64,000 bases of DNA from an uncultured Candidatus Poseidoniales archaeon (lineage in GTDB: Archaea > Thermoplasmatota > Poseidoniia > Poseidoniales > Thalassarchaeaceae). Made by a program: the position numbers and the translations under genes. The stretch covers positions 57,108 through 121,107 of the forward strand of contig CAZXZO010000002.1 of NCBI GenBank assembly GCA_964645485.1, given 5' to 3'. Positions within the stretch are counted from its first letter, which is position 1. Each line of letters begins with the position of its first letter. The notes beneath the pieces were generated by a model. That model was not told the origin of the DNA. It ran no database searches and was given only the letters and a program-made list of their open reading frames with translations. Positions 1-64,000 of the stretch are shown in pieces.

Positions 1-765
1 ATTTCACTACTACCTCTCGCAACCCAGACAGAAGGGGTTTGGACATACTCTACGAGAATCGATTTTGATGTGAACCAAAAAAATCTCTTGCCAAATGATG
101 ACTTGGTAATATGGATTGTTGGTACCGATTTAGCAGGCCATTCCTTAGAGGGACTAGGGACCGAAGGTAATAGTAGACTAACAGAACTACGAGTCATATT
201 CTTCCAACCAGTACTCTCGGAATTAACCGTTAGCCCATATAATCCGACTGTTGAATCTGTTTTCAGCATTGATGGTAGAGTGCTGAATGAGGGAAATGAT
301 ATGGGGGTAGTCAAAATTGGACTATGGGCTTGGCAATCTGGTAGTGGAGGGCGTTATCTCATTTTAAATGAAACAAATTTAACACTTTTACCTCAACAAC
401 ATGCGTTTTTCACCTTTTCACAAGAGGCTTGGGCTTCTGGTGATTTGCAATTGTATATCGCAATAAATGATGATGATACAAATTTGACAAGCGTCCCTGT
501 TGGTCTAGTTCGTGAGCAATCTGCTGGTGAAATTTTATGGCAAAATCTTGACTCACCAGCAGCAATTGGTTTGATGATTTTACTAATATCAGTCGTTTTG
601 ATGGTTGTTACTGCAGCGATAAGACGTAGTGATGAAGAATGGGATGATGAAGAGGACGAAGATGCTCCGCCTCCACCTCCGTGGGCTCCGGATGAATGGC
701 CCGAAGGTGCAGGACCTCCACCCGAAATCCTAACTAAGAGCACATCAATGCTTGAGGAAGAATGA
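1..765 (+). CDS. 3' part of a membrane-anchored surface protein (5'-truncated by window edge)
   Basis: Frame is open from base 1 (ISLLPLATQTEGVW...) to TGA 763-765. One C-terminal hydrophobic helix (AAIGLMILLISVVLMVVTAAI), then RR and an acidic/Pro-rich tail ending LEEE. Confidence 0.8.
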   Translation: MSLLPLATQTEGVWTYSTRIDFDVNQKNLLPNDDLVIWIVGTDLAGHSLEGLGTEGNSRLTELRVIFFQPVLSELTVSPYNPTVESVFSIDGRVLNEGNDMGVVKIGLWAWQSGSGGRYLILNETNLTLLPQQHAFFTFSQEAWASGDLQLYIAINDDDTNLTSVPVGLVREQSAGEILWQNLDSPAAIGLMILLISVVLMVVTAAIRRSDEEWDDEEDEDAPPPPPWAPDEWPEGAGPPPEILTKSTSMLEEE

Positions 766-782
766 CAAAGGGAAGCATCCAC

Positions 783-807
783 CAAGTTACCACTCAGGGG
801 TACCCGA
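783..807 (+). repeat. Imperfect upstream copy of the tRNA-Leu leader and 5' end
   Basis: CAAGTTACCACTCAGGGGTACCCGA (783-807) vs CAACTTAC-ACGCAGGGGTACCCGA (967-990). The 13-nt core CAGGGGTACCCGA is identical (795-807 = 978-990). Confidence 0.8.
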
Positions 808-808
808 C

Positions 809-835
809 CTCTCACCGCGGGCGCAGCGGTGAGAG
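809..835. other. Perfect 10-bp GC-rich hairpin
   Basis: CTCTCACCGC (809-818) is the reverse complement of GCGGTGAGAG (826-835), 7-nt loop. A small CGGC-TTC-GCCG hairpin follows. Confidence 0.75.
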
Positions 836-937
836 AGTTTTCGGCTTCGCCGCGCTGCGTTTGAATAACAAGATTTCAATTGTCACAGGCCCATTTTCTT
901 GTTGTTTACCCTGTGAAACCGAACCCAGCTTTGACCG

Positions 938-947
938 TATATTTGAA
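938..947 (+). promoter_or_regulatory. Probable TATA box of tRNA-Leu
   Basis: TATATTTGAA lies 30-39 nt upstream of the mature tRNA 5' end at 977. Confidence 0.5.
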
Positions 948-976
948 GGTGGATTGGCTTCCCCCTCAACTTACAC

Positions 977-1058
977 GCAGGGGTACCCGAGCGGTCAAAG
1001 GGGGTGGGCTCAAGATCCACTGCTTAGTGCTTCGCAGGTTCGAATCCTGCTCCCTGCA
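977..1058 (+). tRNA. tRNA-Leu (anticodon CAA)
   Basis: Acceptor GCAGGGG/TCCCTGC plus discriminator A. Anticodon arm GTGGG-CTCAAGA-TCCAC (CAA at 1011-1013), long variable arm, T arm GCAGG-TTCGAAT-CCTGC. CCA not encoded. Confidence 0.97.
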
Positions 1059-1542
1059 CTTTGATTACTCATGCCTTCATCGTGCAGAGAGCGCAAAACG
1101 CTAACGTCGAACCTGCTTCGCAGTGCATCAGGTTGCTGTGCAACCTTCGCATCCTCAACCTTCCCTCTGCTCTCAGACGCTTCCATCAGTCCAGATTGAG
1201 GATTTTGAATCCTGCTCCCTGCATCAGATTTCATAAGATTTCAACAGATTTAATCAGGACAGGATTCGAACTCCGCGAGTTTTAATCCATCTTACTTCAA
1301 CAAAACTCGCTGGAGTTTGCCGCTGGACTGACCAAAGGGAAGGAAGCGTCAGACCGTTTGAAATCCTGCTCCCTGCACTTTGATTACTCATGCCTTCATC
1401 GTGCAGAGAGCGCAAAACGCTAACGTCGAACCTGCTTCGCAGTGCATCAGGTTGCTGTGCAACCTTCGCATCCTCAACCTTCCCTCTGCTCTCAGACGCT
1501 TCCATCAGTCCAGATTGAGGATTTCGAATCCTGCTCCCTGCA
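1043..1542 (+). repeat. Four direct copies of the tRNA-Leu 3' end (att-like core), including a 181-bp near-perfect duplication
   Basis: AATCCTGCTCCCTGCA at 1043-1058, 1208-1223, 1362-1377 and 1527-1542. Segment 1043-1223 equals 1362-1542 except one base (TTTTGAAT vs TTTCGAAT). The last copy continues CCA. Confidence 0.95.
1059..1526. mobile_element. Putative non-autonomous mini-elements or integration scars at the tRNA-Leu 3' end (A, B, A')
   Basis: Three hairpin-rich ~140-150 bp segments, each bounded by the tRNA 3' core. No integrase in the window, so mobility is inferred only. Confidence 0.45.
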
Positions 1543-1682
1543 CCAACCAATTTCATTCATTCTCCTTCCTCACTGCAAATTATTCTATCTAAATGAATGT
1601 TGACAAAGGCAGTAAAGGTAAGTGAATTCTCCAATATAAAAATCACTTTTCCAATTGAACAATATGTGGTTAATTCATCATA

Positions 1683-4436
1683 TTGTTAGAGGCACACATT
1701 CAAACAGGGGAGGCAATAGGTTGGGTTATGCGCAAGCGTGAGGATGAATCGGAGGGATTCATCTTTTTCGAAGATGATGGTGAAGATGAATCGGCAACAT
1801 CTGAAGATAAAATCATCAAAGATAAAATTGCTGAGGATACTGACTCTCAAGTGGATTCAAATGATTTAGTTTCACTTCCCAAAGACCAAATAATTCCCCT
1901 GAAAGATATTTTGCCAAAAAGGGATGAGGAGTATTTTTCTGCTGAATTAGTTACCGACGGTGTTCATGATTTTGAATGGCCAATCAAAGGAATGGATTGC
2001 CCGGATTGCGCAATGAAAGCGAGTTCTGCTACAATAAAAAATCCAGCAGTTGCCTCATGTAAAATAAGCCATGCTGAAGGAATGGTCCGTATCGGGATTG
2101 ATCTTGGAAAGGGTGACCTTTCTAGAGCTAATCGTATATTATCAAGCCTAGGCCATGAGCCAGATGTTGATTGGTTCAAATTATCTGGTGTTACTGTTGA
2201 ATCGGTAATGAAGCGGCAGGGTTGTGACCAACCCTCTTTGAAGCGACTCCTCCAATCTGCTCCAGGTGTACTCGATGTTCACTTAGAAGGTAACGATATT
2301 ATGATCCAGCGGCCACCTTCTTTGTTGCCGCTCACTCGTCAAGAACACGAACATGCACTAGAGAGAATGACAGGGAAAAATGTTGAGTTGGTAAAAGGTG
2401 ATATTTCCGGGCTTTCAACCGAACATTGGCGCTTGATTGGTGCATCCATCGCATTTGTTCTATTACCAATTATTCTCCTCTTAGAAGCATTTTCAACTCC
2501 AGCAATACTAATCGGTGGAATCGGGCTTTTTGGCACAATTATTGGTGGTTATAGAATGTTCTTAGAAGCGATTGCGAGTGTCAGGAATCGTGTTCTTGGA
2601 TTTCAAATACTTACCACAATGGCAGTAATCGGTGCGGTAATTTTACAACACTGGGTCGAAGCATTAATGGTTGTATTATTAGAATCTGTAAGTGGTCATT
2701 TAGAGTCATCAGCCCTTGTTCGGGCAAGAAATGCAATGCAGGGTGGATTAGACCGCTTACCCCGAGTGGCAAGAGTAGTTTCAGGCATGAATCCACGCTT
2801 GGGTACGGTCTCAACGACAACATTTAGCACAGGTTTATCCCCATTATCATCGCTTGAACCAGCGCGTCCAGAACCCGAAGAAATTCCGATTGAACTGGTT
2901 TTTCCTGGAGCAAAGGTGGAGGTCAGAAGTGGTGAGTTGATTCCAGTAGACGGAATTATCACCGAAGGTGTTGGGCAAATAGACCGGGCTCCCTTGACTG
3001 GGGAAAGTGTACCAATAAGAGTCGAAGAAGGAGACTTCGTAGAGGCGGGGTTAGTGCTTCTGAGGGGGCCAATATTGATTGAAGTTTCAGCCGTTGGTGA
3101 GGATACAACTCTTTCAAATTTAATTGACAGTGTACATACTTACCGAGATAAGCCTCCTCGACTCCAATCTTCCGTAGAATTGTTCACGAAATTTTGGGTA
3201 CCTACTGTACTGATTGGAGGCATTGCAGTTGCTCTGTTCTATGGTGAATGGATGATGATGTTGCTACTGTGGGTAGTTGCTTGTCCCTGTGCCTTGCTTT
3301 TAGCGGCTCCAATTCCACACGCAACTGCTCTATCCACTGCAGCCCACCAAGGTGTAATTGCGCGTGGAGGTGATGTTCTTGAGAGGGCGGCTAGAGTTGA
3401 TTTAGCATTACTCGACAAGACTGGAACATTGACAAGTGGACATCCTCAACTTAGTTCATTAGTCCTAGCAGATGGTGTTTCTATGCTTGAGGCACTTTCT
3501 CTTGCTGCTGGGCTAGAAGCACGAAGTAACCATCCATACGCATCAACAATCATGTTGGCAGCCCAGAGTGAAGAGGCTCAACCAATTGAAATTAAGTCAT
3601 TAACAGATGGTGTAGCAGGAGTAAAAGGGAAAAATGGCAGGTCAATTGTCCGTCTAGGAAGCCAAGAGTGGCTATCTAATGAAGGAGTTAACATCACAGA
3701 TGCCCTAGAAGATGCAGCTAATGATGCCCGAATGAAAGGGCTTGGTGTGTCAATTCTTGCCAAGAGTAATGATGCGATTGCCGTATTTACTTTCATCAAT
3801 GATGACTTACGGGTTGGTGCAAAATCTCTCGTCAATGATTTAACCGAACTTGGTATCTCTGTGGAATTACTTTCCGGCGATTCTCAACCAGCAGTTGAAG
3901 CACTTGGGAAGGAACTTGGAATAGATTCAAAATTTTGTCGTGGGGACATAGACCCAGATGGCAAGGCTATCTGGGTAGAGCGCCGCAGTCAAGCACTTTG
4001 CACAATGATGGCCGGAGATGGCTTCAACGATGCTGCAGCACTAGCGGCTGCGGATGTAGGGGTTGCAGTTGGAAGTGGAGAGAGTGTTAACCTTGAAGCC
4101 GCAGACGTTCTAATTCCATCGAATGACCCACGCATATTGTCTCGCTTAATTCGTCTATCTAAAAAGACGAGATTCATTGTAAATATTAATCTAGCAATTT
4201 CTCTAGTTGTCACCTTCGTCTTAGTGATTTCAGTACTTTATCGCTGGCATGATAGCCTAGCGCTAGGGGTGTTTGTTCACGAAGCGAGTGCGTTGATTAC
4301 CTTACTAAATGGAGTCTGGTTAGCAGATGAAAATATGAGTAAATTAGGTACAGTTGGCAATTTGTTTGAACAACTTGGAAAGGATTGCGTAGAGGCATGG
4401 AGTTCCCTAAAATCAATGGTAACTGCAAGTAATTAA
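1683..4436 (+). CDS. Heavy-metal-translocating P1B-type ATPase
   Basis: HMA motif GMDCPDC, TGES, CPC in TM6, DKTGTLT phosphorylation site, SNHP, GDGFNDA, HEAS in the last TM pair. True start may be ATG 1728. Confidence 0.93.
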   Translation: MLEAHIQTGEAIGWVMRKREDESEGFIFFEDDGEDESATSEDKIIKDKIAEDTDSQVDSNDLVSLPKDQIIPLKDILPKRDEEYFSAELVTDGVHDFEWPIKGMDCPDCAMKASSATIKNPAVASCKISHAEGMVRIGIDLGKGDLSRANRILSSLGHEPDVDWFKLSGVTVESVMKRQGCDQPSLKRLLQSAPGVLDVHLEGNDIMIQRPPSLLPLTRQEHEHALERMTGKNVELVKGDISGLSTEHWRLIGASIAFVLLPIILLLEAFSTPAILIGGIGLFGTIIGGYRMFLEAIASVRNRVLGFQILTTMAVIGAVILQHWVEALMVVLLESVSGHLESSALVRARNAMQGGLDRLPRVARVVSGMNPRLGTVSTTTFSTGLSPLSSLEPARPEPEEIPIELVFPGAKVEVRSGELIPVDGIITEGVGQIDRAPLTGESVPIRVEEGDFVEAGLVLLRGPILIEVSAVGEDTTLSNLIDSVHTYRDKPPRLQSSVELFTKFWVPTVLIGGIAVALFYGEWMMMLLLWVVACPCALLLAAPIPHATALSTAAHQGVIARGGDVLERAARVDLALLDKTGTLTSGHPQLSSLVLADGVSMLEALSLAAGLEARSNHPYASTIMLAAQSEEAQPIEIKSLTDGVAGVKGKNGRSIVRLGSQEWLSNEGVNITDALEDAANDARMKGLGVSILAKSNDAIAVFTFINDDLRVGAKSLVNDLTELGISVELLSGDSQPAVEALGKELGIDSKFCRGDIDPDGKAIWVERRSQALCTMMAGDGFNDAAALAAADVGVAVGSGESVNLEAADVLIPSNDPRILSRLIRLSKKTRFIVNINLAISLVVTFVLVISVLYRWHDSLALGVFVHEASALITLLNGVWLADENMSKLGTVGNLFEQLGKDCVEAWSSLKSMVTASN

Positions 4437-4494
4437 ATGTGGCAACTTGTTATAGCATAGTGCTGAGTGTTAGACAACAACGGGGAGAATAAGA

Positions 4495-4968
4495 ATGGCA
4501 AAGATTCGAGGAGATTCGCGGCAAGTGGCCTTAGCTCACGAAACTAGAAGAGGTATTGTCGAAACCTTGCAAAATGTTGAGGAAAAATCAACAGTGCAAA
4601 TTCAAGAAACTATAGGAGTAACTCGCTATCATCTATATCATCATCTCAAACAACTCGTAAGTGCTGGCATCATTGAGAATCATCGTGACCAGGGAAGAGC
4701 ACGATGGTGGCGACTTACGGGGCCAATTGAATTAGAGGCTGGAGTGAGTGTGAATCAACCAGATTTATCCGGCCTTCCAGATGAAGTCTCTGCCCTAATA
4801 AGGAGAGGGGCTGATGTTCACTGGGTTGAAATTTCAGGTTCTGCAAGAGATTCAATTGCGGCAAAAAAAATGCTGGAAAGTGTAGCCGAGGAGTGGGGAG
4901 TTGAACTTGATTTACCATTCACTTTCACGCCCGGCGGAATCCTCATCATTGGTAAACCACGAAACTGA
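4495..4968 (+). CDS. ArsR-like winged-helix transcriptional regulator with an extra C-terminal domain
   Basis: LAHETRRGIVETL...IGVTRYHLYHHLKQLVSAGII...GRARWW matches the ArsR wHTH pattern. SD GGGGAG upstream. Confidence 0.75.
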   Translation: MAKIRGDSRQVALAHETRRGIVETLQNVEEKSTVQIQETIGVTRYHLYHHLKQLVSAGIIENHRDQGRARWWRLTGPIELEAGVSVNQPDLSGLPDEVSALIRRGADVHWVEISGSARDSIAAKKMLESVAEEWGVELDLPFTFTPGGILIIGKPRN

Positions 4969-4977
4969 GGTGAATAA

Positions 4978-5394
4978 ATGTCTGAGGAAGAAGTAGAGGT
5001 TGATAATAGCCAATTAGAAATAGAATCAAATATTTCACCACCATTAATCAATTGCCCAAATTGTGATGGTTTACTACCTCTAGGTTTGGGGACCAAGACT
5101 TGTGCCCTGTGTGGTGCAGTAGCGAATGTTGAACACGAAGCCACACGAAGAGAGTGGGCAGATGAACGGTTTGCCTGTCCAAATTGCTCAAAAGTTTTGG
5201 TTTGTGGGCTCGAAGAGAGACCTGCAAAAGTAGCCTGTTCTTCCTGCTCAAATCAAATTGTCGTGAAACCAAAGGTTGTCAAGGTAGAGATTACTTGCCC
5301 TTCCTGTGAGCGTCGCCTACGCCTCAAGCCCCGACCGGGCTCGCGTCAGATTACCTGTCCTGCTTGTGATGATGAGTTTAAGGTCACATTTTGA
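4978..5394 (+). CDS. Multi-zinc-ribbon protein
   Basis: Six CxxC pairs (CPNC, CALC, CPNC, CSSC, CPSC, CPAC), enough for three ribbons. SD GAGGTGA upstream. Confidence 0.8.
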   Translation: MSEEEVEVDNSQLEIESNISPPLINCPNCDGLLPLGLGTKTCALCGAVANVEHEATRREWADERFACPNCSKVLVCGLEERPAKVACSSCSNQIVVKPKVVKVEITCPSCERRLRLKPRPGSRQITCPACDDEFKVTF

Positions 5395-5574
5395 TCCCTG
5401 TTTAGCATTAAGCAAACGCTTCTTTGGCATTATACCCTTAGGGTATGTGAATTGCCGTTTGACGGATAATGTCACCCTGCTCACTCAAATAGGAAGAGAC
5501 TTGCAGGTTTGTACTAGGAGCAATGGGCTCCAGGGGATGGGATCCTGACTGAAACAGAAGCGAAGTTAGCAGAA

Positions 5575-8184
5575 TTGAAGAAGCAGGTCGTTGGTGGAAG
5601 CGATCATTCACTTGCTGAATTACGTCATGAAATCACTGGTACAGATTCACCATCTTTGGAGAGAGCCGGCCAGATTACTAAGAATTTGACTAACGAAGAA
5701 GGTCTTCGCCGTAGCCTTGGAAGAGAACGCCGTCTTAGGTTGAAAGACCAAGCAGAAAGGCTCTCCGCTGCTAAGGGCTCAATGGGCCGTGCTCTCCAGA
5801 TGGAACACCAATCTATTCTCAAGAATCTTGAGTCAGAAATGCGGAGTGAGATGGAATCAGAACTTTCGCGTCTAGAGAAAGAAACACTTGGTCGGGAAGA
5901 AGAGATATTACGCGAAGAATTGGATATGAGGCTTGAGCGTGAAGAGATATCACTTCGAGAGCAACTAGAGGTTGAACGGGAACGCCGCCTAAGTGCAAGC
6001 CGTGAACAACTTCACTCACAACTTTCCAGTGATATGAACAAAGAGTTTGACCGTCGTCGCGCATTTTTACAGGAGAAAATGGAAATTGAGGCAACCCAAG
6101 CACTCCAGGAACAGTTGTCGAGTCTAGAATCAGAATTGAAAGAAGAGATGGAAGTTCAATTAAAGTCTGAAGAGACACGCCAAGCAGAAATCATTGAAGC
6201 TGAGCAACATTCACGTCTTTCAGAAAGGGAAATACAACTCCGGGATGGAATTCGCCGTCGCCTTGAGGGGCAATTACGCAGTCGTCTGCGCGCTCGCGAG
6301 GCTCGCCTCAGAAGCGAGTATGAACATCGCGCCCATAGAATGGAGGAAGAGATTGCAAAAGACCTCCAAGACGAACTAGAGCAACGCCTTACATCGGAAA
6401 CCGAACAACTCGAAGAGCGAATGCAACAAGATTTGGAGTTAGCAGTTGCGCGTAAACGCGATGAAGTGCGAGCATCCATTCTGAATGAACTTCAAACCCA
6501 GTATGGTGAACGAATCGCAGAACGGAAACAGCGTCTCCGTGAGCGTTATGACTTAACTTTCAGTCAGTCAATTGATGAGATTGAACAAGCTCTAAACATC
6601 GAATTGGAAGATGTCCTTCAAGATCGAATGGAGGGTGAATTTGAAACTTACCGCCGTTCACGAGAATCTGAAATATCTAGTCGCCTATCTCGATTCCGCC
6701 ATGATAGAGAAATTGAACTCCGACAACAACTAACTTCATCCTTTGAAGGTAGGAAGCAAGAATGGATTGACCAATTAGAACAAGAATACCGCTCTAAGGA
6801 GTCAGCAGTACAACGACAAATTATGGCTGAGATTGATGCTCGAGTTCGTAACGAAAAGATATCTCAAGAGACCTCACTTGACCTGTTAAAGCAGGAGACC
6901 TCAATGGAACTTGAGGTAGAGATGGAATCAAGACTACGAGAGTTTAGATCTAGAAAGGAAACAGAAGTAACCGATCAATTAGAACGCCAACTTTCCAAGC
7001 GTGAAGAAATTATGCGTAACAAAGCCCTCATTGAAGTTCGCCGCCGTGAATCCGAAATACGTGCAGAAATTGAAGCACAACTTGCAGTAAAGAGAGCAGA
7101 AATTCGTGAGCGTCTTGCAACACTTGAGCAACGCTCAGAAGAATTCAAACAAGTTGCAGAAGAAAAGATTCGAACACAACTTGAGCGTAATCTTGTTTCA
7201 GAGGAAGATTTGGAAGACCAAGTTCGCTTGCAGCAGTTAGAGGATGAGGCTGAAAACCTTGAGAATCAAGATACAGTATTGGACCGCCGCCAGAGATGGA
7301 TGGGTGCATTGGAAGGTGCCCAGGGCCAGATGCCTGAGACTGCTGTTCGCCAAGGTGGCCTTGTTGGAGGGGGCAGATTAGGACAACCAAAGTCATCAAC
7401 TCTTGGTGGGCCTGCAAAGGCCTCGGCACCCCCCGCTCTTGGAGCAGGTGCTGGAGGGCGATTAGCACCTTCACGAGCACCTATTGGACAGGCTTCGGCA
7501 GCAACAGCGGCCACGCCAGCAACAAAAATTCCCAAACCATCAATCGGTTCAACTATGGCTGAGCGCTTAGCACCAGTCAGAGCGCCTATCAGGGTTGAAG
7601 GTGAAGCACCTAAAGAAACCCGTTCTCTAAGTGATATTGCAGAAGAAGTAGGACTACCTGCGCTTGAAACAAAAGAACCCGAAGAACCTTCAGGCATTGA
7701 CTCACCAAAAGAGACAATCGAAGATGATTGGGATAAGGATGAAGAATTAGAAATCAGTTCAGTAATTTCAGAATTAGCTACTCTAGAAGAAATAGATGCT
7801 CAATCTCAGTCACAACCTGAAGAACCAACCCCTGTATCAAGAGGTCCGCCAGGTGGAGGCAAATTGATTCGCGATGACGTGAATACAGAGGGAAGTGTAG
7901 AGACAAAACCAGTGCGCGGTCCACCCGGGGGCGGAAAACTAGTTCGAGAAAGGCCGGAACCTTCTGAGAGGAGTCCTCCAATTGATACCACAGATATTCC
8001 AGCAGAGATATTAAAGCCAGTTCGAAAGCCAGTATTACAACCAAAGAAAATTGAAACTGCTAACATTATTTCAATGACAGACCCCGTCAAAGTACTAGTT
8101 CCTGAAGCGGCTCCAAAAGTTGCAAAACTAACTCCGGTGACCACCACTTTAACTCCAATACAAAGTTCAGAAGAAGAAGAATGA
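5575..8184 (+). CDS. Long coiled-coil protein with a disordered Pro/Gly/Glu-rich C-terminal third
   Basis: About 560 aa of E/R/L/Q-rich heptad-like sequence, no Walker motif or TM, ends SSEEEE. Start uncertain: the frame is open back to TAG 5515-5517. Confidence 0.8.
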   Translation: MKKQVVGGSDHSLAELRHEITGTDSPSLERAGQITKNLTNEEGLRRSLGRERRLRLKDQAERLSAAKGSMGRALQMEHQSILKNLESEMRSEMESELSRLEKETLGREEEILREELDMRLEREEISLREQLEVERERRLSASREQLHSQLSSDMNKEFDRRRAFLQEKMEIEATQALQEQLSSLESELKEEMEVQLKSEETRQAEIIEAEQHSRLSEREIQLRDGIRRRLEGQLRSRLRAREARLRSEYEHRAHRMEEEIAKDLQDELEQRLTSETEQLEERMQQDLELAVARKRDEVRASILNELQTQYGERIAERKQRLRERYDLTFSQSIDEIEQALNIELEDVLQDRMEGEFETYRRSRESEISSRLSRFRHDREIELRQQLTSSFEGRKQEWIDQLEQEYRSKESAVQRQIMAEIDARVRNEKISQETSLDLLKQETSMELEVEMESRLREFRSRKETEVTDQLERQLSKREEIMRNKALIEVRRRESEIRAEIEAQLAVKRAEIRERLATLEQRSEEFKQVAEEKIRTQLERNLVSEEDLEDQVRLQQLEDEAENLENQDTVLDRRQRWMGALEGAQGQMPETAVRQGGLVGGGRLGQPKSSTLGGPAKASAPPALGAGAGGRLAPSRAPIGQASAATAATPATKIPKPSIGSTMAERLAPVRAPIRVEGEAPKETRSLSDIAEEVGLPALETKEPEEPSGIDSPKETIEDDWDKDEELEISSVISELATLEEIDAQSQSQPEEPTPVSRGPPGGGKLIRDDVNTEGSVETKPVRGPPGGGKLVRERPEPSERSPPIDTTDIPAEILKPVRKPVLQPKKIETANIISMTDPVKVLVPEAAPKVAKLTPVTTTLTPIQSSEEEE

Positions 8185-8270
8185 GTGCAAAATAATTGAG
8201 TTGACCGTAGGTCATTTACTCAAAATCAACCTACCACCGCATTCAAAGGTAGAATGCTCCTCAACGGAGC

Positions 8271-10709
8271 ATGCGCGCCTCGCTGACCCTCTCATCCCTA
8301 ATGCTCATTGGCGTTATGATTCCTCTACTTGCATCCACTACAGCATCAGCATCATCACTTGCAAATGCTGGTGTTGTATCTGATATTGACAGCCATTCAG
8401 TTGGGATGTGGCAAACTTATGATGGCTATTCGGTAGTCGTCAATGAAACAGGTTTCGTAATGGCATTAGAAATAAAAAATGATGGCACAGTGACTGAAGC
8501 ATGGAATTACACATTAAATGTGTCAATTACCAGTGGAGCGATAGATAATTCTCAACACCGACTTGCTTTAGGTACTGATGCTGGGGTTCAGGTGATATCA
8601 ACTGAATTCCATCAATTGCTATATTCAATCAACATCGTTGGAGGTGTTGACTCTCTTGGTTGGGATGGGAATGGTGACTTATGGGTTGGTGATAGAGCCT
8701 ATCGTTATGCGGCAGAGTATGACGACACAGCAGCGACGGGGGTCACAACTCAAACACATCTCATCAAAGTGACAGCAGTACTTGGCATGACAAATGGAAG
8801 TGTGATAACTGGAGGCAGAGATTCAATCGTTAGAGTCTCAGCACCAAATGGCTCTATGGTTCATGAGATGATGGATATTCAAAGTGATGTTGCAGGATTG
8901 TATCTAATCGATGGCGGGGATACTCTAGTTACCACATCTACTACGGGTCAGTTGATAACATATTCAACTTCTGATTGGCAAAAGACTGGGGATATTTATC
9001 TATCCAGTGGCGGAATAATCAGAACAGTAGCCCAAAATTCGGATGGCACTTTAATTGTCGGGACTCACAATGGCCATCTTACAATTTTAAATGGCACTGA
9101 TTTGTCCGAAATGAGTAAATTTTCTTCACTAGGGGAGATTATCAGCGTAAAACTTGGCCAAGATAACTCCTTTTTCTTGTTGGCAACTTTCTCTGACAAA
9201 TCTGATATTATCATGTTCGATTTAGATAGTGATGGAGATGAAGTTGTTGACGCGGTAGATGAATTCCCTAACGATTCAACCCAACAAACAGATTCTGATG
9301 GCGATGGGTATGGAGATAACCAACTTGGAAACAACCCCGATAAATACCCTCAAGACCCGACCCAATGGTTAGATTCTGATGGCGATGGTCGTGGTGATAA
9401 CGCCAGTGGGAATAATGGAGATTTATTTCCATTTAATCCAACTCAACATCAAGATAGTGATGGAGATGGATATGGAGATAACCCATTAGGTCAAGATGCG
9501 GATGCATTCCCAAATGATATATCACAATGGTTAGATTCTGATGGTGACCAATTAGGTGACAACCCAAACGGTACCAATCCAGATGATTGCCCAACATCGG
9601 CTGGGAATTCATACAAGGACAGAAATGGCTGTCCTGATTCAGACAACGATGGCTATAGCGACCCTCGTGGTGATGACCAGGAGTGCTCATCAAATTATCC
9701 AAATGGGGCTGATGCATACCCACAGGATGCAACACAGTGGTGTGATACCGATGATGATAATTATGGAGATAACTTAACCGGAAATAACCCTGATTGGTGT
9801 CCTGCAGAATGGGGTAACAGCACCCGTGGAATCTTTTTCGATACTGAAACTAATATTTATGTCACAATACAGAGATTTGGTTGCATTGACAACGATGGAG
9901 ATGGATACGAAGATAGCGGTGAGCAAGATGGGCTTACCGATTGGTCGAACAACAAGAGTGAATGGGTCGACAGTGACCGGGACGGAGTTGGAGATAATGC
10001 CGACTGGGATGACCTTGACCCTACAGTTAACACGCTTGAACAGTATTGTGTCAAGAACCCAACAGATTACTCTAATTGCGAATCCGTATACATTCCAGTA
10101 GATAATTCAAATAGTGAAGATGAAATGACAGCGAGTGAAAAGCGCTCGAAGTTAATGAAAGAATTCTTGATTTATGGAGGTGGCATTGGAGTCGCTTTGA
10201 TTGCAGGAATTTTAGCAGTGTGGGGATTAGTTGGAATTATTCGGACATCTATCGCAAAGCGAGCACCTGATGCTCAATACAGCCACCAGGATGCGACAAA
10301 AGAGTTGCAAGCATTTGAAGAAGGAGAAGAATTTGAGACTCGCGGTGGAATCACAGAACAAAAAGGCTGGGAGGATGAAAAACTCGGTGATGGAGTTACT
10401 GAGGATGAATTATGGGACCTTGCTGAAGAAATCGAGAAACCATCCTCTGTCCCTGACTCAAGTATGTTTACTGGTGAATCTGAATCACCTACGGAAGAGT
10501 CGGATGACACCTCAGAACCTGAGCCAGAACCTGAGCCAGAACCAGAACCAGTAGCAGTTGAGAGCCAGCCAACACCAGATACATCCGCGACTATTGAAAT
10601 GCCAGAGGGTGCACCTCCTTTACCAGAAGGTGGATTACCAGCGGGTTGGACTACAGAGCAGTGGGTCTACTATGGTCACCAGTGGTGGGATGCAAAGAAC
10701 AAACAATGA
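8271..10709 (+). CDS. Membrane-anchored surface protein: beta-propeller-like region plus thrombospondin type 3-like Ca-binding repeats
   Basis: N-terminal signal-like helix, WD40/PQQ-like strands, many DxDGDGxGDN repeats (~9220-10020), one TM (FLIYGGGIGVALIAGILAVWGLVGII), acidic tail with (EP)n, ending LPEGGLPAGWTTEQWVYYGHQWW. Confidence 0.85.
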   Translation: MRASLTLSSLMLIGVMIPLLASTTASASSLANAGVVSDIDSHSVGMWQTYDGYSVVVNETGFVMALEIKNDGTVTEAWNYTLNVSITSGAIDNSQHRLALGTDAGVQVISTEFHQLLYSINIVGGVDSLGWDGNGDLWVGDRAYRYAAEYDDTAATGVTTQTHLIKVTAVLGMTNGSVITGGRDSIVRVSAPNGSMVHEMMDIQSDVAGLYLIDGGDTLVTTSTTGQLITYSTSDWQKTGDIYLSSGGIIRTVAQNSDGTLIVGTHNGHLTILNGTDLSEMSKFSSLGEIISVKLGQDNSFFLLATFSDKSDIIMFDLDSDGDEVVDAVDEFPNDSTQQTDSDGDGYGDNQLGNNPDKYPQDPTQWLDSDGDGRGDNASGNNGDLFPFNPTQHQDSDGDGYGDNPLGQDADAFPNDISQWLDSDGDQLGDNPNGTNPDDCPTSAGNSYKDRNGCPDSDNDGYSDPRGDDQECSSNYPNGADAYPQDATQWCDTDDDNYGDNLTGNNPDWCPAEWGNSTRGIFFDTETNIYVTIQRFGCIDNDGDGYEDSGEQDGLTDWSNNKSEWVDSDRDGVGDNADWDDLDPTVNTLEQYCVKNPTDYSNCESVYIPVDNSNSEDEMTASEKRSKLMKEFLIYGGGIGVALIAGILAVWGLVGIIRTSIAKRAPDAQYSHQDATKELQAFEEGEEFETRGGITEQKGWEDEKLGDGVTEDELWDLAEEIEKPSSVPDSSMFTGESESPTEESDDTSEPEPEPEPEPEPVAVESQPTPDTSATIEMPEGAPPLPEGGLPAGWTTEQWVYYGHQWWDAKNKQ

Positions 10710-10724
10710 GTTCTAACTGTTTTC

Positions 10725-10985
10725 TCAATGAAAATCAACTGGGATTCGAGTCTTTAATTCCCCTAATTCGGTGCCAGACAAAGCGGGCTTCCCATCTTTT
10801 TTGAGATTATTAACCAGTAACCAGAGTAATGTATTCCAGGTTTTCTTAGTAGCATGCAGTTCGATGGTATTACACGCAGCAAGTTTGAGTAACTTATTCT
10901 CATCACTATCCTTGTTGAACAGTCCGTTCACTAAAGTACCCGAGTTAATCCAATATGCTGGAGCCTGTCCTTTCATTTTTTTCAC
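10725..10985 (-). CDS. Small protein resembling the N-terminal half of a PIN domain (degenerate)
   Basis: GTG start overlaps the stop of the upstream gene (GTGA). YWINSGTLVNGLF...LLKLAACNTIELHAT resembles the PIN beta1-alpha-beta2 pattern, but the catalytic Asp position is Asn and it is only 86 aa. Confidence 0.5.
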   Translation of the reverse strand: MKKMKGQAPAYWINSGTLVNGLFNKDSDENKLLKLAACNTIELHATKKTWNTLLWLLVNNLKKDGKPALSGTELGELKTRIPVDFH

Positions 10986-11224
10986 TCCTGAAATGGTGAA
11001 AGTTCAAGTTTCGCAATTAATCCACTCACATCAATATCATCCATTGATCCAAGTGCTTGTTGAAGGGCATCACTATCCCTACTAATCTGATTGAGTCGGT
11101 GCTCCTTCAATAATTGTTGAAGGAATTCGTCAACACTCTTGTAATTCCCCAATGCTCGCATTGAATTTAGTTGCCTTCTTACCTCAAAACTTACACTAAT
11201 TGATGTCATATCTGGTGAACCCAT
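10982..11224 (-). CDS. Ribbon-helix-helix DNA-binding protein (antitoxin-like or ParG/SegB-like)
   Basis: MTSISVS strand, FEVRRQLNSMR helix, YKSVDEFLQQLL helix. SD GGTGA upstream. Confidence 0.65.
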   Translation of the reverse strand: MGSPDMTSISVSFEVRRQLNSMRALGNYKSVDEFLQQLLKEHRLNQISRDSDALQQALGSMDDIDVSGLIAKLELSPFQE

Positions 11225-11339
11225 TTTATCACTTATTCACCGTGAATCAAGACATCTATAGAAGGATGACGGTTACAAGAAGGAATAAAATTGTGATTTG
11301 CCATATAATCGCTTTACAGCCGATGTATCTTGTAGTACA

Positions 11340-12320
11340 TTATTCAGCTTGTTTTAAGTGATGTAATTTGAGTCTACTCGTCTCGTTTACACCGTATTTA
11401 TAACGTAATTTTTTAACACGGTCTGAGACTTCTTTGGCTAATGACCAATATGCTTGTGAACCTTTATTTTTCTTGGTAGGCTTCTTTAAAATGACAACAG
11501 GAGCGCCTTCTAATGGTGCTTCTGCGATTGAAATTATTCTCGGAATCATTGTTCCAAATACTTGTTTGTCAAAGTGCCTTCTAACTTCAGATGAAACTGT
11601 GTTGCAAAGTCTAGTTTTTTGATACATCGTAAGTGCGATTCCAAATAATTTGAGATGAGGGTTAATTCTTCGTTGAATCAACTTGATTGAATTCATTAAT
11701 TGGCTCATGCCTTCAAGGGCATAATATTCAGTCTGCACTGGAATCAATACCCAGTTTGCTGCAGCAAGGGCGTTAATGGTTAGTAAGCCAAGACTCGGCG
11801 GTGTATCGATAATGATGTAATCAAACTCATGAATTGCGCTTGCAAGCCCCTCTTTCAGCCGAGTTTCTCTACCGATTCTAGTTGCCAATTCAATTTCAGC
11901 ACCCGATAATTGAATGTTTGACGGCAGTAACCACAGATTTTCCACTTTGATATGCTTTGGAACCTTCCTCTCTTTCTTCGCCCCATCTTTTTCGTACCGA
12001 TGTTGGTTTTTCCAAGCCTCACGCATTGAATCAGTCAGTATTTCAGGAGAAATCAAATATTCATCCAAAATAGGGAGATCCTCTCCCAAGTCATTCATCA
12101 AAAGGTCGTATACAGTTCTACCGAGTTTACTTTTATCTACACCAAAAGAAGTAGATGCATTACCCTGAGGGTCAAGGTCTACGAGGAGAACTTTAGCAGG
12201 TTCTACACCCCTAGCAGGATTACCTTCTGCCAATGATGTTGCTAGGTTAACCGCGGTGGTAGTTTTCGCACAACCCCCTTTCTGGTTGGTGCATGCAATG
12301 ACCATTTTGTACGGGTCCAT
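11340..12320 (-). CDS. parA: ParA/Soj family ATPase
   Basis: Deviant Walker A NQKGGCAKTT, DLDPQGNAS, DYIIIDTPPSLG, PVQTEYYALEG. Carries a ~30-aa charged insertion. Confidence 0.92.
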   Translation of the reverse strand: MDPYKMVIACTNQKGGCAKTTTAVNLATSLAEGNPARGVEPAKVLLVDLDPQGNASTSFGVDKSKLGRTVYDLLMNDLGEDLPILDEYLISPEILTDSMREAWKNQHRYEKDGAKKERKVPKHIKVENLWLLPSNIQLSGAEIELATRIGRETRLKEGLASAIHEFDYIIIDTPPSLGLLTINALAAANWVLIPVQTEYYALEGMSQLMNSIKLIQRRINPHLKLFGIALTMYQKTRLCNTVSSEVRRHFDKQVFGTMIPRIISIAEAPLEGAPVVILKKPTKKNKGSQAYWSLAKEVSDRVKKLRYKYGVNETSRLKLHHLKQAE

Positions 12321-12419
12321 CTCTCTCTCCCCCCTCGTGTGGTACGGGCTCTGCTTTGAACCTTAATCATAACCGCGATTGATTGTGTGCTCAAGTGGCA
12401 TAAAAGCCGTCAATCTGAA

Positions 12420-13421
12420 TCAAGCAGTTTGGATTACTGGGACAGGTACTTCAGAGAGAATCTTGCGAGTAATGTGCATGCCTGTGATTCCCCGAATCTT
12501 TGCTTCTGGCTTTAGCATGATTCTGTGACTAATAATTTGGAGTGCAACACCCTTGATGTCATCTGGAATCACATAGTCTCGGCCATCAATTGCTGCTGAT
12601 GCACGACCAGTCTTGAACAATGATTGGCTAGCACGCGGAGAAGCACCGGTGATTACCCTGTGATCTTCACGGGTTCTCTGGACAACTTCAACAATATAAG
12701 AGAGAATTGCTGGGTCTATGTGCACGGTTTCCAGTGCCTTTTGCATTGCCACCACTTTCTTTGGAGAAGTGATTTGTTGAACATCGTGGTCATCCTTTCC
12801 TCGCAATTTTCTGCGAGCTAAAATCGCCTTTTCTTCGGAACGGTCTGGGTAACCCATAGACATCTTCATCAAAAATCGGTCCATTTGTGCTTCTGGTAGA
12901 GGATAGGTTCCTTCTTGTTCAATTGGATTTTGAGTAGCCAATACAACAAACGGTGCTGGTAATTTGTGGGTAATACCTTCGATTGTAACTTGCTTTTCTT
13001 CCATTGCCTCAAGCAGAGCAGCCTGAGTCTTCGGCGGTGCACGGTTTATTTCGTCAGCGAGAAGAATGTTTGAGAATAGAGGTCCAGGTCGAAGTTTGAA
13101 TTCTCCAGCCTTTTGGTCATACATGTAAGTCCCCATAATATCTGAAGGTAGCAAGTCAGGTGTGAATTGAACACGCTTGAATTTACAACCCAGTGCTCTT
13201 GCGAATGTGTTTGCAAGTAGTGTCTTTGCTAGTCCAGGGAAATCTTCTAGCAGCATATTTCCATTGGAGAGAATACCTATACTTACCTTCCTCAAGTTCT
13301 CTTGTTTTCCTATGATGACTTTTGATACTTCATTCATCAATCCGTTTGAAATTGCACTTACAGTTGCAATCAAATCTCGGGTTCGTCCGTCCCCTCCCAT
13401 AGTAGTCTGCATTGCCATCAC
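12420..13421 (-). CDS. moxR: MoxR family AAA+ ATPase
   Basis: EDFPGLAKT, RVQFTPDLLPSDI, LLADEINRAPPKTQAALLEAMEE, ATQNPIEQEGTYPLPEAQMDRF. Confidence 0.95.
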   Translation of the reverse strand: MMAMQTTMGGDGRTRDLIATVSAISNGLMNEVSKVIIGKQENLRKVSIGILSNGNMLLEDFPGLAKTLLANTFARALGCKFKRVQFTPDLLPSDIMGTYMYDQKAGEFKLRPGPLFSNILLADEINRAPPKTQAALLEAMEEKQVTIEGITHKLPAPFVVLATQNPIEQEGTYPLPEAQMDRFLMKMSMGYPDRSEEKAILARRKLRGKDDHDVQQITSPKKVVAMQKALETVHIDPAILSYIVEVVQRTREDHRVITGASPRASQSLFKTGRASAAIDGRDYVIPDDIKGVALQIISHRIMLKPEAKIRGITGMHITRKILSEVPVPVIQTA

Positions 13422-13496
13422 TCCGTTCTACAAAAACCGACCCGCCCAATTCGTACTAAAGGGTTGGGGGTTGAAACATCAACCACAATTCACTGG

Positions 13497-15311
13497 TTAC
13501 CGGCCCCAAAAATGGTCATCACGGCGATGAATAGCAATTATTTCAGCAAGTATTTCTTCCTCAATACTTGAAATACTTAATTTGCGTAATTTCCTGATAT
13601 GTGACTCTGGAACATCAACTAGTAGTACATCGCCTTCATCGACACCTCGGCCAATTGTAATTCCTTCAATAGCCACAGCCAATTCATCGCCCTGTTTTGC
13701 TTCATTCAGAACATGGTCGCCATCCCGTATAGATTTCACCCGGCCTGCCCGTTCTCCCTCAATAGTCAACAGCCGTTGTCCAACGTGAATTCTACCACCC
13801 AACACCCTGACTCCTACAACAGCAGGTCCGGAGCGTCGGAAGATATGGTCTTCCATAATTAAAATACGGCCGGGGTGGATGACATTTTCACGCCCTTCTT
13901 CCTCTAATCTCTTTTTTGTCGCGTCAAGCCATTCGTCATACTCTTCAAGAATATGGTAAATAATATCCGAGCCAACGTGTAAAACATCACAATCATCACT
14001 ACTGAGATCAGCCTGTGCTTCTGCTAGTATACCTGAACTGAAAGTAAGAATTACTCTCTCATACGGGTCGTCAGATACCGCAGCACTTCTGACATCTTTA
14101 CGATTGATTGGGCCAATTGTAGCAGAACGAATTTTAATGTCCCTTGGATTTCCAATAGAATCTTTCATTCCTCTGATTTCAAATGCAAGTGCTTCCAATC
14201 CACCCAATGTATCAGCTTTGATAGCAATTCCTTCTTCGTCTAAATCAATTGAAATTTCACACTCTTCCGCAATATTGTCAATTATTTCCTGGCGTGAGTC
14301 AGCATCAGGGATTACTCGCAGTGTCGTTCCTGCTAAAATAGACTCAATATCAGGTGCACTCAATTTCAATCCAGCCGCTGCTGAAACGGAATTTACAGAA
14401 TCCCATCGGTCGCCTGCATCTCTCATTTCAGACATCCCTCGAGGCGAAAACATGCCTTTGATTTTAGTTACCAGAGGGCCTGTTGGAGTAGCGATTGCAA
14501 TTTCGTCTCCCTTATTCATCGTGCCCCTGTGAAGAATGATGTCCAAGGTTTTTCCAAGCCCCCTCTCATCTTTCATTTCGAGAACTGTTGCTTCTGCACT
14601 CCCCTCAACATCTTCCAATTGATCAGCCAAGAATTTTTCAGCCAATCCAATAGTTACCGCTAGGAGGTCTTGAATCCCCTCACCTTCTTTGGCTGAGCAA
14701 GGTACGAGTGCAATATTCTTCGTAAAATCCGAAATTTGGTCATAGCGTTCAAGATTGAATTCTTGTTCGCCGAATTGGCCAACTAATTGCCAGTATTTTT
14801 GGTCAAAAAGAGCAAGCACATCATCAGTCTGATTTCTCAATGAAAGTGCCATTGCTCTGCCATTTTTGGATTGCCATCCATGGATTCTATCGACTTTATT
14901 GCAAGCAACAACGAATGGAGTTTTTGCTTTCCTCAAGATACGCATTGACTCTAAGGTCTGAGGTTTACAACCATCAACAAGGTCAATTACCAAAATTGCG
15001 ATGTCGGCTAGAGACCCACCCCTAGTACGGAGTGTGGAGAAAGAATGGTGTCCAGGCGTGTCAATAAACAAAAGCCCAGGTGAGTTGAAATTTTTTCCAC
15101 CCATCAGGGGCGCACAAAGGTCGTTAAGAACCTCTGAGGGAACTTCAGTTGCCCCAATATGTTGAGTGATTCCACCAGCTTCTCTTGCCATTACTGACGA
15201 CTGTCTTTCAGAACCTAGAGAGCGAATGTGGTCAAGCAGGCTAGTTTTACCGTGGTCAACATGGCCGAGGACTGCAACAATGGGTTGTCTCCTCTCTTTC
15301 ATCCATGTCAC
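13497..15311 (-). CDS. infB: Translation initiation factor IF-2 (aIF5B)
   Basis: RQPIVAVLGHVDHGKTSLLD, GGITQHIGA, FIDTPGH, NKVD. Conserved position after ndk. No intein. Confidence 0.97.
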   Translation of the reverse strand: MTWMKERRQPIVAVLGHVDHGKTSLLDHIRSLGSERQSSVMAREAGGITQHIGATEVPSEVLNDLCAPLMGGKNFNSPGLLFIDTPGHHSFSTLRTRGGSLADIAILVIDLVDGCKPQTLESMRILRKAKTPFVVACNKVDRIHGWQSKNGRAMALSLRNQTDDVLALFDQKYWQLVGQFGEQEFNLERYDQISDFTKNIALVPCSAKEGEGIQDLLAVTIGLAEKFLADQLEDVEGSAEATVLEMKDERGLGKTLDIILHRGTMNKGDEIAIATPTGPLVTKIKGMFSPRGMSEMRDAGDRWDSVNSVSAAAGLKLSAPDIESILAGTTLRVIPDADSRQEIIDNIAEECEISIDLDEEGIAIKADTLGGLEALAFEIRGMKDSIGNPRDIKIRSATIGPINRKDVRSAAVSDDPYERVILTFSSGILAEAQADLSSDDCDVLHVGSDIIYHILEEYDEWLDATKKRLEEEGRENVIHPGRILIMEDHIFRRSGPAVVGVRVLGGRIHVGQRLLTIEGERAGRVKSIRDGDHVLNEAKQGDELAVAIEGITIGRGVDEGDVLLVDVPESHIRKLRKLSISSIEEEILAEIIAIHRRDDHFWGR

Positions 15312-15331
15312 CTGCCCCTGTAATCAAAAAT

Positions 15332-15790
15332 TCATTCTTCGTAAATCCAATCTTCTGCTGACCGGGTCCAATCTACTAATCCCTCAGCGAACCAAAGTCC
15401 TAATTCAAATTCTGCAGTTTCTTCAGCGTCACTGCCATGGATTAAGTTGTGTCCTATATCCATCGCCCAATCCCCACGAATTGTTCCCGGGGCAGCATCA
15501 CGCCCATTTGTTGGACCGATGATATTTCGAGCCACCTTGATGGCTTCTACTCCACTCCAAGCCATGGCTACAACAGGTCCGGATGTGATGAATTTTAGTA
15601 GTCCAGGGTAGAATGGTCTTTCTGAGTGGACGGCATAGTGACTCGCCGCTAATTCATGAGAGGGTGTCAACTGCTTCAAACCCACCAAACGGAGCCCCTT
15701 TTCCTCAAAACGGGCAATAATCTTGCCAACCAATCCTCTCTGAACCCCATCGGGTTTTACCATCACAAACGTTGTCTGCATATAACTCAC
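15332..15790 (-). CDS. ndk: Nucleoside diphosphate kinase
   Basis: [30 protein letters not shown]. Confidence 0.97.
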
Positions 15791-15848
15791 TGAAGCGGCC
15801 GTGACGCCTCCCCTGTTTAAGCAAAACGCTTGAGCGAACCAAAAATTT

Positions 15849-16040
15849 TCACTGGATGCCGCCTTTCACATAGTGGCGGGTCCACTTTACTTTGCGAGAA
15901 TTTCGCTTCAAATTCACCATGTTCTTGCGGGCTTTACTGCTCTTGAACCACAATACAGTACCGTCCTTACGAACATACATCTGGCCAGTGCCGGGTTCGA
16001 TTTCTTCACCACTAAAAGTGCAAACACGTCGCTCAGGCAT
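15849..16040 (-). CDS. rpl24e: 50S ribosomal protein L24e
   Basis: [27 protein letters not shown]...WT. Start moved to ATG 16040. Confidence 0.95.
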
Positions 16041-16041
16041 C

Positions 16042-16257
16042 TTATCGACCTCCGAGTTTACGTGCTTCACGGCCAGTATCACGGAGCATCAACACATCAC
16101 CTATGCGAATTGGGCCCAACACATTGCGAGTAATTATTCGCCCAACATCTCTTGGATTTGGGGCATCATTGACACGAACCTTGACTTGGGTAGCCTCACC
16201 GGTCATACCGGTTCGACCTACAATTTCAACGACTTCTGCCGGCCAACCGTCTGCCAT
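16042..16257 (-). CDS. rps28e: 30S ribosomal protein S28e
   Basis: [22 protein letters not shown]...[15 protein letters not shown]...REAR. Start ATG 16257. Confidence 0.95.
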
Positions 16258-16267
16258 CAAAGTCACC

Positions 16268-16648
16268 TCAGTTTCCTGCTAATTCCTTAGCAGATGCAAC
16301 TACGCCCTTGAATTCGTCTGCTGCTCCATCCATCTCAATCACTGCGATTGCTGATGTTGGGCGCCCAACTGGAAGTCCAGCTGCCTCTCCAAGGTAACTT
16401 TGGTCCTTGACATAAATGTAAGGGATACCACGTTCTTTACAGATCATTGGGATTGGAACCATCATTTCTCCAGGGTTGACATTTTCAGCCATAATTACGA
16501 GCTTAGCATCGCCTCGCTCGCATACTTTGATGACCTCATTCATCCCCTTCTTGAAGTGGCTTCCGCTCTCCTTCTCAATCTTCTTCACAAACTCATAAAC
16601 CATGTCCTGCACATCGGCAGGTGTTTCAAAATCAATATGTACGCTCAT
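16268..16648 (-). CDS. rpl7ae: 50S ribosomal protein L7Ae
   Basis: [32 protein letters not shown]. Start ATG 16648 after SD AGGAGGA. Confidence 0.93.
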
Positions 16649-16738
16649 AGGATTCTCTCCTCCTGTAGGTGTTCCGCCGAGGGCGTGGTCTGTATAAACG
16701 CACCGCATGGTGTAGTGAGGGGTATTTCGGGAGACTGC

Positions 16739-17683
16739 TCAAAGATTCAACCGCTCACGCAACTGCTCAACACCCCTTGCCAAAGCAGCAGCGGATGAGA
16801 CAAGAGCGCGTGGATTGCTTGCAATAGAATCTGTTGCATGCACCCCACTCACATGGTCATCAAGTCTGGTAATGGCCCCGCCAGTAAACAAACCGTGTGT
16901 ACATGCTGCATGAACTTCTTTTGCGCCTTGGGAAAGCAAAGCATCACTAGCTTTGCATATTGTTCCTCCTGTACTAATCATATCATCCACTATTGCAACA
17001 ACTGAACCTTCGACATCCAAGTCTTTTGGCTTGTGTTGAATCGTGTGCGCATCTATTCTTATCTTCTCGAGATATGAGAATTTGCAACCTATTAGATTTG
17101 CAACATGAGTCGCTCTTTCGACTGCGCCTTTATCAGGACTTAGAATAAAGTCTGGATTAACATTGATTTTGAGGTGTTCAGCAATTTCGGGCATTGCAGA
17201 TACAAATTCAACAGGAGTATCGATATCATCCAATACTGAAGGTGCATGTAAATCCAAAACGATTAATCCGTCGATATGTCGTGCTAATAGACGTACAATT
17301 AGAGAAGCAGAGATAACTTCTCCCTGCTGAAATCTCTTGTCTTGCCTACTATATCCAAAGTAAGGAACTGCAAGAAAGATTCCCGGGCCAACGTCCGTAA
17401 GATTTTCTGGCCCTTCACCCATCAGGTTTTGGAGATTTCCTGACCGAACGTCATGAATCGCTTCTAGCATTAGTAATGCCTCAACTATTCCGTCATCAGG
17501 AAAAGTTGTAGCAACTACAACAACCGGTTCAGAGCGAACCGCATCAATACTTTTTGCAGGCACCCGAACATATGCCTCTGAGTCTGGAAATCGCCTAGCA
17601 ACTAATTCATGATGTTCCAAACCCAAACGTTTTGCTAATGCAGATGCAAGATCTCCATCAATACTTCCTGAAACTACTGGCAG
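16739..17683 (-). CDS. prs: Ribose-phosphate pyrophosphokinase (probable CTG start)
   Basis: RRFPDSE, YFGYSRQDKRF, PDKGA, IVDDMISTGGT. The frame extends upstream as LPVVSGSIDGDLASALAKRLG to CTG 17681-17683, preceded by GAGGGGAG. Confidence 0.92.
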   Translation of the reverse strand: MPVVSGSIDGDLASALAKRLGLEHHELVARRFPDSEAYVRVPAKSIDAVRSEPVVVVATTFPDDGIVEALLMLEAIHDVRSGNLQNLMGEGPENLTDVGPGIFLAVPYFGYSRQDKRFQQGEVISASLIVRLLARHIDGLIVLDLHAPSVLDDIDTPVEFVSAMPEIAEHLKINVNPDFILSPDKGAVERATHVANLIGCKFSYLEKIRIDAHTIQHKPKDLDVEGSVVAIVDDMISTGGTICKASDALLSQGAKEVHAACTHGLFTGGAITRLDDHVSGVHATDSIASNPRALVSSAAALARGVEQLRERLNL

Positions 17684-17860
17684 GCGCTCCCCTCAAACAC
17701 TCCGACTAGTGGGACCTTCATGTCCTTTGTGTGTAAATTATGGGTAATAGAATTGAGTAAGTTTAGTTGGGTAATATCTAATGACACCCCTGGTTGTAAT
17801 TTGAGTGGCTGTTTTTTCAAAAACAAAAGGGGAAAAATCACACCTCGAGAAATTGAAGAG

Positions 17861-17935
17861 TGGACGAGGCAGGATTTGAACCTGCGACCTCCCGGTTATC
17901 AGCCGGGTGCTCCAACCAACCTAAGCTACCCGTCC
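17861..17935 (-). tRNA. tRNA-Ile (anticodon GAT)
   Basis: Minus strand: GGACGGG...CCCGG-CTGATAA-CCGGG...GCAGG-TTCAAAT-CCTGC-CTCGTCC-A. CCA not encoded. Confidence 0.97.
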
Positions 17936-17988
17936 AAGGGTGAGCCGCGCCACCGAGGGGTTGAATTAAACGGTTCCGATTCGGAATC

Positions 17989-18600
17989 TCATTCTTCTTC
18001 TTCGAAGTCTTCTTCGTTTATTTCGCCTGAATTCAACTTTAGATATGATGGGAGTCCCATCAATTTGTCAAACGTCCGTGAAAGAATGAGCTCATCCAAC
18101 CGGGGGCTTGTGCGTGCTAGGAATTGAACTGGTATGTTGATTACACCGTTTTCTAATCTGTATCTTCTTCTTAGATTTCCTCTAGCCTTTACTTGTACGC
18201 CGCGATATGTGCGCTTAATTTTGACTAGCCCAATGACTACGCCGAGGTCTTCACCCTGGGTGTCAAGAACTGCTCTGTCAAGTAGTTCATCGGGGGCGTA
18301 TAATTTTTCATTGATACGAACTGTGTTTCGCCATCTGCGTTGCAATTCCCTCATTGACTTCGTAAGTTTGATACTCCCATCCGACTGAATGCTGTGAAGG
18401 AGTTCTTTTGAAAGTGGAGCGAACTCAGCAGGCTTGCGCATAAATTCGTCCGCAACACCTGGCTCAACCTGTAATCTGAAAGATTGGACTCTTTCTTCAT
18501 TGGGGTGATATCTCTCCCCCACTATTACTCCAACTCGCGTTTGTTTCACGTAAACTTCTCGTTGTAACAATTCCTGTATTCTAAATGATTCATCTGTCAT
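17989..18600 (-). CDS. PRC-barrel domain protein (possibly tandem)
   Basis: LLDRAVLDTQGEDLGVVIGL fits the PRC pattern. LLQREVYVKQTRVGVIVG looks like a second copy. Ends DFEEEE. Confidence 0.65.
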   Translation of the reverse strand: MTDESFRIQELLQREVYVKQTRVGVIVGERYHPNEERVQSFRLQVEPGVADEFMRKPAEFAPLSKELLHSIQSDGSIKLTKSMRELQRRWRNTVRINEKLYAPDELLDRAVLDTQGEDLGVVIGLVKIKRTYRGVQVKARGNLRRRYRLENGVINIPVQFLARTSPRLDELILSRTFDKLMGLPSYLKLNSGEINEEDFEEEE

Positions 18601-18627
18601 ATTTTTTCCCTCTCTATTACCGTGCAT

Positions 18628-19123
18628 CCCATGTCTCGGTCAATGTCCTACGCTCGGAGTCAGTATATTAACTATCTGCCGAATAACTAATCAGATATTC
18701 AATTGAAAAAGACGGATAATCATGAATATACCAATTGGTTGTTATAAATTTGGACAATTGACCACATAATCAAAATTCAATTGAATCTACTGGGGATATG
18801 CATTTAATTTACCAATATGAATAGCCTGTTTAGAATGATTATCCGAATAAGTTTTCCAATAGGAAAGACGGATAATACTAGCGACTTCCCATTTTGCAGG
18901 AATTATCTCTTTTGGTCCCGTAGTTTTCCAAAATTATTCGCTGTTTCCAATATAAAATCCTAAAAAAATTCTCAAAATGATTTTTCTTCACAATTGACAA
19001 GATTTTATTCGATAAGTTAATGATCGGATGGCACATTTTTTTTAATGAAACTACCAATTGAAAAATAGATAATTCAATTGGATAATTTGGGCATATAATT
19101 CATAATTTCCACAATAATATATC
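18628..19123. promoter_or_regulatory. Long AT-rich divergent intergenic region with repeated motifs
   Basis: AAAGACGGATAAT at 18708-18720 and 18864-18876, inverted ATTATCCG at 18838-18845, seven CAATTG palindromes between 18700 and 19080. Confidence 0.55.
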
Positions 19124-20686
19124 TTGCTCTACTCACAGCATAAATTGATGAGTGCACTCCTCTTCCCAATTCACATGGAAGATTCGTTCTTGTCTTTGTT
19201 AGATGAAATTCGGAAGAGGTCAGGACCCCGCCAAACTGTTGGCTTGAAGGACTCGGTCATCACTGAATTTGCTGCATCAGATCAAAATCTTGTAGACGCC
19301 ATTTCAGAAGCATCAAAAAATCACCAAGATTACTCGGCTGAATTTGGTCCAGATTTTTTAATGATGGATGAGTCGGAATTAATCAAAACCTTGCAATCAG
19401 ATTTCATAAATTTTTATCCTTCTGCAACAGTGAATCCCTATGTTGCAATTGCTGCTCGTGGCCCTTGGATAATCACTTCACATGGAGCTGTTGTCCACGA
19501 CAACGGTGGATATGGGATGTTAGGTGGTGGTCATGGCCCGAATAATGTCATCAACGTCATGTCAAAAAATTGGGTTATGGCAAATGTCATGACTGCTTCT
19601 TTTAGCCAGAAGAAGTTAACCGATGCATTACGCAGAGAAGTTGGTCATACTCGGGGCACTTGTCCCTTTTCAAAATTCATCTGTGTAAATAGTGGATCTG
19701 AATCAGTGACACTCGGTATGCGAATTGCTGATGTAAATTCCAATAATATGACTGGTCCAGGTGGACGTCATGAAGGTAAACCGATTAAGATAATCGCATT
19801 GAAACAAGGATTCCACGGTAGAACACAACGACCGGCTTCAATATCGGATTCTTGTAAAAAAGGATACATAGATAATCTTGCTACTTTCAGAAAGCGGGAT
19901 AATGTTATCATCGTAGAACCAAACAATGTTGAAGAATTACAATCAGCATTTTCAAGAGCTGAGGAAGAGAACTTTTTCATTGAATTATTAGCCTTAGAAC
20001 CAGTGCAGGGTGAGGGCTCTCCTGGACAAGCAGTAACTCGTGAGTTTTACGATGAAGCAAGAAGGTTAACTTCCGAACATGGAAGCATGTTGTTAGTTGA
20101 TTCCATACAGGCTGGATTCCGCGGCAAAGGCTGTCTTTCAATTGTCGATTATCCCGGATTTCAATCTGCTGAAGCCCCAGACTTAGAGACATGGTCAAAA
20201 GCACTCAATGCTGGGCAATTCCCTCTTTCTGTTGTAGGATTATCAGAGCGTGCTGCGCAATTGTACGTTGTTGGAATTTATGGAAATACCATGACAACAA
20301 ATCCCCGTGCACTCGAAACAGCAATAGAAGTACTCGACAAGATTACTCCAGAAGTACGGCAAAACATTGTTGAAAAGGGAGATGAATTTCTCACAAAACT
20401 TGCAGGATTACAGAAAGAATTCCCTAATGAAATCACCCTAGTTCAAGGTTCAGGTCTGCTTCTGTGCGTAGAATTAGATCCAGAGACTCTTCCTGTTATT
20501 GGCTTTGATTGTGTAGAGGAGTGGTGTAGATTAAACGGCCTTGGTGTAATTCATGGCGGAAAGAATGCACTCAGATTCACCCCTCACTTTGGAATAACAT
20601 CCAAAGAGATTGATTTGATAGTAGACTTGGTTAGATGTTGTCTGATTGAATTTACAATGGGTAAAGTGCATCAAATTGCAAAATAA
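19124..20686 (+). CDS. lat: Class III PLP aminotransferase, probable L-lysine 6-aminotransferase (Flavobacterium lutescens Lat type)
   Basis: FINFY, AARGPW, GGYGMLG, EVGHTRGTCPFSKFICVNSGSE, FHGRT, LVDSIQAG, ETWSKALN (PLP Lys), YGNTMTTNPRAL, VIHGGKNALRFTPHF. These match my recollection of that family. Start probably ATG 19148 or 19175. Confidence 0.8.
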   Translation: MLYSQHKLMSALLFPIHMEDSFLSLLDEIRKRSGPRQTVGLKDSVITEFAASDQNLVDAISEASKNHQDYSAEFGPDFLMMDESELIKTLQSDFINFYPSATVNPYVAIAARGPWIITSHGAVVHDNGGYGMLGGGHGPNNVINVMSKNWVMANVMTASFSQKKLTDALRREVGHTRGTCPFSKFICVNSGSESVTLGMRIADVNSNNMTGPGGRHEGKPIKIIALKQGFHGRTQRPASISDSCKKGYIDNLATFRKRDNVIIVEPNNVEELQSAFSRAEEENFFIELLALEPVQGEGSPGQAVTREFYDEARRLTSEHGSMLLVDSIQAGFRGKGCLSIVDYPGFQSAEAPDLETWSKALNAGQFPLSVVGLSERAAQLYVVGIYGNTMTTNPRALETAIEVLDKITPEVRQNIVEKGDEFLTKLAGLQKEFPNEITLVQGSGLLLCVELDPETLPVIGFDCVEEWCRLNGLGVIHGGKNALRFTPHFGITSKEIDLIVDLVRCCLIEFTMGKVHQIAK

Positions 20687-20718
20687 AGTGTTAATCATCA
20701 GTTTAGTGTAATGGGAAA

Positions 20719-21414
20719 TTGTATGAATCAACAATCAACGAAGGTGAGGGTATGCCAAAAATGGTAAACCTTCAAGGAGATGAGAGCGTTTTCTTTTCGT
20801 CATTAAAAGAGCGGCTTGAGAGGATAGAAATCGATACTGATTCAGCTGATGGAGTCCACATCGTATGCTGGGATAATGGTCCAGCAGTCAAATGTGATTT
20901 AGTAATCCGCCCCTCAACAAGTAAACCGTACCCAAGCGAGTCTCACTGTGAATTGGTATTGCACGATTTGTATATCCCTGGTGGGTCTGGAAAGTGGGGT
21001 CCTAAGGAAATAGAAGAGCAAATTTCGTGGTTGAACAATCCTATTGAAAAGAGGCCCGAAGGAGAGCCAAGGCACTGGATTCACGTTCGTGATGTAGTGG
21101 ATATGCTTTCAGTTTTTTTTACTAATCTACCAAGTGGTGTGGTTGATGTGAGTGGCAGACGTTGTTGGAGCCATGAAGCGATGTCAAGTGAATTGGAGAT
21201 GCTCTTCAAGAGGGTCAAAGCAGCGGAATCAAAAACTTTCCAATTAGATAACTTAAAAATTTTTGAGCCAAAAACCGAGCCAATGGTCTCACCACCTAGG
21301 CCTAACCTTGGCCCACTTCATGAGGCGTGTCAAAAGGCTGGATTGACGGGATGGCACCCTTCAATTCCGTTTAGAATTGGATTGATGGAATGCATTGCTC
21401 ATCAATTACTTTAG
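20719..21414 (+). CDS. Degenerate extended-SDR/epimerase-like protein
   Basis: HWIHVRDVVD and GWHPSIPFRIGLMECI resemble the epimerase C-terminal part. No GxxGxxG or YxxxK. Confidence 0.55.
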   Translation: MYESTINEGEGMPKMVNLQGDESVFFSSLKERLERIEIDTDSADGVHIVCWDNGPAVKCDLVIRPSTSKPYPSESHCELVLHDLYIPGGSGKWGPKEIEEQISWLNNPIEKRPEGEPRHWIHVRDVVDMLSVFFTNLPSGVVDVSGRRCWSHEAMSSELEMLFKRVKAAESKTFQLDNLKIFEPKTEPMVSPPRPNLGPLHEACQKAGLTGWHPSIPFRIGLMECIAHQLL

Positions 21415-21429
21415 TGCAATTTTGTATTT

Positions 21430-22443
21430 TCATTGTTCTGCGAAGAGACTTGCACCTAACAGAGGTAAGAGTAAGGAAGCATCCCCCTCCACAACAATTT
21501 GAGGCGCTTCCGCACGAATTTTCCCCCAACTAATTGCTTCTTTGAGTCTTGCACCCGATAATGAACCATCATGTTCTGAGGCGGTAGTGATTTGCACTGC
21601 AGAATCCAGTCCTCCTCGATATTGATTCCACCAAATAACATGGTGTTTTGAGATTCCTCCTCCAACCATCAAGGCATGGGAGGAGTCTGTGGTCCAAATT
21701 AAGTCAGAGAGAATTTGTTGATCTTCTAACAAATCAAGATTGAAGTCCCTTGCTTTTTGTCGATGCATGAACAATTGAGCTCCAATAGAACCATCATAAA
21801 TACCTGGTATAATAATCGGAATTCGATGCTTGGCGGCCCAATGAAGTAAACTTGATTCATCATCAATCCGATCCCCCAAAGCCCAGCATAATTCTACACT
21901 CCCGAATCCTTGCCACGGGTTTTCGGGATTTTCTGAGCGCCTCTCATCGTCAATTTCTTGTAATATTGGCATTACGATTTTCTCAATGATATCTCCATAA
22001 CTTGCATTTGGAACAATCACGTTTCCTAATCGATTCAAGCCCTGTTCACCTAGTTCGATATCATCTAACTCGAATGCTCCATGATAATAATCACTGAAAC
22101 TTCTGGCAATGTCATGGTCAAGAGTTCCACAAGTTGTGACAACAACATTGAATCTTTTTCTTTTCAATGCTTCAACGAAGAATCCACGTGTTCCGGTAGC
22201 ACAAAGGCAGGCAGGAAAAGAAAGCCAGTTCAATTGGCTATTCCCTTCTTCACTTGATGACTCATCAAATTGCTGAAACATATCTGCTAGAATGTCGCGG
22301 GCTAGGGCTAATTTAGTTGCTGTAAAACCACCAGCAGTTGCCATTTGGTCCAACAGTTTGGAGGCATTTTCAGTGGTAGAGAAATCATAATCCACCACTG
22401 GCAAATCAAAGTCTTCTTGGTTTACCATGACATCACCCGACAA
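21430..22443 (-). CDS. dys: Deoxyhypusine synthase
   Basis: GGFTATKL, TTCGTLDHD, GGGISKHH, DGSLSGARLKEAISWGKI (active-site Lys), EGDASLLLP. Confidence 0.93.
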   Translation of the reverse strand: MSGDVMVNQEDFDLPVVDYDFSTTENASKLLDQMATAGGFTATKLALARDILADMFQQFDESSSEEGNSQLNWLSFPACLCATGTRGFFVEALKRKRFNVVVTTCGTLDHDIARSFSDYYHGAFELDDIELGEQGLNRLGNVIVPNASYGDIIEKIVMPILQEIDDERRSENPENPWQGFGSVELCWALGDRIDDESSLLHWAAKHRIPIIIPGIYDGSIGAQLFMHRQKARDFNLDLLEDQQILSDLIWTTDSSHALMVGGGISKHHVIWWNQYRGGLDSAVQITTASEHDGSLSGARLKEAISWGKIRAEAPQIVVEGDASLLLPLLGASLFAEQ

Positions 22444-22467
22444 GCCGCCTCAAAATGAATACAGCGG

Positions 22468-23358
22468 TTATTCACAAATCCTCTCAATTTCCTTTATCAC
22501 TTCATTTGCGACATCAATTCCAGTTGCTCTTTCTATTCCCTCAAGCCCAGGTGATGAATTTACTTCCATCAACAATGGCCCTCGGCTAGACTCCAATAAG
22601 TCGACTCCACCGAATTGAATGTTTAGGGATTTACAAGCGTCAATACATATTCTCTCAATATCTGGTTCAAGTTCTAATTGGTCACCGGTTCCACCTCGGT
22701 GAATATTGCTACGGAAGTCATCACCCTTTCCCGTTCTCCTCATTGCGGCTACTACTTTATCGCCAACAACAATTGCTCTGATATCAGTTCCCTTGGATTC
22801 TGCGATATACTCTTGAACAATTATTGGTTGATGTAATCTAGCAAGCACATCAATAACTGATTCTGCACTTGCAACAGTATCACAGCGCATCACTCCAATT
22901 CCTTGAGTCCCTTCTAATAATTTCAGAACTACAGGTGGACCGCCCACTGTTTTGATACACGGGTGTAAATCGGCTGCTCCTCTTGCATATGCTGTTCTAG
23001 GAATGGGTAATTCCACTGCGGCAAAACGCTGTAGAGCACGTAATTTATCCCTACTCGCCCCAATTCCATTACTTGGGTTGAGGACTGGGACGCCTGCGGC
23101 CTGAAATTGTCGGAGAATGGTTAATCCATGGCGGGTGATTGAAGCCCCAATTCTAGGCACAATACAATCCATTGGTTGCACAATTTTGTCACCATTATAG
23201 AGAACAGTTGCCCCATCGGGAGATAAATCAATTGTACATCTTGTTGGGTTGAGATAACTAACTCCATGCCCCTCTCTTCTAGCAGCAGCAGCCAATCGAG
23301 TTGTGCTGTAGAGTTCAGGCCCTTGGGTCATGATGACAATCTCAAGTCTCCGCCCCAT
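22468..23358 (-). CDS. rimK: RimK family alpha-L-glutamate ligase (bacterial RimK-like)
   Basis: PRIGASIT, RDKLR, GGPPVVLKLLEGTQGIGV, VQEYI, DIRAIVVG, FRSNIHRGG, EVNSSPGLEGIE. Colinear with E. coli RimK as I recall it. Confidence 0.9.
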   Translation of the reverse strand: MGRRLEIVIMTQGPELYSTTRLAAAARREGHGVSYLNPTRCTIDLSPDGATVLYNGDKIVQPMDCIVPRIGASITRHGLTILRQFQAAGVPVLNPSNGIGASRDKLRALQRFAAVELPIPRTAYARGAADLHPCIKTVGGPPVVLKLLEGTQGIGVMRCDTVASAESVIDVLARLHQPIIVQEYIAESKGTDIRAIVVGDKVVAAMRRTGKGDDFRSNIHRGGTGDQLELEPDIERICIDACKSLNIQFGGVDLLESSRGPLLMEVNSSPGLEGIERATGIDVANEVIKEIERICE

Positions 23359-23404
23359 AACCTGACCTTCAGAGGCTCATTGTTTTCAAAATGACCGATT
23401 TGAG

Positions 23405-25813
23405 CTATCCCTGATTTTCCAATTGGAAAATTCGATCTCTCAATTGGGCAGCCTTCTCAAATTCAAGTCTACTTGCTGCCAGTTTCATCTGTTTTCCAAG
23501 TCTTTCAATTAGTCTTTCAAGATCTACGTCCTTTTCTGTATCATCACTAGTTAGGGTTGCTTTATCTTGTTCCAAAATTGAAGATGCAACACTCGCCCAC
23601 GAAGGTTGGCTTACATTGCTAACCGTTTCGCCCTCAGAACCCCATCCATCTGAGCCAAGGTCTAATCGTTTTGCCAAATCTCTTTCATCTTTAATTTTAC
23701 CACTCTGACCGGTGGTTCCACCAACAAATCTCTTACCGCCACTGCTACCAGTACCAGCAGTCCCAGCCAACAATTCCTCTGCTTCAATTCCCATTGTTGG
23801 CAATTCTTTGATGATTGTTTTAGGGACAATATTGTTCTTCAAATTGAATTCTTCTTGTCGTTGCCGCCTTTCAATTGTTTGTAAAATAGATGTACTCATC
23901 GCGTCAGACATTGAATCAGCATACAATAATACTCTACCGTTTTCGTTACGCGAAGCTCGGCCAATTGTTTGTAGAAGTGACCTCTCATTACGCAAGAAAC
24001 CCTGACGGTCGGCATCAAAAATTGCAACCAAGGATACTTCTGGAATGTCAAGGCCTTCACGTAACAAATTAATTCCTACAATCACATCGATGTGACCAAT
24101 TCGCAAAGCCTTGATGATTTCAGACCTTTCAATTGTATCGATTTCAGAATGAAGGTAATGTGCTTTCACGCCCATTCTCTGTAAATAGCTGGAAACTTCT
24201 TCAGCGAATTTAATAGTCAAAACAGTAACTAATACTCGTTCACCATTCGTTACACACTTGTTAATCTCGTCAAGTAAATCTTGCACCTGTCCCTCGGTAG
24301 GGCGAACCTCAATTTCCGGATCAAGTAACCCGGTTGGTCTGATTTCCATATGCACAACCCCGTCAATTTTTTCAAGAGATTTGAGAATACTTGGGGTCTT
24401 TTTTGGTTTTTGTAATTCAGGTTCAACCACTCCACCACCTCCTGGTACATGGAGCAACTCTTGGGGGACGTCTTGCCCAGTCACTTCTGCAAGATGTCTT
24501 AGTTCCCTTTCTCCTGGTGTTGCTGAGACGTACAACATCTGTGGGACAAGGTTTTGAAATTCATCTATGCGTAAAGGCCTATTATCTGCCGCAGAAGGTA
24601 ATCTGAAACCGTGCTCAATCAAAGACATCTTTCGCGAATGGTCACCTGCGTACATTCCTTTTAGTTGAGGTAATGTCACATGGCTTTCATCCATGATGAC
24701 AAGAAACTTTTCAGGGGAACCATGGAATTGATTAGCTGCCGCAGCAAAGAAATCAAGCAAACAGAATGGTCTTTCTCCATATGTTCTGCCATCAAAATGC
24801 ATGGAATAATTTTCTATGGCTTTGCAATGACCAGTTTCTCTAAGCATTTCTAATTCAAACTTAGTCCTAGTCTCAAGTCGATGGGCTTCCATCTCTTTGC
24901 CTTCTTTCTCCAATTCATCAGTTCTCTCTGATAACTCAAATTCAATATCTTCCAATGCTTGGGCGAATCTCTCTGGGCTAGTCATGAAAAATTCTTTTGG
25001 ATGGACCCACGCTTCCTCTAAATTATCAAGAGGTTCCCAAGAAACAGCTTCACAAACCTGAATTCTTGTAACTCCATCAAAGTCGAATCGAATCCGAAGT
25101 GGGTCATCCCTACTTGGCATCCAAACATCAACAACCTCGCCACGGCAACGGATTTCACCTCTAGTGATTTCACCTGTTACTCGTTGATATTGCAACTCTA
25201 CCAATTGTTTGACTAAATCCAAAGGTTCGATAGATTGGCCGACGTATATTCTTGCATGTTGTTTTAGGAATGTTTCTGGGGGATTGAGTCCGTAGATTGC
25301 GGACACTGTTCCAATGGTAATGACATCAGGTCGTGAGACAAGTGAAGCCACCGTTGCGAATCTTTCCTGCTCAATCCGCTCGTTCATCTGTAATTCTTTA
25401 TCGATGTATAAGTCGCGTTTTGGTAAATATGCTTCAGGTTGATAATAGTCATAATGACTAACAAAATACTCCACGGCATTTTCAGGAAATAGTGAAGACA
25501 TTTCCTGCCAGAGTTGACGCGCCAACGTCTTATTGTGGCTGAGAATTAAAGTGGGTATATTCAGTCTTTCAATGATATGCGCCATAGCGAATGTTTTACC
25601 CGAGCCAGTAACACCAAGAAGGACACCTCTTTCCTGTGAATTATTGAATTGAGAAATTAATTTTTCAATTGCTTGTTTTTGGTCGCCTGCGGTGTTGTAT
25701 TCAGAATGTAATTGGAAGCATGCTACCGAGGGGTCTAACCAGTCTAGAGCAGCACCTTCAATTGCTTTAGACAAATCAAAATGGTCGACGTCTTTTTCTG
25801 TCATAATATCCAC
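23405..25813 (-). CDS. uvrB: Excinuclease ABC subunit B
   Basis: GVTGSGKT, HNKTLARQL, YFVSHYDYYQPEAY, DESHVT, VSATPG, GINLLREGLDIPEV, QTIGRASRN, C-terminal UVR motif FEKAAQLRD. Confidence 0.97.
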   Translation of the reverse strand: MDIMTEKDVDHFDLSKAIEGAALDWLDPSVACFQLHSEYNTAGDQKQAIEKLISQFNNSQERGVLLGVTGSGKTFAMAHIIERLNIPTLILSHNKTLARQLWQEMSSLFPENAVEYFVSHYDYYQPEAYLPKRDLYIDKELQMNERIEQERFATVASLVSRPDVITIGTVSAIYGLNPPETFLKQHARIYVGQSIEPLDLVKQLVELQYQRVTGEITRGEIRCRGEVVDVWMPSRDDPLRIRFDFDGVTRIQVCEAVSWEPLDNLEEAWVHPKEFFMTSPERFAQALEDIEFELSERTDELEKEGKEMEAHRLETRTKFELEMLRETGHCKAIENYSMHFDGRTYGERPFCLLDFFAAAANQFHGSPEKFLVIMDESHVTLPQLKGMYAGDHSRKMSLIEHGFRLPSAADNRPLRIDEFQNLVPQMLYVSATPGERELRHLAEVTGQDVPQELLHVPGGGGVVEPELQKPKKTPSILKSLEKIDGVVHMEIRPTGLLDPEIEVRPTEGQVQDLLDEINKCVTNGERVLVTVLTIKFAEEVSSYLQRMGVKAHYLHSEIDTIERSEIIKALRIGHIDVIVGINLLREGLDIPEVSLVAIFDADRQGFLRNERSLLQTIGRASRNENGRVLLYADSMSDAMSTSILQTIERRQRQEEFNLKNNIVPKTIIKELPTMGIEAEELLAGTAGTGSSGGKRFVGGTTGQSGKIKDERDLAKRLDLGSDGWGSEGETVSNVSQPSWASVASSILEQDKATLTSDDTEKDVDLERLIERLGKQMKLAASRLEFEKAAQLRDRIFQLENQG
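23414..23431. repeat. Perfect 18-bp palindrome ATTTTCCAATTGGAAAAT
   Basis: Self-complementary over 23414-23431, within the last uvrB codons and about 55 nt upstream of the rimK start. Confidence 0.85.
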
Positions 25814-25835
25814 TCACAATTGATGACCCTTCAAT

Positions 25836-26564
25836 TTATGGTCGATATAATCCACCGTTGACATGTAAAATTGCACCAGTAATGTAACTAGAATCATCTG
25901 ACAAAAGGAACGAAATCACATTGGCAACTTCTTCAGGAGTTCCCAATCTTCCCATAGGAATTGTTTCTTCCCTAGCAGTTCTTTTCTTTGGTGTGTCATT
26001 CGCCACCAAGTCTGTACTGATAGTTCCTGGAGCAACCACATTTACTCTTTGGCCATTCGGGGCTACATCAATTGCGAGTGAACGTGCCCAACTGTGTAAT
26101 GCACCCTTTGAAGCGGAGTAATCTGCACCTGTCGCAGTCCCTTTAATTCCGAGTTGACTACCTAATACTACGATTGATGCACTTTTTGAGAGGTATGGGG
26201 AGAGTGCTTTCCACACAAGAAATGAGCCTGTGAAATTGACATTCATAGTTTGTTCAAGTGCCTCAAGAGTTAGTTCCTCGGCCTTACCACGTTCATACAT
26301 TGCATGATTCAATACCAGAGCATCAACACCTTCTCGAATCCATGGATGGTCTGCCAGAACCATTACCTCACCGGTATCAGAGCAGTCAACCTTTACGGCA
26401 ACACAATCACAGCCGATTTCTCTTACATCTGAAATTACACTTTCAGCAGATTGAGAATCTGTATGGTATGTGATTATTAGTCTGTAACCTTCACTAGCCA
26501 GACGCCTAGATGTGGCGGCTCCAATACCTCTACTTCCGCCTGTGATTACTGCTAATTTCACCAT
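25836..26564 (-). CDS. Short-chain dehydrogenase/reductase (FabG-like)
   Basis: TGGSRGIG, YSASK, NVVAPG, GRLGTPEEVA, YITGAILHVNGG. Confidence 0.92.
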   Translation of the reverse strand: MVKLAVITGGSRGIGAATSRRLASEGYRLIITYHTDSQSAESVISDVREIGCDCVAVKVDCSDTGEVMVLADHPWIREGVDALVLNHAMYERGKAEELTLEALEQTMNVNFTGSFLVWKALSPYLSKSASIVVLGSQLGIKGTATGADYSASKGALHSWARSLAIDVAPNGQRVNVVAPGTISTDLVANDTPKKRTAREETIPMGRLGTPEEVANVISFLLSDDSSYITGAILHVNGGLYRP

Positions 26565-26573
26565 TTCATCACC

Positions 26574-27527
26574 TCAGTCTAACAACCCATCATTGGATGG
26601 TTCAATTGTCATTATGGCCAATAGAAGAACCCACCCCGTTAGCATCGACACTCGAAACAGCATCTTTTGGAAGTCAGCAAACTTTTCACGAAGTAGTATT
26701 ACAGCGATGTTCACAATAGCCATTATTCCCGCAGCCCCTAGAAACCAAATTTCATCCATGGGGTTGGAGATAGCGAAGCATGCGAACCATACTAGGGTTA
26801 GTTGTACAGATGTCCTCGTGGTAGTTTCTTCTGAGAACCGTGAAGGGAATGAATGAATCCCGTTTTCTCGATCACTCTCTACATCCATGCGTGCATAGTT
26901 GATATCGAAGGCAGTTATCCAAAATGCGACCCCTAGGGAGATGAAGAAAATAGTTGGATACCAAAGAAGGTCAGTATATCCATCGTGCAGTCCTGTAATT
27001 GCAGCCCAACCATGCACATCTGCTGCAATAGCAACCCAAGCCCCGGCAGGTGCAAGACCAAGACACAATCCGAGCCATAAATGACACAACCAGGTGTAAC
27101 GCTTAGTGTATGGGTAGATAACGAAGGCTAAGACGGGAAGCCAAGCCATCATTAGTGCAACTTCGTTGAGCAACCAAGCGCCTAAAAGTAGCATACTAAG
27201 GAAAATTGCCGATAGAGTCCAAGCCGTTTGCATTGACATATTTCCCGATACCAAATGCCTGTTTGCAGTTCGTGGGTTGGCGGCATCAACATCACGATCA
27301 ATAATACGATTCAAAGTCATTGCAAGGCCACGGGCTCCCACAGCCGCGATGAGAATCCAAATTAGGTCCATTCTTAACCAACCAAGTTCAGGAACAGGAA
27401 GGTCATGCATGAATTGATTGTAAGCGAGAATATACCCAATTAACACAAAGGGAAGGGAAAAGAGGGTGTGCTCAATTTTTACGAATTCCAAAATTTGCTT
27501 TACACCCAAACTACCACCTCGATACAT
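26574..27527 (-). CDS. UbiA-family polyprenyltransferase, MqnP-like
   Basis: FVKIEHTLFSLPF, NRIIDRDVDAANPRTANR, YPYTKRYT, FDINYARMDVESDRENGIHSFP. Overlaps the end of the UbiD gene. Start uncertain. Confidence 0.85.
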   Translation of the reverse strand: MYRGGSLGVKQILEFVKIEHTLFSLPFVLIGYILAYNQFMHDLPVPELGWLRMDLIWILIAAVGARGLAMTLNRIIDRDVDAANPRTANRHLVSGNMSMQTAWTLSAIFLSMLLLGAWLLNEVALMMAWLPVLAFVIYPYTKRYTWLCHLWLGLCLGLAPAGAWVAIAADVHGWAAITGLHDGYTDLLWYPTIFFISLGVAFWITAFDINYARMDVESDRENGIHSFPSRFSEETTTRTSVQLTLVWFACFAISNPMDEIWFLGAAGIMAIVNIAVILLREKFADFQKMLFRVSMLTGWVLLLAIMTIEPSNDGLLD

Positions 27528-29554
27528 TTGGTTCCCAAGCTCTCTGTTCATACCCATCATATCCTGCCATGTTTGTTACTTTGGCAAGAGTTTCTTGGCC
27601 GTGAATAGTGATTGCTGGCCAACTTCTGATAGGAAGAATTGGATCTAGCGCTGATATTTCTTGTCCAGCACTTGCAAGTGCTTTACGACCAGGGTGCGGA
27701 ATCGGGGTGGTGGCATCCCAGCAAACCCTACTACGATTTGAATCAAAATGTAAATCTCTACCAACATCAAATCTAACGGTTAACTGCCAGAGCAATTTTT
27801 GATTTGCTCCTGCTGAATGTAATTTCACATCATCATCAGTGATAAATAGCCATCTTAAATGTTCAGATTCTTCCAATTGCCAAATTGAATTCATCAATTG
27901 GAAAATACGTTGCCTTTGAGCCCTACTGGCTTCAACTTGAAGTGCCCATGCAGCGGGGTCAAGAATTGCCTGCATTCCATTACTTGGGCTAGGTGTGTCA
28001 TCAATTTTTGTTGTAATCACCATAATTGATGGCCTAAGGAGAATTGCCTCGCTAACTTCCTGCATCGCTCTGACTTTTGCACAGAAGTCAACTGAAACTC
28101 CTGGAGCATCTACCTGTCCACGGCGCCAATCTGGAGATTCATCGAAACCCGTTCCTCTAGGTAAGCCGACTCCTCCTTTTCTCGGATCGGCACTTGGTAA
28201 TGTTGTGGCATCAATCAGTAATTTATCGTGAACATTTTCCCATGGTGAAGATGTGTCAAGTGTATCTGCAACCATCCCAGGTATTGTTATCAAATCGGCC
28301 TGTGGGTCTACTTTTTCATGTAAAGCATCGAGAAGAGCATTCAGTTCTTTTACAGGGTGGCCAGGGTCAACGGCAACGGAAATTTTTGTGAACATTAATT
28401 GCCCAGCGCCCAACAAACCAAGGCAAGTTTTTCGTGCTTGACGTGGGTATCTTTGTTTCGCGGCAATAATCGCCAAATTATGGAAACCAGTCTGCAGTGG
28501 CACGAACATATCAACGATATCTCGGTGTTGAAAATTTAATATTGGCAGGAATGCATCTGTAATTGCTTCGCCAATATATCCATCCTCCATAGGCGGAAGT
28601 CCAACAATTGTCATTGGTGCAATAGCATCAGAACGATGAGTGATTGCAGTTACGTGCATCACTGGGTAATCCCCCTCTAAACTATACAGCCCGAAGTGGT
28701 CACCAAAAGGGCCCTCTGGTCTGGTTTCGCCAGGGATACAATACCCTTCAATTACAACATCTGCCTCTGCTGGAACCCACAAATCTTGAGTAGTTGCTTT
28801 CACTAACTTCAGCCTCTGATTTGCTAAGAAGGAAGCGAACATAAATTCAGAAAGATTGTCAGGAAGAGGTGAAATTGCGCTGAAAATTAATTCTGGTGGC
28901 CCTCCTAGACAAATTGCCACAGGTATTTTGTTGAGTGAACCAAGGCTAGCATCAGCATGGTCAGCACCATGTTTGTGCATTTGCCAATGAAGTCCACATT
29001 CGGTTGGGCCATAAATTTGTGAGCGGTACATCCCGAGGTTTTGCTCACCGCTGACTGGATCTTTCGTGACTACTAATGGTAGGGTGATAAACGGCCCACC
29101 GTCTTGTGGCCAAGTTTTGGGGATTGGAAGAGATGTTAAGTCTGGATTTTCCATGACTACTTCCTGACATGCTCCTTTTCTGACTCGTTTTGGAGCCATT
29201 CGCAGACCTTGTTTGGCTAAGCCAATTCCTTTCCATGGTTTCTTAGAAATTGTGGCAATGTCTGGTTTCATCAATTCCACGAGTCGGTTTCCAATAGTTG
29301 CCAACTCATCCACGCCAAGAGCCGTTTTCACCCTAGTTCTAGTTCCAAAAAGATTCATTGCAAGGGGAATTTTGGATATGCTGCCATTCTGTAATCTTGG
29401 TTGCTCAAAAATTACAGCCTTGCCTTCACCCTTTACAAGACGGTCGGCAATACATCCCGCCTCTAACTCTACATCAACCGGTCTTGCAATGCGCAGCATA
29501 TCTCCCTGTTCCTCGAGGGCGGCGATAAATTGCTGCAGATTACTCCATCCCACA
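27511..29554 (-). CDS. UbiD-family decarboxylase, MqnL-like, with C-terminal extension
   Basis: WPQDGGPFITLP, NLGMYRSQ, HWQMHKHG, EGPFGDHFGLYS, GHLPPMEDGY-like GLPPMEDGY, DTLDTSS, IDAT. Start set at GTG 29554. Confidence 0.88.
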
Positions 29555-29628
29555 GCCCTCGGAGGGGCTCTCACCTATGAAACATCAAGGAGAGATATTC
29601 AAACAAATTCACCCAGATTATTCCACAT

Positions 29629-30909
29629 TTGGTAACCGCGTTATTCATGAAGGGACCCCCCTCATCACAACCCATGGAGGGAGCCGGTACAGAGTGTGAC
29701 GTCTTGGTCATTGGCGCCGGGCCTGGCGGTGGTGCTGCGGCTTTACACAGTGCAAGAGAAGGTCTCAATGTCATCCTAATCGAAGATCATGACGAGATTG
29801 GGACTCCCGTACATTGCGGAGAATGTATATCGGATTTAGCCGTAAACAACCTAAAACTTGAACTTCCAGATTCAGTAATTTCACGTCCTGTTGATGGTAT
29901 TAGAGTACTGTTTCCGGATGGAACGGCAAAAAAATTAAGTGAACCGGGATACGTTCTAGAAAAGCACTTGTTTGAGCAGTGGTTAGCAGCGGAAGCAGTT
30001 GAAGCGGGCGCACAATTACACCTATCACACAAGTTGACAGGCCTTGAGCGTCAAGAAAATGATGGTGTTTTCAGCGGTTGGATTTGCCAGGGTAAGGGGG
30101 ACCAATTTCCAATTACAGCTAAGATTGTAATTGATGCCTCTGGCGTTGCTGGAGTATGCTCAAAAATTTTGCAATTAAACCCCCGTCCTAAAGTGGTTGC
30201 AGGGATGCAATATGAGGTACTAGAAGTTCCAACAGATGGTTACTTGGATTTCTATATTTGGCCAAAATATGCCGAAAAAGGTTATCTTTGGATGATACCA
30301 AAGGCAGATGGAAGGGCTAACATTGGGTTAGTTACAGAGAATAAAAAGGGTGCTGTAAAGGCACTAGACCAATTCATAGAAAATGGGGAATTCAAGGGAT
30401 TAGAAATGATCAATCCGCCCTGGCGGAAAGAAGGAATGAAACTGCGAGGTTTTGGCGGAACTATACCAATTTCCGGGCCACATGAAGTCACTCATACAGA
30501 TGGAATAATGCTGATTGGTGATGCGGCTGGTTTCACTTCACCTCTGTTTGAAGGAGGTTCTCATTTGGCTTTGAAATCAGCATCATTTGCAGCTCAGACT
30601 GCGGCTGAAGCAATCGCTGCTGGAGATATAACCGCTTCCAAGTTAGCCATATATTCATCCAAATGGAAAAGAGAGTTTCCACCATATGAAAAAATACTGA
30701 GAGGAAAAACAGCCTTGTATTCACTCAGTGATTCTGATATGTCAGTAATGGGCAAATGTTTCCCAGAAGAAATGTCTTCGATGGGAATATCTGGAAAGGC
30801 AATGGTTGGAATCCGCCTACTTGTTAGAAGACCTAGTTTATATTTCAAGAAAATAGTTCCAGCGATGTTGGCTTTTGGTTATAGCCGGGCTAAATACTAT
30901 GGCTGGTAA
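29629..30909 (+). CDS. Geranylgeranyl reductase family FAD oxidoreductase
   Basis: DVLVIGAGPGG, PVHCGEC, VIDASG, GYLWMIPK, ANIG, LIGDAAGFTSPLFEGG. Confidence 0.88.
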   Translation: MVTALFMKGPPSSQPMEGAGTECDVLVIGAGPGGGAAALHSAREGLNVILIEDHDEIGTPVHCGECISDLAVNNLKLELPDSVISRPVDGIRVLFPDGTAKKLSEPGYVLEKHLFEQWLAAEAVEAGAQLHLSHKLTGLERQENDGVFSGWICQGKGDQFPITAKIVIDASGVAGVCSKILQLNPRPKVVAGMQYEVLEVPTDGYLDFYIWPKYAEKGYLWMIPKADGRANIGLVTENKKGAVKALDQFIENGEFKGLEMINPPWRKEGMKLRGFGGTIPISGPHEVTHTDGIMLIGDAAGFTSPLFEGGSHLALKSASFAAQTAAEAIAAGDITASKLAIYSSKWKREFPPYEKILRGKTALYSLSDSDMSVMGKCFPEEMSSMGISGKAMVGIRLLVRRPSLYFKKIVPAMLAFGYSRAKYYGW

Positions 30910-30972
30910 TCCAACAATCAGCGATTACTTACGGCCGAAATTGCCATCAGTTGATGGCTACTCGCACCAATT

Positions 30973-33519
30973 GTGCAGTGGCTTCTTTGGTTAGCAATCG
31001 CGGTTTCCATAGCCGGTATCTCGATGCCGTGGCGAAATCTGTCTGCGGAGCAATCATTGTGGTTCCCACGAATCATCACAACAATCCAAATTTTACCTTT
31101 CATCGCCCTAAGTTGGCTATTTATCAGTGATTCTACAAACTATGATTTGGTTCGTCTTTACGGTGGCAGTGAGATGCCATTTGCCTATCGTATCAGTGCG
31201 GTTTGGGCTAGTAGAGAAGGGCCAACCCTCCTTTGGGCTGGTTTGTTAGCAATCTGTGGCCTTGCGTTCCAAGATGCGGCGAAAGATGAGAGTTCGATTC
31301 TATTTCGTAAATTAGTCAATGGCGCAATTCTAACACTCTTCTCTATTGCAATGATGATGCGACCATTCAGGCTTGCACAAAGCAATTGGCGAGGTGAATT
31401 AAATCCACTACTGCAAACCGATTTGATGGTCTTCCATCCGCCACTGGTTTTCCTGTTTTACTCACTTTGTATGGTTGTGATGCTGAAGGCTTTGTCTACA
31501 GTTCTTAGTAACGATGGTGTTGATGATTCTCGACTTCGTGAGATGGTGACGCCGCCAGCAAGAGTAGCATTGGTAGTAGGTACGATTGGAGTGGGACTCG
31601 GTGGGCTATGGGCTTACACAGTGCTTGATTGGGGCGGGTATTGGGCTTGGGATCCCGTCGAAACAGCATCCCTTTTGCCCTGGCTTGGGCTCCTCCTTTT
31701 ACTTCATCTACGGGTAACTCCTGGTGGGAAAAATAGTGGTTTCGTCCTCCCTTTAGCAATCCTTCCTGGATGGTTCTCTATCCACGCTACTATGGTCACT
31801 AGAGCCAATGGTGTTTGGGCCTCGGTACACGCCTTTGTCTCAGAAGATGTTGGGTCTCAAAGTGATTCTGCAATACTACGAATAATTGACTTACAAAACA
31901 CAGGGGTAAGTGGAACAGAGGTGATTACTTACCTCATTTCATTGGTGGCAATTTTGGCAATCACTGTGGCGGTTATGGTTAGCCGTCAGGCTAGAATTGG
32001 TGGCGGAGAAAATTTGCAATTTTCGTCTAGATTATCATTATGGTTGATATTGTTATTACCTTTATCTTGGCTAATTACTGTTGATATGTTTGGGGCTGAA
32101 TCGAGTCTAATTGAGCGGCTGCCTACATTCATTCTACTGATAGCAGCAGCATCTCCATTGGTAGCAATCATGCTTCCACCTGATCCTGCAGGTGCGAAGT
32201 TGTTCGCTGATAGAGAGAAAGCATTCTCAATGGCTGCTGTGATTTTGTTATCATTAATCATTGATGAACCATTAATTGCAACTCTACTTATTTTGTTGAT
32301 GCTGTTGAAAGCGAGTTCGGATAAAGAGTCAGAAATGATTTGGACAGTGGCAGGCATCGTTGTCATATTGACTTCAGTTTACGCTTATTTGATTGGGGTT
32401 TATGTTGCTGGAATTGGCTTGTTAACTTTCATTTGGCCATTGCTGGTTCTTGATATTGAAGATGGAGATGAGCAGACATTGAAGGAACGCATTTCTGAAC
32501 TTTCATTACGAAAAACCCAAATTCGACTATCGCTATTTGCACCTATCGTAATCGGTGGGACATTTTTCACATTGACTTGGATGTTGTTGGTTGCTAGCGT
32601 TGATGGGACTTCTCTACCAATGCATGAGATGTTTGGCGCGCCACTTATTTTGTTAATTGCGGCTGCTTTAGCAACATATTCTTGGAAAGATACAGTGCCT
32701 GAAAAAATGGTTCCTTTTCTTCTATTAGGTTTTATTATCTTAGGAATTGTTGTTGGTGCATTCCTTAATATTCCTATCATAGGGGATAGCAATTCACAGT
32801 TTAGTGATACAATAAACCGAGGTGAAGTAGCTTGGTTGTTGCTACCGATTTTAATAGTCGCAATCCCTTCAATAATACGTCTTGCGATAGACCTCTTTAT
32901 GCGTACTGCAAAGGGGTATTCTCCTGCAAAGATGCGAAGTGCGCTTGCTCACAGTGCGCATGTAGGGATTCTACTGTTACTGGTAGGCCACGTATTCACA
33001 ACTACTCTAGTTGACCGAACAGATCCTTCTCATCAAGTAGTGTTGGTAAAGGGTCAAGAGGTTTCTCATGAAGGGTACCTGCTAACTTTTGAAGATTGGA
33101 CAGTGCTTTCTCCAGATGATACTGAATTCCAAGAGCGCTTTTCGGTTGGAGATGGGTTCCTAGGTGCTACAATTGACATACGTGACGAGCAAGGTAATTT
33201 TCTCGACACAGTTAATCCAGGGATGTTGAGGTTTGATAGTTCAAACAGTTTCCCACGTAGTGAGGTAGATAGGTACACTTCTATTACTGGTGATACTGTG
33301 TTTATTTTTGATTGGTCCCAAACACAAGCATTAGGTAATGCATCTGGAATTATGGATTCAGAAAGTGACGATGTTGGTCTTGACAGAGTTCGATTAACGG
33401 TTTACCAGCTCTCTGGCAGCCATCTTGTGTGGGCTGGGTGGCTAATCATTGTACTCTCAACTCTAGGAATCGCAATCACCTCAGTTCAGCGCCTCAGTAA
33501 GCCGATTCCCTCCATCTGA
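30973..33519 (+). CDS. ccmF: Cytochrome c maturation protein CcmF (heme lyase family)
   Basis: VWASREGPTLLW, LNPLLQT, FHPP, WGGYWAWDPVETASLLPW (WWD motif), LLLH, SVHAF, LAHSAHVG. Confidence 0.85.
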   Translation: MQWLLWLAIAVSIAGISMPWRNLSAEQSLWFPRIITTIQILPFIALSWLFISDSTNYDLVRLYGGSEMPFAYRISAVWASREGPTLLWAGLLAICGLAFQDAAKDESSILFRKLVNGAILTLFSIAMMMRPFRLAQSNWRGELNPLLQTDLMVFHPPLVFLFYSLCMVVMLKALSTVLSNDGVDDSRLREMVTPPARVALVVGTIGVGLGGLWAYTVLDWGGYWAWDPVETASLLPWLGLLLLLHLRVTPGGKNSGFVLPLAILPGWFSIHATMVTRANGVWASVHAFVSEDVGSQSDSAILRIIDLQNTGVSGTEVITYLISLVAILAITVAVMVSRQARIGGGENLQFSSRLSLWLILLLPLSWLITVDMFGAESSLIERLPTFILLIAAASPLVAIMLPPDPAGAKLFADREKAFSMAAVILLSLIIDEPLIATLLILLMLLKASSDKESEMIWTVAGIVVILTSVYAYLIGVYVAGIGLLTFIWPLLVLDIEDGDEQTLKERISELSLRKTQIRLSLFAPIVIGGTFFTLTWMLLVASVDGTSLPMHEMFGAPLILLIAAALATYSWKDTVPEKMVPFLLLGFIILGIVVGAFLNIPIIGDSNSQFSDTINRGEVAWLLLPILIVAIPSIIRLAIDLFMRTAKGYSPAKMRSALAHSAHVGILLLLVGHVFTTTLVDRTDPSHQVVLVKGQEVSHEGYLLTFEDWTVLSPDDTEFQERFSVGDGFLGATIDIRDEQGNFLDTVNPGMLRFDSSNSFPRSEVDRYTSITGDTVFIFDWSQTQALGNASGIMDSESDDVGLDRVRLTVYQLSGSHLVWAGWLIIVLSTLGIAITSVQRLSKPIPSI

Positions 33520-33589
33520 TATTGGATAATTTCACCGTTTCACTCATAAAGGGGGAGTCGGTCGGCGGCTCGCCCCATTAGGGGTTGAA

Positions 33590-34348
33590 GTGATATTCAT
33601 GGAAGAAGGCACAATTGTCTACATTGATTACGACCTGTTTGAGGTTGATTCCGGAAAACTAATTGAGACCACTCGTGAGGAGACTGCAAAGTCAAACGAC
33701 GTTCATGAAGAGTCACGAACTTATGAGCCTCTGTGCACCACTATTGGTGCTGGAGCGTTGATTCCTGGTTTTGAAGAAAGCCTAGAAGAAGCAGAAGTTG
33801 AAACTGACTACGATATTGAGATTTCACCAGACAAAGCATACGGAGAGCGTGACCCGGGTGCTGTTGAAATGTTGGGCCCACAACAATTGGCTCGCCAAGT
33901 AAGGGACCCTGACAATTTACAAGTTGGAGGACCAGTCGAAATCGGTGGCCGAAAAGGTACCTTAGTCATGTTCCGTGCTGGTCGGGCACGAATTGATTTC
34001 AATCACGAATTAGCGGGTAAATCACTGCGTTATAATTACCGAATCACAAAGGTTGTTGAAGAGAAGGACGAGATGGTAATGACTCTTCTAAAGATGTCAA
34101 CAGGTTCTGATGACTTTGAAGTAGAATTTGACGGCGATGATGTATCTATCACAATTCCAGAGTTCCTTGGATATGACCAATCATGGGGTATGGCAAAGTT
34201 TCAACTCATTCGTTCACTACGTGACACTGTTGGTGCCAAGACAATCGTGTTTAGAGATGTACACCAATTCAGAGAGGCTGCAGAAGAAGAGGAAGAAGAA
34301 CACGTCCACGATGAAAACTGTGACCACGACCATGACGAAGAAGAGTGA
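33590..34348 (+). CDS. FKBP-type peptidyl-prolyl isomerase (long type, SlyD-like)
   Basis: LIPGFEESL, PDKAYGERD, IDFNHELAGKSL. His/acid tail HVHDENCDHDHDEEE. Confidence 0.9.
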   Translation: MIFMEEGTIVYIDYDLFEVDSGKLIETTREETAKSNDVHEESRTYEPLCTTIGAGALIPGFEESLEEAEVETDYDIEISPDKAYGERDPGAVEMLGPQQLARQVRDPDNLQVGGPVEIGGRKGTLVMFRAGRARIDFNHELAGKSLRYNYRITKVVEEKDEMVMTLLKMSTGSDDFEVEFDGDDVSITIPEFLGYDQSWGMAKFQLIRSLRDTVGAKTIVFRDVHQFREAAEEEEEEHVHDENCDHDHDEEE

Positions 34349-34359
34349 ACCTCTTTTGA

Positions 34360-35781
<1,422 letters not shown>

Positions 35782-35828
35782 AGCCGCACCGTTCAAACAC
35801 CTGTTTGATTTCGACCCTATGGGTCGAC

Positions 35829-37439
35829 ATGGATAGACTACCTTCTTCGGTGCGAACTAGTGACAAACAGTATGTCTCAAATTTAGAACATAATCGTGCT
35901 ATTGTGGCGGCATTGGAGGGCCGTATGAACGCTGTAATGGAAGGTGGAGGTGGAAAGTACGTGGAACGCCACCGAAGTCGGGGTAAAATGTTGCCTCGTG
36001 AGAGAATTGAAGCCATCTGTGATCCTGGCACCGCCTTTCTCGAATTGAGTAAATTAGCAGCAAACGGCCTTTATGATGGCAACGCTCACAGTGCAGGAAT
36101 CATAACCGGCATAGGAATGGTTCATGGCCGTGAATGTATGTTCGTAGCCAATGATGCAACCGTAAAAGGTGGCTCATATTATCCAATGACAGTCAAAAAG
36201 CACATCCGGGCCCAAAATATCGCTGAGGAGAATGGCTTGCCTTGCATCTATCTAGTTGATTCAGGTGGCGCATATTTGCCATTGCAAGATGAGGTATTTC
36301 CCGATAGAGAACACTTTGGCAGGATTTTCCGCAATCAAGCAGTAATGAGCGGCAAAGGCATTCCTCAGATTTCTGCAGTCCTTGGCTCATGTACAGCAGG
36401 AGGTGCTTATGTGCCGGCAATGAGTGATGAATCAATCATTGTCAAAGATAACGGGACAATCTTCCTTGCAGGTCCACCACTTGTGAAAGCTGCAACAGGT
36501 GAGGAAGTAACAGCCGAAGCATTAGGCGGTGCGGAAGTTCATACTGTTGAATCGGGAGTTGCAGATCATTTTGCTGAAGACGAACCAGATGGCCTGCGGA
36601 TAGTTCGTAATATTGTTGAGAATCTTCCAGCCCCTTACAAAGTTGCGCTAGATGTAACTACTCCTGAACCACCACATCACGACCCCGAAGAATTGTTAGG
36701 GATTATTCCAGAAGATAACAGAATGCCATATGACGTCAGGGAAGTCATCGCTAGAATTACTGACGGTTCACGGTTCCACGAATTCAAGTCTCGCTATGGA
36801 ACTACAATTGTTTGTGGTTTTGCCCGCATCCACGGTTATCCAGTAGGAATCGTTGCTAACAATGGAATATTATTTTCAGAATCAGCACTTAAAGCAACCC
36901 ACTTCATTGAATTGTGTGGCCAGAGAGGTACTCCGATTGTGTTCTTGCAGAATATAACTGGCTTCATGGTTGGAAGTGAATATGAGGCAGGTGGTATTGC
37001 TAAAGATGGGGCAAAAATGGTAACTGCAGTTGCTTGTGCCCCTGTGCCTAAGTTCACAGTAATCATTGGCGGGTCTCACGGCGCTGGGAATTATGCTATG
37101 TGTGGTAGGGGGTATGACCCTCGCTTCCTTTTCATGTGGCCTAATTCTAGAATATCAGTAATGGGTGGCCCTCAGGCATCAAGTGTATTGACTACAGTTA
37201 AGCAAGACCAGAGAGCACGGGAAGGTCAAGCACCAATGGAAGGGGAAGAGTTAGACGAGTTCCAAAAGCCAATCTTAGATAGGTATGAAGCCGAAGGTTC
37301 ACCATACTATGCTACTGCCCGATTGTGGGATGATGGAATAATTGACCCAAGGGATACTAGAGATGTATTGGGGCTGAGTATTTCTGCCGCCCTGAATGGG
37401 CCATTCCCTGATTCAGAATATGGTATATTTAGAATGTGA
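35829..37439 (+). CDS. liuB: 3-methylcrotonyl-CoA carboxylase beta (carboxyltransferase) subunit
   Basis: [63 protein letters not shown]. Confidence 0.9.
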
Positions 37440-37452
37440 AGGAGCAATTGCA

Positions 37453-38322
37453 ATGAATGATTTTTCAATTGGAGAATTAATGCCGGAAACCGGCTTGTGT
37501 ACCCTCAATATTGAGGGGCCAGTGGGGTATCTGAATTTACAACGTGAAGATGTGTTCAATGCATTAAATCCAGAATTGATTGGAGAATTATGTGATTTAC
37601 TTGATTGGGGTAAAGATCGCTCAGTAAGTGAGCGTGGTCAGTTGAAGGACAGTAACGGCGAACCTTATCTGAGAGTAATTGTATTAACCGGAAATGGAAA
37701 ACATTTCTGCGCAGGGGCAGATATTGGTTGGATGCAGGCTTCTGGTGCACAAACATCTGAACAAAATCGCAACGACGCCCAACGTCTTGATAGATTATTC
37801 AACAGCCTTTGGTCTCACCCTTGTTTTACTATTGGTGCTGTCCAAGGTGTCGCACTAGGTGGGGGTGCCGGATTAATTGCTTGTGTTGACCATGTGATTG
37901 GTGAGAGTAGAACAAAAATTGCCCTTTCTGAGGGTAAATTAGGAATTTTACCAGCCGTCATTGGACCCTATGTCTATCGTAGACTCGGAAGTGCGCAAAC
38001 TCGACGACTCGCCATGTTAGCAAATCGAATTGGAGTTGATGAGGCTTTACGAATTGGCATGATAGATGAGAAGGTAGAATCTCCAGAACAATTTACTGAC
38101 AGTATCCAAGAAGTAGTTTCTGAAGTGTTGACAACAGGTCCTTGTGCGGTTGGGGAAGCAAAACGTTTGGTATTACAGTTTGACCGTTGGAATGGAACTG
38201 ATGAGGAACTACGCCAATGGACCCTGGATAAAACTTCAGAGATGCGAGGTTCTTCAGAAGGTCAAGAAGGGCTTTCGTCATTCATTGAGCGACGTCAACC
38301 TGCATGGAAAAGTGAGGATTGA
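37453..38322 (+). CDS. liuC: Enoyl-CoA hydratase family, probable methylglutaconyl-CoA hydratase
   Basis: FCAGADIGWM, GVALGGGAGL, LSEGKLGILPAVIGPYV, EGQEGLSSFIERR. Located between the MCC subunit genes. Confidence 0.8.
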   Translation: MNDFSIGELMPETGLCTLNIEGPVGYLNLQREDVFNALNPELIGELCDLLDWGKDRSVSERGQLKDSNGEPYLRVIVLTGNGKHFCAGADIGWMQASGAQTSEQNRNDAQRLDRLFNSLWSHPCFTIGAVQGVALGGGAGLIACVDHVIGESRTKIALSEGKLGILPAVIGPYVYRRLGSAQTRRLAMLANRIGVDEALRIGMIDEKVESPEQFTDSIQEVVSEVLTTGPCAVGEAKRLVLQFDRWNGTDEELRQWTLDKTSEMRGSSEGQEGLSSFIERRQPAWKSED

Positions 38323-38328
38323 GCAACT

Positions 38329-39870
38329 ATGGATTTTCCGTCATGGATTGCAAACGCGCCGTTTAAATTCGGTAAAGTTTTGATTGCAAACCGCGGTGAA
38401 ATTGCTTGCAGGATCATACGAGGCTGTCAAGAGATGGGGTTAGCCACAGTCGCTGTTTTCAACGACGCTGATGCAGATGCATTGCACGTTGAGTTGGCAG
38501 ATGAATCAGTTCACCTAGAAGGTGATGATTTGGCATCAACATATCTTTCAGCAAATTCGATAATCAATGCTTGTAGAAAAAGTAGAGCAGATGCCCTTCA
38601 CCCTGGTTACGGATTTCTTTCTGAAAGGGCAGATTTTGCAGAGTTGGTTGGAGCAAGTGGAATAATTTGGATTGGGCCACCAGCAAAAGCAATTGATTCA
38701 ATGGGTGATAAAGTAAAAGCTCGTAGATTGATGATTGATGCTGGAGTCCCTTTGGTGCCTGGTGCTGAACTAACTTCTCAAGATAATCTGAATGCTACTG
38801 TTGACCAATTACGTAGTTTGTCTAATGAAGTGGGTTTTCCAATTTTGTTGAAAGCCTCCGCTGGAGGTGGTGGAAAAGGGATGCGGGCTGTTGAAACATC
38901 CGGGGAACTTGAGGCGGCATATCTCTCGGCAAAACGTGAAGCACTTTCAGCATTCGGAGATGACACCATCTATCTAGAAAGACGAATAGTTTCACCTCGG
39001 CATATTGAGATCCAAATCCTCTGTGACACCCATGGTGGTGCAATTCACTTACTTGAGCGAGAATGTAGTATCCAAAGGAGACATCAGAAGGTTATCGAAG
39101 AAGCACCTAGCGTGGCAATTTCTCCAGAGATGAGAGAACAAATGGGTGAGGCAGCGATAAATGCAGCCAAAGCAGTACACTATGTGGGTGCTGGAACTGT
39201 TGAATTCTTACTTTCGGGAGACGAATTTTTCTTCCTAGAAATGAACACTCGCCTACAAGTGGAGCATCCTGTGACTGAACTAGTGACAGGTGTCGATTTG
39301 GTTCAAGAGCAATTACGAATTGCTGCGGGTCATCCATTAGCGATTTCTCAAGATGAAGTTTTTCCACGTGGCTGGGCAATTGAGGCTCGAATTTATTCCG
39401 AAGATGCGGCCAATGGATTTTTGCCAGCAACTGGGCCTTTAGCAATTTTTAGGCCACCAGAGGGCCCGGGTATCCGTCTTGATACTGGTGTTAGGCAAGG
39501 TGATGAAGCGAGCCTTGACTTCGACCCAATGCTCGCCAAACTCATTGTTCACGCCCCCGATAGGATGCGCGCAATTGAGCGCATGTCTCGGGCATTAGAG
39601 GATTTCATAATTTTAGGTGTCACTACAAATATTGAATTCTTAAGAAGCGTAATAACTCATCAGAAGTTTGCCAGTGGAGACACAACTACCGATTTCATAG
39701 AATCAATTTGGTCTGATGGTTGGAATTCGGGCGGGGACCCTGCAGCGGCTGTTGTCGTTGCAGCAAGTGCTGAAAAATCCGGCCTTCACTTGGGGTCATT
39801 AAGCGGTGAACTTGGAGATTCACCTGACCCATATAATCCATTTTCCTCATTGTATAGGAGCTATCCATGA
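38329..39870 (+). CDS. Biotin carboxylase (MCC alpha subunit, N-terminal part)
   Basis: KVLIANRGEIA, HPGYGFLSE, KASAGGGGKGMR, ECSIQRRHQKVIEE, EMNTRLQVEHPVTE. Confidence 0.93.
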   Translation: MDFPSWIANAPFKFGKVLIANRGEIACRIIRGCQEMGLATVAVFNDADADALHVELADESVHLEGDDLASTYLSANSIINACRKSRADALHPGYGFLSERADFAELVGASGIIWIGPPAKAIDSMGDKVKARRLMIDAGVPLVPGAELTSQDNLNATVDQLRSLSNEVGFPILLKASAGGGGKGMRAVETSGELEAAYLSAKREALSAFGDDTIYLERRIVSPRHIEIQILCDTHGGAIHLLERECSIQRRHQKVIEEAPSVAISPEMREQMGEAAINAAKAVHYVGAGTVEFLLSGDEFFFLEMNTRLQVEHPVTELVTGVDLVQEQLRIAAGHPLAISQDEVFPRGWAIEARIYSEDAANGFLPATGPLAIFRPPEGPGIRLDTGVRQGDEASLDFDPMLAKLIVHAPDRMRAIERMSRALEDFIILGVTTNIEFLRSVITHQKFASGDTTTDFIESIWSDGWNSGGDPAAAVVVAASAEKSGLHLGSLSGELGDSPDPYNPFSSLYRSYP

Positions 39871-39880
39871 GGTGTTTAAT

Positions 39881-40390
39881 ATGAAGGAATTCACCAATCA
39901 AACAGATGGCAGTAATTGGGCTGTTGGTGTTATCGATACCGCAAGTGGTTACTCTGCAATTCAAATTGAAACTGAAGGCGAGCTCTTAGATCTACAAGAT
40001 TGGCGCGTTTCATTTGGTACATCTCCAAACGAGGCTTTGCTCGAGCGTGGCGATCGAGAAGAACGCTTGGTGATTGTCAAGGTAGGTGACACTTGGTGGG
40101 TTCATCATAACGGCCATACTTCAAAAGTAGATGTTGTAGAACGAGGGGCAGTCAGCACTTTTGCTAACAGTGGTGGTTTGACTTCACCGATGCCCGGAAA
40201 AATCCTCAGTGTCATGGCCTCTGTAGGTGAACCTGTAGACGAAGGACAAACTTTGCTAATTTTGGAAGCCATGAAAATGGAGAATCGTATCTGCTCTCCA
40301 GTCAATGGTGTGGTTTCAGCAATACACTATGAAGTTGGAGACCAAGTTAACCAAGGCGAAGTCCTCATCGCTATTGAAGAGTCTGAATAA
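39881..40390 (+). CDS. Biotin carboxyl carrier protein with an N-terminal BT-like segment
   Basis: SPMPGKI, LEAMKME biotinylation motif. Has its own SD (GAGGTG) and ATG 39881. Confidence 0.9.
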   Translation: MKEFTNQTDGSNWAVGVIDTASGYSAIQIETEGELLDLQDWRVSFGTSPNEALLERGDREERLVIVKVGDTWWVHHNGHTSKVDVVERGAVSTFANSGGLTSPMPGKILSVMASVGEPVDEGQTLLILEAMKMENRICSPVNGVVSAIHYEVGDQVNQGEVLIAIEESE

Positions 40391-40407
40391 CCAATTGGAA
40401 AATCAAT

Positions 40408-41691
40408 TTACCAATTGCAAGATTGGAGGATTTTTTGGCCCTGCATATATGGTTGTAGAACTACTGGAATCTGCACCAATCCATCTTCCATTTGATTTTG
40501 CTCAATTATTGCTACCAATGCTCTGCTAGTAGCAACCGCTGTTGAGTTCAAAGTGTGGACAGCCTCATTTCCATCCGCAGTTCGATACCTCATTCGCAGT
40601 CGATTGGCTTGATAATCGGTGCAGTTCGAACATGACACTACTTCTTTGTAGGCTTCAACTCCAGGAAGCCATGCTTCTAAATCATATTTTTTAGCAGCCA
40701 CTGTCCCCATATCCCCAGTACAAATATTGACAATTTCATAATGTAGGTCTAAGGAATTCCAAAGTTCAACACAGTTAGTGAGTAACTCTTCGTGTAAATC
40801 CCATGAGTCACCAGGTTTGCTGATGATTATTTGTTCAATCTTGGTGAATTGATGAACTCTCCATATTCCCTTATCAGATTGTCCATGGGCGCCCACTTCT
40901 CGTCTAAAACAGGGCGAAACACCAACCATTCTCAGAGGCAGCATTGATGGTTCAATTACCTCATCCATGAACATAGCAGTAAGCGGGTGTTCACTTGTTG
41001 CTATAGTGTAGAAACCTTCTGGCTGAACATTATACATCACTGTTTCAAAATCACCCAAGTCTGTAACTCCTTCGTACGCCTTGCGGTTCATCATCACGGG
41101 GGGTTGTACGAGTGTGTATTCTCTTGAAGTGAGGAAATCTATGGCGTATTGTTGTAAGGCTAATTCCAGCCGTGCTAGGTCTCCTTTCAGAAAGTAGAAG
41201 CGGCTTCCAGCAATCTTAGCAGCTCTAGGTAGGTCAACCCATTTATTCATGTCAACGAGTTCATTGTGGGTTTTTGGGTCAAATGAAAAAACTTGCTTTT
41301 GACCATGTTTACTGTGTTGTGTATTACCACTCTCATCCTCCCCGACTGGAACACTATCGTGGAGAATGTTTGGAATCTTCATTCTCAAACTGTCTCGGTT
41401 TTTGATGAGATCATTTGATTGAATTCCCAACTCATCTATCTGTGCACCTATTGTTGCTACTTGGGCTAAGATTTTCTCAGCCTCTTCATTGTTGCCAGTT
41501 TTTTTTGCTTCGCCAATCCCTCTCGCGGCCACATTTCGCTCACGCCTAAGTTGGTCAGCATCATAACGAGCCTTCTTCCAAGCGTCGTCAAGACGAATTA
41601 CCTCATCGATGCTGTCATGAGGAATCCCTCTCTTGTCGTGGTCAGCACGCACAATATCTGCGTGGTCCCGAAACATCTTGATGTCTAACAT
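40408..41691 (-). CDS. serS: Seryl-tRNA synthetase
   Basis: MLDIKMFR, coiled-coil arm, IATSEHPL, CFRREVG, RVHQFTKIE, EVVSCSNCTDYQANRL, HTLNSTAVATSR. Confidence 0.97.
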   Translation of the reverse strand: MLDIKMFRDHADIVRADHDKRGIPHDSIDEVIRLDDAWKKARYDADQLRRERNVAARGIGEAKKTGNNEEAEKILAQVATIGAQIDELGIQSNDLIKNRDSLRMKIPNILHDSVPVGEDESGNTQHSKHGQKQVFSFDPKTHNELVDMNKWVDLPRAAKIAGSRFYFLKGDLARLELALQQYAIDFLTSREYTLVQPPVMMNRKAYEGVTDLGDFETVMYNVQPEGFYTIATSEHPLTAMFMDEVIEPSMLPLRMVGVSPCFRREVGAHGQSDKGIWRVHQFTKIEQIIISKPGDSWDLHEELLTNCVELWNSLDLHYEIVNICTGDMGTVAAKKYDLEAWLPGVEAYKEVVSCSNCTDYQANRLRMRYRTADGNEAVHTLNSTAVATSRALVAIIEQNQMEDGLVQIPVVLQPYMQGQKILQSCNW

Positions 41692-41740
41692 TTGCCTTCA
41701 CCCTGCTGATTCATATCATCCTCTTGAACCCACTCATCAT

Positions 41741-43909
41741 CTAAAATATTGTAATACCGAAGGAAACTGACTCATATCCTAATGCGATAAATCCAGTGAT
41801 TAAATATCCTAGAATACTACCTCCATTGAGTAAAGGTAACCCTGCTTGAGGGCGGCCCATCGCAACGTACCCCATTAGAGCTAAGTAACCAAGAAGACCA
41901 CCAATAAGCGAGCCTAATGCCACAAACATAGGATCACTCAATCCCATGATAGTTCCACCAGATGGCAGGAATGTCAGGGCTGATATGACTAACATGCCAG
42001 GGAAAATGACATCACCTAATCCCATGAATAACGCATCACCGGTATTTTTCTTAGGGGCCGGGCGGGGCGGTTCTGGAGGAGGCGCTTTAGCACCACTCTT
42101 CGGTCCACTATCCTTCATTGGGGCAACGGGTGGCCCATCCATCTTACTGATTGTGTCTTCACCCTCGTCAAGGAAAGAGTATCCCTTATCTTGAGGGGCG
42201 ACTAACAATATTGGGAGTTTGAGCCCTATCATCGTGTCCGCAAGGTCAAGCATGTGCTTCGATTTGTAAACCGCATACCAATCATAAATTGCGGCTACAA
42301 TCATGAAAATCAGAATTAATGTTGGAACAAAACTTACCCCAATAATGGTAATTACGCCAGCACCAGTTAAAATTCCGGTAGTGTTCACTATGTACCATTC
42401 GGGCCTGATTGTAAGAGCAATCATCAGTATAGTGGAAGCGACTAAAGCGACTATTTGTGACCAATAAATTGGTAACCAGTATCCAGCCGAATCTTGGAGA
42501 ATTATTGCAGGGTCATTCACAGGCGTAGCAATTATTGCACTTTGAGTGGTGTTTACAGTATAGGTTGTAAGCACACCATCTTCGATATCGATTTTATCCC
42601 AAGCAGGAACATCGATAGTGTGGATTATCATGTCGATTGACCCGTCTGAAACAGGTCCATCAATGATTAGACTCTCAACCATTACCCAACCTGAAAACAT
42701 CCGAGTTTCTCCTCCGGATGCAATCCAAACATCAACTCTTCCATCATGTTGGTCGTCAGCAAGCATTATGCCTTGGATTTCAGAATTAAATGCATCACGT
42801 TCGTTGAATTTAATATGTTCTTCAACATTCATTTCCACACCATCCCAGACAAAGCCGTAGACTTTTCCTTTCTCAGTTCCTAACATCAACAAACTGTCAG
42901 TTGAGTTTTCACTCCACCATTTGTATCCACTCCATGGAGAGTGGCCAAAGGCCGAGGCAGTGAATGCGTCTCCTGAATTTGGGGTGACTTGCCAAAGAAT
43001 TGACGCATTAAAATCTCCAAATTCACCGGTGTGTGGCTCATCTGGAATATCAACGATTCCAGCCCAACCAAATGAGACCAATAGTAGAGTGTTATCATTG
43101 AGCATACTGCCCTGCATAAATTCCCCTGAGGTGAATTGTTCGGGTAGGTTGTAGGCCCAACTATGGCTTGGAATATCAGGGTGGAAGGGGTCAACCTTAT
43201 GGATCACATTGTTGTAGATAGCCCAGTCATTTTCTTGCGAAGAAAAACCAGCAACGCAGGTGACATCTGTATGGTTTGTGAGTGGGGTGCCATCAGACTT
43301 GTCTAAAGATTGCCACCGATTTCCATCACACATTACATATGAGTCAAGATTGTCAACAATCGCGGTTCCTAAGGCTGAAAAACCACCATCCCGATAGAGA
43401 GAGAAATCCCACTCCACCTTTGCAGATTGCCCTCTTTCTAATCCACTTGGTTCACTCATTTTGATTAGATGAGTTCCGTTGGAGACTATGAAAGAAGAAG
43501 GTTCGTAATCAACGAAGAGAAAATCAGCGTCAAGTTCCATTTCATCACGATATTCGACTATCGGTTGTGCTTCATCCATAGCAAAAGATGCTAGAGGAAT
43601 CATCGCATAGGAAAGAGAAATCCAGAGAACAAACAGCACTCCCCATTTGATAATTGATTGGAGTCCTCTTTTGGCTAACCAGATGATAAAAGCAGTAAAT
43701 ACTAGAATCAGAATAAATTCCAAGCCGATTAAACCTACTTTAGTGGTTCCTGCCTCACCAAATGCTCTCGCTTCTGGCCTATCCCAGAACGGCTGAATGT
43801 AGATAGCAAGCAATATTGTGCCAACAAACATCGCGCCCATAGTAGTCATTGAGCGCCATTGGTCAGCCATCAAAGAAAGGATGTTTGCAAAGCGACTCTC
43901 ACCGGTCAT
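41741..43909 (-). CDS. Presenilin/SPP-like GxGD intramembrane aspartyl protease with a large soluble insertion
   Basis: YDWYAVYKSKHM (YD), MGLGDVIFPG (GxGD), QAGLPLLNGG (PAL-equivalent). About 360 hydrophilic aa lie between the early TMs. Start 43909 or 43870. Confidence 0.82.
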   Translation of the reverse strand: MTGESRFANILSLMADQWRSMTTMGAMFVGTILLAIYIQPFWDRPEARAFGEAGTTKVGLIGLEFILILVFTAFIIWLAKRGLQSIIKWGVLFVLWISLSYAMIPLASFAMDEAQPIVEYRDEMELDADFLFVDYEPSSFIVSNGTHLIKMSEPSGLERGQSAKVEWDFSLYRDGGFSALGTAIVDNLDSYVMCDGNRWQSLDKSDGTPLTNHTDVTCVAGFSSQENDWAIYNNVIHKVDPFHPDIPSHSWAYNLPEQFTSGEFMQGSMLNDNTLLLVSFGWAGIVDIPDEPHTGEFGDFNASILWQVTPNSGDAFTASAFGHSPWSGYKWWSENSTDSLLMLGTEKGKVYGFVWDGVEMNVEEHIKFNERDAFNSEIQGIMLADDQHDGRVDVWIASGGETRMFSGWVMVESLIIDGPVSDGSIDMIIHTIDVPAWDKIDIEDGVLTTYTVNTTQSAIIATPVNDPAIILQDSAGYWLPIYWSQIVALVASTILMIALTIRPEWYIVNTTGILTGAGVITIIGVSFVPTLILIFMIVAAIYDWYAVYKSKHMLDLADTMIGLKLPILLVAPQDKGYSFLDEGEDTISKMDGPPVAPMKDSGPKSGAKAPPPEPPRPAPKKNTGDALFMGLGDVIFPGMLVISALTFLPSGGTIMGLSDPMFVALGSLIGGLLGYLALMGYVAMGRPQAGLPLLNGGSILGYLITGFIALGYESVSFGITIF

Positions 43910-43975
43910 GACTACGGCGAGAGTGAAAACCCATTTGAAAGCGAGGGTCACAAGAGAGAGCGTGGGCGGGTATCT

Positions 43976-45328
43976 GTGAGTGATGTACGAGAGTGGTTTA
44001 CCGGGCTGAAAGTGCTTGGAATGCGGCAGAGTCTTGAAATAACTGCCGTTTTATTGTCCCGTCTTGGGATGCCTCATCTCAAATTTCCATCAATCCATGT
44101 TGCAGGAAGTAATGGCAAAGGGACAGTTTGTTCAATTCTATCAAATTGTTTGTCACTAGCAGGTGTGAACAGTGGATTGTTCACCTCCCCACATCTCTGT
44201 TTTGTAGAGGAGAGAGTTAGGATAGATGGGGTACCAATCTCACCCACAATTTTTGACCTATATCTTGAGAGAATTCGAGATGCATCTCAAGTTGAACCAG
44301 TTACAATGCCGACATATTATGAGGCCACTTTTCTAGTTGCGATGTTGGCATTTGAGGATGCGGGAATTGACCGAGCCGTAATTGAGACTGGACTTGGTGG
44401 TAGACTTGATTCAACGAGATTAGTACATGCTGATTGTTGCGTACTTACTGAGTTGGCACTCGAACACACCGATGTCTTAGGCGAAACCCTTGCTGAAATT
44501 GCTGGAGAGAAAGCAGCAATTGCTCGACCAGGCGAAGTTTTTCTTGCCAAATGGACTTATGACGCTGGAGCAAGACAAGCGATTGAAGATGCAGTTGGTG
44601 ACCACAAACTAGGCTATTGGTGGAGGCCAGATAGAGCCTTATTAGTTCGATTTGATGATACTGATAAGAGCCATCGCCCAATTTCGGAAATTGCCACACC
44701 GAGCGGTTGGTCACCATACCAAAAGGAAGCCTCAATTCTCGCCCATGCAACATTAACTCTTCTCGAATTGTACAAGCCTGCTAGGATGATGGCTAGTGCT
44801 CTCCTTCATACTGTCTGGCCAGGGCGTGTCCAATGGCTTGAACATGAAGAGGTTCCAATTCTCATAGACGCGGCCCACAACCCGAGTGGAATGCAAAAAA
44901 TCTGCACACAGTTACGTGTTCAAATGGAGAGCGATGAAGCTCCAACCCCAGGGGTTGTGCTGTTAGGCTGCACATCCCAAACAGATTTAGTTGGATTTCT
45001 CAATCCTTTAGTGGAACTACTAGTCGAAGGAGAGGTAGGTCATGTTGTGGTCACTGAGCCACAGAAAGGAAGGCGACCGGCTATATCAACAAAGGAATTG
45101 GCTGCTGAATTAGAAGCACAAGGAGTGCCAGCGGTAATTGAGGAGGTCAAACATCCTGCAGAAGCACTGCAAAGAGCACTGGAATTGTCAAAGCAAGATG
45201 CCAACCAACCAGTTCTAGGAATTGGCTCAATTTACCTGGTGGGGAATTTACTTTCTGCACTTGGTCTTGATACAATAGAAGCAATGACAACACTCCGTCC
45301 CTCCGAGGAAGGAGTCCATTGGACTTGA
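43976..45328 (+). CDS. folC: Folylpolyglutamate/dihydrofolate synthase
   Basis: HVAGSNGKG, FTSPHL, ERVRIDG, ETGLGGRLDSTR, IAGEKAAI, WPGR, DAAHNP, GSIYLVG. Start GTG 43976. Confidence 0.92.
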   Translation: MSDVREWFTGLKVLGMRQSLEITAVLLSRLGMPHLKFPSIHVAGSNGKGTVCSILSNCLSLAGVNSGLFTSPHLCFVEERVRIDGVPISPTIFDLYLERIRDASQVEPVTMPTYYEATFLVAMLAFEDAGIDRAVIETGLGGRLDSTRLVHADCCVLTELALEHTDVLGETLAEIAGEKAAIARPGEVFLAKWTYDAGARQAIEDAVGDHKLGYWWRPDRALLVRFDDTDKSHRPISEIATPSGWSPYQKEASILAHATLTLLELYKPARMMASALLHTVWPGRVQWLEHEEVPILIDAAHNPSGMQKICTQLRVQMESDEAPTPGVVLLGCTSQTDLVGFLNPLVELLVEGEVGHVVVTEPQKGRRPAISTKELAAELEAQGVPAVIEEVKHPAEALQRALELSKQDANQPVLGIGSIYLVGNLLSALGLDTIEAMTTLRPSEEGVHWT

Positions 45329-45364
45329 CGGTATCATCATTAGGCTGGCACGTCACGACAAGGT

Positions 45365-45859
45365 TTGTCGGTGGTTAATGTGAAGGAGAAGCATCTGAAA
45401 ATTCGTATCGAGCAGTGTTTGGCCTTGGCAAAAGCCAGTAATTGCCCAAGGGCAAAATTTGGTTCACTACTAGTTGACCCGGACCGCAATGTCATTTTGA
45501 TGGATGGCTACAATGGCGGTCCTAGAGGTGGAGGAGATTTGTGTGGAGGAGATGTTTGTTTACGGGATACTGAAAAAGTAGTTTCAGGAACTAGAGTAGA
45601 AGTCGGATGTCATCATGCAGAAATGAACGTAATTTGTAATGCTGCAGCAAATGGAGTACCAACAAAGAATGCGTGGCTAATTGTTACCGGTGAACCTTGT
45701 ATGATGTGTGCAAAGTTGATTCACCATTCAGGGGTATCAAGAGTAATCGTTGTAGACGGTGGTTTTGGCGGAGCAAATGGCATAGACTATCTTGATAATC
45801 ACGGGGTTATAGTTCAGCGAACCGATGGACCCAAAGACCCTCGTGGTGATTTAAAGTAA
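45365..45859 (+). CDS. dCMP deaminase (ComEB-like)
   Basis: GYNGGP, HAEMN, PCMMCAK zinc-binding motifs. Start may be GTG 45380. Confidence 0.88.
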   Translation: MSVVNVKEKHLKIRIEQCLALAKASNCPRAKFGSLLVDPDRNVILMDGYNGGPRGGGDLCGGDVCLRDTEKVVSGTRVEVGCHHAEMNVICNAAANGVPTKNAWLIVTGEPCMMCAKLIHHSGVSRVIVVDGGFGGANGIDYLDNHGVIVQRTDGPKDPRGDLK

Positions 45860-45865
45860 GATTAT

Positions 45866-46414
45866 TTATTCTTCAAACGAATCAATCAACTCTTGCAATT
45901 GACGGTGTAACTCATCAACATCTCCATCATTTTGAATTACAACATCGGCCATTGCAGCCGTAGCGATTAATGCTTGGCCACTTTCATCATGAGCCACCAA
46001 TTCAGATTCTTCTTGGCCAACAAATTGTTCAAAATTTTCAGCATCACCAGTTCGTCCACGTGAAACTAAACGCTCCCATCGCACTTCTAAGGAGGTTCGA
46101 ACTTCGATCATGATGAAATCCTTACGCTTTCTGAGGGCTTCAACCTCAGCGGGTGTCCTGATGCTGTCAATAGCATGATTACCACCTTCGCCAATTCGGT
46201 CAAGCAACATTTCTGCTAAAATTCCAGGGCCACCCATAGCACGGAGTTTTCTTCCCCCATCAATTAGATTGTCACGATTTATTTCACGGCCATTAGAGCG
46301 TAGCCAATGGCGAATAGAGTCAGAACAAGAATTTACGCCGAACCCTCGTTGTTTGAACCATTCAATCACAGTTGTTTTTCCAGACGCATTACGTCCAGTT
46401 AACCCTACCAACAT
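45866..46414 (-). CDS. P-loop nucleotide kinase-like protein (UPF0200/dephospho-CoA kinase-like)
   Basis: GLTGRNASGKT, IDSIRTPAEVE, RWERLVSRGR, ADVVIQN. Confidence 0.7.
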   Translation of the reverse strand: MLVGLTGRNASGKTTVIEWFKQRGFGVNSCSDSIRHWLRSNGREINRDNLIDGGRKLRAMGGPGILAEMLLDRIGEGGNHAIDSIRTPAEVEALRKRKDFIMIEVRTSLEVRWERLVSRGRTGDAENFEQFVGQEESELVAHDESGQALIATAAMADVVIQNDGDVDELHRQLQELIDSFEE

Positions 46415-46471
46415 TGAAGCCACCGAGTATGTCACCGTTCAAAGCAATAACGGCAATAACCAAGAATTGAA

Positions 46472-49400
46472 TCATGCCCAAAATCTTCTTGTTCTAGCAT
46501 AATTGAGTTCAGCTTCGTGAATAATCTTCAGCATTAATTCTCGTTCTCCTTTTGGAACTCTGTTGAGAATACGGGACGCGGTTTCTTCTCCAACTCCTCG
46601 AGCCATCAAGCAAATGAGTGCTTCAATGCCCCTTTGCCGGACAATGTGAGCATTTTTCTCCATTCTTGCCTGTACTGTCTGGTCTTCTGAAGCAACCCAA
46701 CCTGCCAACATTTCTTCTAATCCTTCGCGGCTTGCAGCAAGCATGGTTCCCCCACAATCACAATGGGTATGCTTGGCTCCATACATGGCTACGCGAGTCC
46801 GCATGCGCGAGGCACAAGCCAAACAGATTAGCACAGCTCTTTCGTTCACTAAGCGCTCTTCTAGACGAACCCTGACTTCAGCATCTGACCAATTTGGTAA
46901 TAGCAGGTCTTTTTCACTTCGTGGAGAAATCCCTAGAGGACCAGAAGCGGTTTGTTCTATTCGGACTGCACCTGCTTGAATAGCCTCTAGCAGCGCTACT
47001 GTGCCATCAATATCCATTTGGTCATGGAATAATTTATCCAAAGCCTCGTCAAGAACAACTGTGCCTCGATAGCGATTAATGATTCCTTGAAGGTTTACAC
47101 GTCGCGGGTCGACACCTCGTTGTAGTATTCCAAAAATTTTGCACACTTGCACTAACCTTGCGCGAAGTTTCCTTCCATTAGGAATCGTCATTCGCATAAT
47201 GTCTCGTAAGGCCTCGGGTGGAGTTTCAGTCAGCCAAGTAACCATTGAATCTGCAGTTAATGCTGGAACTTGCAGTGAAATTCGGTAAGGGTCGATGATG
47301 GCTCGCCCACTTTTTCCGTCAATTGTAGACGCCATCGCTTGCAAAAAATGTGCCAGTGCTGCATTCACTTTATTGCCATGGCAACAGTTGAGCACTAGAG
47401 CATCTCGACGGGCCTCAACAGTGAGAAGTCTAGCATTAGGTATGCATCCAGTAGCATCCAAATGTTCTCCAATACTTGTTGTGAGAATACCAAGTGAATG
47501 GTCAGATACAGGATACTTTGAGAGTTTGTGTTTGTCAGGTAACTCTTCGAGCCAAGCGTTAACCTTTGGCCCAAAATTCTCATCCTTAGGATATTCCACA
47601 TCCCATCTATGGTCATCTGCAATTACCATTCTAAGATTGCCCACTTCACGAGCGATGTCTGCTGGGACTGCTGGCAATTCTCCAGCCCAGACTGGGGCTG
47701 TACTGATATCAGAAATTGGAGCGACCAACAACTCGCTTTTCTCTGGGTCAGCATCAATGATTTGCCAAGTCCTTCCCGCCATCACAAATCGGCGAGGTGA
47801 ACCATCTTCTTCCCCACCCGATGAATCTAATGACAACACAAAGGTTTCATCCACATTTCCTAAAGGTCTACGCGAAACCGAATCGCGAACAGAGTAACGT
47901 GTTTCGTCAGCGATCATGGAGAGGTGGTTTAGCATGTAATGGCGACTTCGCGAGCCTGGTGAGAACCATCCGTTCTTGAGGTTCTTTGGAAGAGTAGAGC
48001 GCAAGGCCTTCGACCAAGTCTCTCGCTGTTCGTCGGAAACCCCCTCAAGTTCTTCTCGCTTAGGTCTTTTTTCGGGCAAATCTTTGTTTTTCTCTGCTGC
48101 ATTTTGCCAGATAATCGGTGGCCAATCAATTGGGTCAGAGTTGACTGGTTTTTCAACTAATTTTAGCAACCTCCTATCGTCAAGGATTGTGATGATTTCG
48201 TGAATTTCGCTATCGGTAATATCAGAGAATATAGGAGCCCTACGAAGTAAGGTTGCTGCTGATGAGAGCGGGATTACTTTTTCAGCAATCGCAGTCAAAA
48301 TTAGTTGGTTTGCAACTACCGAGAGTGGTTTTCTACGCCATTCGACTCCTTCTAGTTGGCTAGACATAGCCCGCCTGGTGATTACAGCAGATTCAGCGAT
48401 GTCATCATTTTCCCAACACAGTAGCATCCCTCTTGATGTGCCTCCCAAAACGTGCTCAGCCCTGCCAACTCTTTGCAGCAACCTGTCTACAGCGCGTGGC
48501 GACTGAACTTGATGCACTTGTTTGATTGAGCCTACATCAATTCCTAATTCAAGACTTGAAGTGCAGACAAGTCCATGCAGATTTCCTTTCTGCAATTCAG
48601 ATTCCATTTCTTGCCGAGTTTCGGCTGCCAAGGAACCGTGATGAACCCCTATATTCAACCCTTCATCGAGTTTACTTATTCTTTGAGCAACTGTTTCAGC
48701 GGCGTTTCTAGAGTTTACAAATATCAAGCAAGGAGCGCTTTCCTTTACTTTTGATGCTAAGCGGCGAAGAGCCGCGAGACCTCTTGGCGAAACATGGAGT
48801 TCTAGTGAAAGTGCACGGTCTTCTGCAGTAGTTGGTTCGGTCACAACTTGCAGTTCAGCAGGTCGTGGTGCAGGCGCATTGATTGGGGTGGCAGTTGGTG
48901 AAAGCCAACCAGCCATTTCATCAGGATTCCCCACAGTTGCAGACAACCCAATTCGTTGAACACGTCGGCCACATAATTCATCTATCCTCTCTAGAGCAAC
49001 AGTCAATTGTGCACCTCTTTCAGAAGCCGCTAAATCGTGCACCTCATCAATCACAACTGCTCGGAGATTGCTCATGCCTTCTCTTAGTCGACTACCAAAC
49101 AACAGTAATTGGCAAGTTTCTGGGGTGGTGACAAGAAGGTGAGGAGGGTTACGAGATTGTTTTGTTCTCTGTGATTGGGTTGTGTCTCCATGACGAACAT
49201 CAGAACGTAAGCCACACGCCTGAGATAATGACTCAATTCTCCGGTCAATATCTCGGTTCAAGGCCCGTAGTGGGGTGATGTAGAGAATACACATTGGTTG
49301 CCATTTTTGTGTGATGGCGCGAGATAATAATGGCATCACTGCCGCTTCGGTTTTACCGCTTCCTGTGGGTGCTATTAGCAAGTGGTCTGAGCCATCAAGA

Positions 49401-49501
49401 ATCTGTTTTTGCGACGCCGCTTGGATTGGCGTCGGGCTCCAACCTCTATCCTCAGCGAGTTGAGAGAGGGAATCTGCGAGCGCACTGAAATCAGACAGCA
49501 A
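46472..49501 (-). CDS. lhr: Archaeal Lhr-type SF2 helicase
   Basis: APTGSGKT, ITPLRALNRD, DEVH, GLSATVG, HHGSL, SSLELGID, QRVGRAEH, C-terminal CxxC/CxC and GVGEETASRIL. Confidence 0.92.
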   Translation of the reverse strand: MLSDFSALADSLSQLAEDRGWSPTPIQAASQKQILDGSDHLLIAPTGSGKTEAAVMPLLSRAITQKWQPMCILYITPLRALNRDIDRRIESLSQACGLRSDVRHGDTTQSQRTKQSRNPPHLLVTTPETCQLLLFGSRLREGMSNLRAVVIDEVHDLAASERGAQLTVALERIDELCGRRVQRIGLSATVGNPDEMAGWLSPTATPINAPAPRPAELQVVTEPTTAEDRALSLELHVSPRGLAALRRLASKVKESAPCLIFVNSRNAAETVAQRISKLDEGLNIGVHHGSLAAETRQEMESELQKGNLHGLVCTSSLELGIDVGSIKQVHQVQSPRAVDRLLQRVGRAEHVLGGTSRGMLLCWENDDIAESAVITRRAMSSQLEGVEWRRKPLSVVANQLILTAIAEKVIPLSSAATLLRRAPIFSDITDSEIHEIITILDDRRLLKLVEKPVNSDPIDWPPIIWQNAAEKNKDLPEKRPKREELEGVSDEQRETWSKALRSTLPKNLKNGWFSPGSRSRHYMLNHLSMIADETRYSVRDSVSRRPLGNVDETFVLSLDSSGGEEDGSPRRFVMAGRTWQIIDADPEKSELLVAPISDISTAPVWAGELPAVPADIAREVGNLRMVIADDHRWDVEYPKDENFGPKVNAWLEELPDKHKLSKYPVSDHSLGILTTSIGEHLDATGCIPNARLLTVEARRDALVLNCCHGNKVNAALAHFLQAMASTIDGKSGRAIIDPYRISLQVPALTADSMVTWLTETPPEALRDIMRMTIPNGRKLRARLVQVCKIFGILQRGVDPRRVNLQGIINRYRGTVVLDEALDKLFHDQMDIDGTVALLEAIQAGAVRIEQTASGPLGISPRSEKDLLLPNWSDAEVRVRLEERLVNERAVLICLACASRMRTRVAMYGAKHTHCDCGGTMLAASREGLEEMLAGWVASEDQTVQARMEKNAHIVRQRGIEALICLMARGVGEETASRILNRVPKGERELMLKIIHEAELNYARTRRFWA

Positions 49502-49557
49502 GTAACTCCCCTCTCAAAAGAGGGGGGAAAGCCTGAGTGTGAAAAGGACGCCGGCTA

Positions 49558-52500
49558 TCAATCGTCATCTTCTTCATCATATTCGTCATCAAATTCATCA
49601 TCATCGTCAAACATTAGGTCGTCATCAAACAATTCAGAACGATTCGTGAGAGCTCCCTGCATGCTAACATATGCAACAATAGGTAGAACAATCATAGCGA
49701 TAATAATTCCAATTACAGCGAGTAAGTTTTGGCGAGCGCCTTCAACCCACCCCATTCCAAATGCGTAGTCAACAGACACTCCTACACTAGCACTATTATC
49801 GGATTCGTCAACTTCCGAAATTTCGTTTTCTGTGTCAACGATTACGATTACTCTGTCAACCCCTTTCTCAGCAACCCATGTCGCAGAAATAGGAATTGCT
49901 TCATCAGCGATACCGTTCAGTTTCTGTGTGGCGAATGGTTTTTCTGAATCACCAGAATAGAATCCAACTACAAACCCGGAATTAGTTGAACCACCGAGAT
50001 TAGAAATCCATGCTGTAACCTCCACTTTGTCACCATTAGCAACAATTTCTTTATCTGCCGAAATTCGTTCTACAGTCAATTGTGCTCCTAGTGCTCCAAA
50101 CCGAATCCATTGTAGTTCGTGGTCACCATTTAGGTCAACAGGTTCTCTCACTGGGTCACTCTTCGAGTTTCCTTCAGTGGCAAGTGGGTTGCCAGCACTG
50201 TCCCAACCTTCAATCCAGAATCCGACTTCATAATCCTGAAGTGGTGGATTCATTCCGTCTCCAATCAAGTCCACAGTACCTGTCCAAGTGATTGCTTGTC
50301 CTTCTTGAAGCATCCCCAAAAGGGAGGACCCTGAGGAAATTTGGCGCTGATTCTCATCTCGCATTAACCAGTGTACCCACTGCGGGCTTCCTGAAAGGTC
50401 TGCATCTTCCCAGCCAATGAATTCTACTGGTACTTCAGTTAGAGCAGTCTTGTTAGAAATGTCAATGACATCAATCGGTGTTAGCCTTTCAAGAACTCTA
50501 GGTGGAGCGTGATCGACCTTAACTTGCAAAGTTGTTGAAACGGTGTCGCGAGTCATATCCTCACCTCTGCCAGGAATATTTCTCACTCCTGCAAGGAAGG
50601 TTCTAGTTTCACTAGAAGCAAGTGTGGTGGCGGCCCCAAGAGGGACTTCTAAACTAAATCCACCATCGTCAGTTAGGCTTCCATCGGACCAGTATTGTAC
50701 TCCATCGAAGACTTCAACTGTAATTCCCAAATTTTTCGGTGCGGGTACATCGCTACCTTCGTAAACCACTCTACCAGACCAGCGCAAACGGTCGTTAGGC
50801 ACAACCCGGCTTCCATCAAACACGGGGCCAACTCTTGGCTCTTGTACATCTTCTACGGTGTAAGTTTGAGCGTCTAGTACCAAGTCATTCTCAATTCTGA
50901 AAGTGTGCTCTGTGAAGATTTCCCTACGTGGTTCAGTACTGCCTAATTGAGTGAATTCTAAGGCGATATCTGACAGATCAGCATCAGGCCAGTCCCATGA
51001 AAATGCGAAAGCAAATGTGACCTTCACCCAAGGTAAACCTGTTTCGTTAGTAGTAACAATTCCTCCGCATGATTCATCCAGTATATTATTACAAGCTGGT
51101 GAAATTTCAAGGTAATCATCGTCAGTCCAAAATGTAGCATTATTTCCACTGAAAGATAATCTCTGTTGGTCTCTCTCTGGATCAGGTCCTTCAAAGTCAA
51201 AAATTAAAGAAATATCAGTGAAGTCAATCAAGCCGTTGGCATCAACAAGGCCGAGTGTGATATATTGAGTGGTTCCCGCAAATGCTCTTTCACCATCTTC
51301 GTGACCTGCCCAATGTAATCCGGTGAATACCGAATCCATGTCTTTTCTTGTTCTGTAGGTTACCAAGTCATAATCAAAACCGGGGCCATCTGAACGGAGT
51401 AGCGCATTGCCTGCAACATCAGTTCCGGTGACGTAATAAGAGACTCTTGCCATGTTTGGATTATTTGAATCATCAATATATGCGAAGAACAATTTGTCAA
51501 TGTCATCAGTCATATTTGTCATGGTTTGATTGACGTATTCGCCTGCATCAGCATTGCCATTACGGTTAGAGTCATGTTCTGCTTCTATCCAGTAGTGAAG
51601 AGTCAATTCTTCAGGTGCGCCAATTTCATCCTGAATTCTTATGCGCACCGCTTGGTCTTCTTGCCCTGCCTCGTAGGCATTGTCAAGAGGAGTTGCTTCT
51701 ATCAGAGTTGGACTTGTGGCATCAACTCGGATGGTTCGTTGCCATGATTGGTTGGTTGAGAGGACTTTGAGAGGGTCTCTTGGGTTGTCAATCACGACCT
51801 CGTAGAATACACCGTCTGGGCGGTCAATTGTATCTACAGGAACTGGAATAAAGAACTCTCCATATTGGTTTGACCGGTCTTTGGCTTGTACGAAATCACC
51901 TTCTGTAGTTCGCTTGACGACGGCTACATCGAAGGTAGAGTCTAGCGGTGCATCTTGAGTTCCGTCATACCAAATTGCTCCTTGGAAGTACAGCGTTTCA
52001 CCCGCTTTAATCCACTCATAATTTGGGACATCATCATGGTGCACAGCACCGTCATTGTCTCTGACTGCCAACCATCCAAGTCCATAGGATTGGTTCACTC
52101 GGATTCCTGGAGCGTTACTTGCCCGTGATGATAGAGACATTGGTGAGAGGCCTTGGTCATCAGTGCAACTGACTCTGAATCCAACATTGTCCTGTTCAAT
52201 GAAATTAGAGGTGACGCGGAAAGCCCAATGAATTTCTAAAATACCATTACTGTTATTGGTCCACGTTGCAGAAGCATCTGGAATTATCCAATCTTCGGGG
52301 TCGTCATCAATAAGGGTTCCATCACTGTTCCAAGTTAAGGAAGGAGTTTCACTTGCAGGGTATGCTAAGAAATCAAGAGTTGCAGTAGATATGCCTCCGG
52401 CATCTTCACCAATTACGTGTCTAGTTACAACTTCATAGGTGTCAATTGTTTCATGCAACACCATAGTTTCATCCCAACTAATGTCAAGATTGACTGTTTG

Positions 52501-54615
52501 CATGACGTATGTAATTGAAAATGAATTTATCACCACTTTACCAGAAGACGACGAAAGAATCTGGATTGGGATCAGTTCTGTTCCAGAGCCTGTATCTGGA
52601 ATAGCATCATTTAGGGCATTAACAATTGAACTTCCTGATGTGCCAGATGCAGTTACCGTGGAGAGTAAGGCGTTGGTATGAGTCCACTCAGCACTGCCAT
52701 CACTGCCGATGTCTAATTTCACATTTTGGGGAGCATTGGAGTAAAGAGCGACTTGGAAGTCATCTACAATTGGACTGTATGCATTGGCGCCACCAGCGTA
52801 AAAGTAGAAACAGAGGGTGAGATATGACAGAGTAGTCGGGAAGTTTACCGTTTGTCCCGGTGTATTCAAAGTCGTAGATGTCCCCGATGTGCAACTGCTA
52901 GATGTAGTCCACCTGACTGATAATGAACTACCACCTAATTCTGTTGAGTTCCACCATACTTGGGCTGCTACAGGCCCATTTGAGCTAGAACCAAAATATG
53001 GGGTTCGCATCCACATTAATCCTGAAGGTGCATAAGAGCCGGTGTAACCTAGGGCAATCGTATCTATTAAAGCAGAAACGTTGCTGTTTGTGCTGTTGAG
53101 ATATGCTCTCCATCCAAGTTGGGTTCCTGAATTTGTGAAAGTTACTCTTGTTCCGATTTGTGCTTGCTTCCAAGTCACTCCACCATCGTTTGTGACTTCA
53201 TATTCTACCGATGTTCCTGTTGGCTTCCAGGAAATTGCTGCAGTTAATGTCAAGTCCGGAGTTGTTCTAGTTGCAGTGATTGCGGATGAAGTTATTATTG
53301 TAGAAGTGGTGCTAGGTGTTCCCATTGAAGAAACAGTTGACCTTCCATTGGTGAAGATTTTGTGAGAACTTCCACTTGGGCATTGGGTGTTGTAATAACA
53401 ACTCCATGCAAGAGTCCCATCCGCTGTGCCTTCCAGTCCGAAGTGAGCATGATTTGGGAACAAAATATCTCCTTGGTGTTCAGGCCATGCCCCACCTCGG
53501 AGGAAAACCGAGTGGTAGTTTTTGGCCTTACAGTTGTTATTGCTTGAGTATGTACAGTAAACATTCACAGTTACTCTGTCGCCAGCAACATCGAGTCCTG
53601 CTGGTTGACCTTGACCACTTGGAATCATCATCAACAATTGTGTTGAAAGTGCTTGAGCGGGGCTTGAGCGGTTGACATTCCAAAGGTAGTAATTGTAATT
53701 TCCACTCACATAGCGGGATGCTACAACATACATTTCATTGTCAACTGGGTCAAAAGCAACACCTCCAATGTTGTATGATGAACCATACCATGCCTGATTA
53801 CATGACCAACTGGTCCCTGCAGAATTGACTGTCCACTTAGCGATGTAGTTGTAATTCCAACTTGTTGTCCAAATCGTACCATTTCCATCACTGGTGATGT
53901 CAGAAAGATATGCCATGGTAGAGGTCGTACAACTGTTGAATGAAAGGCTCACAGTGCCTATTTGGGCGCCAGTAGTTGTGTTATAACTCCTAATTGATGG
54001 GGTGCTGTAAAGACTGGTGCTTGACCATTGTGCGACAAAAGTTTTGCTTCCTTGGTAAGCTACAGGGCCAGCATAATTCCAAGAGCCACCAGAATACGCT
54101 GAATAACCCTGAGTAGTTGCTCCCACTAAATCAGAATCAGCCAAGCCAATAGATCCACCTGTTGTGTTGTGGACTGCATTTGGTGCACTGGAAATATCAC
54201 TCGTTCTCGTTAAAGCCCAACTCGCTTCACTTTGCATTTCTCTTAGGGATGTTTGATCGTTACCAACATCAATAGTAGTTCGATAATCATAAGAGAAGTA
54301 TGGGACATTCATAGGCCCATCTGTTGTTGAAGGACCGCCAAAGTGTGTATTGGTGCTTGCATTAGCCCAAGTAGTTGTTGAAGGTTCTCCAGTGATAGAG
54401 AAACTTGCTGATGTTACTTCTGCTCCATAAGGCATGTTTACTCCAGCAGTTCCACCATTCCCTTGACCGGCAAAGGTGTGGGAAAAACTGGTAGTGCCAT
54501 CAGCAAATTGGGTTTCAGTAGTTGCCGCGATTGCAAATGATAGCGTTGTAGACAACAGCATTAATCCGGCCAAGAAAAACGAAGTGAATTTGATTTGGTT
54601 GTTGCATCTAAACAT
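49558..54615 (-). CDS. Very large secreted, C-terminally anchored surface protein with Ig-like and CARDB domains
   Basis: Signal-like N-terminus, S/T/Y/N-rich strands, NVKLDIGSDGSAEW module, CARDB-like VTAWISNLGG...VIVDTENEISEVDESDNS, TM helix, acidic tail. Confidence 0.85.
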   Translation of the reverse strand: MFRCNNQIKFTSFFLAGLMLLSTTLSFAIAATTETQFADGTTSFSHTFAGQGNGGTAGVNMPYGAEVTSASFSITGEPSTTTWANASTNTHFGGPSTTDGPMNVPYFSYDYRTTIDVGNDQTSLREMQSEASWALTRTSDISSAPNAVHNTTGGSIGLADSDLVGATTQGYSAYSGGSWNYAGPVAYQGSKTFVAQWSSTSLYSTPSIRSYNTTTGAQIGTVSLSFNSCTTSTMAYLSDITSDGNGTIWTTSWNYNYIAKWTVNSAGTSWSCNQAWYGSSYNIGGVAFDPVDNEMYVVASRYVSGNYNYYLWNVNRSSPAQALSTQLLMMIPSGQGQPAGLDVAGDRVTVNVYCTYSSNNNCKAKNYHSVFLRGGAWPEHQGDILFPNHAHFGLEGTADGTLAWSCYYNTQCPSGSSHKIFTNGRSTVSSMGTPSTTSTIITSSAITATRTTPDLTLTAAISWKPTGTSVEYEVTNDGGVTWKQAQIGTRVTFTNSGTQLGWRAYLNSTNSNVSALIDTIALGYTGSYAPSGLMWMRTPYFGSSSNGPVAAQVWWNSTELGGSSLSVRWTTSSSCTSGTSTTLNTPGQTVNFPTTLSYLTLCFYFYAGGANAYSPIVDDFQVALYSNAPQNVKLDIGSDGSAEWTHTNALLSTVTASGTSGSSIVNALNDAIPDTGSGTELIPIQILSSSSGKVVINSFSITYVMQTVNLDISWDETMVLHETIDTYEVVTRHVIGEDAGGISTATLDFLAYPASETPSLTWNSDGTLIDDDPEDWIIPDASATWTNNSNGILEIHWAFRVTSNFIEQDNVGFRVSCTDDQGLSPMSLSSRASNAPGIRVNQSYGLGWLAVRDNDGAVHHDDVPNYEWIKAGETLYFQGAIWYDGTQDAPLDSTFDVAVVKRTTEGDFVQAKDRSNQYGEFFIPVPVDTIDRPDGVFYEVVIDNPRDPLKVLSTNQSWQRTIRVDATSPTLIEATPLDNAYEAGQEDQAVRIRIQDEIGAPEELTLHYWIEAEHDSNRNGNADAGEYVNQTMTNMTDDIDKLFFAYIDDSNNPNMARVSYYVTGTDVAGNALLRSDGPGFDYDLVTYRTRKDMDSVFTGLHWAGHEDGERAFAGTTQYITLGLVDANGLIDFTDISLIFDFEGPDPERDQQRLSFSGNNATFWTDDDYLEISPACNNILDESCGGIVTTNETGLPWVKVTFAFAFSWDWPDADLSDIALEFTQLGSTEPRREIFTEHTFRIENDLVLDAQTYTVEDVQEPRVGPVFDGSRVVPNDRLRWSGRVVYEGSDVPAPKNLGITVEVFDGVQYWSDGSLTDDGGFSLEVPLGAATTLASSETRTFLAGVRNIPGRGEDMTRDTVSTTLQVKVDHAPPRVLERLTPIDVIDISNKTALTEVPVEFIGWEDADLSGSPQWVHWLMRDENQRQISSGSSLLGMLQEGQAITWTGTVDLIGDGMNPPLQDYEVGFWIEGWDSAGNPLATEGNSKSDPVREPVDLNGDHELQWIRFGALGAQLTVERISADKEIVANGDKVEVTAWISNLGGSTNSGFVVGFYSGDSEKPFATQKLNGIADEAIPISATWVAEKGVDRVIVIVDTENEISEVDESDNSASVGVSVDYAFGMGWVEGARQNLLAVIGIIIAMIVLPIVAYVSMQGALTNRSELFDDDLMFDDDDEFDDEYDEEDDD

Positions 54616-54728
54616 AGGCGGTCCCCTAGGGACCGTTAGGGGTACCATTTCAACCCTTTGCACTTAGAACAAATCCAATTACACCGAAACTGTATCAGTC
54701 AGGAGGCCTACGAGCGCATGGGATTGAG

Positions 54729-55571
54729 ATGGCGGCAGGCAAGAAGCGGAAAAATTCGAAGCGAGGTTTGAAGGCATATTTTGGAGAAATTTGGGAGGAT
54801 AAAAGAGACCATCATTTGACAATTTTGGGAATGCTAACAGTTCTTACTTTTGCCATGATTTTATGGGCAATAGCATTCTTCTCAATGTTTGCTTCAAACG
54901 CACAACAGGAAGCCAATGGATGGGCAGATTTGACCGCAGCAACTTGGGTTGGAGTCTTACTTGCATTTGTTCTTCTATTGTTTGTTATTCCGGAGTTTTT
55001 CCATTATCTCGGAGTACGTAATTCACTTGTGGATATTCTTGAGACAGACTCTCGGGCAGAGTTACAAAAGAACAGCAAAGAATTAGATGAAGGGGCCAAA
55101 CTACTCGCCGGCGCGTGGCCTGCTAGAATTGCTGCCAAAAAGGTGGAGTTAGGTTTACGTCGCGATATGCCGGATGGCATGTCATTATCCGACACCGGTA
55201 AAACCTCATTAATTGGCACTTGGATGAATACTAAATATTCCAGATTAGCCCAGAGATTCCCCGATTCGAACCTACTCAAAGACCCTGGAATAAATAAAAT
55301 TATTATTTTCAGTTCACTGACAGGATTACTCCTATTTGTCTATAATGCCTTAATTGGACTAGCGCGTGAGTCGATAACTAGTCCCCGTAATATGACAGTT
55401 GATTTTACTTCCATCATTACAGGTGGTACATACAATGCAACTTGGGCTCCACACTTTGATTTGGTTGGTGTACTAATGATTGCAATGTTTGCAACAATTC
55501 TTTTCATGACTAGTCCAGCATCCAGTGAAGAGGATGAATCAGATAGTGACTCTATTCAAGAAGAAGAATGA
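54729..55571 (+). CDS. Multi-pass membrane protein (possibly DUF3198-like)
   Basis: Four hydrophobic helices, ETDSRAELQKNSKELDE segment, ends IQEEE. Confidence 0.65.
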   Translation: MAAGKKRKNSKRGLKAYFGEIWEDKRDHHLTILGMLTVLTFAMILWAIAFFSMFASNAQQEANGWADLTAATWVGVLLAFVLLLFVIPEFFHYLGVRNSLVDILETDSRAELQKNSKELDEGAKLLAGAWPARIAAKKVELGLRRDMPDGMSLSDTGKTSLIGTWMNTKYSRLAQRFPDSNLLKDPGINKIIIFSSLTGLLLFVYNALIGLARESITSPRNMTVDFTSIITGGTYNATWAPHFDLVGVLMIAMFATILFMTSPASSEEDESDSDSIQEEE

Positions 55572-55583
55572 ATGAGGCGGTAA

Positions 55584-56528
55584 TTGATGGCCACACCATT
55601 AGGCTGGATTCGCGAAGCATTGCTTGCAATCGGATTAATTTCGCTTTTAGTAATTGGTTTGTGGGCAACCACAGGTTCTCTTCCGCCAATGGTAGTGGTT
55701 GAATCATCATCTATGATGCATAATACTGAGGGAGAAGTTGGGGCAATTGACCCAGGTGACCTGGTTCTTGTGATGTCAACATCTCGCCGAACGAAGATTG
55801 TCAGCATGGCAGAAGCAATGGAAGTCGGTGGTGAATGGGAGGGATGGGAATATCATGGCAAACCCGGAGATGTGATTATCTACAAGAAAAATGGTGGAAT
55901 TGACACGCCCGTCATTCATCGTGTAATTCTTGAAGCAGTAGCAAATAGTACAATCTCACCAACTGATCGTTCACTTGGACTCTGTCCGCAGGGAAGTAGT
56001 TGGGACCCGATATCAATTGATGCTGATGGGCAGGCAGGAACATGTGTTCTCACATGGGATGCTCCGGGAACTACAGTATTGAATCAAGCCTCAATAAACT
56101 GGTCCTTTGACAATGTGGAATGCCCTTCAAACCCCCATGGTTTGATGGTTCAGGAGTGGGACCCAGGGCACGCAGGATACCTTACTTTGGGGGACAATAA
56201 CCGTTGTGATGTGGACCAAGGATCTCAAGCCTATCCCTTGGCAGGTGGACTTACTGATGAGAACGGAAATCGAGTTACTGCTGTACGTTCAGACTGGGTA
56301 GTTGGGGTTGCGGGTGCTGAACTACCATGGCTTGGTACAATCAAACTAGCAGCCTCATCAAATTCGGCCCAAGTAACAGGTCATAGTTGGAGAATGCTGG
56401 GAGCAACAGCGGTCATTCTTTTACTTGGGACATTTGTCGTTGAGCAGGCTACTGAAAAGTTGTTGATTGGTTCGCCTGAAATCTCTCAGGCGAATAAAGA
56501 GCAGGAAAAAAATTCCGAAGAAGAGTAA
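55584..56528 (+). CDS. Signal peptidase I (S26, archaeal/Sec11 type)
   Basis: N-terminal TM, VVVESSSMMH (Ser), GDLVLV, PVIHRVI (His), TLGDNN, GTIKL. Ends NSEEE. Confidence 0.85.
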   Translation: MMATPLGWIREALLAIGLISLLVIGLWATTGSLPPMVVVESSSMMHNTEGEVGAIDPGDLVLVMSTSRRTKIVSMAEAMEVGGEWEGWEYHGKPGDVIIYKKNGGIDTPVIHRVILEAVANSTISPTDRSLGLCPQGSSWDPISIDADGQAGTCVLTWDAPGTTVLNQASINWSFDNVECPSNPHGLMVQEWDPGHAGYLTLGDNNRCDVDQGSQAYPLAGGLTDENGNRVTAVRSDWVVGVAGAELPWLGTIKLAASSNSAQVTGHSWRMLGATAVILLLGTFVVEQATEKLLIGSPEISQANKEQEKNSEEE

Positions 56529-56537
56529 ACTAATTCC

Positions 56538-58025
56538 TTAGATAATCAATGGAAGAAGGATGATTAGGATTAACATCCCCATCAGAATCAGACTTGACAT
56601 ACTGGAAATTTTGTGGGCTGCATTGCGCACACTAATTGGATGAGAGTTAGGTGAAAACTTAGCGAAGAATGCAAAGTAGTCATGCAGACGGTCTCTCAAT
56701 AAATGGCCACCATCAAATGGCAGGATTGGAATTAGATTAGCGAAGCCGAGTAGCACATTCATCCACGTTATCCAAAACAGTAGATGGAGTAAAATCATAG
56801 TCCCTTCGAATCCAAGGAAGGTATCACTATCAAGAAGTTGCAATTCTTGTTGATGCATAATTTCTCCCTTGTTCTCTATTGGGTTGAAGATAAGGGACAA
56901 CGGTTGTACCGCCAATCCTACAACCAAGGGGAGAGGATCTTTTGGAGCACTTGATGCTAGAGGACCGGACAGTCGATTCGCCCCTGCATCATTGGAGGCT
57001 AAGCCTATCACTCCTAGGAACGCATCTCCTTCCTCTATACCATAAGCAGCGAGAATCGCAGGGTCTGTGCCTAAATCAAGTTGGTATTGATATTGGTCTG
57101 CAAGAGTTAGGTCGATGTCTCGCTGACTCCGCTCACCTTGACTGTCGGCGATAGTAAGAATGGTGAGCGTGATGTTATCTCCCGCTTGGTGTGAATCAAG
57201 AAAAGATATGAAATCATCTTTGTCAGTTATCTCAGAACCATTTGCATGTGTTATCACTTCCCATGGTTGAAGGCCTGCTTCTGACGCAGGTTGTTGGTCA
57301 ATAATTCCTTCAGCATGTACTCCATTTATTGCTGGGGTTAGGGTGTTGGCAACTAATGCCATCACAATAAAAAATATGAAAGCGCCGTAGATATTTATTG
57401 CTGGGCCTGCTGCAAATACTCGCTGTCGTTCACGTCTCGGAGCGCGCATTATTTCTCTTCCTTCTGGCTCTGCAAATGCTCCTATTGGAATCAATCCAAG
57501 TATAAGTAATCCAAAACTTCGAACTCTCATCCCATGTGCACGGGTTAGAATTCCATGCCCATATTCATGAATTACCAAGGCAATAATCAGGCCAATTAAT
57601 CCCCAAAGAAGTGGTATTGTTGGTGTTACCCCAGGAATTAAAATTATTTCCGAAGGACTGGCTGGCTCAAGTTCATTAGGATTCATTATCGTGAAAATGA
57701 ATGTAAAAATAAAGAAAATTAATACAAGTGCACTGATGAATCTACAAGTCCACAAGCCAATTTCACCAAAAATTTTCCATGCTTTTTGTGGCTTAGAGAT
57801 TGCATCCAAAACCTTCTGACCACGGTTCGTGCGAACCATTAGGACGACTCCAAGTACTCTAGTCGCATCCCAATTGTCAAGTGTTCCTTGGGCTTCTAGC
57901 CGCTTGAGTAAGAGATACCAAACAACAATCCCAAGCACAGACCAATGGATTTGGATAGCTATGATGCTGGCGATGACAATGAAGATGAGTTCGCGAGAGC
58001 GAGATGTCCCCTCCTCTCTTTGCAC
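56538..58025 (-). CDS. Site-2 protease (M50) with a PDZ domain
   Basis: IHEYGH, GAFAEP, FAAGPAIN, PDZ-like PASEAGLQPWEVI, NLIPILPFDGGH. Confidence 0.92.
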   Translation of the reverse strand: MQREEGTSRSRELIFIVIASIIAIQIHWSVLGIVVWYLLLKRLEAQGTLDNWDATRVLGVVLMVRTNRGQKVLDAISKPQKAWKIFGEIGLWTCRFISALVLIFFIFTFIFTIMNPNELEPASPSEIILIPGVTPTIPLLWGLIGLIIALVIHEYGHGILTRAHGMRVRSFGLLILGLIPIGAFAEPEGREIMRAPRRERQRVFAAGPAINIYGAFIFFIVMALVANTLTPAINGVHAEGIIDQQPASEAGLQPWEVITHANGSEITDKDDFISFLDSHQAGDNITLTILTIADSQGERSQRDIDLTLADQYQYQLDLGTDPAILAAYGIEEGDAFLGVIGLASNDAGANRLSGPLASSAPKDPLPLVVGLAVQPLSLIFNPIENKGEIMHQQELQLLDSDTFLGFEGTMILLHLLFWITWMNVLLGFANLIPILPFDGGHLLRDRLHDYFAFFAKFSPNSHPISVRNAAHKISSMSSLILMGMLILIILLPLII

Positions 58026-58111
58026 AGGGGTTGCTCTCCACTGTCCTCTTTGAACCTGCGCGTCAAGGGTGATACAGAGCCCTCATAGGTGAGTACTCCT
58101 TGAGAGGGGTG

Positions 58112-58300
58112 ATGGCTACAGACGAATCAAATCTGTCTGAGGCCCACAGTGTTGAGCGCAGGCTATCCGATTTGAAGCGCGAAGTTGAAGCAATCAAGCG
58201 ATTGATAACTCAGGCATCTCTAAATCGTCTGACCTCTGAAATTGAGCGACAGGAATCGGAAATTGATGATGTAAAAGAAGAACTTCACTGCAAGATTTGA
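58112..58300 (+). CDS. Small coiled-coil hypothetical protein
   Basis: SD GAGGGGTG before ATG 58112, heptad-like LSDLKREVEAIKRL, fills an otherwise empty gap. Confidence 0.55.
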   Translation: MATDESNLSEAHSVERRLSDLKREVEAIKRLITQASLNRLTSEIERQESEIDDVKEELHCKI

Positions 58301-58314
58301 AGTCATTACATGAT

Positions 58315-58974
58315 TCAAAGCCTAAATTTTTTGACCCATTCTTCTGGCTCTCTTTGTTCAAGAATTGTTTTTTGTTCTTCTTCTATTTTCAGCGTCTCAG
58401 CTTTTTCTGTCCAAGCGTTTGCTTTCGAGCGAAGAGTTTGTGCAGTTTGTGCATAACTATCCGAATCACGGCAAAGTAATGAAAGAAATTTGTGAAGTGG
58501 AAGCCCTTCATCCCAGTCCAAGTGTGGTGTACCATTTCTCGTCAAAGGTAGTGAAGGTAAGCGTCGAGATAATATTGAAACCGAACCGGTCAAATTAGTA
58601 GTTTCCACCTTGAAAATCCGCCACGAATCACCCCTCACTCCTTTCAGTCTCATTGCATATAATGGCATTAAGCCACAACGCTCGCCTTCTTTTTGTAAAT
58701 CGAGGTACTGCTCCATAGTTCTTCCAGAGAGATAGACCTTTTTTTCCTTGGTAGTTTTCACTTCAATAGGAAATGAAATATCACCTCGAACCGCTATCAA
58801 ATCACCTGCTCCGGCAACTCCACTTCCGGCAGCACGAACAACCAAAAATGGTCTTCTGATAACTTGCATTGCCCTTGCTTTCTCAGAGGCGTTACAACTT
58901 CTTGTAACAGCCCTGACTCCATCAGGTGAACCAATCAGAACTGCGCGCAGTTCGCGCTCATAATGAGAAGCCAT
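58315..58974 (-). CDS. hjc: Archaeal Holliday junction resolvase Hjc-like PD-(D/E)XK nuclease
   Basis: YEREL, VVRAAGSG, GDLIAVR, IEVK, with an insertion after helix 1 and a C-terminal extension. Start ATG 58974. Confidence 0.8.
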   Translation of the reverse strand: MASHYERELRAVLIGSPDGVRAVTRSCNASEKARAMQVIRRPFLVVRAAGSGVAGAGDLIAVRGDISFPIEVKTTKEKKVYLSGRTMEQYLDLQKEGERCGLMPLYAMRLKGVRGDSWRIFKVETTNLTGSVSILSRRLPSLPLTRNGTPHLDWDEGLPLHKFLSLLCRDSDSYAQTAQTLRSKANAWTEKAETLKIEEEQKTILEQREPEEWVKKFRL

Positions 58975-59111
58975 CGTTGAGCACGCTAATCCATTCATTC
59001 AAGACAATGCCGGCGAGATTTGCTTATCGCGCATCGTTTCTGATAGAAATTGGCTAAATCGGGTCACATCTACCGGAACCATTGACAAAGGTCGGGGCCC
59101 CACACCTATTC

Positions 59112-59873
59112 GTGGGAGTACTAATCATACGGACGGCTGATTTCAAATTGGCCTATCGTTTGATGAAGGCGTTACGAAAGCGCGGAATTGAATTTCTTCA
59201 AGTTTCAGAGAATTCACCCTTACCACCGGATGCTTCTGTTTGGCTTGGAACAACAGCAGAGGTGGGTGCAAGTAAAGTTGGTAACGGAATCGCCTGTTCA
59301 TTAGACGATGTAGAGGTTTCAATTGACCGCGCATTACACCTTTCAACCTTGAAAGACCCCACGAGAATACTCGCTTTTGGAATCGACCCGGGGCCCCGTC
59401 CTGGTTTAGCGTGGAATTCAGATGGAAAGCCTCTTGGAACTGAACAAATGGAAGATGTAGATGAAACAGTTGACAGAATCTGCCAACTGGTCAAGTCAAT
59501 TCCACATGCAGTTGCAGTTGTAAGAATTGGAGATGGCTCACCGACAATAGGTTCACGCCTTGCAAACATTTGTTTGGCAAGAGGTTTGAGAGTAGAGATG
59601 GTCGATGAGAGGAGAACTTCAACGGGAGTTGGTCGCCATGAGCATCACGCCGCGGCGGCGCGAATTGGACAAATTATTGGTGAAGAAGTGACTAGTAAAC
59701 GCAAAGTCAAACCATCCACAGGAGAGGTTAGGGAAATCCAACGCAAATCACGTAGTGAGAGTGGAGGGAAACTTACACTACCAATTGAATTAGCACAAGC
59801 AGTTGCTGTGGGAAGGCTGTCAATGGTTGAGGCTTTTGACGAGTATGAGAGGCGACGAGAAACTCCATTTTGA
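59112..59873 (+). CDS. RNase H-fold YqgF/RuvX-like protein
   Basis: FGIDPGPRPGLA, VRIGDGS, VDERRTS, AAAARIG resemble YqgF motifs. Has extra N- and C-terminal segments. Start GTG 59112 or TTG 59082. Confidence 0.6.
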   Translation: MGVLIIRTADFKLAYRLMKALRKRGIEFLQVSENSPLPPDASVWLGTTAEVGASKVGNGIACSLDDVEVSIDRALHLSTLKDPTRILAFGIDPGPRPGLAWNSDGKPLGTEQMEDVDETVDRICQLVKSIPHAVAVVRIGDGSPTIGSRLANICLARGLRVEMVDERRTSTGVGRHEHHAAAARIGQIIGEEVTSKRKVKPSTGEVREIQRKSRSESGGKLTLPIELAQAVAVGRLSMVEAFDEYERRRETPF

Positions 59874-59940
59874 TTCAGAAAATTGCAAGTTGTTCGTAAC
59901 CGGCTTGCTAAAGAAGTGAACACACTTCGAAGATTACACT

Positions 59941-60015
59941 GCGGACGTGGTCTAGTGGTTATGACTGTAGATTCCCAATCTGCAAACCCGGATTCAACTT
60001 CCGGCGTCCGCACCA
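59941..60015 (+). tRNA. tRNA-Gly (anticodon CCC)
   Basis: GCGGACG/CGTCCGC acceptor, GTAGA-TTCCCAA-TCTGC anticodon arm, CCGGA-TTCAACT-TCCGG T arm, encoded CCA. Confidence 0.95.
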
Positions 60016-60052
60016 CGGTCCAATTTTAATCGAATTAAAGTTGAAAATTTTA

Positions 60053-61063
60053 TCAGATAATTTTGAGATCTGATTGTTTCTTATTTGCTAGTTGTTCTAG
60101 CAGATTGTCAACCACGATTTGGAATGCATTAGAGGAGTCTCCATCAGGGTCAGCCACAATTCGGTGTACCCCATCATCTCCTCCTCTAACTATACCTGGG
60201 TCAAACGGTAATTTTCCAAGGAATGGTACCATCAATTCCTTGGCCGCGGCTTCACCTCCACCACTCTTGAAAAGGTCTAGAACAACCGCCCAATCTCCTT
60301 CCTCATCAGTTTGAACGTTCATACTAACTCCTTGAGGGCCTTGGACTGTAATTTTTGAGGATGGTTCAGCAGTGCCACGTAAGTTGAATCCACTCATGTT
60401 TTCAACAACTCCTAGGCAAGGGAGTTTAAGCGTCTTAGCGAAGTTAATCGATTTCCGACTGTCAAGCAGTGCAACATCTTGAGGGGTTGTAACTACAACT
60501 ACTCCATCTATTTCTGGAAGTGACTGAGCAACTGTGAGAGGCTCGTCTGAAGTTCCCGGTGGGAAGTCAATGATTAGGGCATCCAATTCGCCCCAAGCAA
60601 CATCACCGATGAATTGCTGGATTGCACCCAACTTTACCGGTCCTCTCCAGATGACCGGTGCATCTTCGTCTTCTAGAAGAAATGCCATTGAGATTACTTT
60701 GACACCAAATGGACCTTCAACAGGATATATTTGCCCTTCTTCAACTTGTAAATCTGCGCCAGAAATCCCAAGCATTTTTGGGATATTTGGGCCAGTAATG
60801 TCGATATCCATTATACCGACTTTTTTGCCTTGTTGAGCGAGAGCCAATGCCAACCCGGTGGCAACAGTAGATTTTCCTACTCCACCTTTGCCTGAAAGGA
60901 CCATGACTTTGTGTTTAACATTCTCAGCCAGTTGCGTCATTCTTAGTTTACGTCGCATTTGGGCATATGCCTGTTCCATCTGCGCCTTCTGTTCATCAGA
61001 TGCGGCTTCTGGCTCTTGCTCAGGGGTTTTTCCATCATGATGGGAGACTGGTGAATCACTCAT
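60053..61063 (-). CDS. mrp: Mrp/Nbp35 (ApbC) family P-loop ATPase lacking the CxxC motif
   Basis: SGKGGVGKST, DIDITGPNIPKM, VIWRGP, DFPPGTSDE, VTTPQDV, GVVENMS, LGKLPFDP. Start probably ATG 61063. Confidence 0.9.
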   Translation of the reverse strand: MSDSPVSHHDGKTPEQEPEAASDEQKAQMEQAYAQMRRKLRMTQLAENVKHKVMVLSGKGGVGKSTVATGLALALAQQGKKVGIMDIDITGPNIPKMLGISGADLQVEEGQIYPVEGPFGVKVISMAFLLEDEDAPVIWRGPVKLGAIQQFIGDVAWGELDALIIDFPPGTSDEPLTVAQSLPEIDGVVVVTTPQDVALLDSRKSINFAKTLKLPCLGVVENMSGFNLRGTAEPSSKITVQGPQGVSMNVQTDEEGDWAVVLDLFKSGGGEAAAKELMVPFLGKLPFDPGIVRGGDDGVHRIVADPDGDSSNAFQIVVDNLLEQLANKKQSDLKII

Positions 61064-61214
61064 TGTCGGGGCGACATTGCGGTCATTCTTCAATCATTGT
61101 ATCAATAATTGGACGGAATAAGTTGTAACAATTAGGAGTATTTTGACGTTCACCCAAACGCAATTGCCAAAGGCAACCCACCAAAAGCACAACTGTTAGC
61201 GGGGGTGAGTCAGC

Positions 61215-63362
61215 ATGGCAGGAACAGCAGTTTACATCACTTGGGTAACTGCCTCTTTACTCGGCGGGATTCTATTGATGCCGATTTTCCGTCCTGCTGG
61301 AAAACGAGTTACATTGGCTGGATTTGTTGATATGTTTCGCCGCTACTGGCTACATATTGCATTAGTTTTCAGCATCTATGTTTGGAAAGATTTGCTTGAT
61401 GGCTTAGACCGTATTTTGATGGCTAATACCCACCTCAATATGACGCCATTTGTTTATGCTATTGAGGGCGATTTAGTTTTGTTGGTCCAACAGACATTCC
61501 TCAATGAGATGTTGACTTTTGTCTTGACTCATTATTATGTTGCAGGTTATATGCTATTGACATATACGGCCTCACTCTATTTCACATATTTTGATGACCG
61601 CTGGATGGCAGATAGAGTCTTGTTATCGATGTTCTTTGTCTATGCGCTAGCAGTGCCCTTCTACCTATTCTTCAATGTTAGAGTGACGGGAGACCATATT
61701 CCTGAAATGGAAACTTTGGCCTATCACCTTACCCCGGAGATCCAAACTTGGTTCACGAGGATTGACCCGTTCACAAATGGCATGCCTAGTCTTCACATTG
61801 GTATTCCGTTCACTGTATGGTTGGGACTTCATCGTTGGGACCACGATGAAAGATGGAAGAAATATCGGCAATTTGTCGGTGTCTATATCCTAGTCACAGC
61901 ATTTACAATCATCTATCTTGGAATCCACTGGTTTGTTGACATCATTGGTGGGATAATTGTATCCTTCTTTGCGGTTAACTTAGCAGATAAGTATCATGCT
62001 TGGTTGTGGTATCGGTTTGATGAGAGAACTTTCAATGCCAGAGTTGCATGGTTGTTAGCAGATTTCAACAATCCAAAACGAGTTCTATCTAGTTGGATTT
62101 CTAGATCATTAAATTGGTTGAAAACACCATCAACAGCACAAACTGGAACAGTCGTGATGTTGCTGCTAGCAACAACTGGAGGAGTGCTGTTGTATGATGC
62201 AACTCACCAAGATTTCCCAGCCGAGGGAGTAACTCATCCAGAAGCGGCTGCAGGTGCTGACGGCTGGTTAGTTGCACTTGATGCAAACGAAAATGGTAAC
62301 TTAAGTGCGGTCATAATTGATATTGAAAACGATAGAACATATCACGATAGCCTCAATTTGAACGAGGATGGTAATCAATCACAATGGGGTGTTGTAAACG
62401 CGTCAACAGAAGTGTTGATTTCAGAAAATCATGCAATCGTTTGGCAAGGTTACAGGATAATTACTCTGAAGTTCTCAAATCCAGGCTCTCACGCCTATGG
62501 TAGGACGACAGGTCCACTGTACACCGACCTTGCTCTTCTCGATGACTCAGAAGATGAGCGAGCCAAGTTATTCGCGATTGATGATGGTGTAGTAATTGAC
62601 TTGCAAAGCACAGAATATAATGAGGTATTCACACCAATTCCTGATGATGATGTAATTCTCATTGATGGGGGTGGGAATAGTTTAGCTTGGGTTACCCAGA
62701 GTTCACCAATGACTGCCAATATCCTCTCACTAGATGGTGTGCAGAGTAGTCTATCTGTTGAAGTCAATGTTACTGTTGATTCAGCAAAAGATGAACAAGT
62801 GCTAGCACTCACTGGTACCAACGTTGACTACGTGAACGCGAGTATAACTGGAATTGCATTTGACAAAAATCACATAGTAGCCGAGGTGAATTTGTCAGCA
62901 GTTAGCCGTTTAGTTTTGGTGAATCTTGATACGGGAGAGCAGCGAATTATCGGTGACCCTCTTTTCCCTGTAGCAAACCCTTCAATTGGCCATGGTGTGG
63001 TTGCTTGGCAACATAAGTGGGGGCTCAATTCAATAGACCCAAATAATGCTGAGTTAGACTGGGATGTGAAGTATCACATTATCTTGGAAAATCATTCCTA
63101 TCAACTTCACACTGAGGATGAGTTGAACCAGACTGAGCCACAGGTCATGGAAGGATACATTGCTTGGCTACAAGATAGTGGTGGTGAAGAACCACCAGAG
63201 GTGATAATTTACAGCCTTGAGGAAACATTTGAGCCGTATTCATCGCGAACTTTGCAAATAGCGATAATTGCTCTAATCCCTCTGTTATCTCTATGGATGA
63301 TTCAAAAACAAAGAGAAAATTTGGATTCACTAGACGAAGATTCACCCGACGAAGAAGAATGA
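61215..63362 (+). CDS. PAP2-superfamily (AUR1/IPC-synthase-like) membrane enzyme fused to a large extracytoplasmic domain
   Basis: N-terminal TMs with NGMPSLHIG and YLGIHWFVDIIGG, then ~330 aa of beta-rich soluble sequence, a final TM and a DEEE tail. Confidence 0.78.
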   Translation: MAGTAVYITWVTASLLGGILLMPIFRPAGKRVTLAGFVDMFRRYWLHIALVFSIYVWKDLLDGLDRILMANTHLNMTPFVYAIEGDLVLLVQQTFLNEMLTFVLTHYYVAGYMLLTYTASLYFTYFDDRWMADRVLLSMFFVYALAVPFYLFFNVRVTGDHIPEMETLAYHLTPEIQTWFTRIDPFTNGMPSLHIGIPFTVWLGLHRWDHDERWKKYRQFVGVYILVTAFTIIYLGIHWFVDIIGGIIVSFFAVNLADKYHAWLWYRFDERTFNARVAWLLADFNNPKRVLSSWISRSLNWLKTPSTAQTGTVVMLLLATTGGVLLYDATHQDFPAEGVTHPEAAAGADGWLVALDANENGNLSAVIIDIENDRTYHDSLNLNEDGNQSQWGVVNASTEVLISENHAIVWQGYRIITLKFSNPGSHAYGRTTGPLYTDLALLDDSEDERAKLFAIDDGVVIDLQSTEYNEVFTPIPDDDVILIDGGGNSLAWVTQSSPMTANILSLDGVQSSLSVEVNVTVDSAKDEQVLALTGTNVDYVNASITGIAFDKNHIVAEVNLSAVSRLVLVNLDTGEQRIIGDPLFPVANPSIGHGVVAWQHKWGLNSIDPNNAELDWDVKYHIILENHSYQLHTEDELNQTEPQVMEGYIAWLQDSGGEEPPEVIIYSLEETFEPYSSRTLQIAIIALIPLLSLWMIQKQRENLDSLDEDSPDEEE

Positions 63363-63379
63363 TTCCTGAACACCTGTCT

Positions 63380-64000
63380 TCAATTTGTAATTGAAAGCAT
63401 ACGATTGAGCGCCAAGATAGCATCATTGGCAATCGGCTCGGTAACAACAATTTGATTGGCTATGGTTCCAGCCACTAACGATTCTAAAACATCAGCCAAA
63501 AACGCGGGATGAATCATGTACATTGTTGAGCATGGACATACTCCTGGGTCTAAGCAGACAACTGTTTTGTCTGGGTATTGGGCATCCAATCTTTTGACTA
63601 GATGGATTTCAGTGCCAACACCAATGACCGAGCCACTGGGTGCATCAGCAACGAAACGGCGAATCATTTCAGTTGAACCAGATGCATCTGAAGCATCTAC
63701 AACCGCTCGCTCACATTCAGGGTGAGCGATGACCAATGCATCGGGATTCTCTTTTCGAAGATTATCAATTTGCTCAACAGTGAAACGTTGGTGAACTGAG
63801 CAATAACCGTGCCAGAGCACGAATTTAGAGGTATTCAAGTCATTCCAGTTTGGTTGAGACATTGGATTCCACACTGCCATATCATCCTCTTGGTATCCCA
63901 TTGCTAATGCCGTGTTTCGGCCCAAATGTTGATCGGGGAAAAACAGTACTTTGCCATTTTCACCGGCTCTTTCTAAAGCCCATTCTAAGACTCCAGCAGC
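63380..64000 (-). CDS. nadA: Quinolinate synthase NadA (5'-truncated by window edge)
   Basis: KVLFFPDQHLGRNTA, WHGYCSVHQRF, AHPEC, GSTEMI, GTEIHLV, CPCSTM. Frame open to the window end. Confidence 0.93.
   Translation of the reverse strand, partial: AAGVLEWALERAGENGKVLFFPDQHLGRNTALAMGYQEDDMAVWNPMSQPNWNDLNTSKFVLWHGYCSVHQRFTVEQIDNLRKENPDALVIAHPECERAVVDASDASGSTEMIRRFVADAPSGSVIGVGTEIHLVKRLDAQYPDKTVVCLDPGVCPCSTMYMIHPAFLADVLESLVAGTIANQIVVTEPIANDAILALNRMLSITN

Follow-up and report, generated by a model that had tools for sequence, protein, structure and literature searches.

Why should seven unrelated proteins encoded within a single 64,000-nt stretch of a Poseidoniales genome (the whole stretch analysed here; hereafter, the window) all end in a run of glutamates, and does a RimK-family ligase encoded amongst them have any part in it? 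Poseidoniales (Marine Group II, MGII; below, ‘the order’) are uncultured and rank among the most abundant planktonic archaea; in the literature on Poseidoniales/MGII together with C-terminus, glutamate, RimK or polyglutamylation, we found no description of such a motif. The genome that holds the window (G000) is 82% complete, with 1502 called genes; a crude gene call gives 50 for the window itself.

EEE termini in the window

Working along the window from its first letter, the 3′ end of a gene for a 2097-aa surface or membrane protein is encountered first (1..765, plus strand); its product has a signal-like N-terminal helix and a last transmembrane (TM) helix at residues 2032–2050, followed by a tail that ends LEEE (Glu codons 754–762, stop 763–765). 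Then come an 869-aa protein with neither a Pfam family nor a TM helix (5575..8184, plus strand), ending SSEEEE, and a 212-aa protein, again without a Pfam family (17989..18627, minus strand), ending DFEEEE. The acidic, His-rich tail of an FKBP-type peptidyl-prolyl isomerase (33590..34348, plus strand) closes with HDEEE, and its orthologue in family f2 has a DEEE end too, preceded by a different linker. A 280-aa membrane protein with four TM helices and a weak match to Sdh_cyt (54729..55571, plus strand; IQEEE) is followed downstream by a gene whose product is likewise EEE-terminal: a type-I-like membrane protein of 314 aa (55584..56528, plus strand), with an N-terminal helix and a C-terminal anchor at residues 268–286, that ends NSEEE here and WGEEE in its f2 orthologue. 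The set is completed by a 715-aa PAP2-family membrane protein (61215..63362, plus strand), its last TM helix at residues 679–697 and its tail ending PDEEE.

The seven termini claimed in the first-pass annotation are all present, at stops 765, 8184, 17989 (minus strand), 34348, 55571, 56528 and 63362. Its description of them as ‘exactly -EEE’ holds insofar as each ends in EEE, and fails for the two that have four glutamates; its figure of 7 in about 53 coding sequences becomes 7 of 50 by our gene call. Also confirmed are the two -EE ends that it listed, belonging to nucleoside diphosphate kinase (15332..15790, minus strand; YEE) and a kinase-like P-loop protein (45866..46435, minus strand; FEE), together with a single EEDDD end (49558..54663, minus strand). 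Two-Glu ends, such as the YEE of the nucleoside diphosphate kinase, appear as decayed variants of EEE in comparisons of orthologues. The window is richer in EEE ends than the genome as a whole (hypergeometric p = 7e-4).

Frequency, specificity and range of the motif

Across G000, 47 of the 1502 genes (~3% of proteins) are EEE-terminal. The chance of about one such terminus in 2000, as first assumed, lies near the measured internal EEE rate of 4.5e-4 per position, from which 0.67 ends would be expected (a ~70-fold excess); position-specific Glu frequencies raise the expectation to 4.2, leaving the observed number ~11-fold in excess—the outcome, by either estimate, of the proteome-wide comparison of terminal tripeptides with internal runs that had been proposed. 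Terminal runs of one, two, three, four and at least five glutamates number 201, 36, 41, 6 and 0 respectively; runs of three are commoner than runs of two, and the distribution is not monotonic. Position −4 is unconstrained (Glu in 6 of 47, or 12.8%, compared with 10.9% across these tails), with Ser found there in 13 of the 47 (p = 3e-5).

We reject the notion that the tails are just generally acidic: EEE alone among acidic triplets is enriched at the C-terminus, whereas DDD (4 occurrences) and the mixed triplets EDE, DEE and EED (0–5) are not, yet have internal frequencies similar to that of EEE. At the nucleotide level, GAA:GAG in the EEE tails is 103:38, matching the genome-wide ratio, and neither −2 nor −3 departs from the genome average in codon use; the use of both codons had been read as protein-level selection, and codon choice is indeed synonymous-neutral and the signal Glu-specific. 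EEE genes resemble all others in stop-codon use and in the orientation and spacing of the gene downstream. A ribosome-binding-site/overlap constraint is rejected on these grounds, a co-directional downstream gene being present for 65% of EEE genes, as for other genes, with similar gaps, and GAA, not GAG, dominating; repeat slippage is unlikely, with GAA and GAG mixed and the longest run being four. The EEE end is a motif selected at the level of the protein.

Counting EEE-stop sites per genome against control counts, we see 19–66 sites in every sampled genome of the order versus 0–12 for controls. The wider survey that had been called for thus returns an order-wide signal, with the sister order and other lineages of the phylum mostly near control counts and a few mildly raised. 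The run-length peak at three recurs in another family (genome G026; three runs of two, seven of three), and of 26 cross-family homologues about 11 still have EEE behind a variable linker, including FKBP, SdhA and several membrane proteins. In eL43 the end is EEE in 30 of 30 genomes, which between them spell it with four different sets of synonymous codons; 113 of 120 public clusters share the ending; here, it closes a conserved, added extension of ~40–60 aa that is absent from the sister order. Only two ribosomal proteins have an EEE end in G000, and eS31 was rejected as a second conserved carrier, its EEE end being found only in G000 plus one independent gain elsewhere; in a sampled congener (G001) it terminates TSEED. 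Selection maintains the EEE ending throughout the order, the sister order is without it, and for this reason it looks like an undescribed C-terminal tag. The earlier proposal of a lineage-wide tag is borne out to that extent, the ending being conserved in orthologues with varying flanks.

The carriers are unrelated proteins—eL43, SdhA, GyrA, FKBP, ABC ATPases, transporters and type-I membrane proteins amongst them—that Pfam assigns to many different families, leaving about half without any. Their tails are disorder-like in composition, with an excess of S, E, P and K and a deficit of G, R, C and aromatic residues. Membrane proteins are over-represented (64% vs 38%), and in these the EEE tails follow last helices flanked by K/R. 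Proteins with a signal only do not carry EEE (0/98 and 0/20; of marginal significance, on crude topology prediction), and a single one of 27 EEE proteins from relatives is N-anchor-only, where a share of ~6.5% would be expected, again on crude topology prediction. On such predictions, the EEE tails seem to lie on the cytoplasmic side. Fixed at the extreme C-terminus behind a variable linker and carried by unrelated families, as is typical of short linear motifs, -EEE-COOH (often SEEE) is best explained as a C-terminal motif of this kind in Poseidoniales, encoded in the genome and operating at the protein level, that ends flexible tails probably facing the cytoplasm. A three-residue tag on ~3% of MGII proteins points to an undescribed cell-wide system, be it of modification, recognition or turnover.

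RimK paralogues and their distribution

The RimK-family alpha-L-glutamate ligase of the window (296 aa; 22468..23358, minus strand), flanked by genes for deoxyhypusine synthase and UvrB, is a short, sporadic paralogue; the order-wide RimK is longer (~400 aa), is encoded ~29 kb upstream of the window, and has a C-terminal domain with weak likeness to RCK_C/TrkA_C. The window and long enzymes score, respectively, 181 and 185 bits against PF08443 (the RimK ATP-grasp domain, full-length in both), 95 and 97 bits against PF18030 (the pre-ATP-grasp N domain), and 240.3 and 239.6 bits against TIGR00768 (cut-off 143.4 bits). For both, the best model is that of S6--L-glutamate ligase, NF007764 (286.5 and 268.7 bits, under the equivalog cut-off of 331), and both lie far below the LysX cut-off of 276 (135–139 bits). 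A close orthologue of the window RimK (70% identity) is found outside G000 in 1 of ~35 sampled order genomes, so this enzyme, the partner suggested in the first-pass annotation for a lineage-wide tag, cannot explain an order-wide trait and is demoted to an accessory paralogue. Of 35 order genomes sampled, 34 encode the long enzyme.

Conserved neighbours of the long RimK (20 order genomes) are a SAP-domain protein, a Xer-like integrase and two uncharacterised proteins, c4 and c2, the last of these EEE-terminal in 9 of 15 genomes. In a structure model of c2 (pLDDT 77), a beta domain is joined by a helical bundle and a tail that is disordered; Foldseek returned no match at E <= 0.001, VIA-align gave generic helical-bundle matches alone (Z up to 9.5, residues ~170–257) that barely probe the beta domain, and no peptidase-like fold was seen. 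Neither bS6 (PF01250) nor a retropepsin-like eraser of the RimB type (PF05618), which usually sits beside rimK, has a match in the 82%-complete G000, and a control search with PF01250 matched ten bacteria and no archaeon, in agreement with the earlier statement that archaea lack bS6.

Of the 30 sister-order genomes surveyed, 24 lack a true RimK (>220 bits). Enrichment of the motif is weak in the six that have one, as it is in RimK-positive lineages elsewhere in the phylum, where families with a RimK above 200 bits sum to 153 pattern sites against 35 control sites, or ~4 sites per Mb, compared with 25–30 per Mb within the order. Sister genus g115 has 10.1 sites per Mb in RimK-positive and 7.1 in RimK-negative genomes; these genomes are related, and a gap of this size cannot carry an argument. 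Family f23 is uninformative as an independent co-occurrence: some of its EEE ends are real, but the G000 homologues of those proteins lack the ending, the density is low and GC content is 67%. The predicted tracking of EEE with RimK was weak outside the order, RimK alone not yielding the signal. One order-type eL43, that of genome G093 (93% complete), keeps SEEE with no RimK hit in the genome. Co-occurrence of the long RimK with the motif amounts to a single evolutionary event, and so carries little weight.

Possible roles of the EEE end

The reading that we tentatively favour, at well short of even confidence, is that the free tri-Glu end is an acceptor for the order's RimK-family ligase: it would serve as primer for the ~400-aa paralogue with the RCK_C/TrkA_C-like domain, which would add more Glu, as bacterial RimK does to the -Glu-Glu of bS6. 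RimK-family enzymes work on glutamate at protein C-termini (the -EE of bS6; LysW in the case of LysX), and E. coli bS6 ends …DSEE, of which the Ser at −4 in the EEE tails is reminiscent. Also in favour are the long RimK's presence in nearly all order genomes sampled, the lack of a true RimK in most sister-order genomes, and the EEE end of its neighbour c2. With no bS6 encoded, the S6-ligase-like RimK is an orphan, and all 47 EEE proteins have the features of a bS6-type acceptor tail, namely at least two terminal Glu on a flexible, acidic tail; the orphan ‘S6-glutamate ligase’ gains a concrete set of candidate substrates. Set against this, three Glu are encoded whereas bS6 needs two, a tetrameric ligase may not reach ends that lie 6–10 residues past a TM helix, RimK-positive families outside the order are mildly enriched at most, G093 keeps its SEEE, and RimB was not found. 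We regard the RimK link as plausible but unproven: both the role of reader and any addition of Glu are things we infer. A more ambitious form seems unlikely, in which a proteome-wide alpha-polyglutamylation code would have a ligand-gated RimK (through its RCK_C-like domain) extend SEEE on eL43, respiratory/DNA enzymes and membrane-protein tails, and an M14 or AstE-like carboxypeptidase trim it; if true, it would give prokaryotes their own equivalent of the tubulin code, written on ribosomes and on the proteins of the membrane.

Glutamylation of the bS6 C-terminus by bacterial RimK, including the RimABK system of Pseudomonas (PMC4741518, PMC7343187, PMC11957791), offers the nearest comparison with the RimK reading. 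Both have an encoded oligo-Glu end on a ribosomal protein whose tail is flexible and acidic, Ser before the Glu run, and a RimK-family ATP-grasp ligase in the genome; here, however, three Glu are encoded rather than two, the candidate acceptors are eL43 and ~3% of the proteome, membrane proteins included, rather than one protein, the ligase has an extra RCK_C-like domain, and bS6, RimB and RimA are missing. Archaeal LysX/ArgX are likewise RimK-family ligases that act on a protein's C-terminal Glu, with chemistry on the gamma-carboxyl; they serve one dedicated carrier protein, LysW, with a …EDWGE end, unlike the many carriers here, and the RimKs described above fall far short of the LysX model by score. 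Polyglutamylation of tubulin tails (TTLL writers, CCP erasers) shares Glu-rich acidic C-terminal tails, ATP-grasp ligases and M14 carboxypeptidases, but TTLLs are a different writer family that builds gamma-linked branches on internal Glu, and erasers acting on EEE tails are not in evidence.

Nearly as likely as a RimK acceptor would be a docking motif recognised by some other cytoplasmic reader—a domain of the carboxylate-clamp type, a protease adaptor, or an assembly/quality-control factor—that would govern stability, turnover or complex assembly with no Glu added. The evidence for a selected, position-fixed and probably cytoplasm-facing motif fits this equally well, RimK follows the motif weakly outside the order, and enrichment on membrane tails would suit a reader close to the membrane, for example a protease or scaffold bound to it. 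A parallel is offered by the EEVD-COOH of Hsp70/Hsp90, read through its free carboxylate by TPR carboxylate-clamp co-chaperones: also a short acidic motif at the extreme C-terminus behind a variable linker, it is restricted to two chaperone families, as opposed to dozens of unrelated EEE families, and we can name no TPR reader here. Similarly, the human C-terminal -EE degron read by CRL4-DCAF12 makes the last two or three residues, twin Glu included, a proteome-wide signal that limits the allowed C-termini; -EE is destabilising and hence depleted in humans, whereas EEE is enriched and conserved here, and archaea are not known to have cullin ligases. Against docking stands the fact that no candidate reader emerged: Tricorn and S41 C-terminal proteases were rejected (neither PF14684 nor PF03572 found in G000), and for c2, beside the long RimK, the fold is uninformative.

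It is doubtful that EEE is a passive cap with no dedicated reader, shielding floppy C-termini from carboxypeptidases of the same cell or keeping tails soluble. MGII archaea are peptide degraders, and G000 has several M14 and AstE/AspA-type carboxypeptidase-like genes; disorder-like tails, and repeated gain and loss of the motif, as in eS31, would also suit such a cap. Asp should protect equally well, yet no enrichment is seen for DDD or for mixed D/E ends, and the sister order, of similar lifestyle, is without the motif; the sharp three-residue rule and the 94–100% conservation in eL43 through changing linkers argue for specific recognition instead.

We think it very improbable that the effect lies in translation or the mRNA, with GAR-GAR-GAR before the stop tuning how translation terminates or how the ribosome is released, an extreme version of the order's stop-context bias. 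Acidic nascent chains can destabilise ribosomes (PMC9718836). Codon bias at −1 is strong in the order (GAG 3.1x, AAG 2.8x, AGG 2.1x, GAA 1.7x), Glu occupying this position in 19–20% of cases versus 7–8% in the sister order; being common to secreted-like and cytoplasmic proteins, the bias is not read in the cytoplasm. Signal-only proteins, though, share it and lack EEE; run lengths are non-monotonic (2:36, 3:41), codons at −2 and −3 are average, and no other purine or NAG triplet shows enrichment. The motif of eL43, moreover, ends a conserved extension, and only two ribosomal proteins of G000 carry EEE. The preference for NAG before the stop is separate from the EEE motif, and provides a clean case of a lineage-specific, in this instance order-specific, termination context.

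Proteins ending in three glutamates

Gene calls over the whole 1.94-Mb assembly (G000, the genome containing the window as C2:57108-121107), made with a simple codon log-odds, greedy non-overlap caller in which the choice of start codon has no influence on the C-termini called, yield 1502 genes; seven of the 50 that fall within the window encode proteins ending in EEE, every stop lying exactly where the first-pass annotation had listed it, and the two -EE ends and single EEDDD end also claimed there are all present. The description 'exactly -EEE' holds in that all seven end in EEE, but two of them carry four glutamates. Genome-wide, EEE is found at the C-terminus of 47 of the 1502 proteins (3.1%); the proteome-wide comparison of terminal tripeptides with internal acidic runs, which that annotation had proposed, sets against this an expectation of 0.67 ends from the internal EEE rate (4.5e-4 per position), or 4.2 from position-specific glutamate frequencies (0.189, 0.126 and 0.119 at positions -1, -2 and -3, respectively).

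Terminal runs of three glutamates outnumber those of two (one, 201; two, 36; three, 41; four, 6; five or more, 0). Glutamate at position -4, seen in 6/47 EEE proteins, is at the background for such tails, so that the rule is 'the last three residues are Glu' rather than 'no more than three'; serine is enriched at this position (13/47 tails, p = 3e-5).

Internally, all eight acidic triplets are about equally common; at the terminus EEE alone is enriched (EEE 47, DDD 4, EDE 5, DEE 3, EED 3, DDE 1, DED 1, EDD 0), so that general acidity does not explain the signal. The GAA:GAG ratio of the tails is 103:38, as compared with 70:30 across the genome, and the EEE genes use stop codons just as the genome does. 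The downstream gene is co-directional in 65% of both EEE genes and others, with no difference in spacing; neither overlapping genes nor a ribosome-binding site can therefore account for the signal, and slippage of a repeat does not do so either. The earlier proposal of selection at the level of the protein is thereby upheld.

Phylogenetic range, turnover and carriers

The pattern GARGARGARTRA, which encodes EEE followed by TAA or TGA, served for a survey at the DNA level; it occurs 48 times in G000 as against 3–7 times for permutations of its codon order. The first 40 relatives (same order, three families, ten genera) each hold 30–66 matches versus 0–10 for a reversed control, and in wider samples certain of the order's smaller genomes hold 19–26 versus 2–12. 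Poseidoniales alone stands out among the 200 genomes of the phylum surveyed; 30 genomes from the same class, belonging to one or more sister orders, have 1–16 sites each. Expressed as density, the order reaches 25–30 sites per Mb, and the sister-order genera g18 and g115 about 2 and 7–10, respectively. Gene-level counts agree: 400 kb of G026 (another family of the order, 50% GC) gives runs of one, two and three glutamates in 51, 3 and 7 proteins, and two sister-order genomes give EEE ends in 2/356 (G233) and 1/213 (G067), in keeping with the lineage-wide distribution originally suggested. The motif is a protein-level, glutamate-specific, three-residue C-terminal feature, under purifying selection across Poseidoniales and absent from the sister order. 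Genus g115 (G224–G251), intermediate in density and with a patchy distribution of true RimK (6/20 genomes), lends itself naturally to tests of co-evolution.

When ORFs ending in EEE in G026 and G027, from two other families, are matched to their G000 homologues, the ending is kept in approximately 11/26, several of the others finishing in SEE, LEE, EQE or EDE, and the residues directly before EEE differ. Conservation is plainest in the ribosomal protein eL43 (L37Ae), which ends in EEE in 30/30 genomes of the order examined, behind linkers of varying length and sequence and through four synonymous codon combinations; sister-order eL43 is only ~75–85 aa long and lacks the whole extension. Public cluster representatives of eL43 end in EEE in 113/120 cases, the run being exactly three in 112, with serine at -4 in 81. 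For eS31 the ending is seen in G000 only, the sampled congener G001 finishing in TSEED, with one independent gain in another family. Fixation of the motif is thus ancient on some proteins, while others have acquired and lost it repeatedly; such behaviour is typical of short linear motifs that a general system reads.

At least one transmembrane helix is predicted in 64% of EEE proteins, as compared with 38% of all others (p = 7e-4). EEE ends reach 6–7% among multi-pass and type-I membrane proteins, and none is found in signal-only proteins (0/98 in G000, 0/20 in G026). Typically a short tail, starting with K/R and finishing in EEE, comes after the last helix, an arrangement that probably places the terminus in the cytoplasm; this topology argument, which comes from a crude hydropathy predictor, is of marginal significance only. 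The soluble carriers are cytoplasmic (eL43, eS31, SdhA, GyrA, ScpB, FKBP, three ABC ATPases, a SpoU methylase and Tpt1), and the mixture of membrane proteins with cytoplasmic tails and soluble proteins noted in the window is thus seen genome-wide.

Amongst the carriers is an animal haem peroxidase family protein (PF03098, 411 bits), here in an archaeon (G000 C1:77759-79669; L104), with a signal-like N-terminal helix, a C-terminal membrane anchor and a cytoplasmic tail ending VEEE; its gene divergently adjoins that of an FG-GAP/ASPIC protein, which is also EEE-ended. At G027:C1:119932-119955 and G030:C1:24480-24503, two convergent genes, each with an EEE end, have directly abutting stops and zero intergenic bases.

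Two RimK-family genes

G000 encodes two RimK-family proteins, both with full ATP-grasp and pre-ATP-grasp domains and both passing the RimK subfamily model; their best scores are to the bacterial S6-glutamate ligase equivalog (286 and 269 bits, below its cut-off of 331), and a search of G000 found no gene for bS6. The short copy (296 aa; window 22468-23358, minus strand), with deoxyhypusine synthase on one side and UvrB on the other, is an accessory paralogue; just one other sampled genome of the order has a close orthologue (70% identity). The long copy (401 aa; G000 C2:26904-28109, minus strand; L001:1150-2355), ~29 kb upstream of the window, is present in 34/35 sampled genomes of the order. 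Sub-threshold TrkA_C and Castor/Pollux RCK-like matches (17–20 bits) in its ~110-aa C-terminal extension suggest a glutamate ligase under ligand control. In public records it is labelled 'S6--L-glutamate ligase' despite the lack of bS6. The literature searched deals with RimK for bacterial RpsF alone (PMC4741518, PMC7343187, PMC11957791) and makes no mention of a tri-Glu terminus in Marine Group II.

Across both families the long copy keeps its neighbours: a SAP-domain protein, an unknown protein, RimK, a Xer-like integrase and c2. The last (~300 aa; G000 C2:23594-24601, minus strand; L224:6598-7602), with orthologues in L225–L243, lies one to three genes downstream of RimK and has a conserved tail motif, [IV]P[FL]VDL[TS], followed directly by EEE in 9/15 genomes; the motif has some likeness to eukaryotic SUMO-interaction motifs. 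The c2 protein matches no Pfam family, and its structure model—a beta domain, a helical bundle and a disordered tail—gives no informative fold match.

No RimB-like protease was found in G000. AstE/AspA-family enzymes free Glu or Asp from N-acyl amides, and it is thus conceivable that a 569-aa AstE/AspA-type (M14-like) hydrolase without a signal peptide (G000 C1:100568-102277, plus strand; L045:865-2574), its own acidic tail reading ...AEEEDAEEEF, is a candidate Glu-trimming enzyme.

Possible readers of the motif

Poseidoniales also show a broader preference at the last residue, which is Glu in 19–20% of proteins as against 7–8% in the sister order. This excess stems from an enrichment of NAG before the stop: with EE and EEE genes left out, GAG is enriched 3.1x, AAG 2.8x and AGG 2.1x, GAA only 1.7x, and A at nucleotide -2 stands at 0.45 against 0.29 in G000, a bias replicated in G026 (L134–L153). 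It extends to signal-only, probably exported proteins (last-residue Glu in 18.4%, versus 17.5% in proteins without a transmembrane helix), and is thus probably an order-specific stop-codon context, distinct from EEE. A cause at the level of translation fits this bias but not the EEE motif, whose codons at -2 and -3 follow genome usage, whose run lengths are non-monotonic and which is absent from signal-only proteins; for EEE we regard it as very improbable. A passive protective cap sits poorly with the specificity for Glu and seems to us unlikely.

As to what reads the motif, we infer, tentatively and ahead of the other readings, a putative role for RimK, for which the terminal EEE of these tails would serve as acceptor. 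The RimK family is, to our knowledge, the sole family present here that acts on the C-terminal Glu of proteins, its member is an orphan without bS6, and eL43 provides an SEEE tail on a ribosomal protein; the latter recalls the bacterial RimK/bS6 pair. The link to RimK first drawn from the window survives in part, through the order-wide long copy rather than the accessory one in the window. Several results tell against RimK as a simple explanation, among them the lack of a RimB-like protease noted above. Other families with true RimKs elsewhere in the phylum show mild enrichment only (pattern versus control sums, 153 versus 35); the G000 homologues of EEE proteins from one RimK-bearing family, f23, do not end in EEE; and in g115 the six RimK-positive genomes have 10.1 sites per Mb to the 7.1 of the fourteen RimK-negative. 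Almost as likely as RimK is some other reader that controls stability or assembly.

Three public eL43 variants (P0053, P0059 and P0061) have lost the stop codon, Arg or Cys replacing it after ...TEEE such that 12 extra residues bury the motif; these could act as natural loss-of-motif controls.

Follow-up and report, generated by a model that had tools for sequence, protein, structure and literature searches.

The window, meaning the whole 64,000-nt stretch of DNA that was analyzed, corresponds to positions 57,108 to 121,107 of contig C2 in a short-read MAG of 55 scaffolds with an estimated completeness of 82% and a G+C content of 44%. The genome is archaeal, the archaeal SSU model matching along its entire length with 1467 bits. 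Near its start, a tRNA-Leu(CAA) gene was placed on the plus strand at 977–1058/1059 by ARAGORN and by Rfam (RF00005, 51.5 bits); the gene itself (977–1058) encodes no CCA. Its last 16 nt (1043–1058, core copy 1) recur exactly at 1208, 1362, and 1527, so that four copies of the tRNA end are spaced at periods of 165, 154, and 165 nt, as the original prediction had described. The chance expectation for one extra copy of this 16-mer is ∼3e-5 per 64 kb, and no further copy was found elsewhere in the 1.94-Mb assembly.

Three plus-strand units are delimited by these recurrences, each starting at the base after the discriminator and flanked on both sides by direct copies of the core. Unit A occupies 1059–1223, Unit B 1224–1377, and Unit A′ 1378–1526, the last being a near-identical second A without its terminal core. 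At the 3′ ends of the units, 16 nt of the tRNA tail are exact in all three cases, and 20–21 nt are exact in A′. The two A-type units fall within a 184-nt repeat (D1; 1043–1226 versus 1362–1545) of 99% identity, whose two mismatches, both T/C, lie at 1206/1525 and at 1224/1543, the second being the first base past the 16-nt core. The earlier description of the first and third segments as one base apart is accordingly correct for the segment proper but not for the entire repeat. A CCA adjoins only the most distal core copy, at 1527, again as first described, and this fourth copy with its CCA (1527–1545, plus strand) is continuous with the native downstream flank. Across the repeats, the two strands contain only overlapping ORFs of at most 100 amino acids. 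No T-run of 5 nt or longer occurs between the tRNA gene and position 1545; a T5–T6 run is found 10–30 nt after the gene in three relatives lacking the array (G017, G014, and G012).

The upstream side of the same gene is also altered. A 13-nt plus-strand copy of tRNA positions 2–14, matching 978–990 exactly, is located at 795–807, still attached to the native upstream flank that follows an ORF stop, and represents a displaced native 5′ end. Between this copy and the gene lies a C-type module (808–976, plus strand) without counterpart in 16 of 19 same-genus loci; correspondingly, the distance from the ORF stop to the tRNA is 26–27 nt in relatives with an empty site versus 209 nt here. Within the module are a hairpin (809–835), a mini-hairpin of sequence GCTTCGC, and a promoter-like stretch; the module provides tRNA-Leu(CAA) with a new upstream region and new first bases. 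An antisense copy of the tRNA 5′ end was not detected in it at a significant level (z −1.2). Homologous C-type modules were found upstream of tRNA-Leu(GAG) on contig C18 and in the related genome G011. The stretch 808–976 is thus another insertion, located in the 5′ end of tRNA-Leu(CAA).

Empty and filled sites in related genomes

The genes flanking tRNA-Leu(CAA) are conserved across the genus, allowing the locus to be compared directly. In 10–11 same-genus genomes (from among G017, G014, G009, G012, G016, G013, G005, G010, G019, G018, and G007), the site is empty: the tRNA ends in ...CCCTGCACCA, and flank homologous to the sequence beyond 1545 follows. A metagenome scan for the tRNA-Leu(CAA) end returned 11 contigs, all marine and none from the same species, and six of these are likewise empty. 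The CCA-ending empty sites show that 1059–1526 was inserted and that the gene originally ended at the distal copy with its CCA. The original proposals of serially stacked, protein-free insertions at a tRNA 3′ end, and of the distal copy as the original end of the gene, are thereby borne out. Each element brings with it a replacement for the last 16 nt, devoid of CCA, so that the gene is preserved even though its native end, with the CCA, is displaced downstream.

Filled sites differ in the number and order of units, a variability that had been anticipated. Genome G011 has the 5′ module and then, in order, an A unit, a B unit, and the initial 26 nt of another A. In G004 (together with metagenome contig L114), G006, and G001, a B unit directly follows tRNA-Leu(CAA); the distal core is absent from L114. 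In a tree of the upstream flanking gene, the filled genomes G000 and G011 are not sisters, G011 being grouped weakly with the empty G017 and G014, so that repeated gain, precise loss, or transfer is needed to account for the distribution. At two other loci, the A units behind tRNA-Phe and tRNA-Gln are missing in relatives whose flanks are 90–92% identical, indicating that these insertions are recent. The block of identity shared by proximal and distal copies ranges over 14–22 nt and may extend 4–6 nt beyond the tRNA end. Mismatches in the distal copies are found only to the left of this block, as expected for an arm borne by the element rather than for a duplicated target.

Internal anatomy of the units

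A general plan is shared by the units, consisting of a spacer of 13–47 nt, an antisense copy of the T-loop and acceptor, a hairpin body, a T-loop-like stretch, and the sense tRNA end. On both sides, the change from target-derived to body sequence occurs within the universal TTCGAA palindrome of the T-loop. Covariance models were built from the alignments, R1 representing B-type and R2 A-type units.

In Unit A, the spacer (1059–1082) is followed by an antisense tRNA end in two blocks, 1083–1092 against the acceptor strand and 1107–1116 against the T-stem. Two hairpins follow, at 1130–1146 and at 1151–1158/1196–1203, the latter with a degenerate version of the signature loop described below for Unit B, and the unit closes with core copy 2 at 1208–1223. 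Repeats I3, I17, and I19, the predicted fold, a match to model R2 at 1121–1223 (E = 1.7e-31), and covariation in the alignment of A-type copies (A1) all delineate the unit; the corresponding R2 match in A′ spans 1440–1542. The small hairpins listed in the original prediction are present and form part of the predicted fold, two of them backed by covariation across paralogs. Taken alone, Unit A folds no better than shuffled sequence (z −0.63).

Unit B begins with a spacer of three AGATTT repeats in 10-nt phase (1222–1257, detected by TRF), followed by an antisense copy of the T-arm (1260–1271), a long hairpin (∼1267–1318), a signature hairpin with a conserved 22-nt loop (1325–1346), and core copy 3 (1362–1377). 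Its fold has a z score of −3.6, and the unit is further marked by repeat I9, by RNAalifold on the B-type alignment (A2), and by a match to model R1 at 1259–1365 (E = 5e-26). The degenerate B signature held by Unit A lies in the opposite orientation (repeat pairs I5–I10), which makes B a partly inverted relative of A. A and B are two related, conserved, and structured families.

Distribution in the genome and in the order

Units were found behind about a third of the tRNA genes of this genome. The same architecture follows the genes for Gln(CTG), Phe, Pro(GGG), Pro(TGG), Leu(GAG), Leu(TAA), Gly(TCC), Ser(GGA), Ser(CGA), and Thr(TGT) and is also present at two contig ends; both segments of the tRNA-Leu(CAA) array thus have homologs next to other tRNAs, as had been expected. 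Scaffold gaps of 100 N interrupt the sister arrays at Gln, Phe, Gly, and Leu(GAG), and because of these gaps and the short-read origin of the MAG, unit copy numbers are minimum estimates.

The antisense target copy was also detected in a blind test applied to all tRNAs. Of the 28 genes that could be assessed, 9 are followed within 90 nt by a strong complement of their last 28 nt, as is Phe, with z scores of −3.3 to −7.0 for unit-bearing genes and −1.3 to +1.5 for the remaining genes. Every unit-bearing tRNA of the genome exhibits such a complement, and the antisense copy is free of mismatches at Phe (17 of 17 nt) and at Gln (14 of 14 nt).

Pairing is conserved within each family. Among eight A-type copies, two helices are paired in 96% of alignment cells, and double changes occur in 11 of 17 pairs, a number reached by none of 500 shuffles. 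Among eight B-type copies, RNAalifold pairs the antisense with the sense T-loop copy, closing the unit, and compensatory changes affect 19 of 33 pairs. Stems co-vary and loops are fixed in both alignments, and compensatory changes also separate the orthologous copies of G000 and G011. That the segments belong to two conserved families of defined structure, in which paired bases change in compensation, speaks against the deletion scars that had been offered as one explanation of them. The co-varying hairpins, taken with the antisense target copy, show that a folded single strand, of DNA or RNA, is seen by selection. The units are, in sum, gene-preserving insertions at an att-like core that have been gained and cleanly lost and whose fold is under selection.

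Both covariance models were searched against 151 sampled genomes of the order. R1 was found in 11 genomes and R2 in 9, with both families in 8; among high-quality genomes, the counts were 0 of 58 and 1 of 58, respectively. Where loci could be read, 23 of 27 R1 matches lie 16–345 nt behind a tRNA and 15 of 18 R2 matches lie 3–377 nt behind one, and more than a dozen tRNA species carry units across the order. This patchy distribution (11 and 9 of 151) fits invasion rather than inheritance. The antisense copy in each unit, the 5′ module at 808–976, the genome-wide spread, and the parallel with E. coli discussed below all lie beyond the original prediction.

The signature loop outside the order

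A 21-nt pattern derived from the B loop had 42 exact matches in a collection of species-representative genomes, compared with ∼4 expected by chance. Most of these form the tip of ∼140-nt palindromic repeats in Sporosarcina and Planococcus, and others occur in Planctomycetota, Treponema, and one Halobacteriales MAG. These bacterial MITE/REP-like palindromic repeats have their hairpin tip in common with B; unlike the units, most of the copies are dispersed and not tRNA-linked. In Yoonia, the loop lies within a unit of 80 nt that follows tRNA-Ala and terminates with the tail of that tRNA repeated, and model R2 matched this unit with E = 1e-4. A mini-stem inside the loop co-varies among variants (GC/GC, CC/GG, and AC/GT), which points to a folded single strand. 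No protein family recurs beside the 42 bacterial signature sites, and, tRNAs aside, Rfam returned no match for the units or their bacterial look-alikes, with one sub-threshold hit to tsr24. Resemblances of the loop to a K-turn, a hammerhead, or a D-arm were judged by eye and dropped as unsupported.

Search for a mobilizing enzyme

No tyrosine recombinase (PF00589) is encoded within the window, in agreement with the original prediction. The sole PF00589 match of the 82%-complete assembly lies 31 kb upstream of the window, in the region of positions 25,768–26,280 of contig C2, and is a syntenic, XerA-like housekeeping gene, closest to archaeal XerA. An XerA-like gene is the only such recombinase in 9 of 12 unit-bearing assemblies, and across the 151 genomes extra integrases showed no association with units, being present in 3 of 12 carriers compared with 17 of the 139 genomes that lack units. 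A bona fide integrase element of 10.2 kb was found at tRNA-Ala in G011 (contig C35), with the integrase gene adjoining attL and a 16–17-nt core that begins at the same T-loop position as in the units; its arms have nothing in common with A or B. No integrase-bearing relative with the arms of the units was found in the genus, nor was any larger same-armed element present at the examined integrase, Cas4/Cas1, and serine-recombinase loci of the genus or in viral contigs, where four pattern scans gave only chance or tRNA-derived matches. A tyrosine integrase as the mover, as originally put forward, was thus matched neither by an integrase-bearing element with the same arms nor by integrases that track the units.

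Other enzymes were sought in five genus genomes. Single-strand machinery was not detected in them, be it a rolling-circle Rep, a Y1 transposase, or any other kind, and TnpB gave no match above the cut-off. Serine recombinases occur only in G005 and G011, where they are unlinked to units. A Cas1 gene beside tRNA-Phe in G001 (contig C35) was considered as a possible casposase and rejected: it encodes a Cas4/Cas1 fusion (NCBIfam), the only Cas1 in the five genomes, on a contig that opens with CRISPR-like repeats and whose ends have nothing in common with the units. Since mobile DNA is lost from MAGs, the absence of an enzyme is weak evidence.

Discussion

The array behind tRNA-Leu(CAA) is a newly described archaeal variant of tRNA-linked, gene-less insertion modules. 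Earlier work on E. coli tRNA-linked repeats (TLRs) is reportedly that of Egan and Landy in 1978 and of Rudd in 1999. In the E. coli tyrV locus, three 178-bp units each have a core starting from AATCC in the T-loop and a 10-nt antisense tRNA end. E. coli TLRs as a group comprise 22 units at ten loci. One to five gene-less units of ∼100–180 bp adjoin a tRNA or 5S rRNA gene on its downstream side, and every unit ends in 18–19 bp of that upstream gene; the function of most is not established (Stenum et al. 2021, PMC8144298). The archaeal units resemble them in being gene-less, in following a tRNA, in ending with a copy of its tail, in having a core that starts at the same T-loop position, and in carrying an antisense copy. 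They differ in that the E. coli copies include CCA, reside in a bacterial host, and are conserved in enterobacteria, whereas the archaeal units are patchy and polymorphic. Homology between the two was not detectable (model R2 on tyrV, E = 1.2). The archaeal units are therefore of the same kind as TLRs but not of the same family.

Elements known as CIMEs likewise have att-like repeats of a tRNA 3′ end, lack genes for integration or transfer, and are stacked in tandem at their target (Guedon et al. 2017, PMC5704250). CIMEs are, however, decayed ICEs or IMEs of kilobase size and without a conserved fold, whereas the units are ten to a hundred times smaller (115–220 nt), belong to defined families, and possess co-varying hairpins and an antisense target copy. 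Like tRNA-targeting elements of tyrosine integrases, the units have a core that spans T-loop to discriminator, bring a substitute for the 3′ end, and displace the native one; unlike those elements, they encode no integrase.

On balance, we interpret 1059–1526 as three stacked, non-autonomous integrative mini-elements, A–B–A′, of the TLR/CIME kind that are moved by a recombinase acting in trans, a reading to which we assign a probability of about 0.55. Gain and precise loss would both proceed by conservative recombination within the 14–22-nt block of identity at the tRNA end. The reaction would be catalyzed by a recombinase encoded outside the element and acting in trans, most likely of the tyrosine type, as is favored by the geometry of the core in the G011 tRNA-Ala element. 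The presence of both A and A′ could reflect either re-insertion or a local event across the repeated cores, be it duplication or gene conversion, and a sister module has entered the 5′ end of the same tRNA gene. Two observations count against the classical form of such a reaction: a double-stranded circle of 150–165 bp is small for attP × attB recombination, and the classical model leaves the antisense target copy in every unit unexplained.

Integration of a folded single strand, in the manner of CTXphi and other IMEX elements or of integron attC sites, would account for that copy, and we consider it an unlikely but serious alternative. In a circle or tandem of such an ssDNA element, the sense core and the antisense copy would lie 13–47 nt apart and form a hairpin stem that mimics the double-stranded tRNA end; a recombinase, possibly the XerA-like enzyme of the host, would then swap one pair of strands, and replication would complete the process. 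In CTXphi, the inverted attP1 and attP2 sites fold in the single strand and mimic dif, and the order of core, spacer, inverted core, body, and core in the integrated units is that of tandem CTXphi prophages (PMC3442271). On paper, the units resemble IMEX elements and attC sites in lacking a recombinase of their own, in having a foldable inverted pair of target-like sites, in conserving structure over sequence, and in forming tandem arrays (PMC3442271; PMC4792948). A single-strand route is also consistent with the strong tRNA-end complement downstream of every unit-bearing tRNA, with stems that co-vary around fixed loops as they do in attC, and with the 9 of 12 carriers that have an XerA-like gene only. 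Unlike IMEX elements and attC sites, however, the units target a tRNA end rather than dif or attI, and neither a function for single-strand replication, such as Rep or Y1 in the five genus genomes, nor an IntI-type integrase was found. The antisense copy in A additionally complements the 5′ strand of the T-stem of the gene, which is missing from the sense copy of the element, and the B-type antisense copy has only ∼5 target-specific bases; both features argue against this route. The units might belong to a cross-domain class of gene-less, folded-single-strand elements in which sense and antisense copies of the end of a stable-RNA gene pair to mimic the target duplex and which hijack a ubiquitous host recombinase, here Xer-like, an extension that we regard as unlikely.

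A somewhat less probable alternative dispenses with a dedicated enzyme. The units would then be RNA or DNA structures of the tRNA trailer, spread by ordinary recombination (tRNA-anchored uptake of foreign DNA, template switching at the T-loop palindrome, or unequal crossing-over between cores) and kept for a transcript that is useful, for example in processing or for stability, a role already suggested for some TLRs of E. coli. In that species, three TLRs are processed sRNAs (PMC8144298). The junctions in the TTCGAA palindrome on both sides would suit template switching, the compensatory changes between G000 and G011 indicate selection on structure, and the lack of a T-run of at least 5 nt up to 1545 makes read-through of the array plausible. 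Against this account, the same bodies occur behind more than ten tRNA species with ends matched locally, which local duplication cannot yield; the distribution is very patchy, with 0–1 of 58 high-quality genomes positive; and Unit A alone, as noted, folds no better than its shuffled counterparts.

Target-duplicating transposition, whether by mini-casposons or by some other cut-and-paste element bearing terminal inverted repeats, is very improbable. Casposons duplicate 14–15 bp of target; the sense and antisense tRNA-end copies do resemble terminal inverted repeats of 10–20 nt, and the duplicated blocks of 14–17 nt at some loci come near the casposon figure. The units nevertheless differ from casposons in having no fixed-length target duplication, with blocks of 14–22 nt; in addition, the distal copies diverge from the target on the left side of the block, and no duplication affects the spacer that separates the tRNA end from the left "inverted repeat." The enzymes sought point the same way, the only Cas1 in the five genomes being the CRISPR-associated Cas4/Cas1 fusion, with no Y1 transposase and no TnpB above the cut-off. 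An assembly artefact, in which a repeat loop was passed once too often, would be in keeping with the gaps in the sister arrays and with a 184-nt repeat that exceeds typical k-mers, but is highly improbable given that the T/C variants at 1206/1525 are each tied to their own junction, that the independent G011 assembly from another species has the same order of A, B, and A stub, and that any graph containing B requires both A-to-B and B-to-A junctions.

Insertion of mini-elements mobilized in trans thus stands as our preferred reading, and its wider interest is that a TLR-like build occurs in a marine archaeon where it is clearly gained and lost. The puzzle of TLR origin dates from 1978, and empty sites, recent insertions, defined families, covariation, and a shared hairpin tip now make the question testable. 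It can be approached from the side of mobile DNA (the enzyme and its single- or double-stranded substrate), from that of tRNA-locus variation in abundant ocean archaea, and through use of the arrays as a strain-typing marker. For annotation, the extra tRNA 3′ ends and promoter copies near tRNAs in these MAGs should be taken as real and as a cause of breaks in short-read assemblies. If the cross-domain reading were true, the units would be the equivalent, at tRNA ends, of IMEX elements and integron cassettes and would offer a mechanism for the TLRs of E. coli.

Insertion into the 5' end of tRNA-Leu(CAA)

The tRNA-Leu(CAA) gene of the window carries an insertion module at its 5' end (positions 791–976), which has displaced the native start of the gene, leaving a 13-nt copy of it at 795–807, and has brought with it a new promoter-like region. 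The module contains a hairpin at 809–835 and a GCTTCGC mini-hairpin. Stacked homologues of the module were also observed on contig C18, upstream of tRNA-Leu(GAG).

Other insertions and duplications

An integrated element of 10.2 kb was detected in tRNA-Ala(TGC) of genome G011 (locus L044, from contig C35; 2732–14291). The att repeats, of 16–17 nt, are located at 2790 and 13053. The integrase that adjoins attL has 295 aa, and attR is followed directly by a second integrase gene, of 417 aa. In genome G001, a CRISPR-Cas locus (L063, from that genome's contig C35; 1–7129) abuts the 3' end of tRNA-Phe. The contig begins with repeats of 35 nt, which form part of the locus together with an ORF of 1475 aa and a Cas4/Cas1 fusion (NF049935, 578 bits). 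Cas1 was absent from most genomes searched within the genus.

In genome G009, an unrelated insertion of about 315 nt (L005, from contig C68) is placed about 300 nt after tRNA-Leu(CAA), between the CCA-ending gene and the conserved flank. No tRNA-end repeat was found in this insertion. In the source MAG, the 3' end of the 16S rRNA model is matched a second time, in part, 3.7 kb downstream of the full 16S rRNA gene (contig C10, 37709–37829); this second match is a duplicated rRNA tail.

Distribution of A-type and B-type units

The signature hairpin tip of the B unit is conserved in bacteria, namely in a Yoonia MAG (L099) and in Sporosarcina and Planococcus (L066–L106). In Yoonia, the tip belongs to a true tRNA-Ala-linked unit (2055–2221). 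In Planococcaceae it occurs in palindromic repeats that are dispersed, measure about 140 nt and have the ends GTTGATT...AATCAAC.

A solitary B unit on contig C8 of G011 (L165, about 1430–1640) directly follows a protein gene and ends in a tRNA-Leu-like 3' end with CCA; no tRNA gene was found within 1.5 kb upstream. In a different family of the order, the unit behind an intron-containing tRNA, which ARAGORN misses, is A-type and carries an antisense copy, 20 nt long, of the tRNA tail (L209, from contig C8 of G088; about 1350–1610).

Covariance models applied order-wide detected B-type units in 11 and A-type units in 9 of 151 sampled genomes, the carriers being spread over four genera. Both types are present together in eight genomes, a co-occurrence that is suggestive of a common factor or of transfer together.
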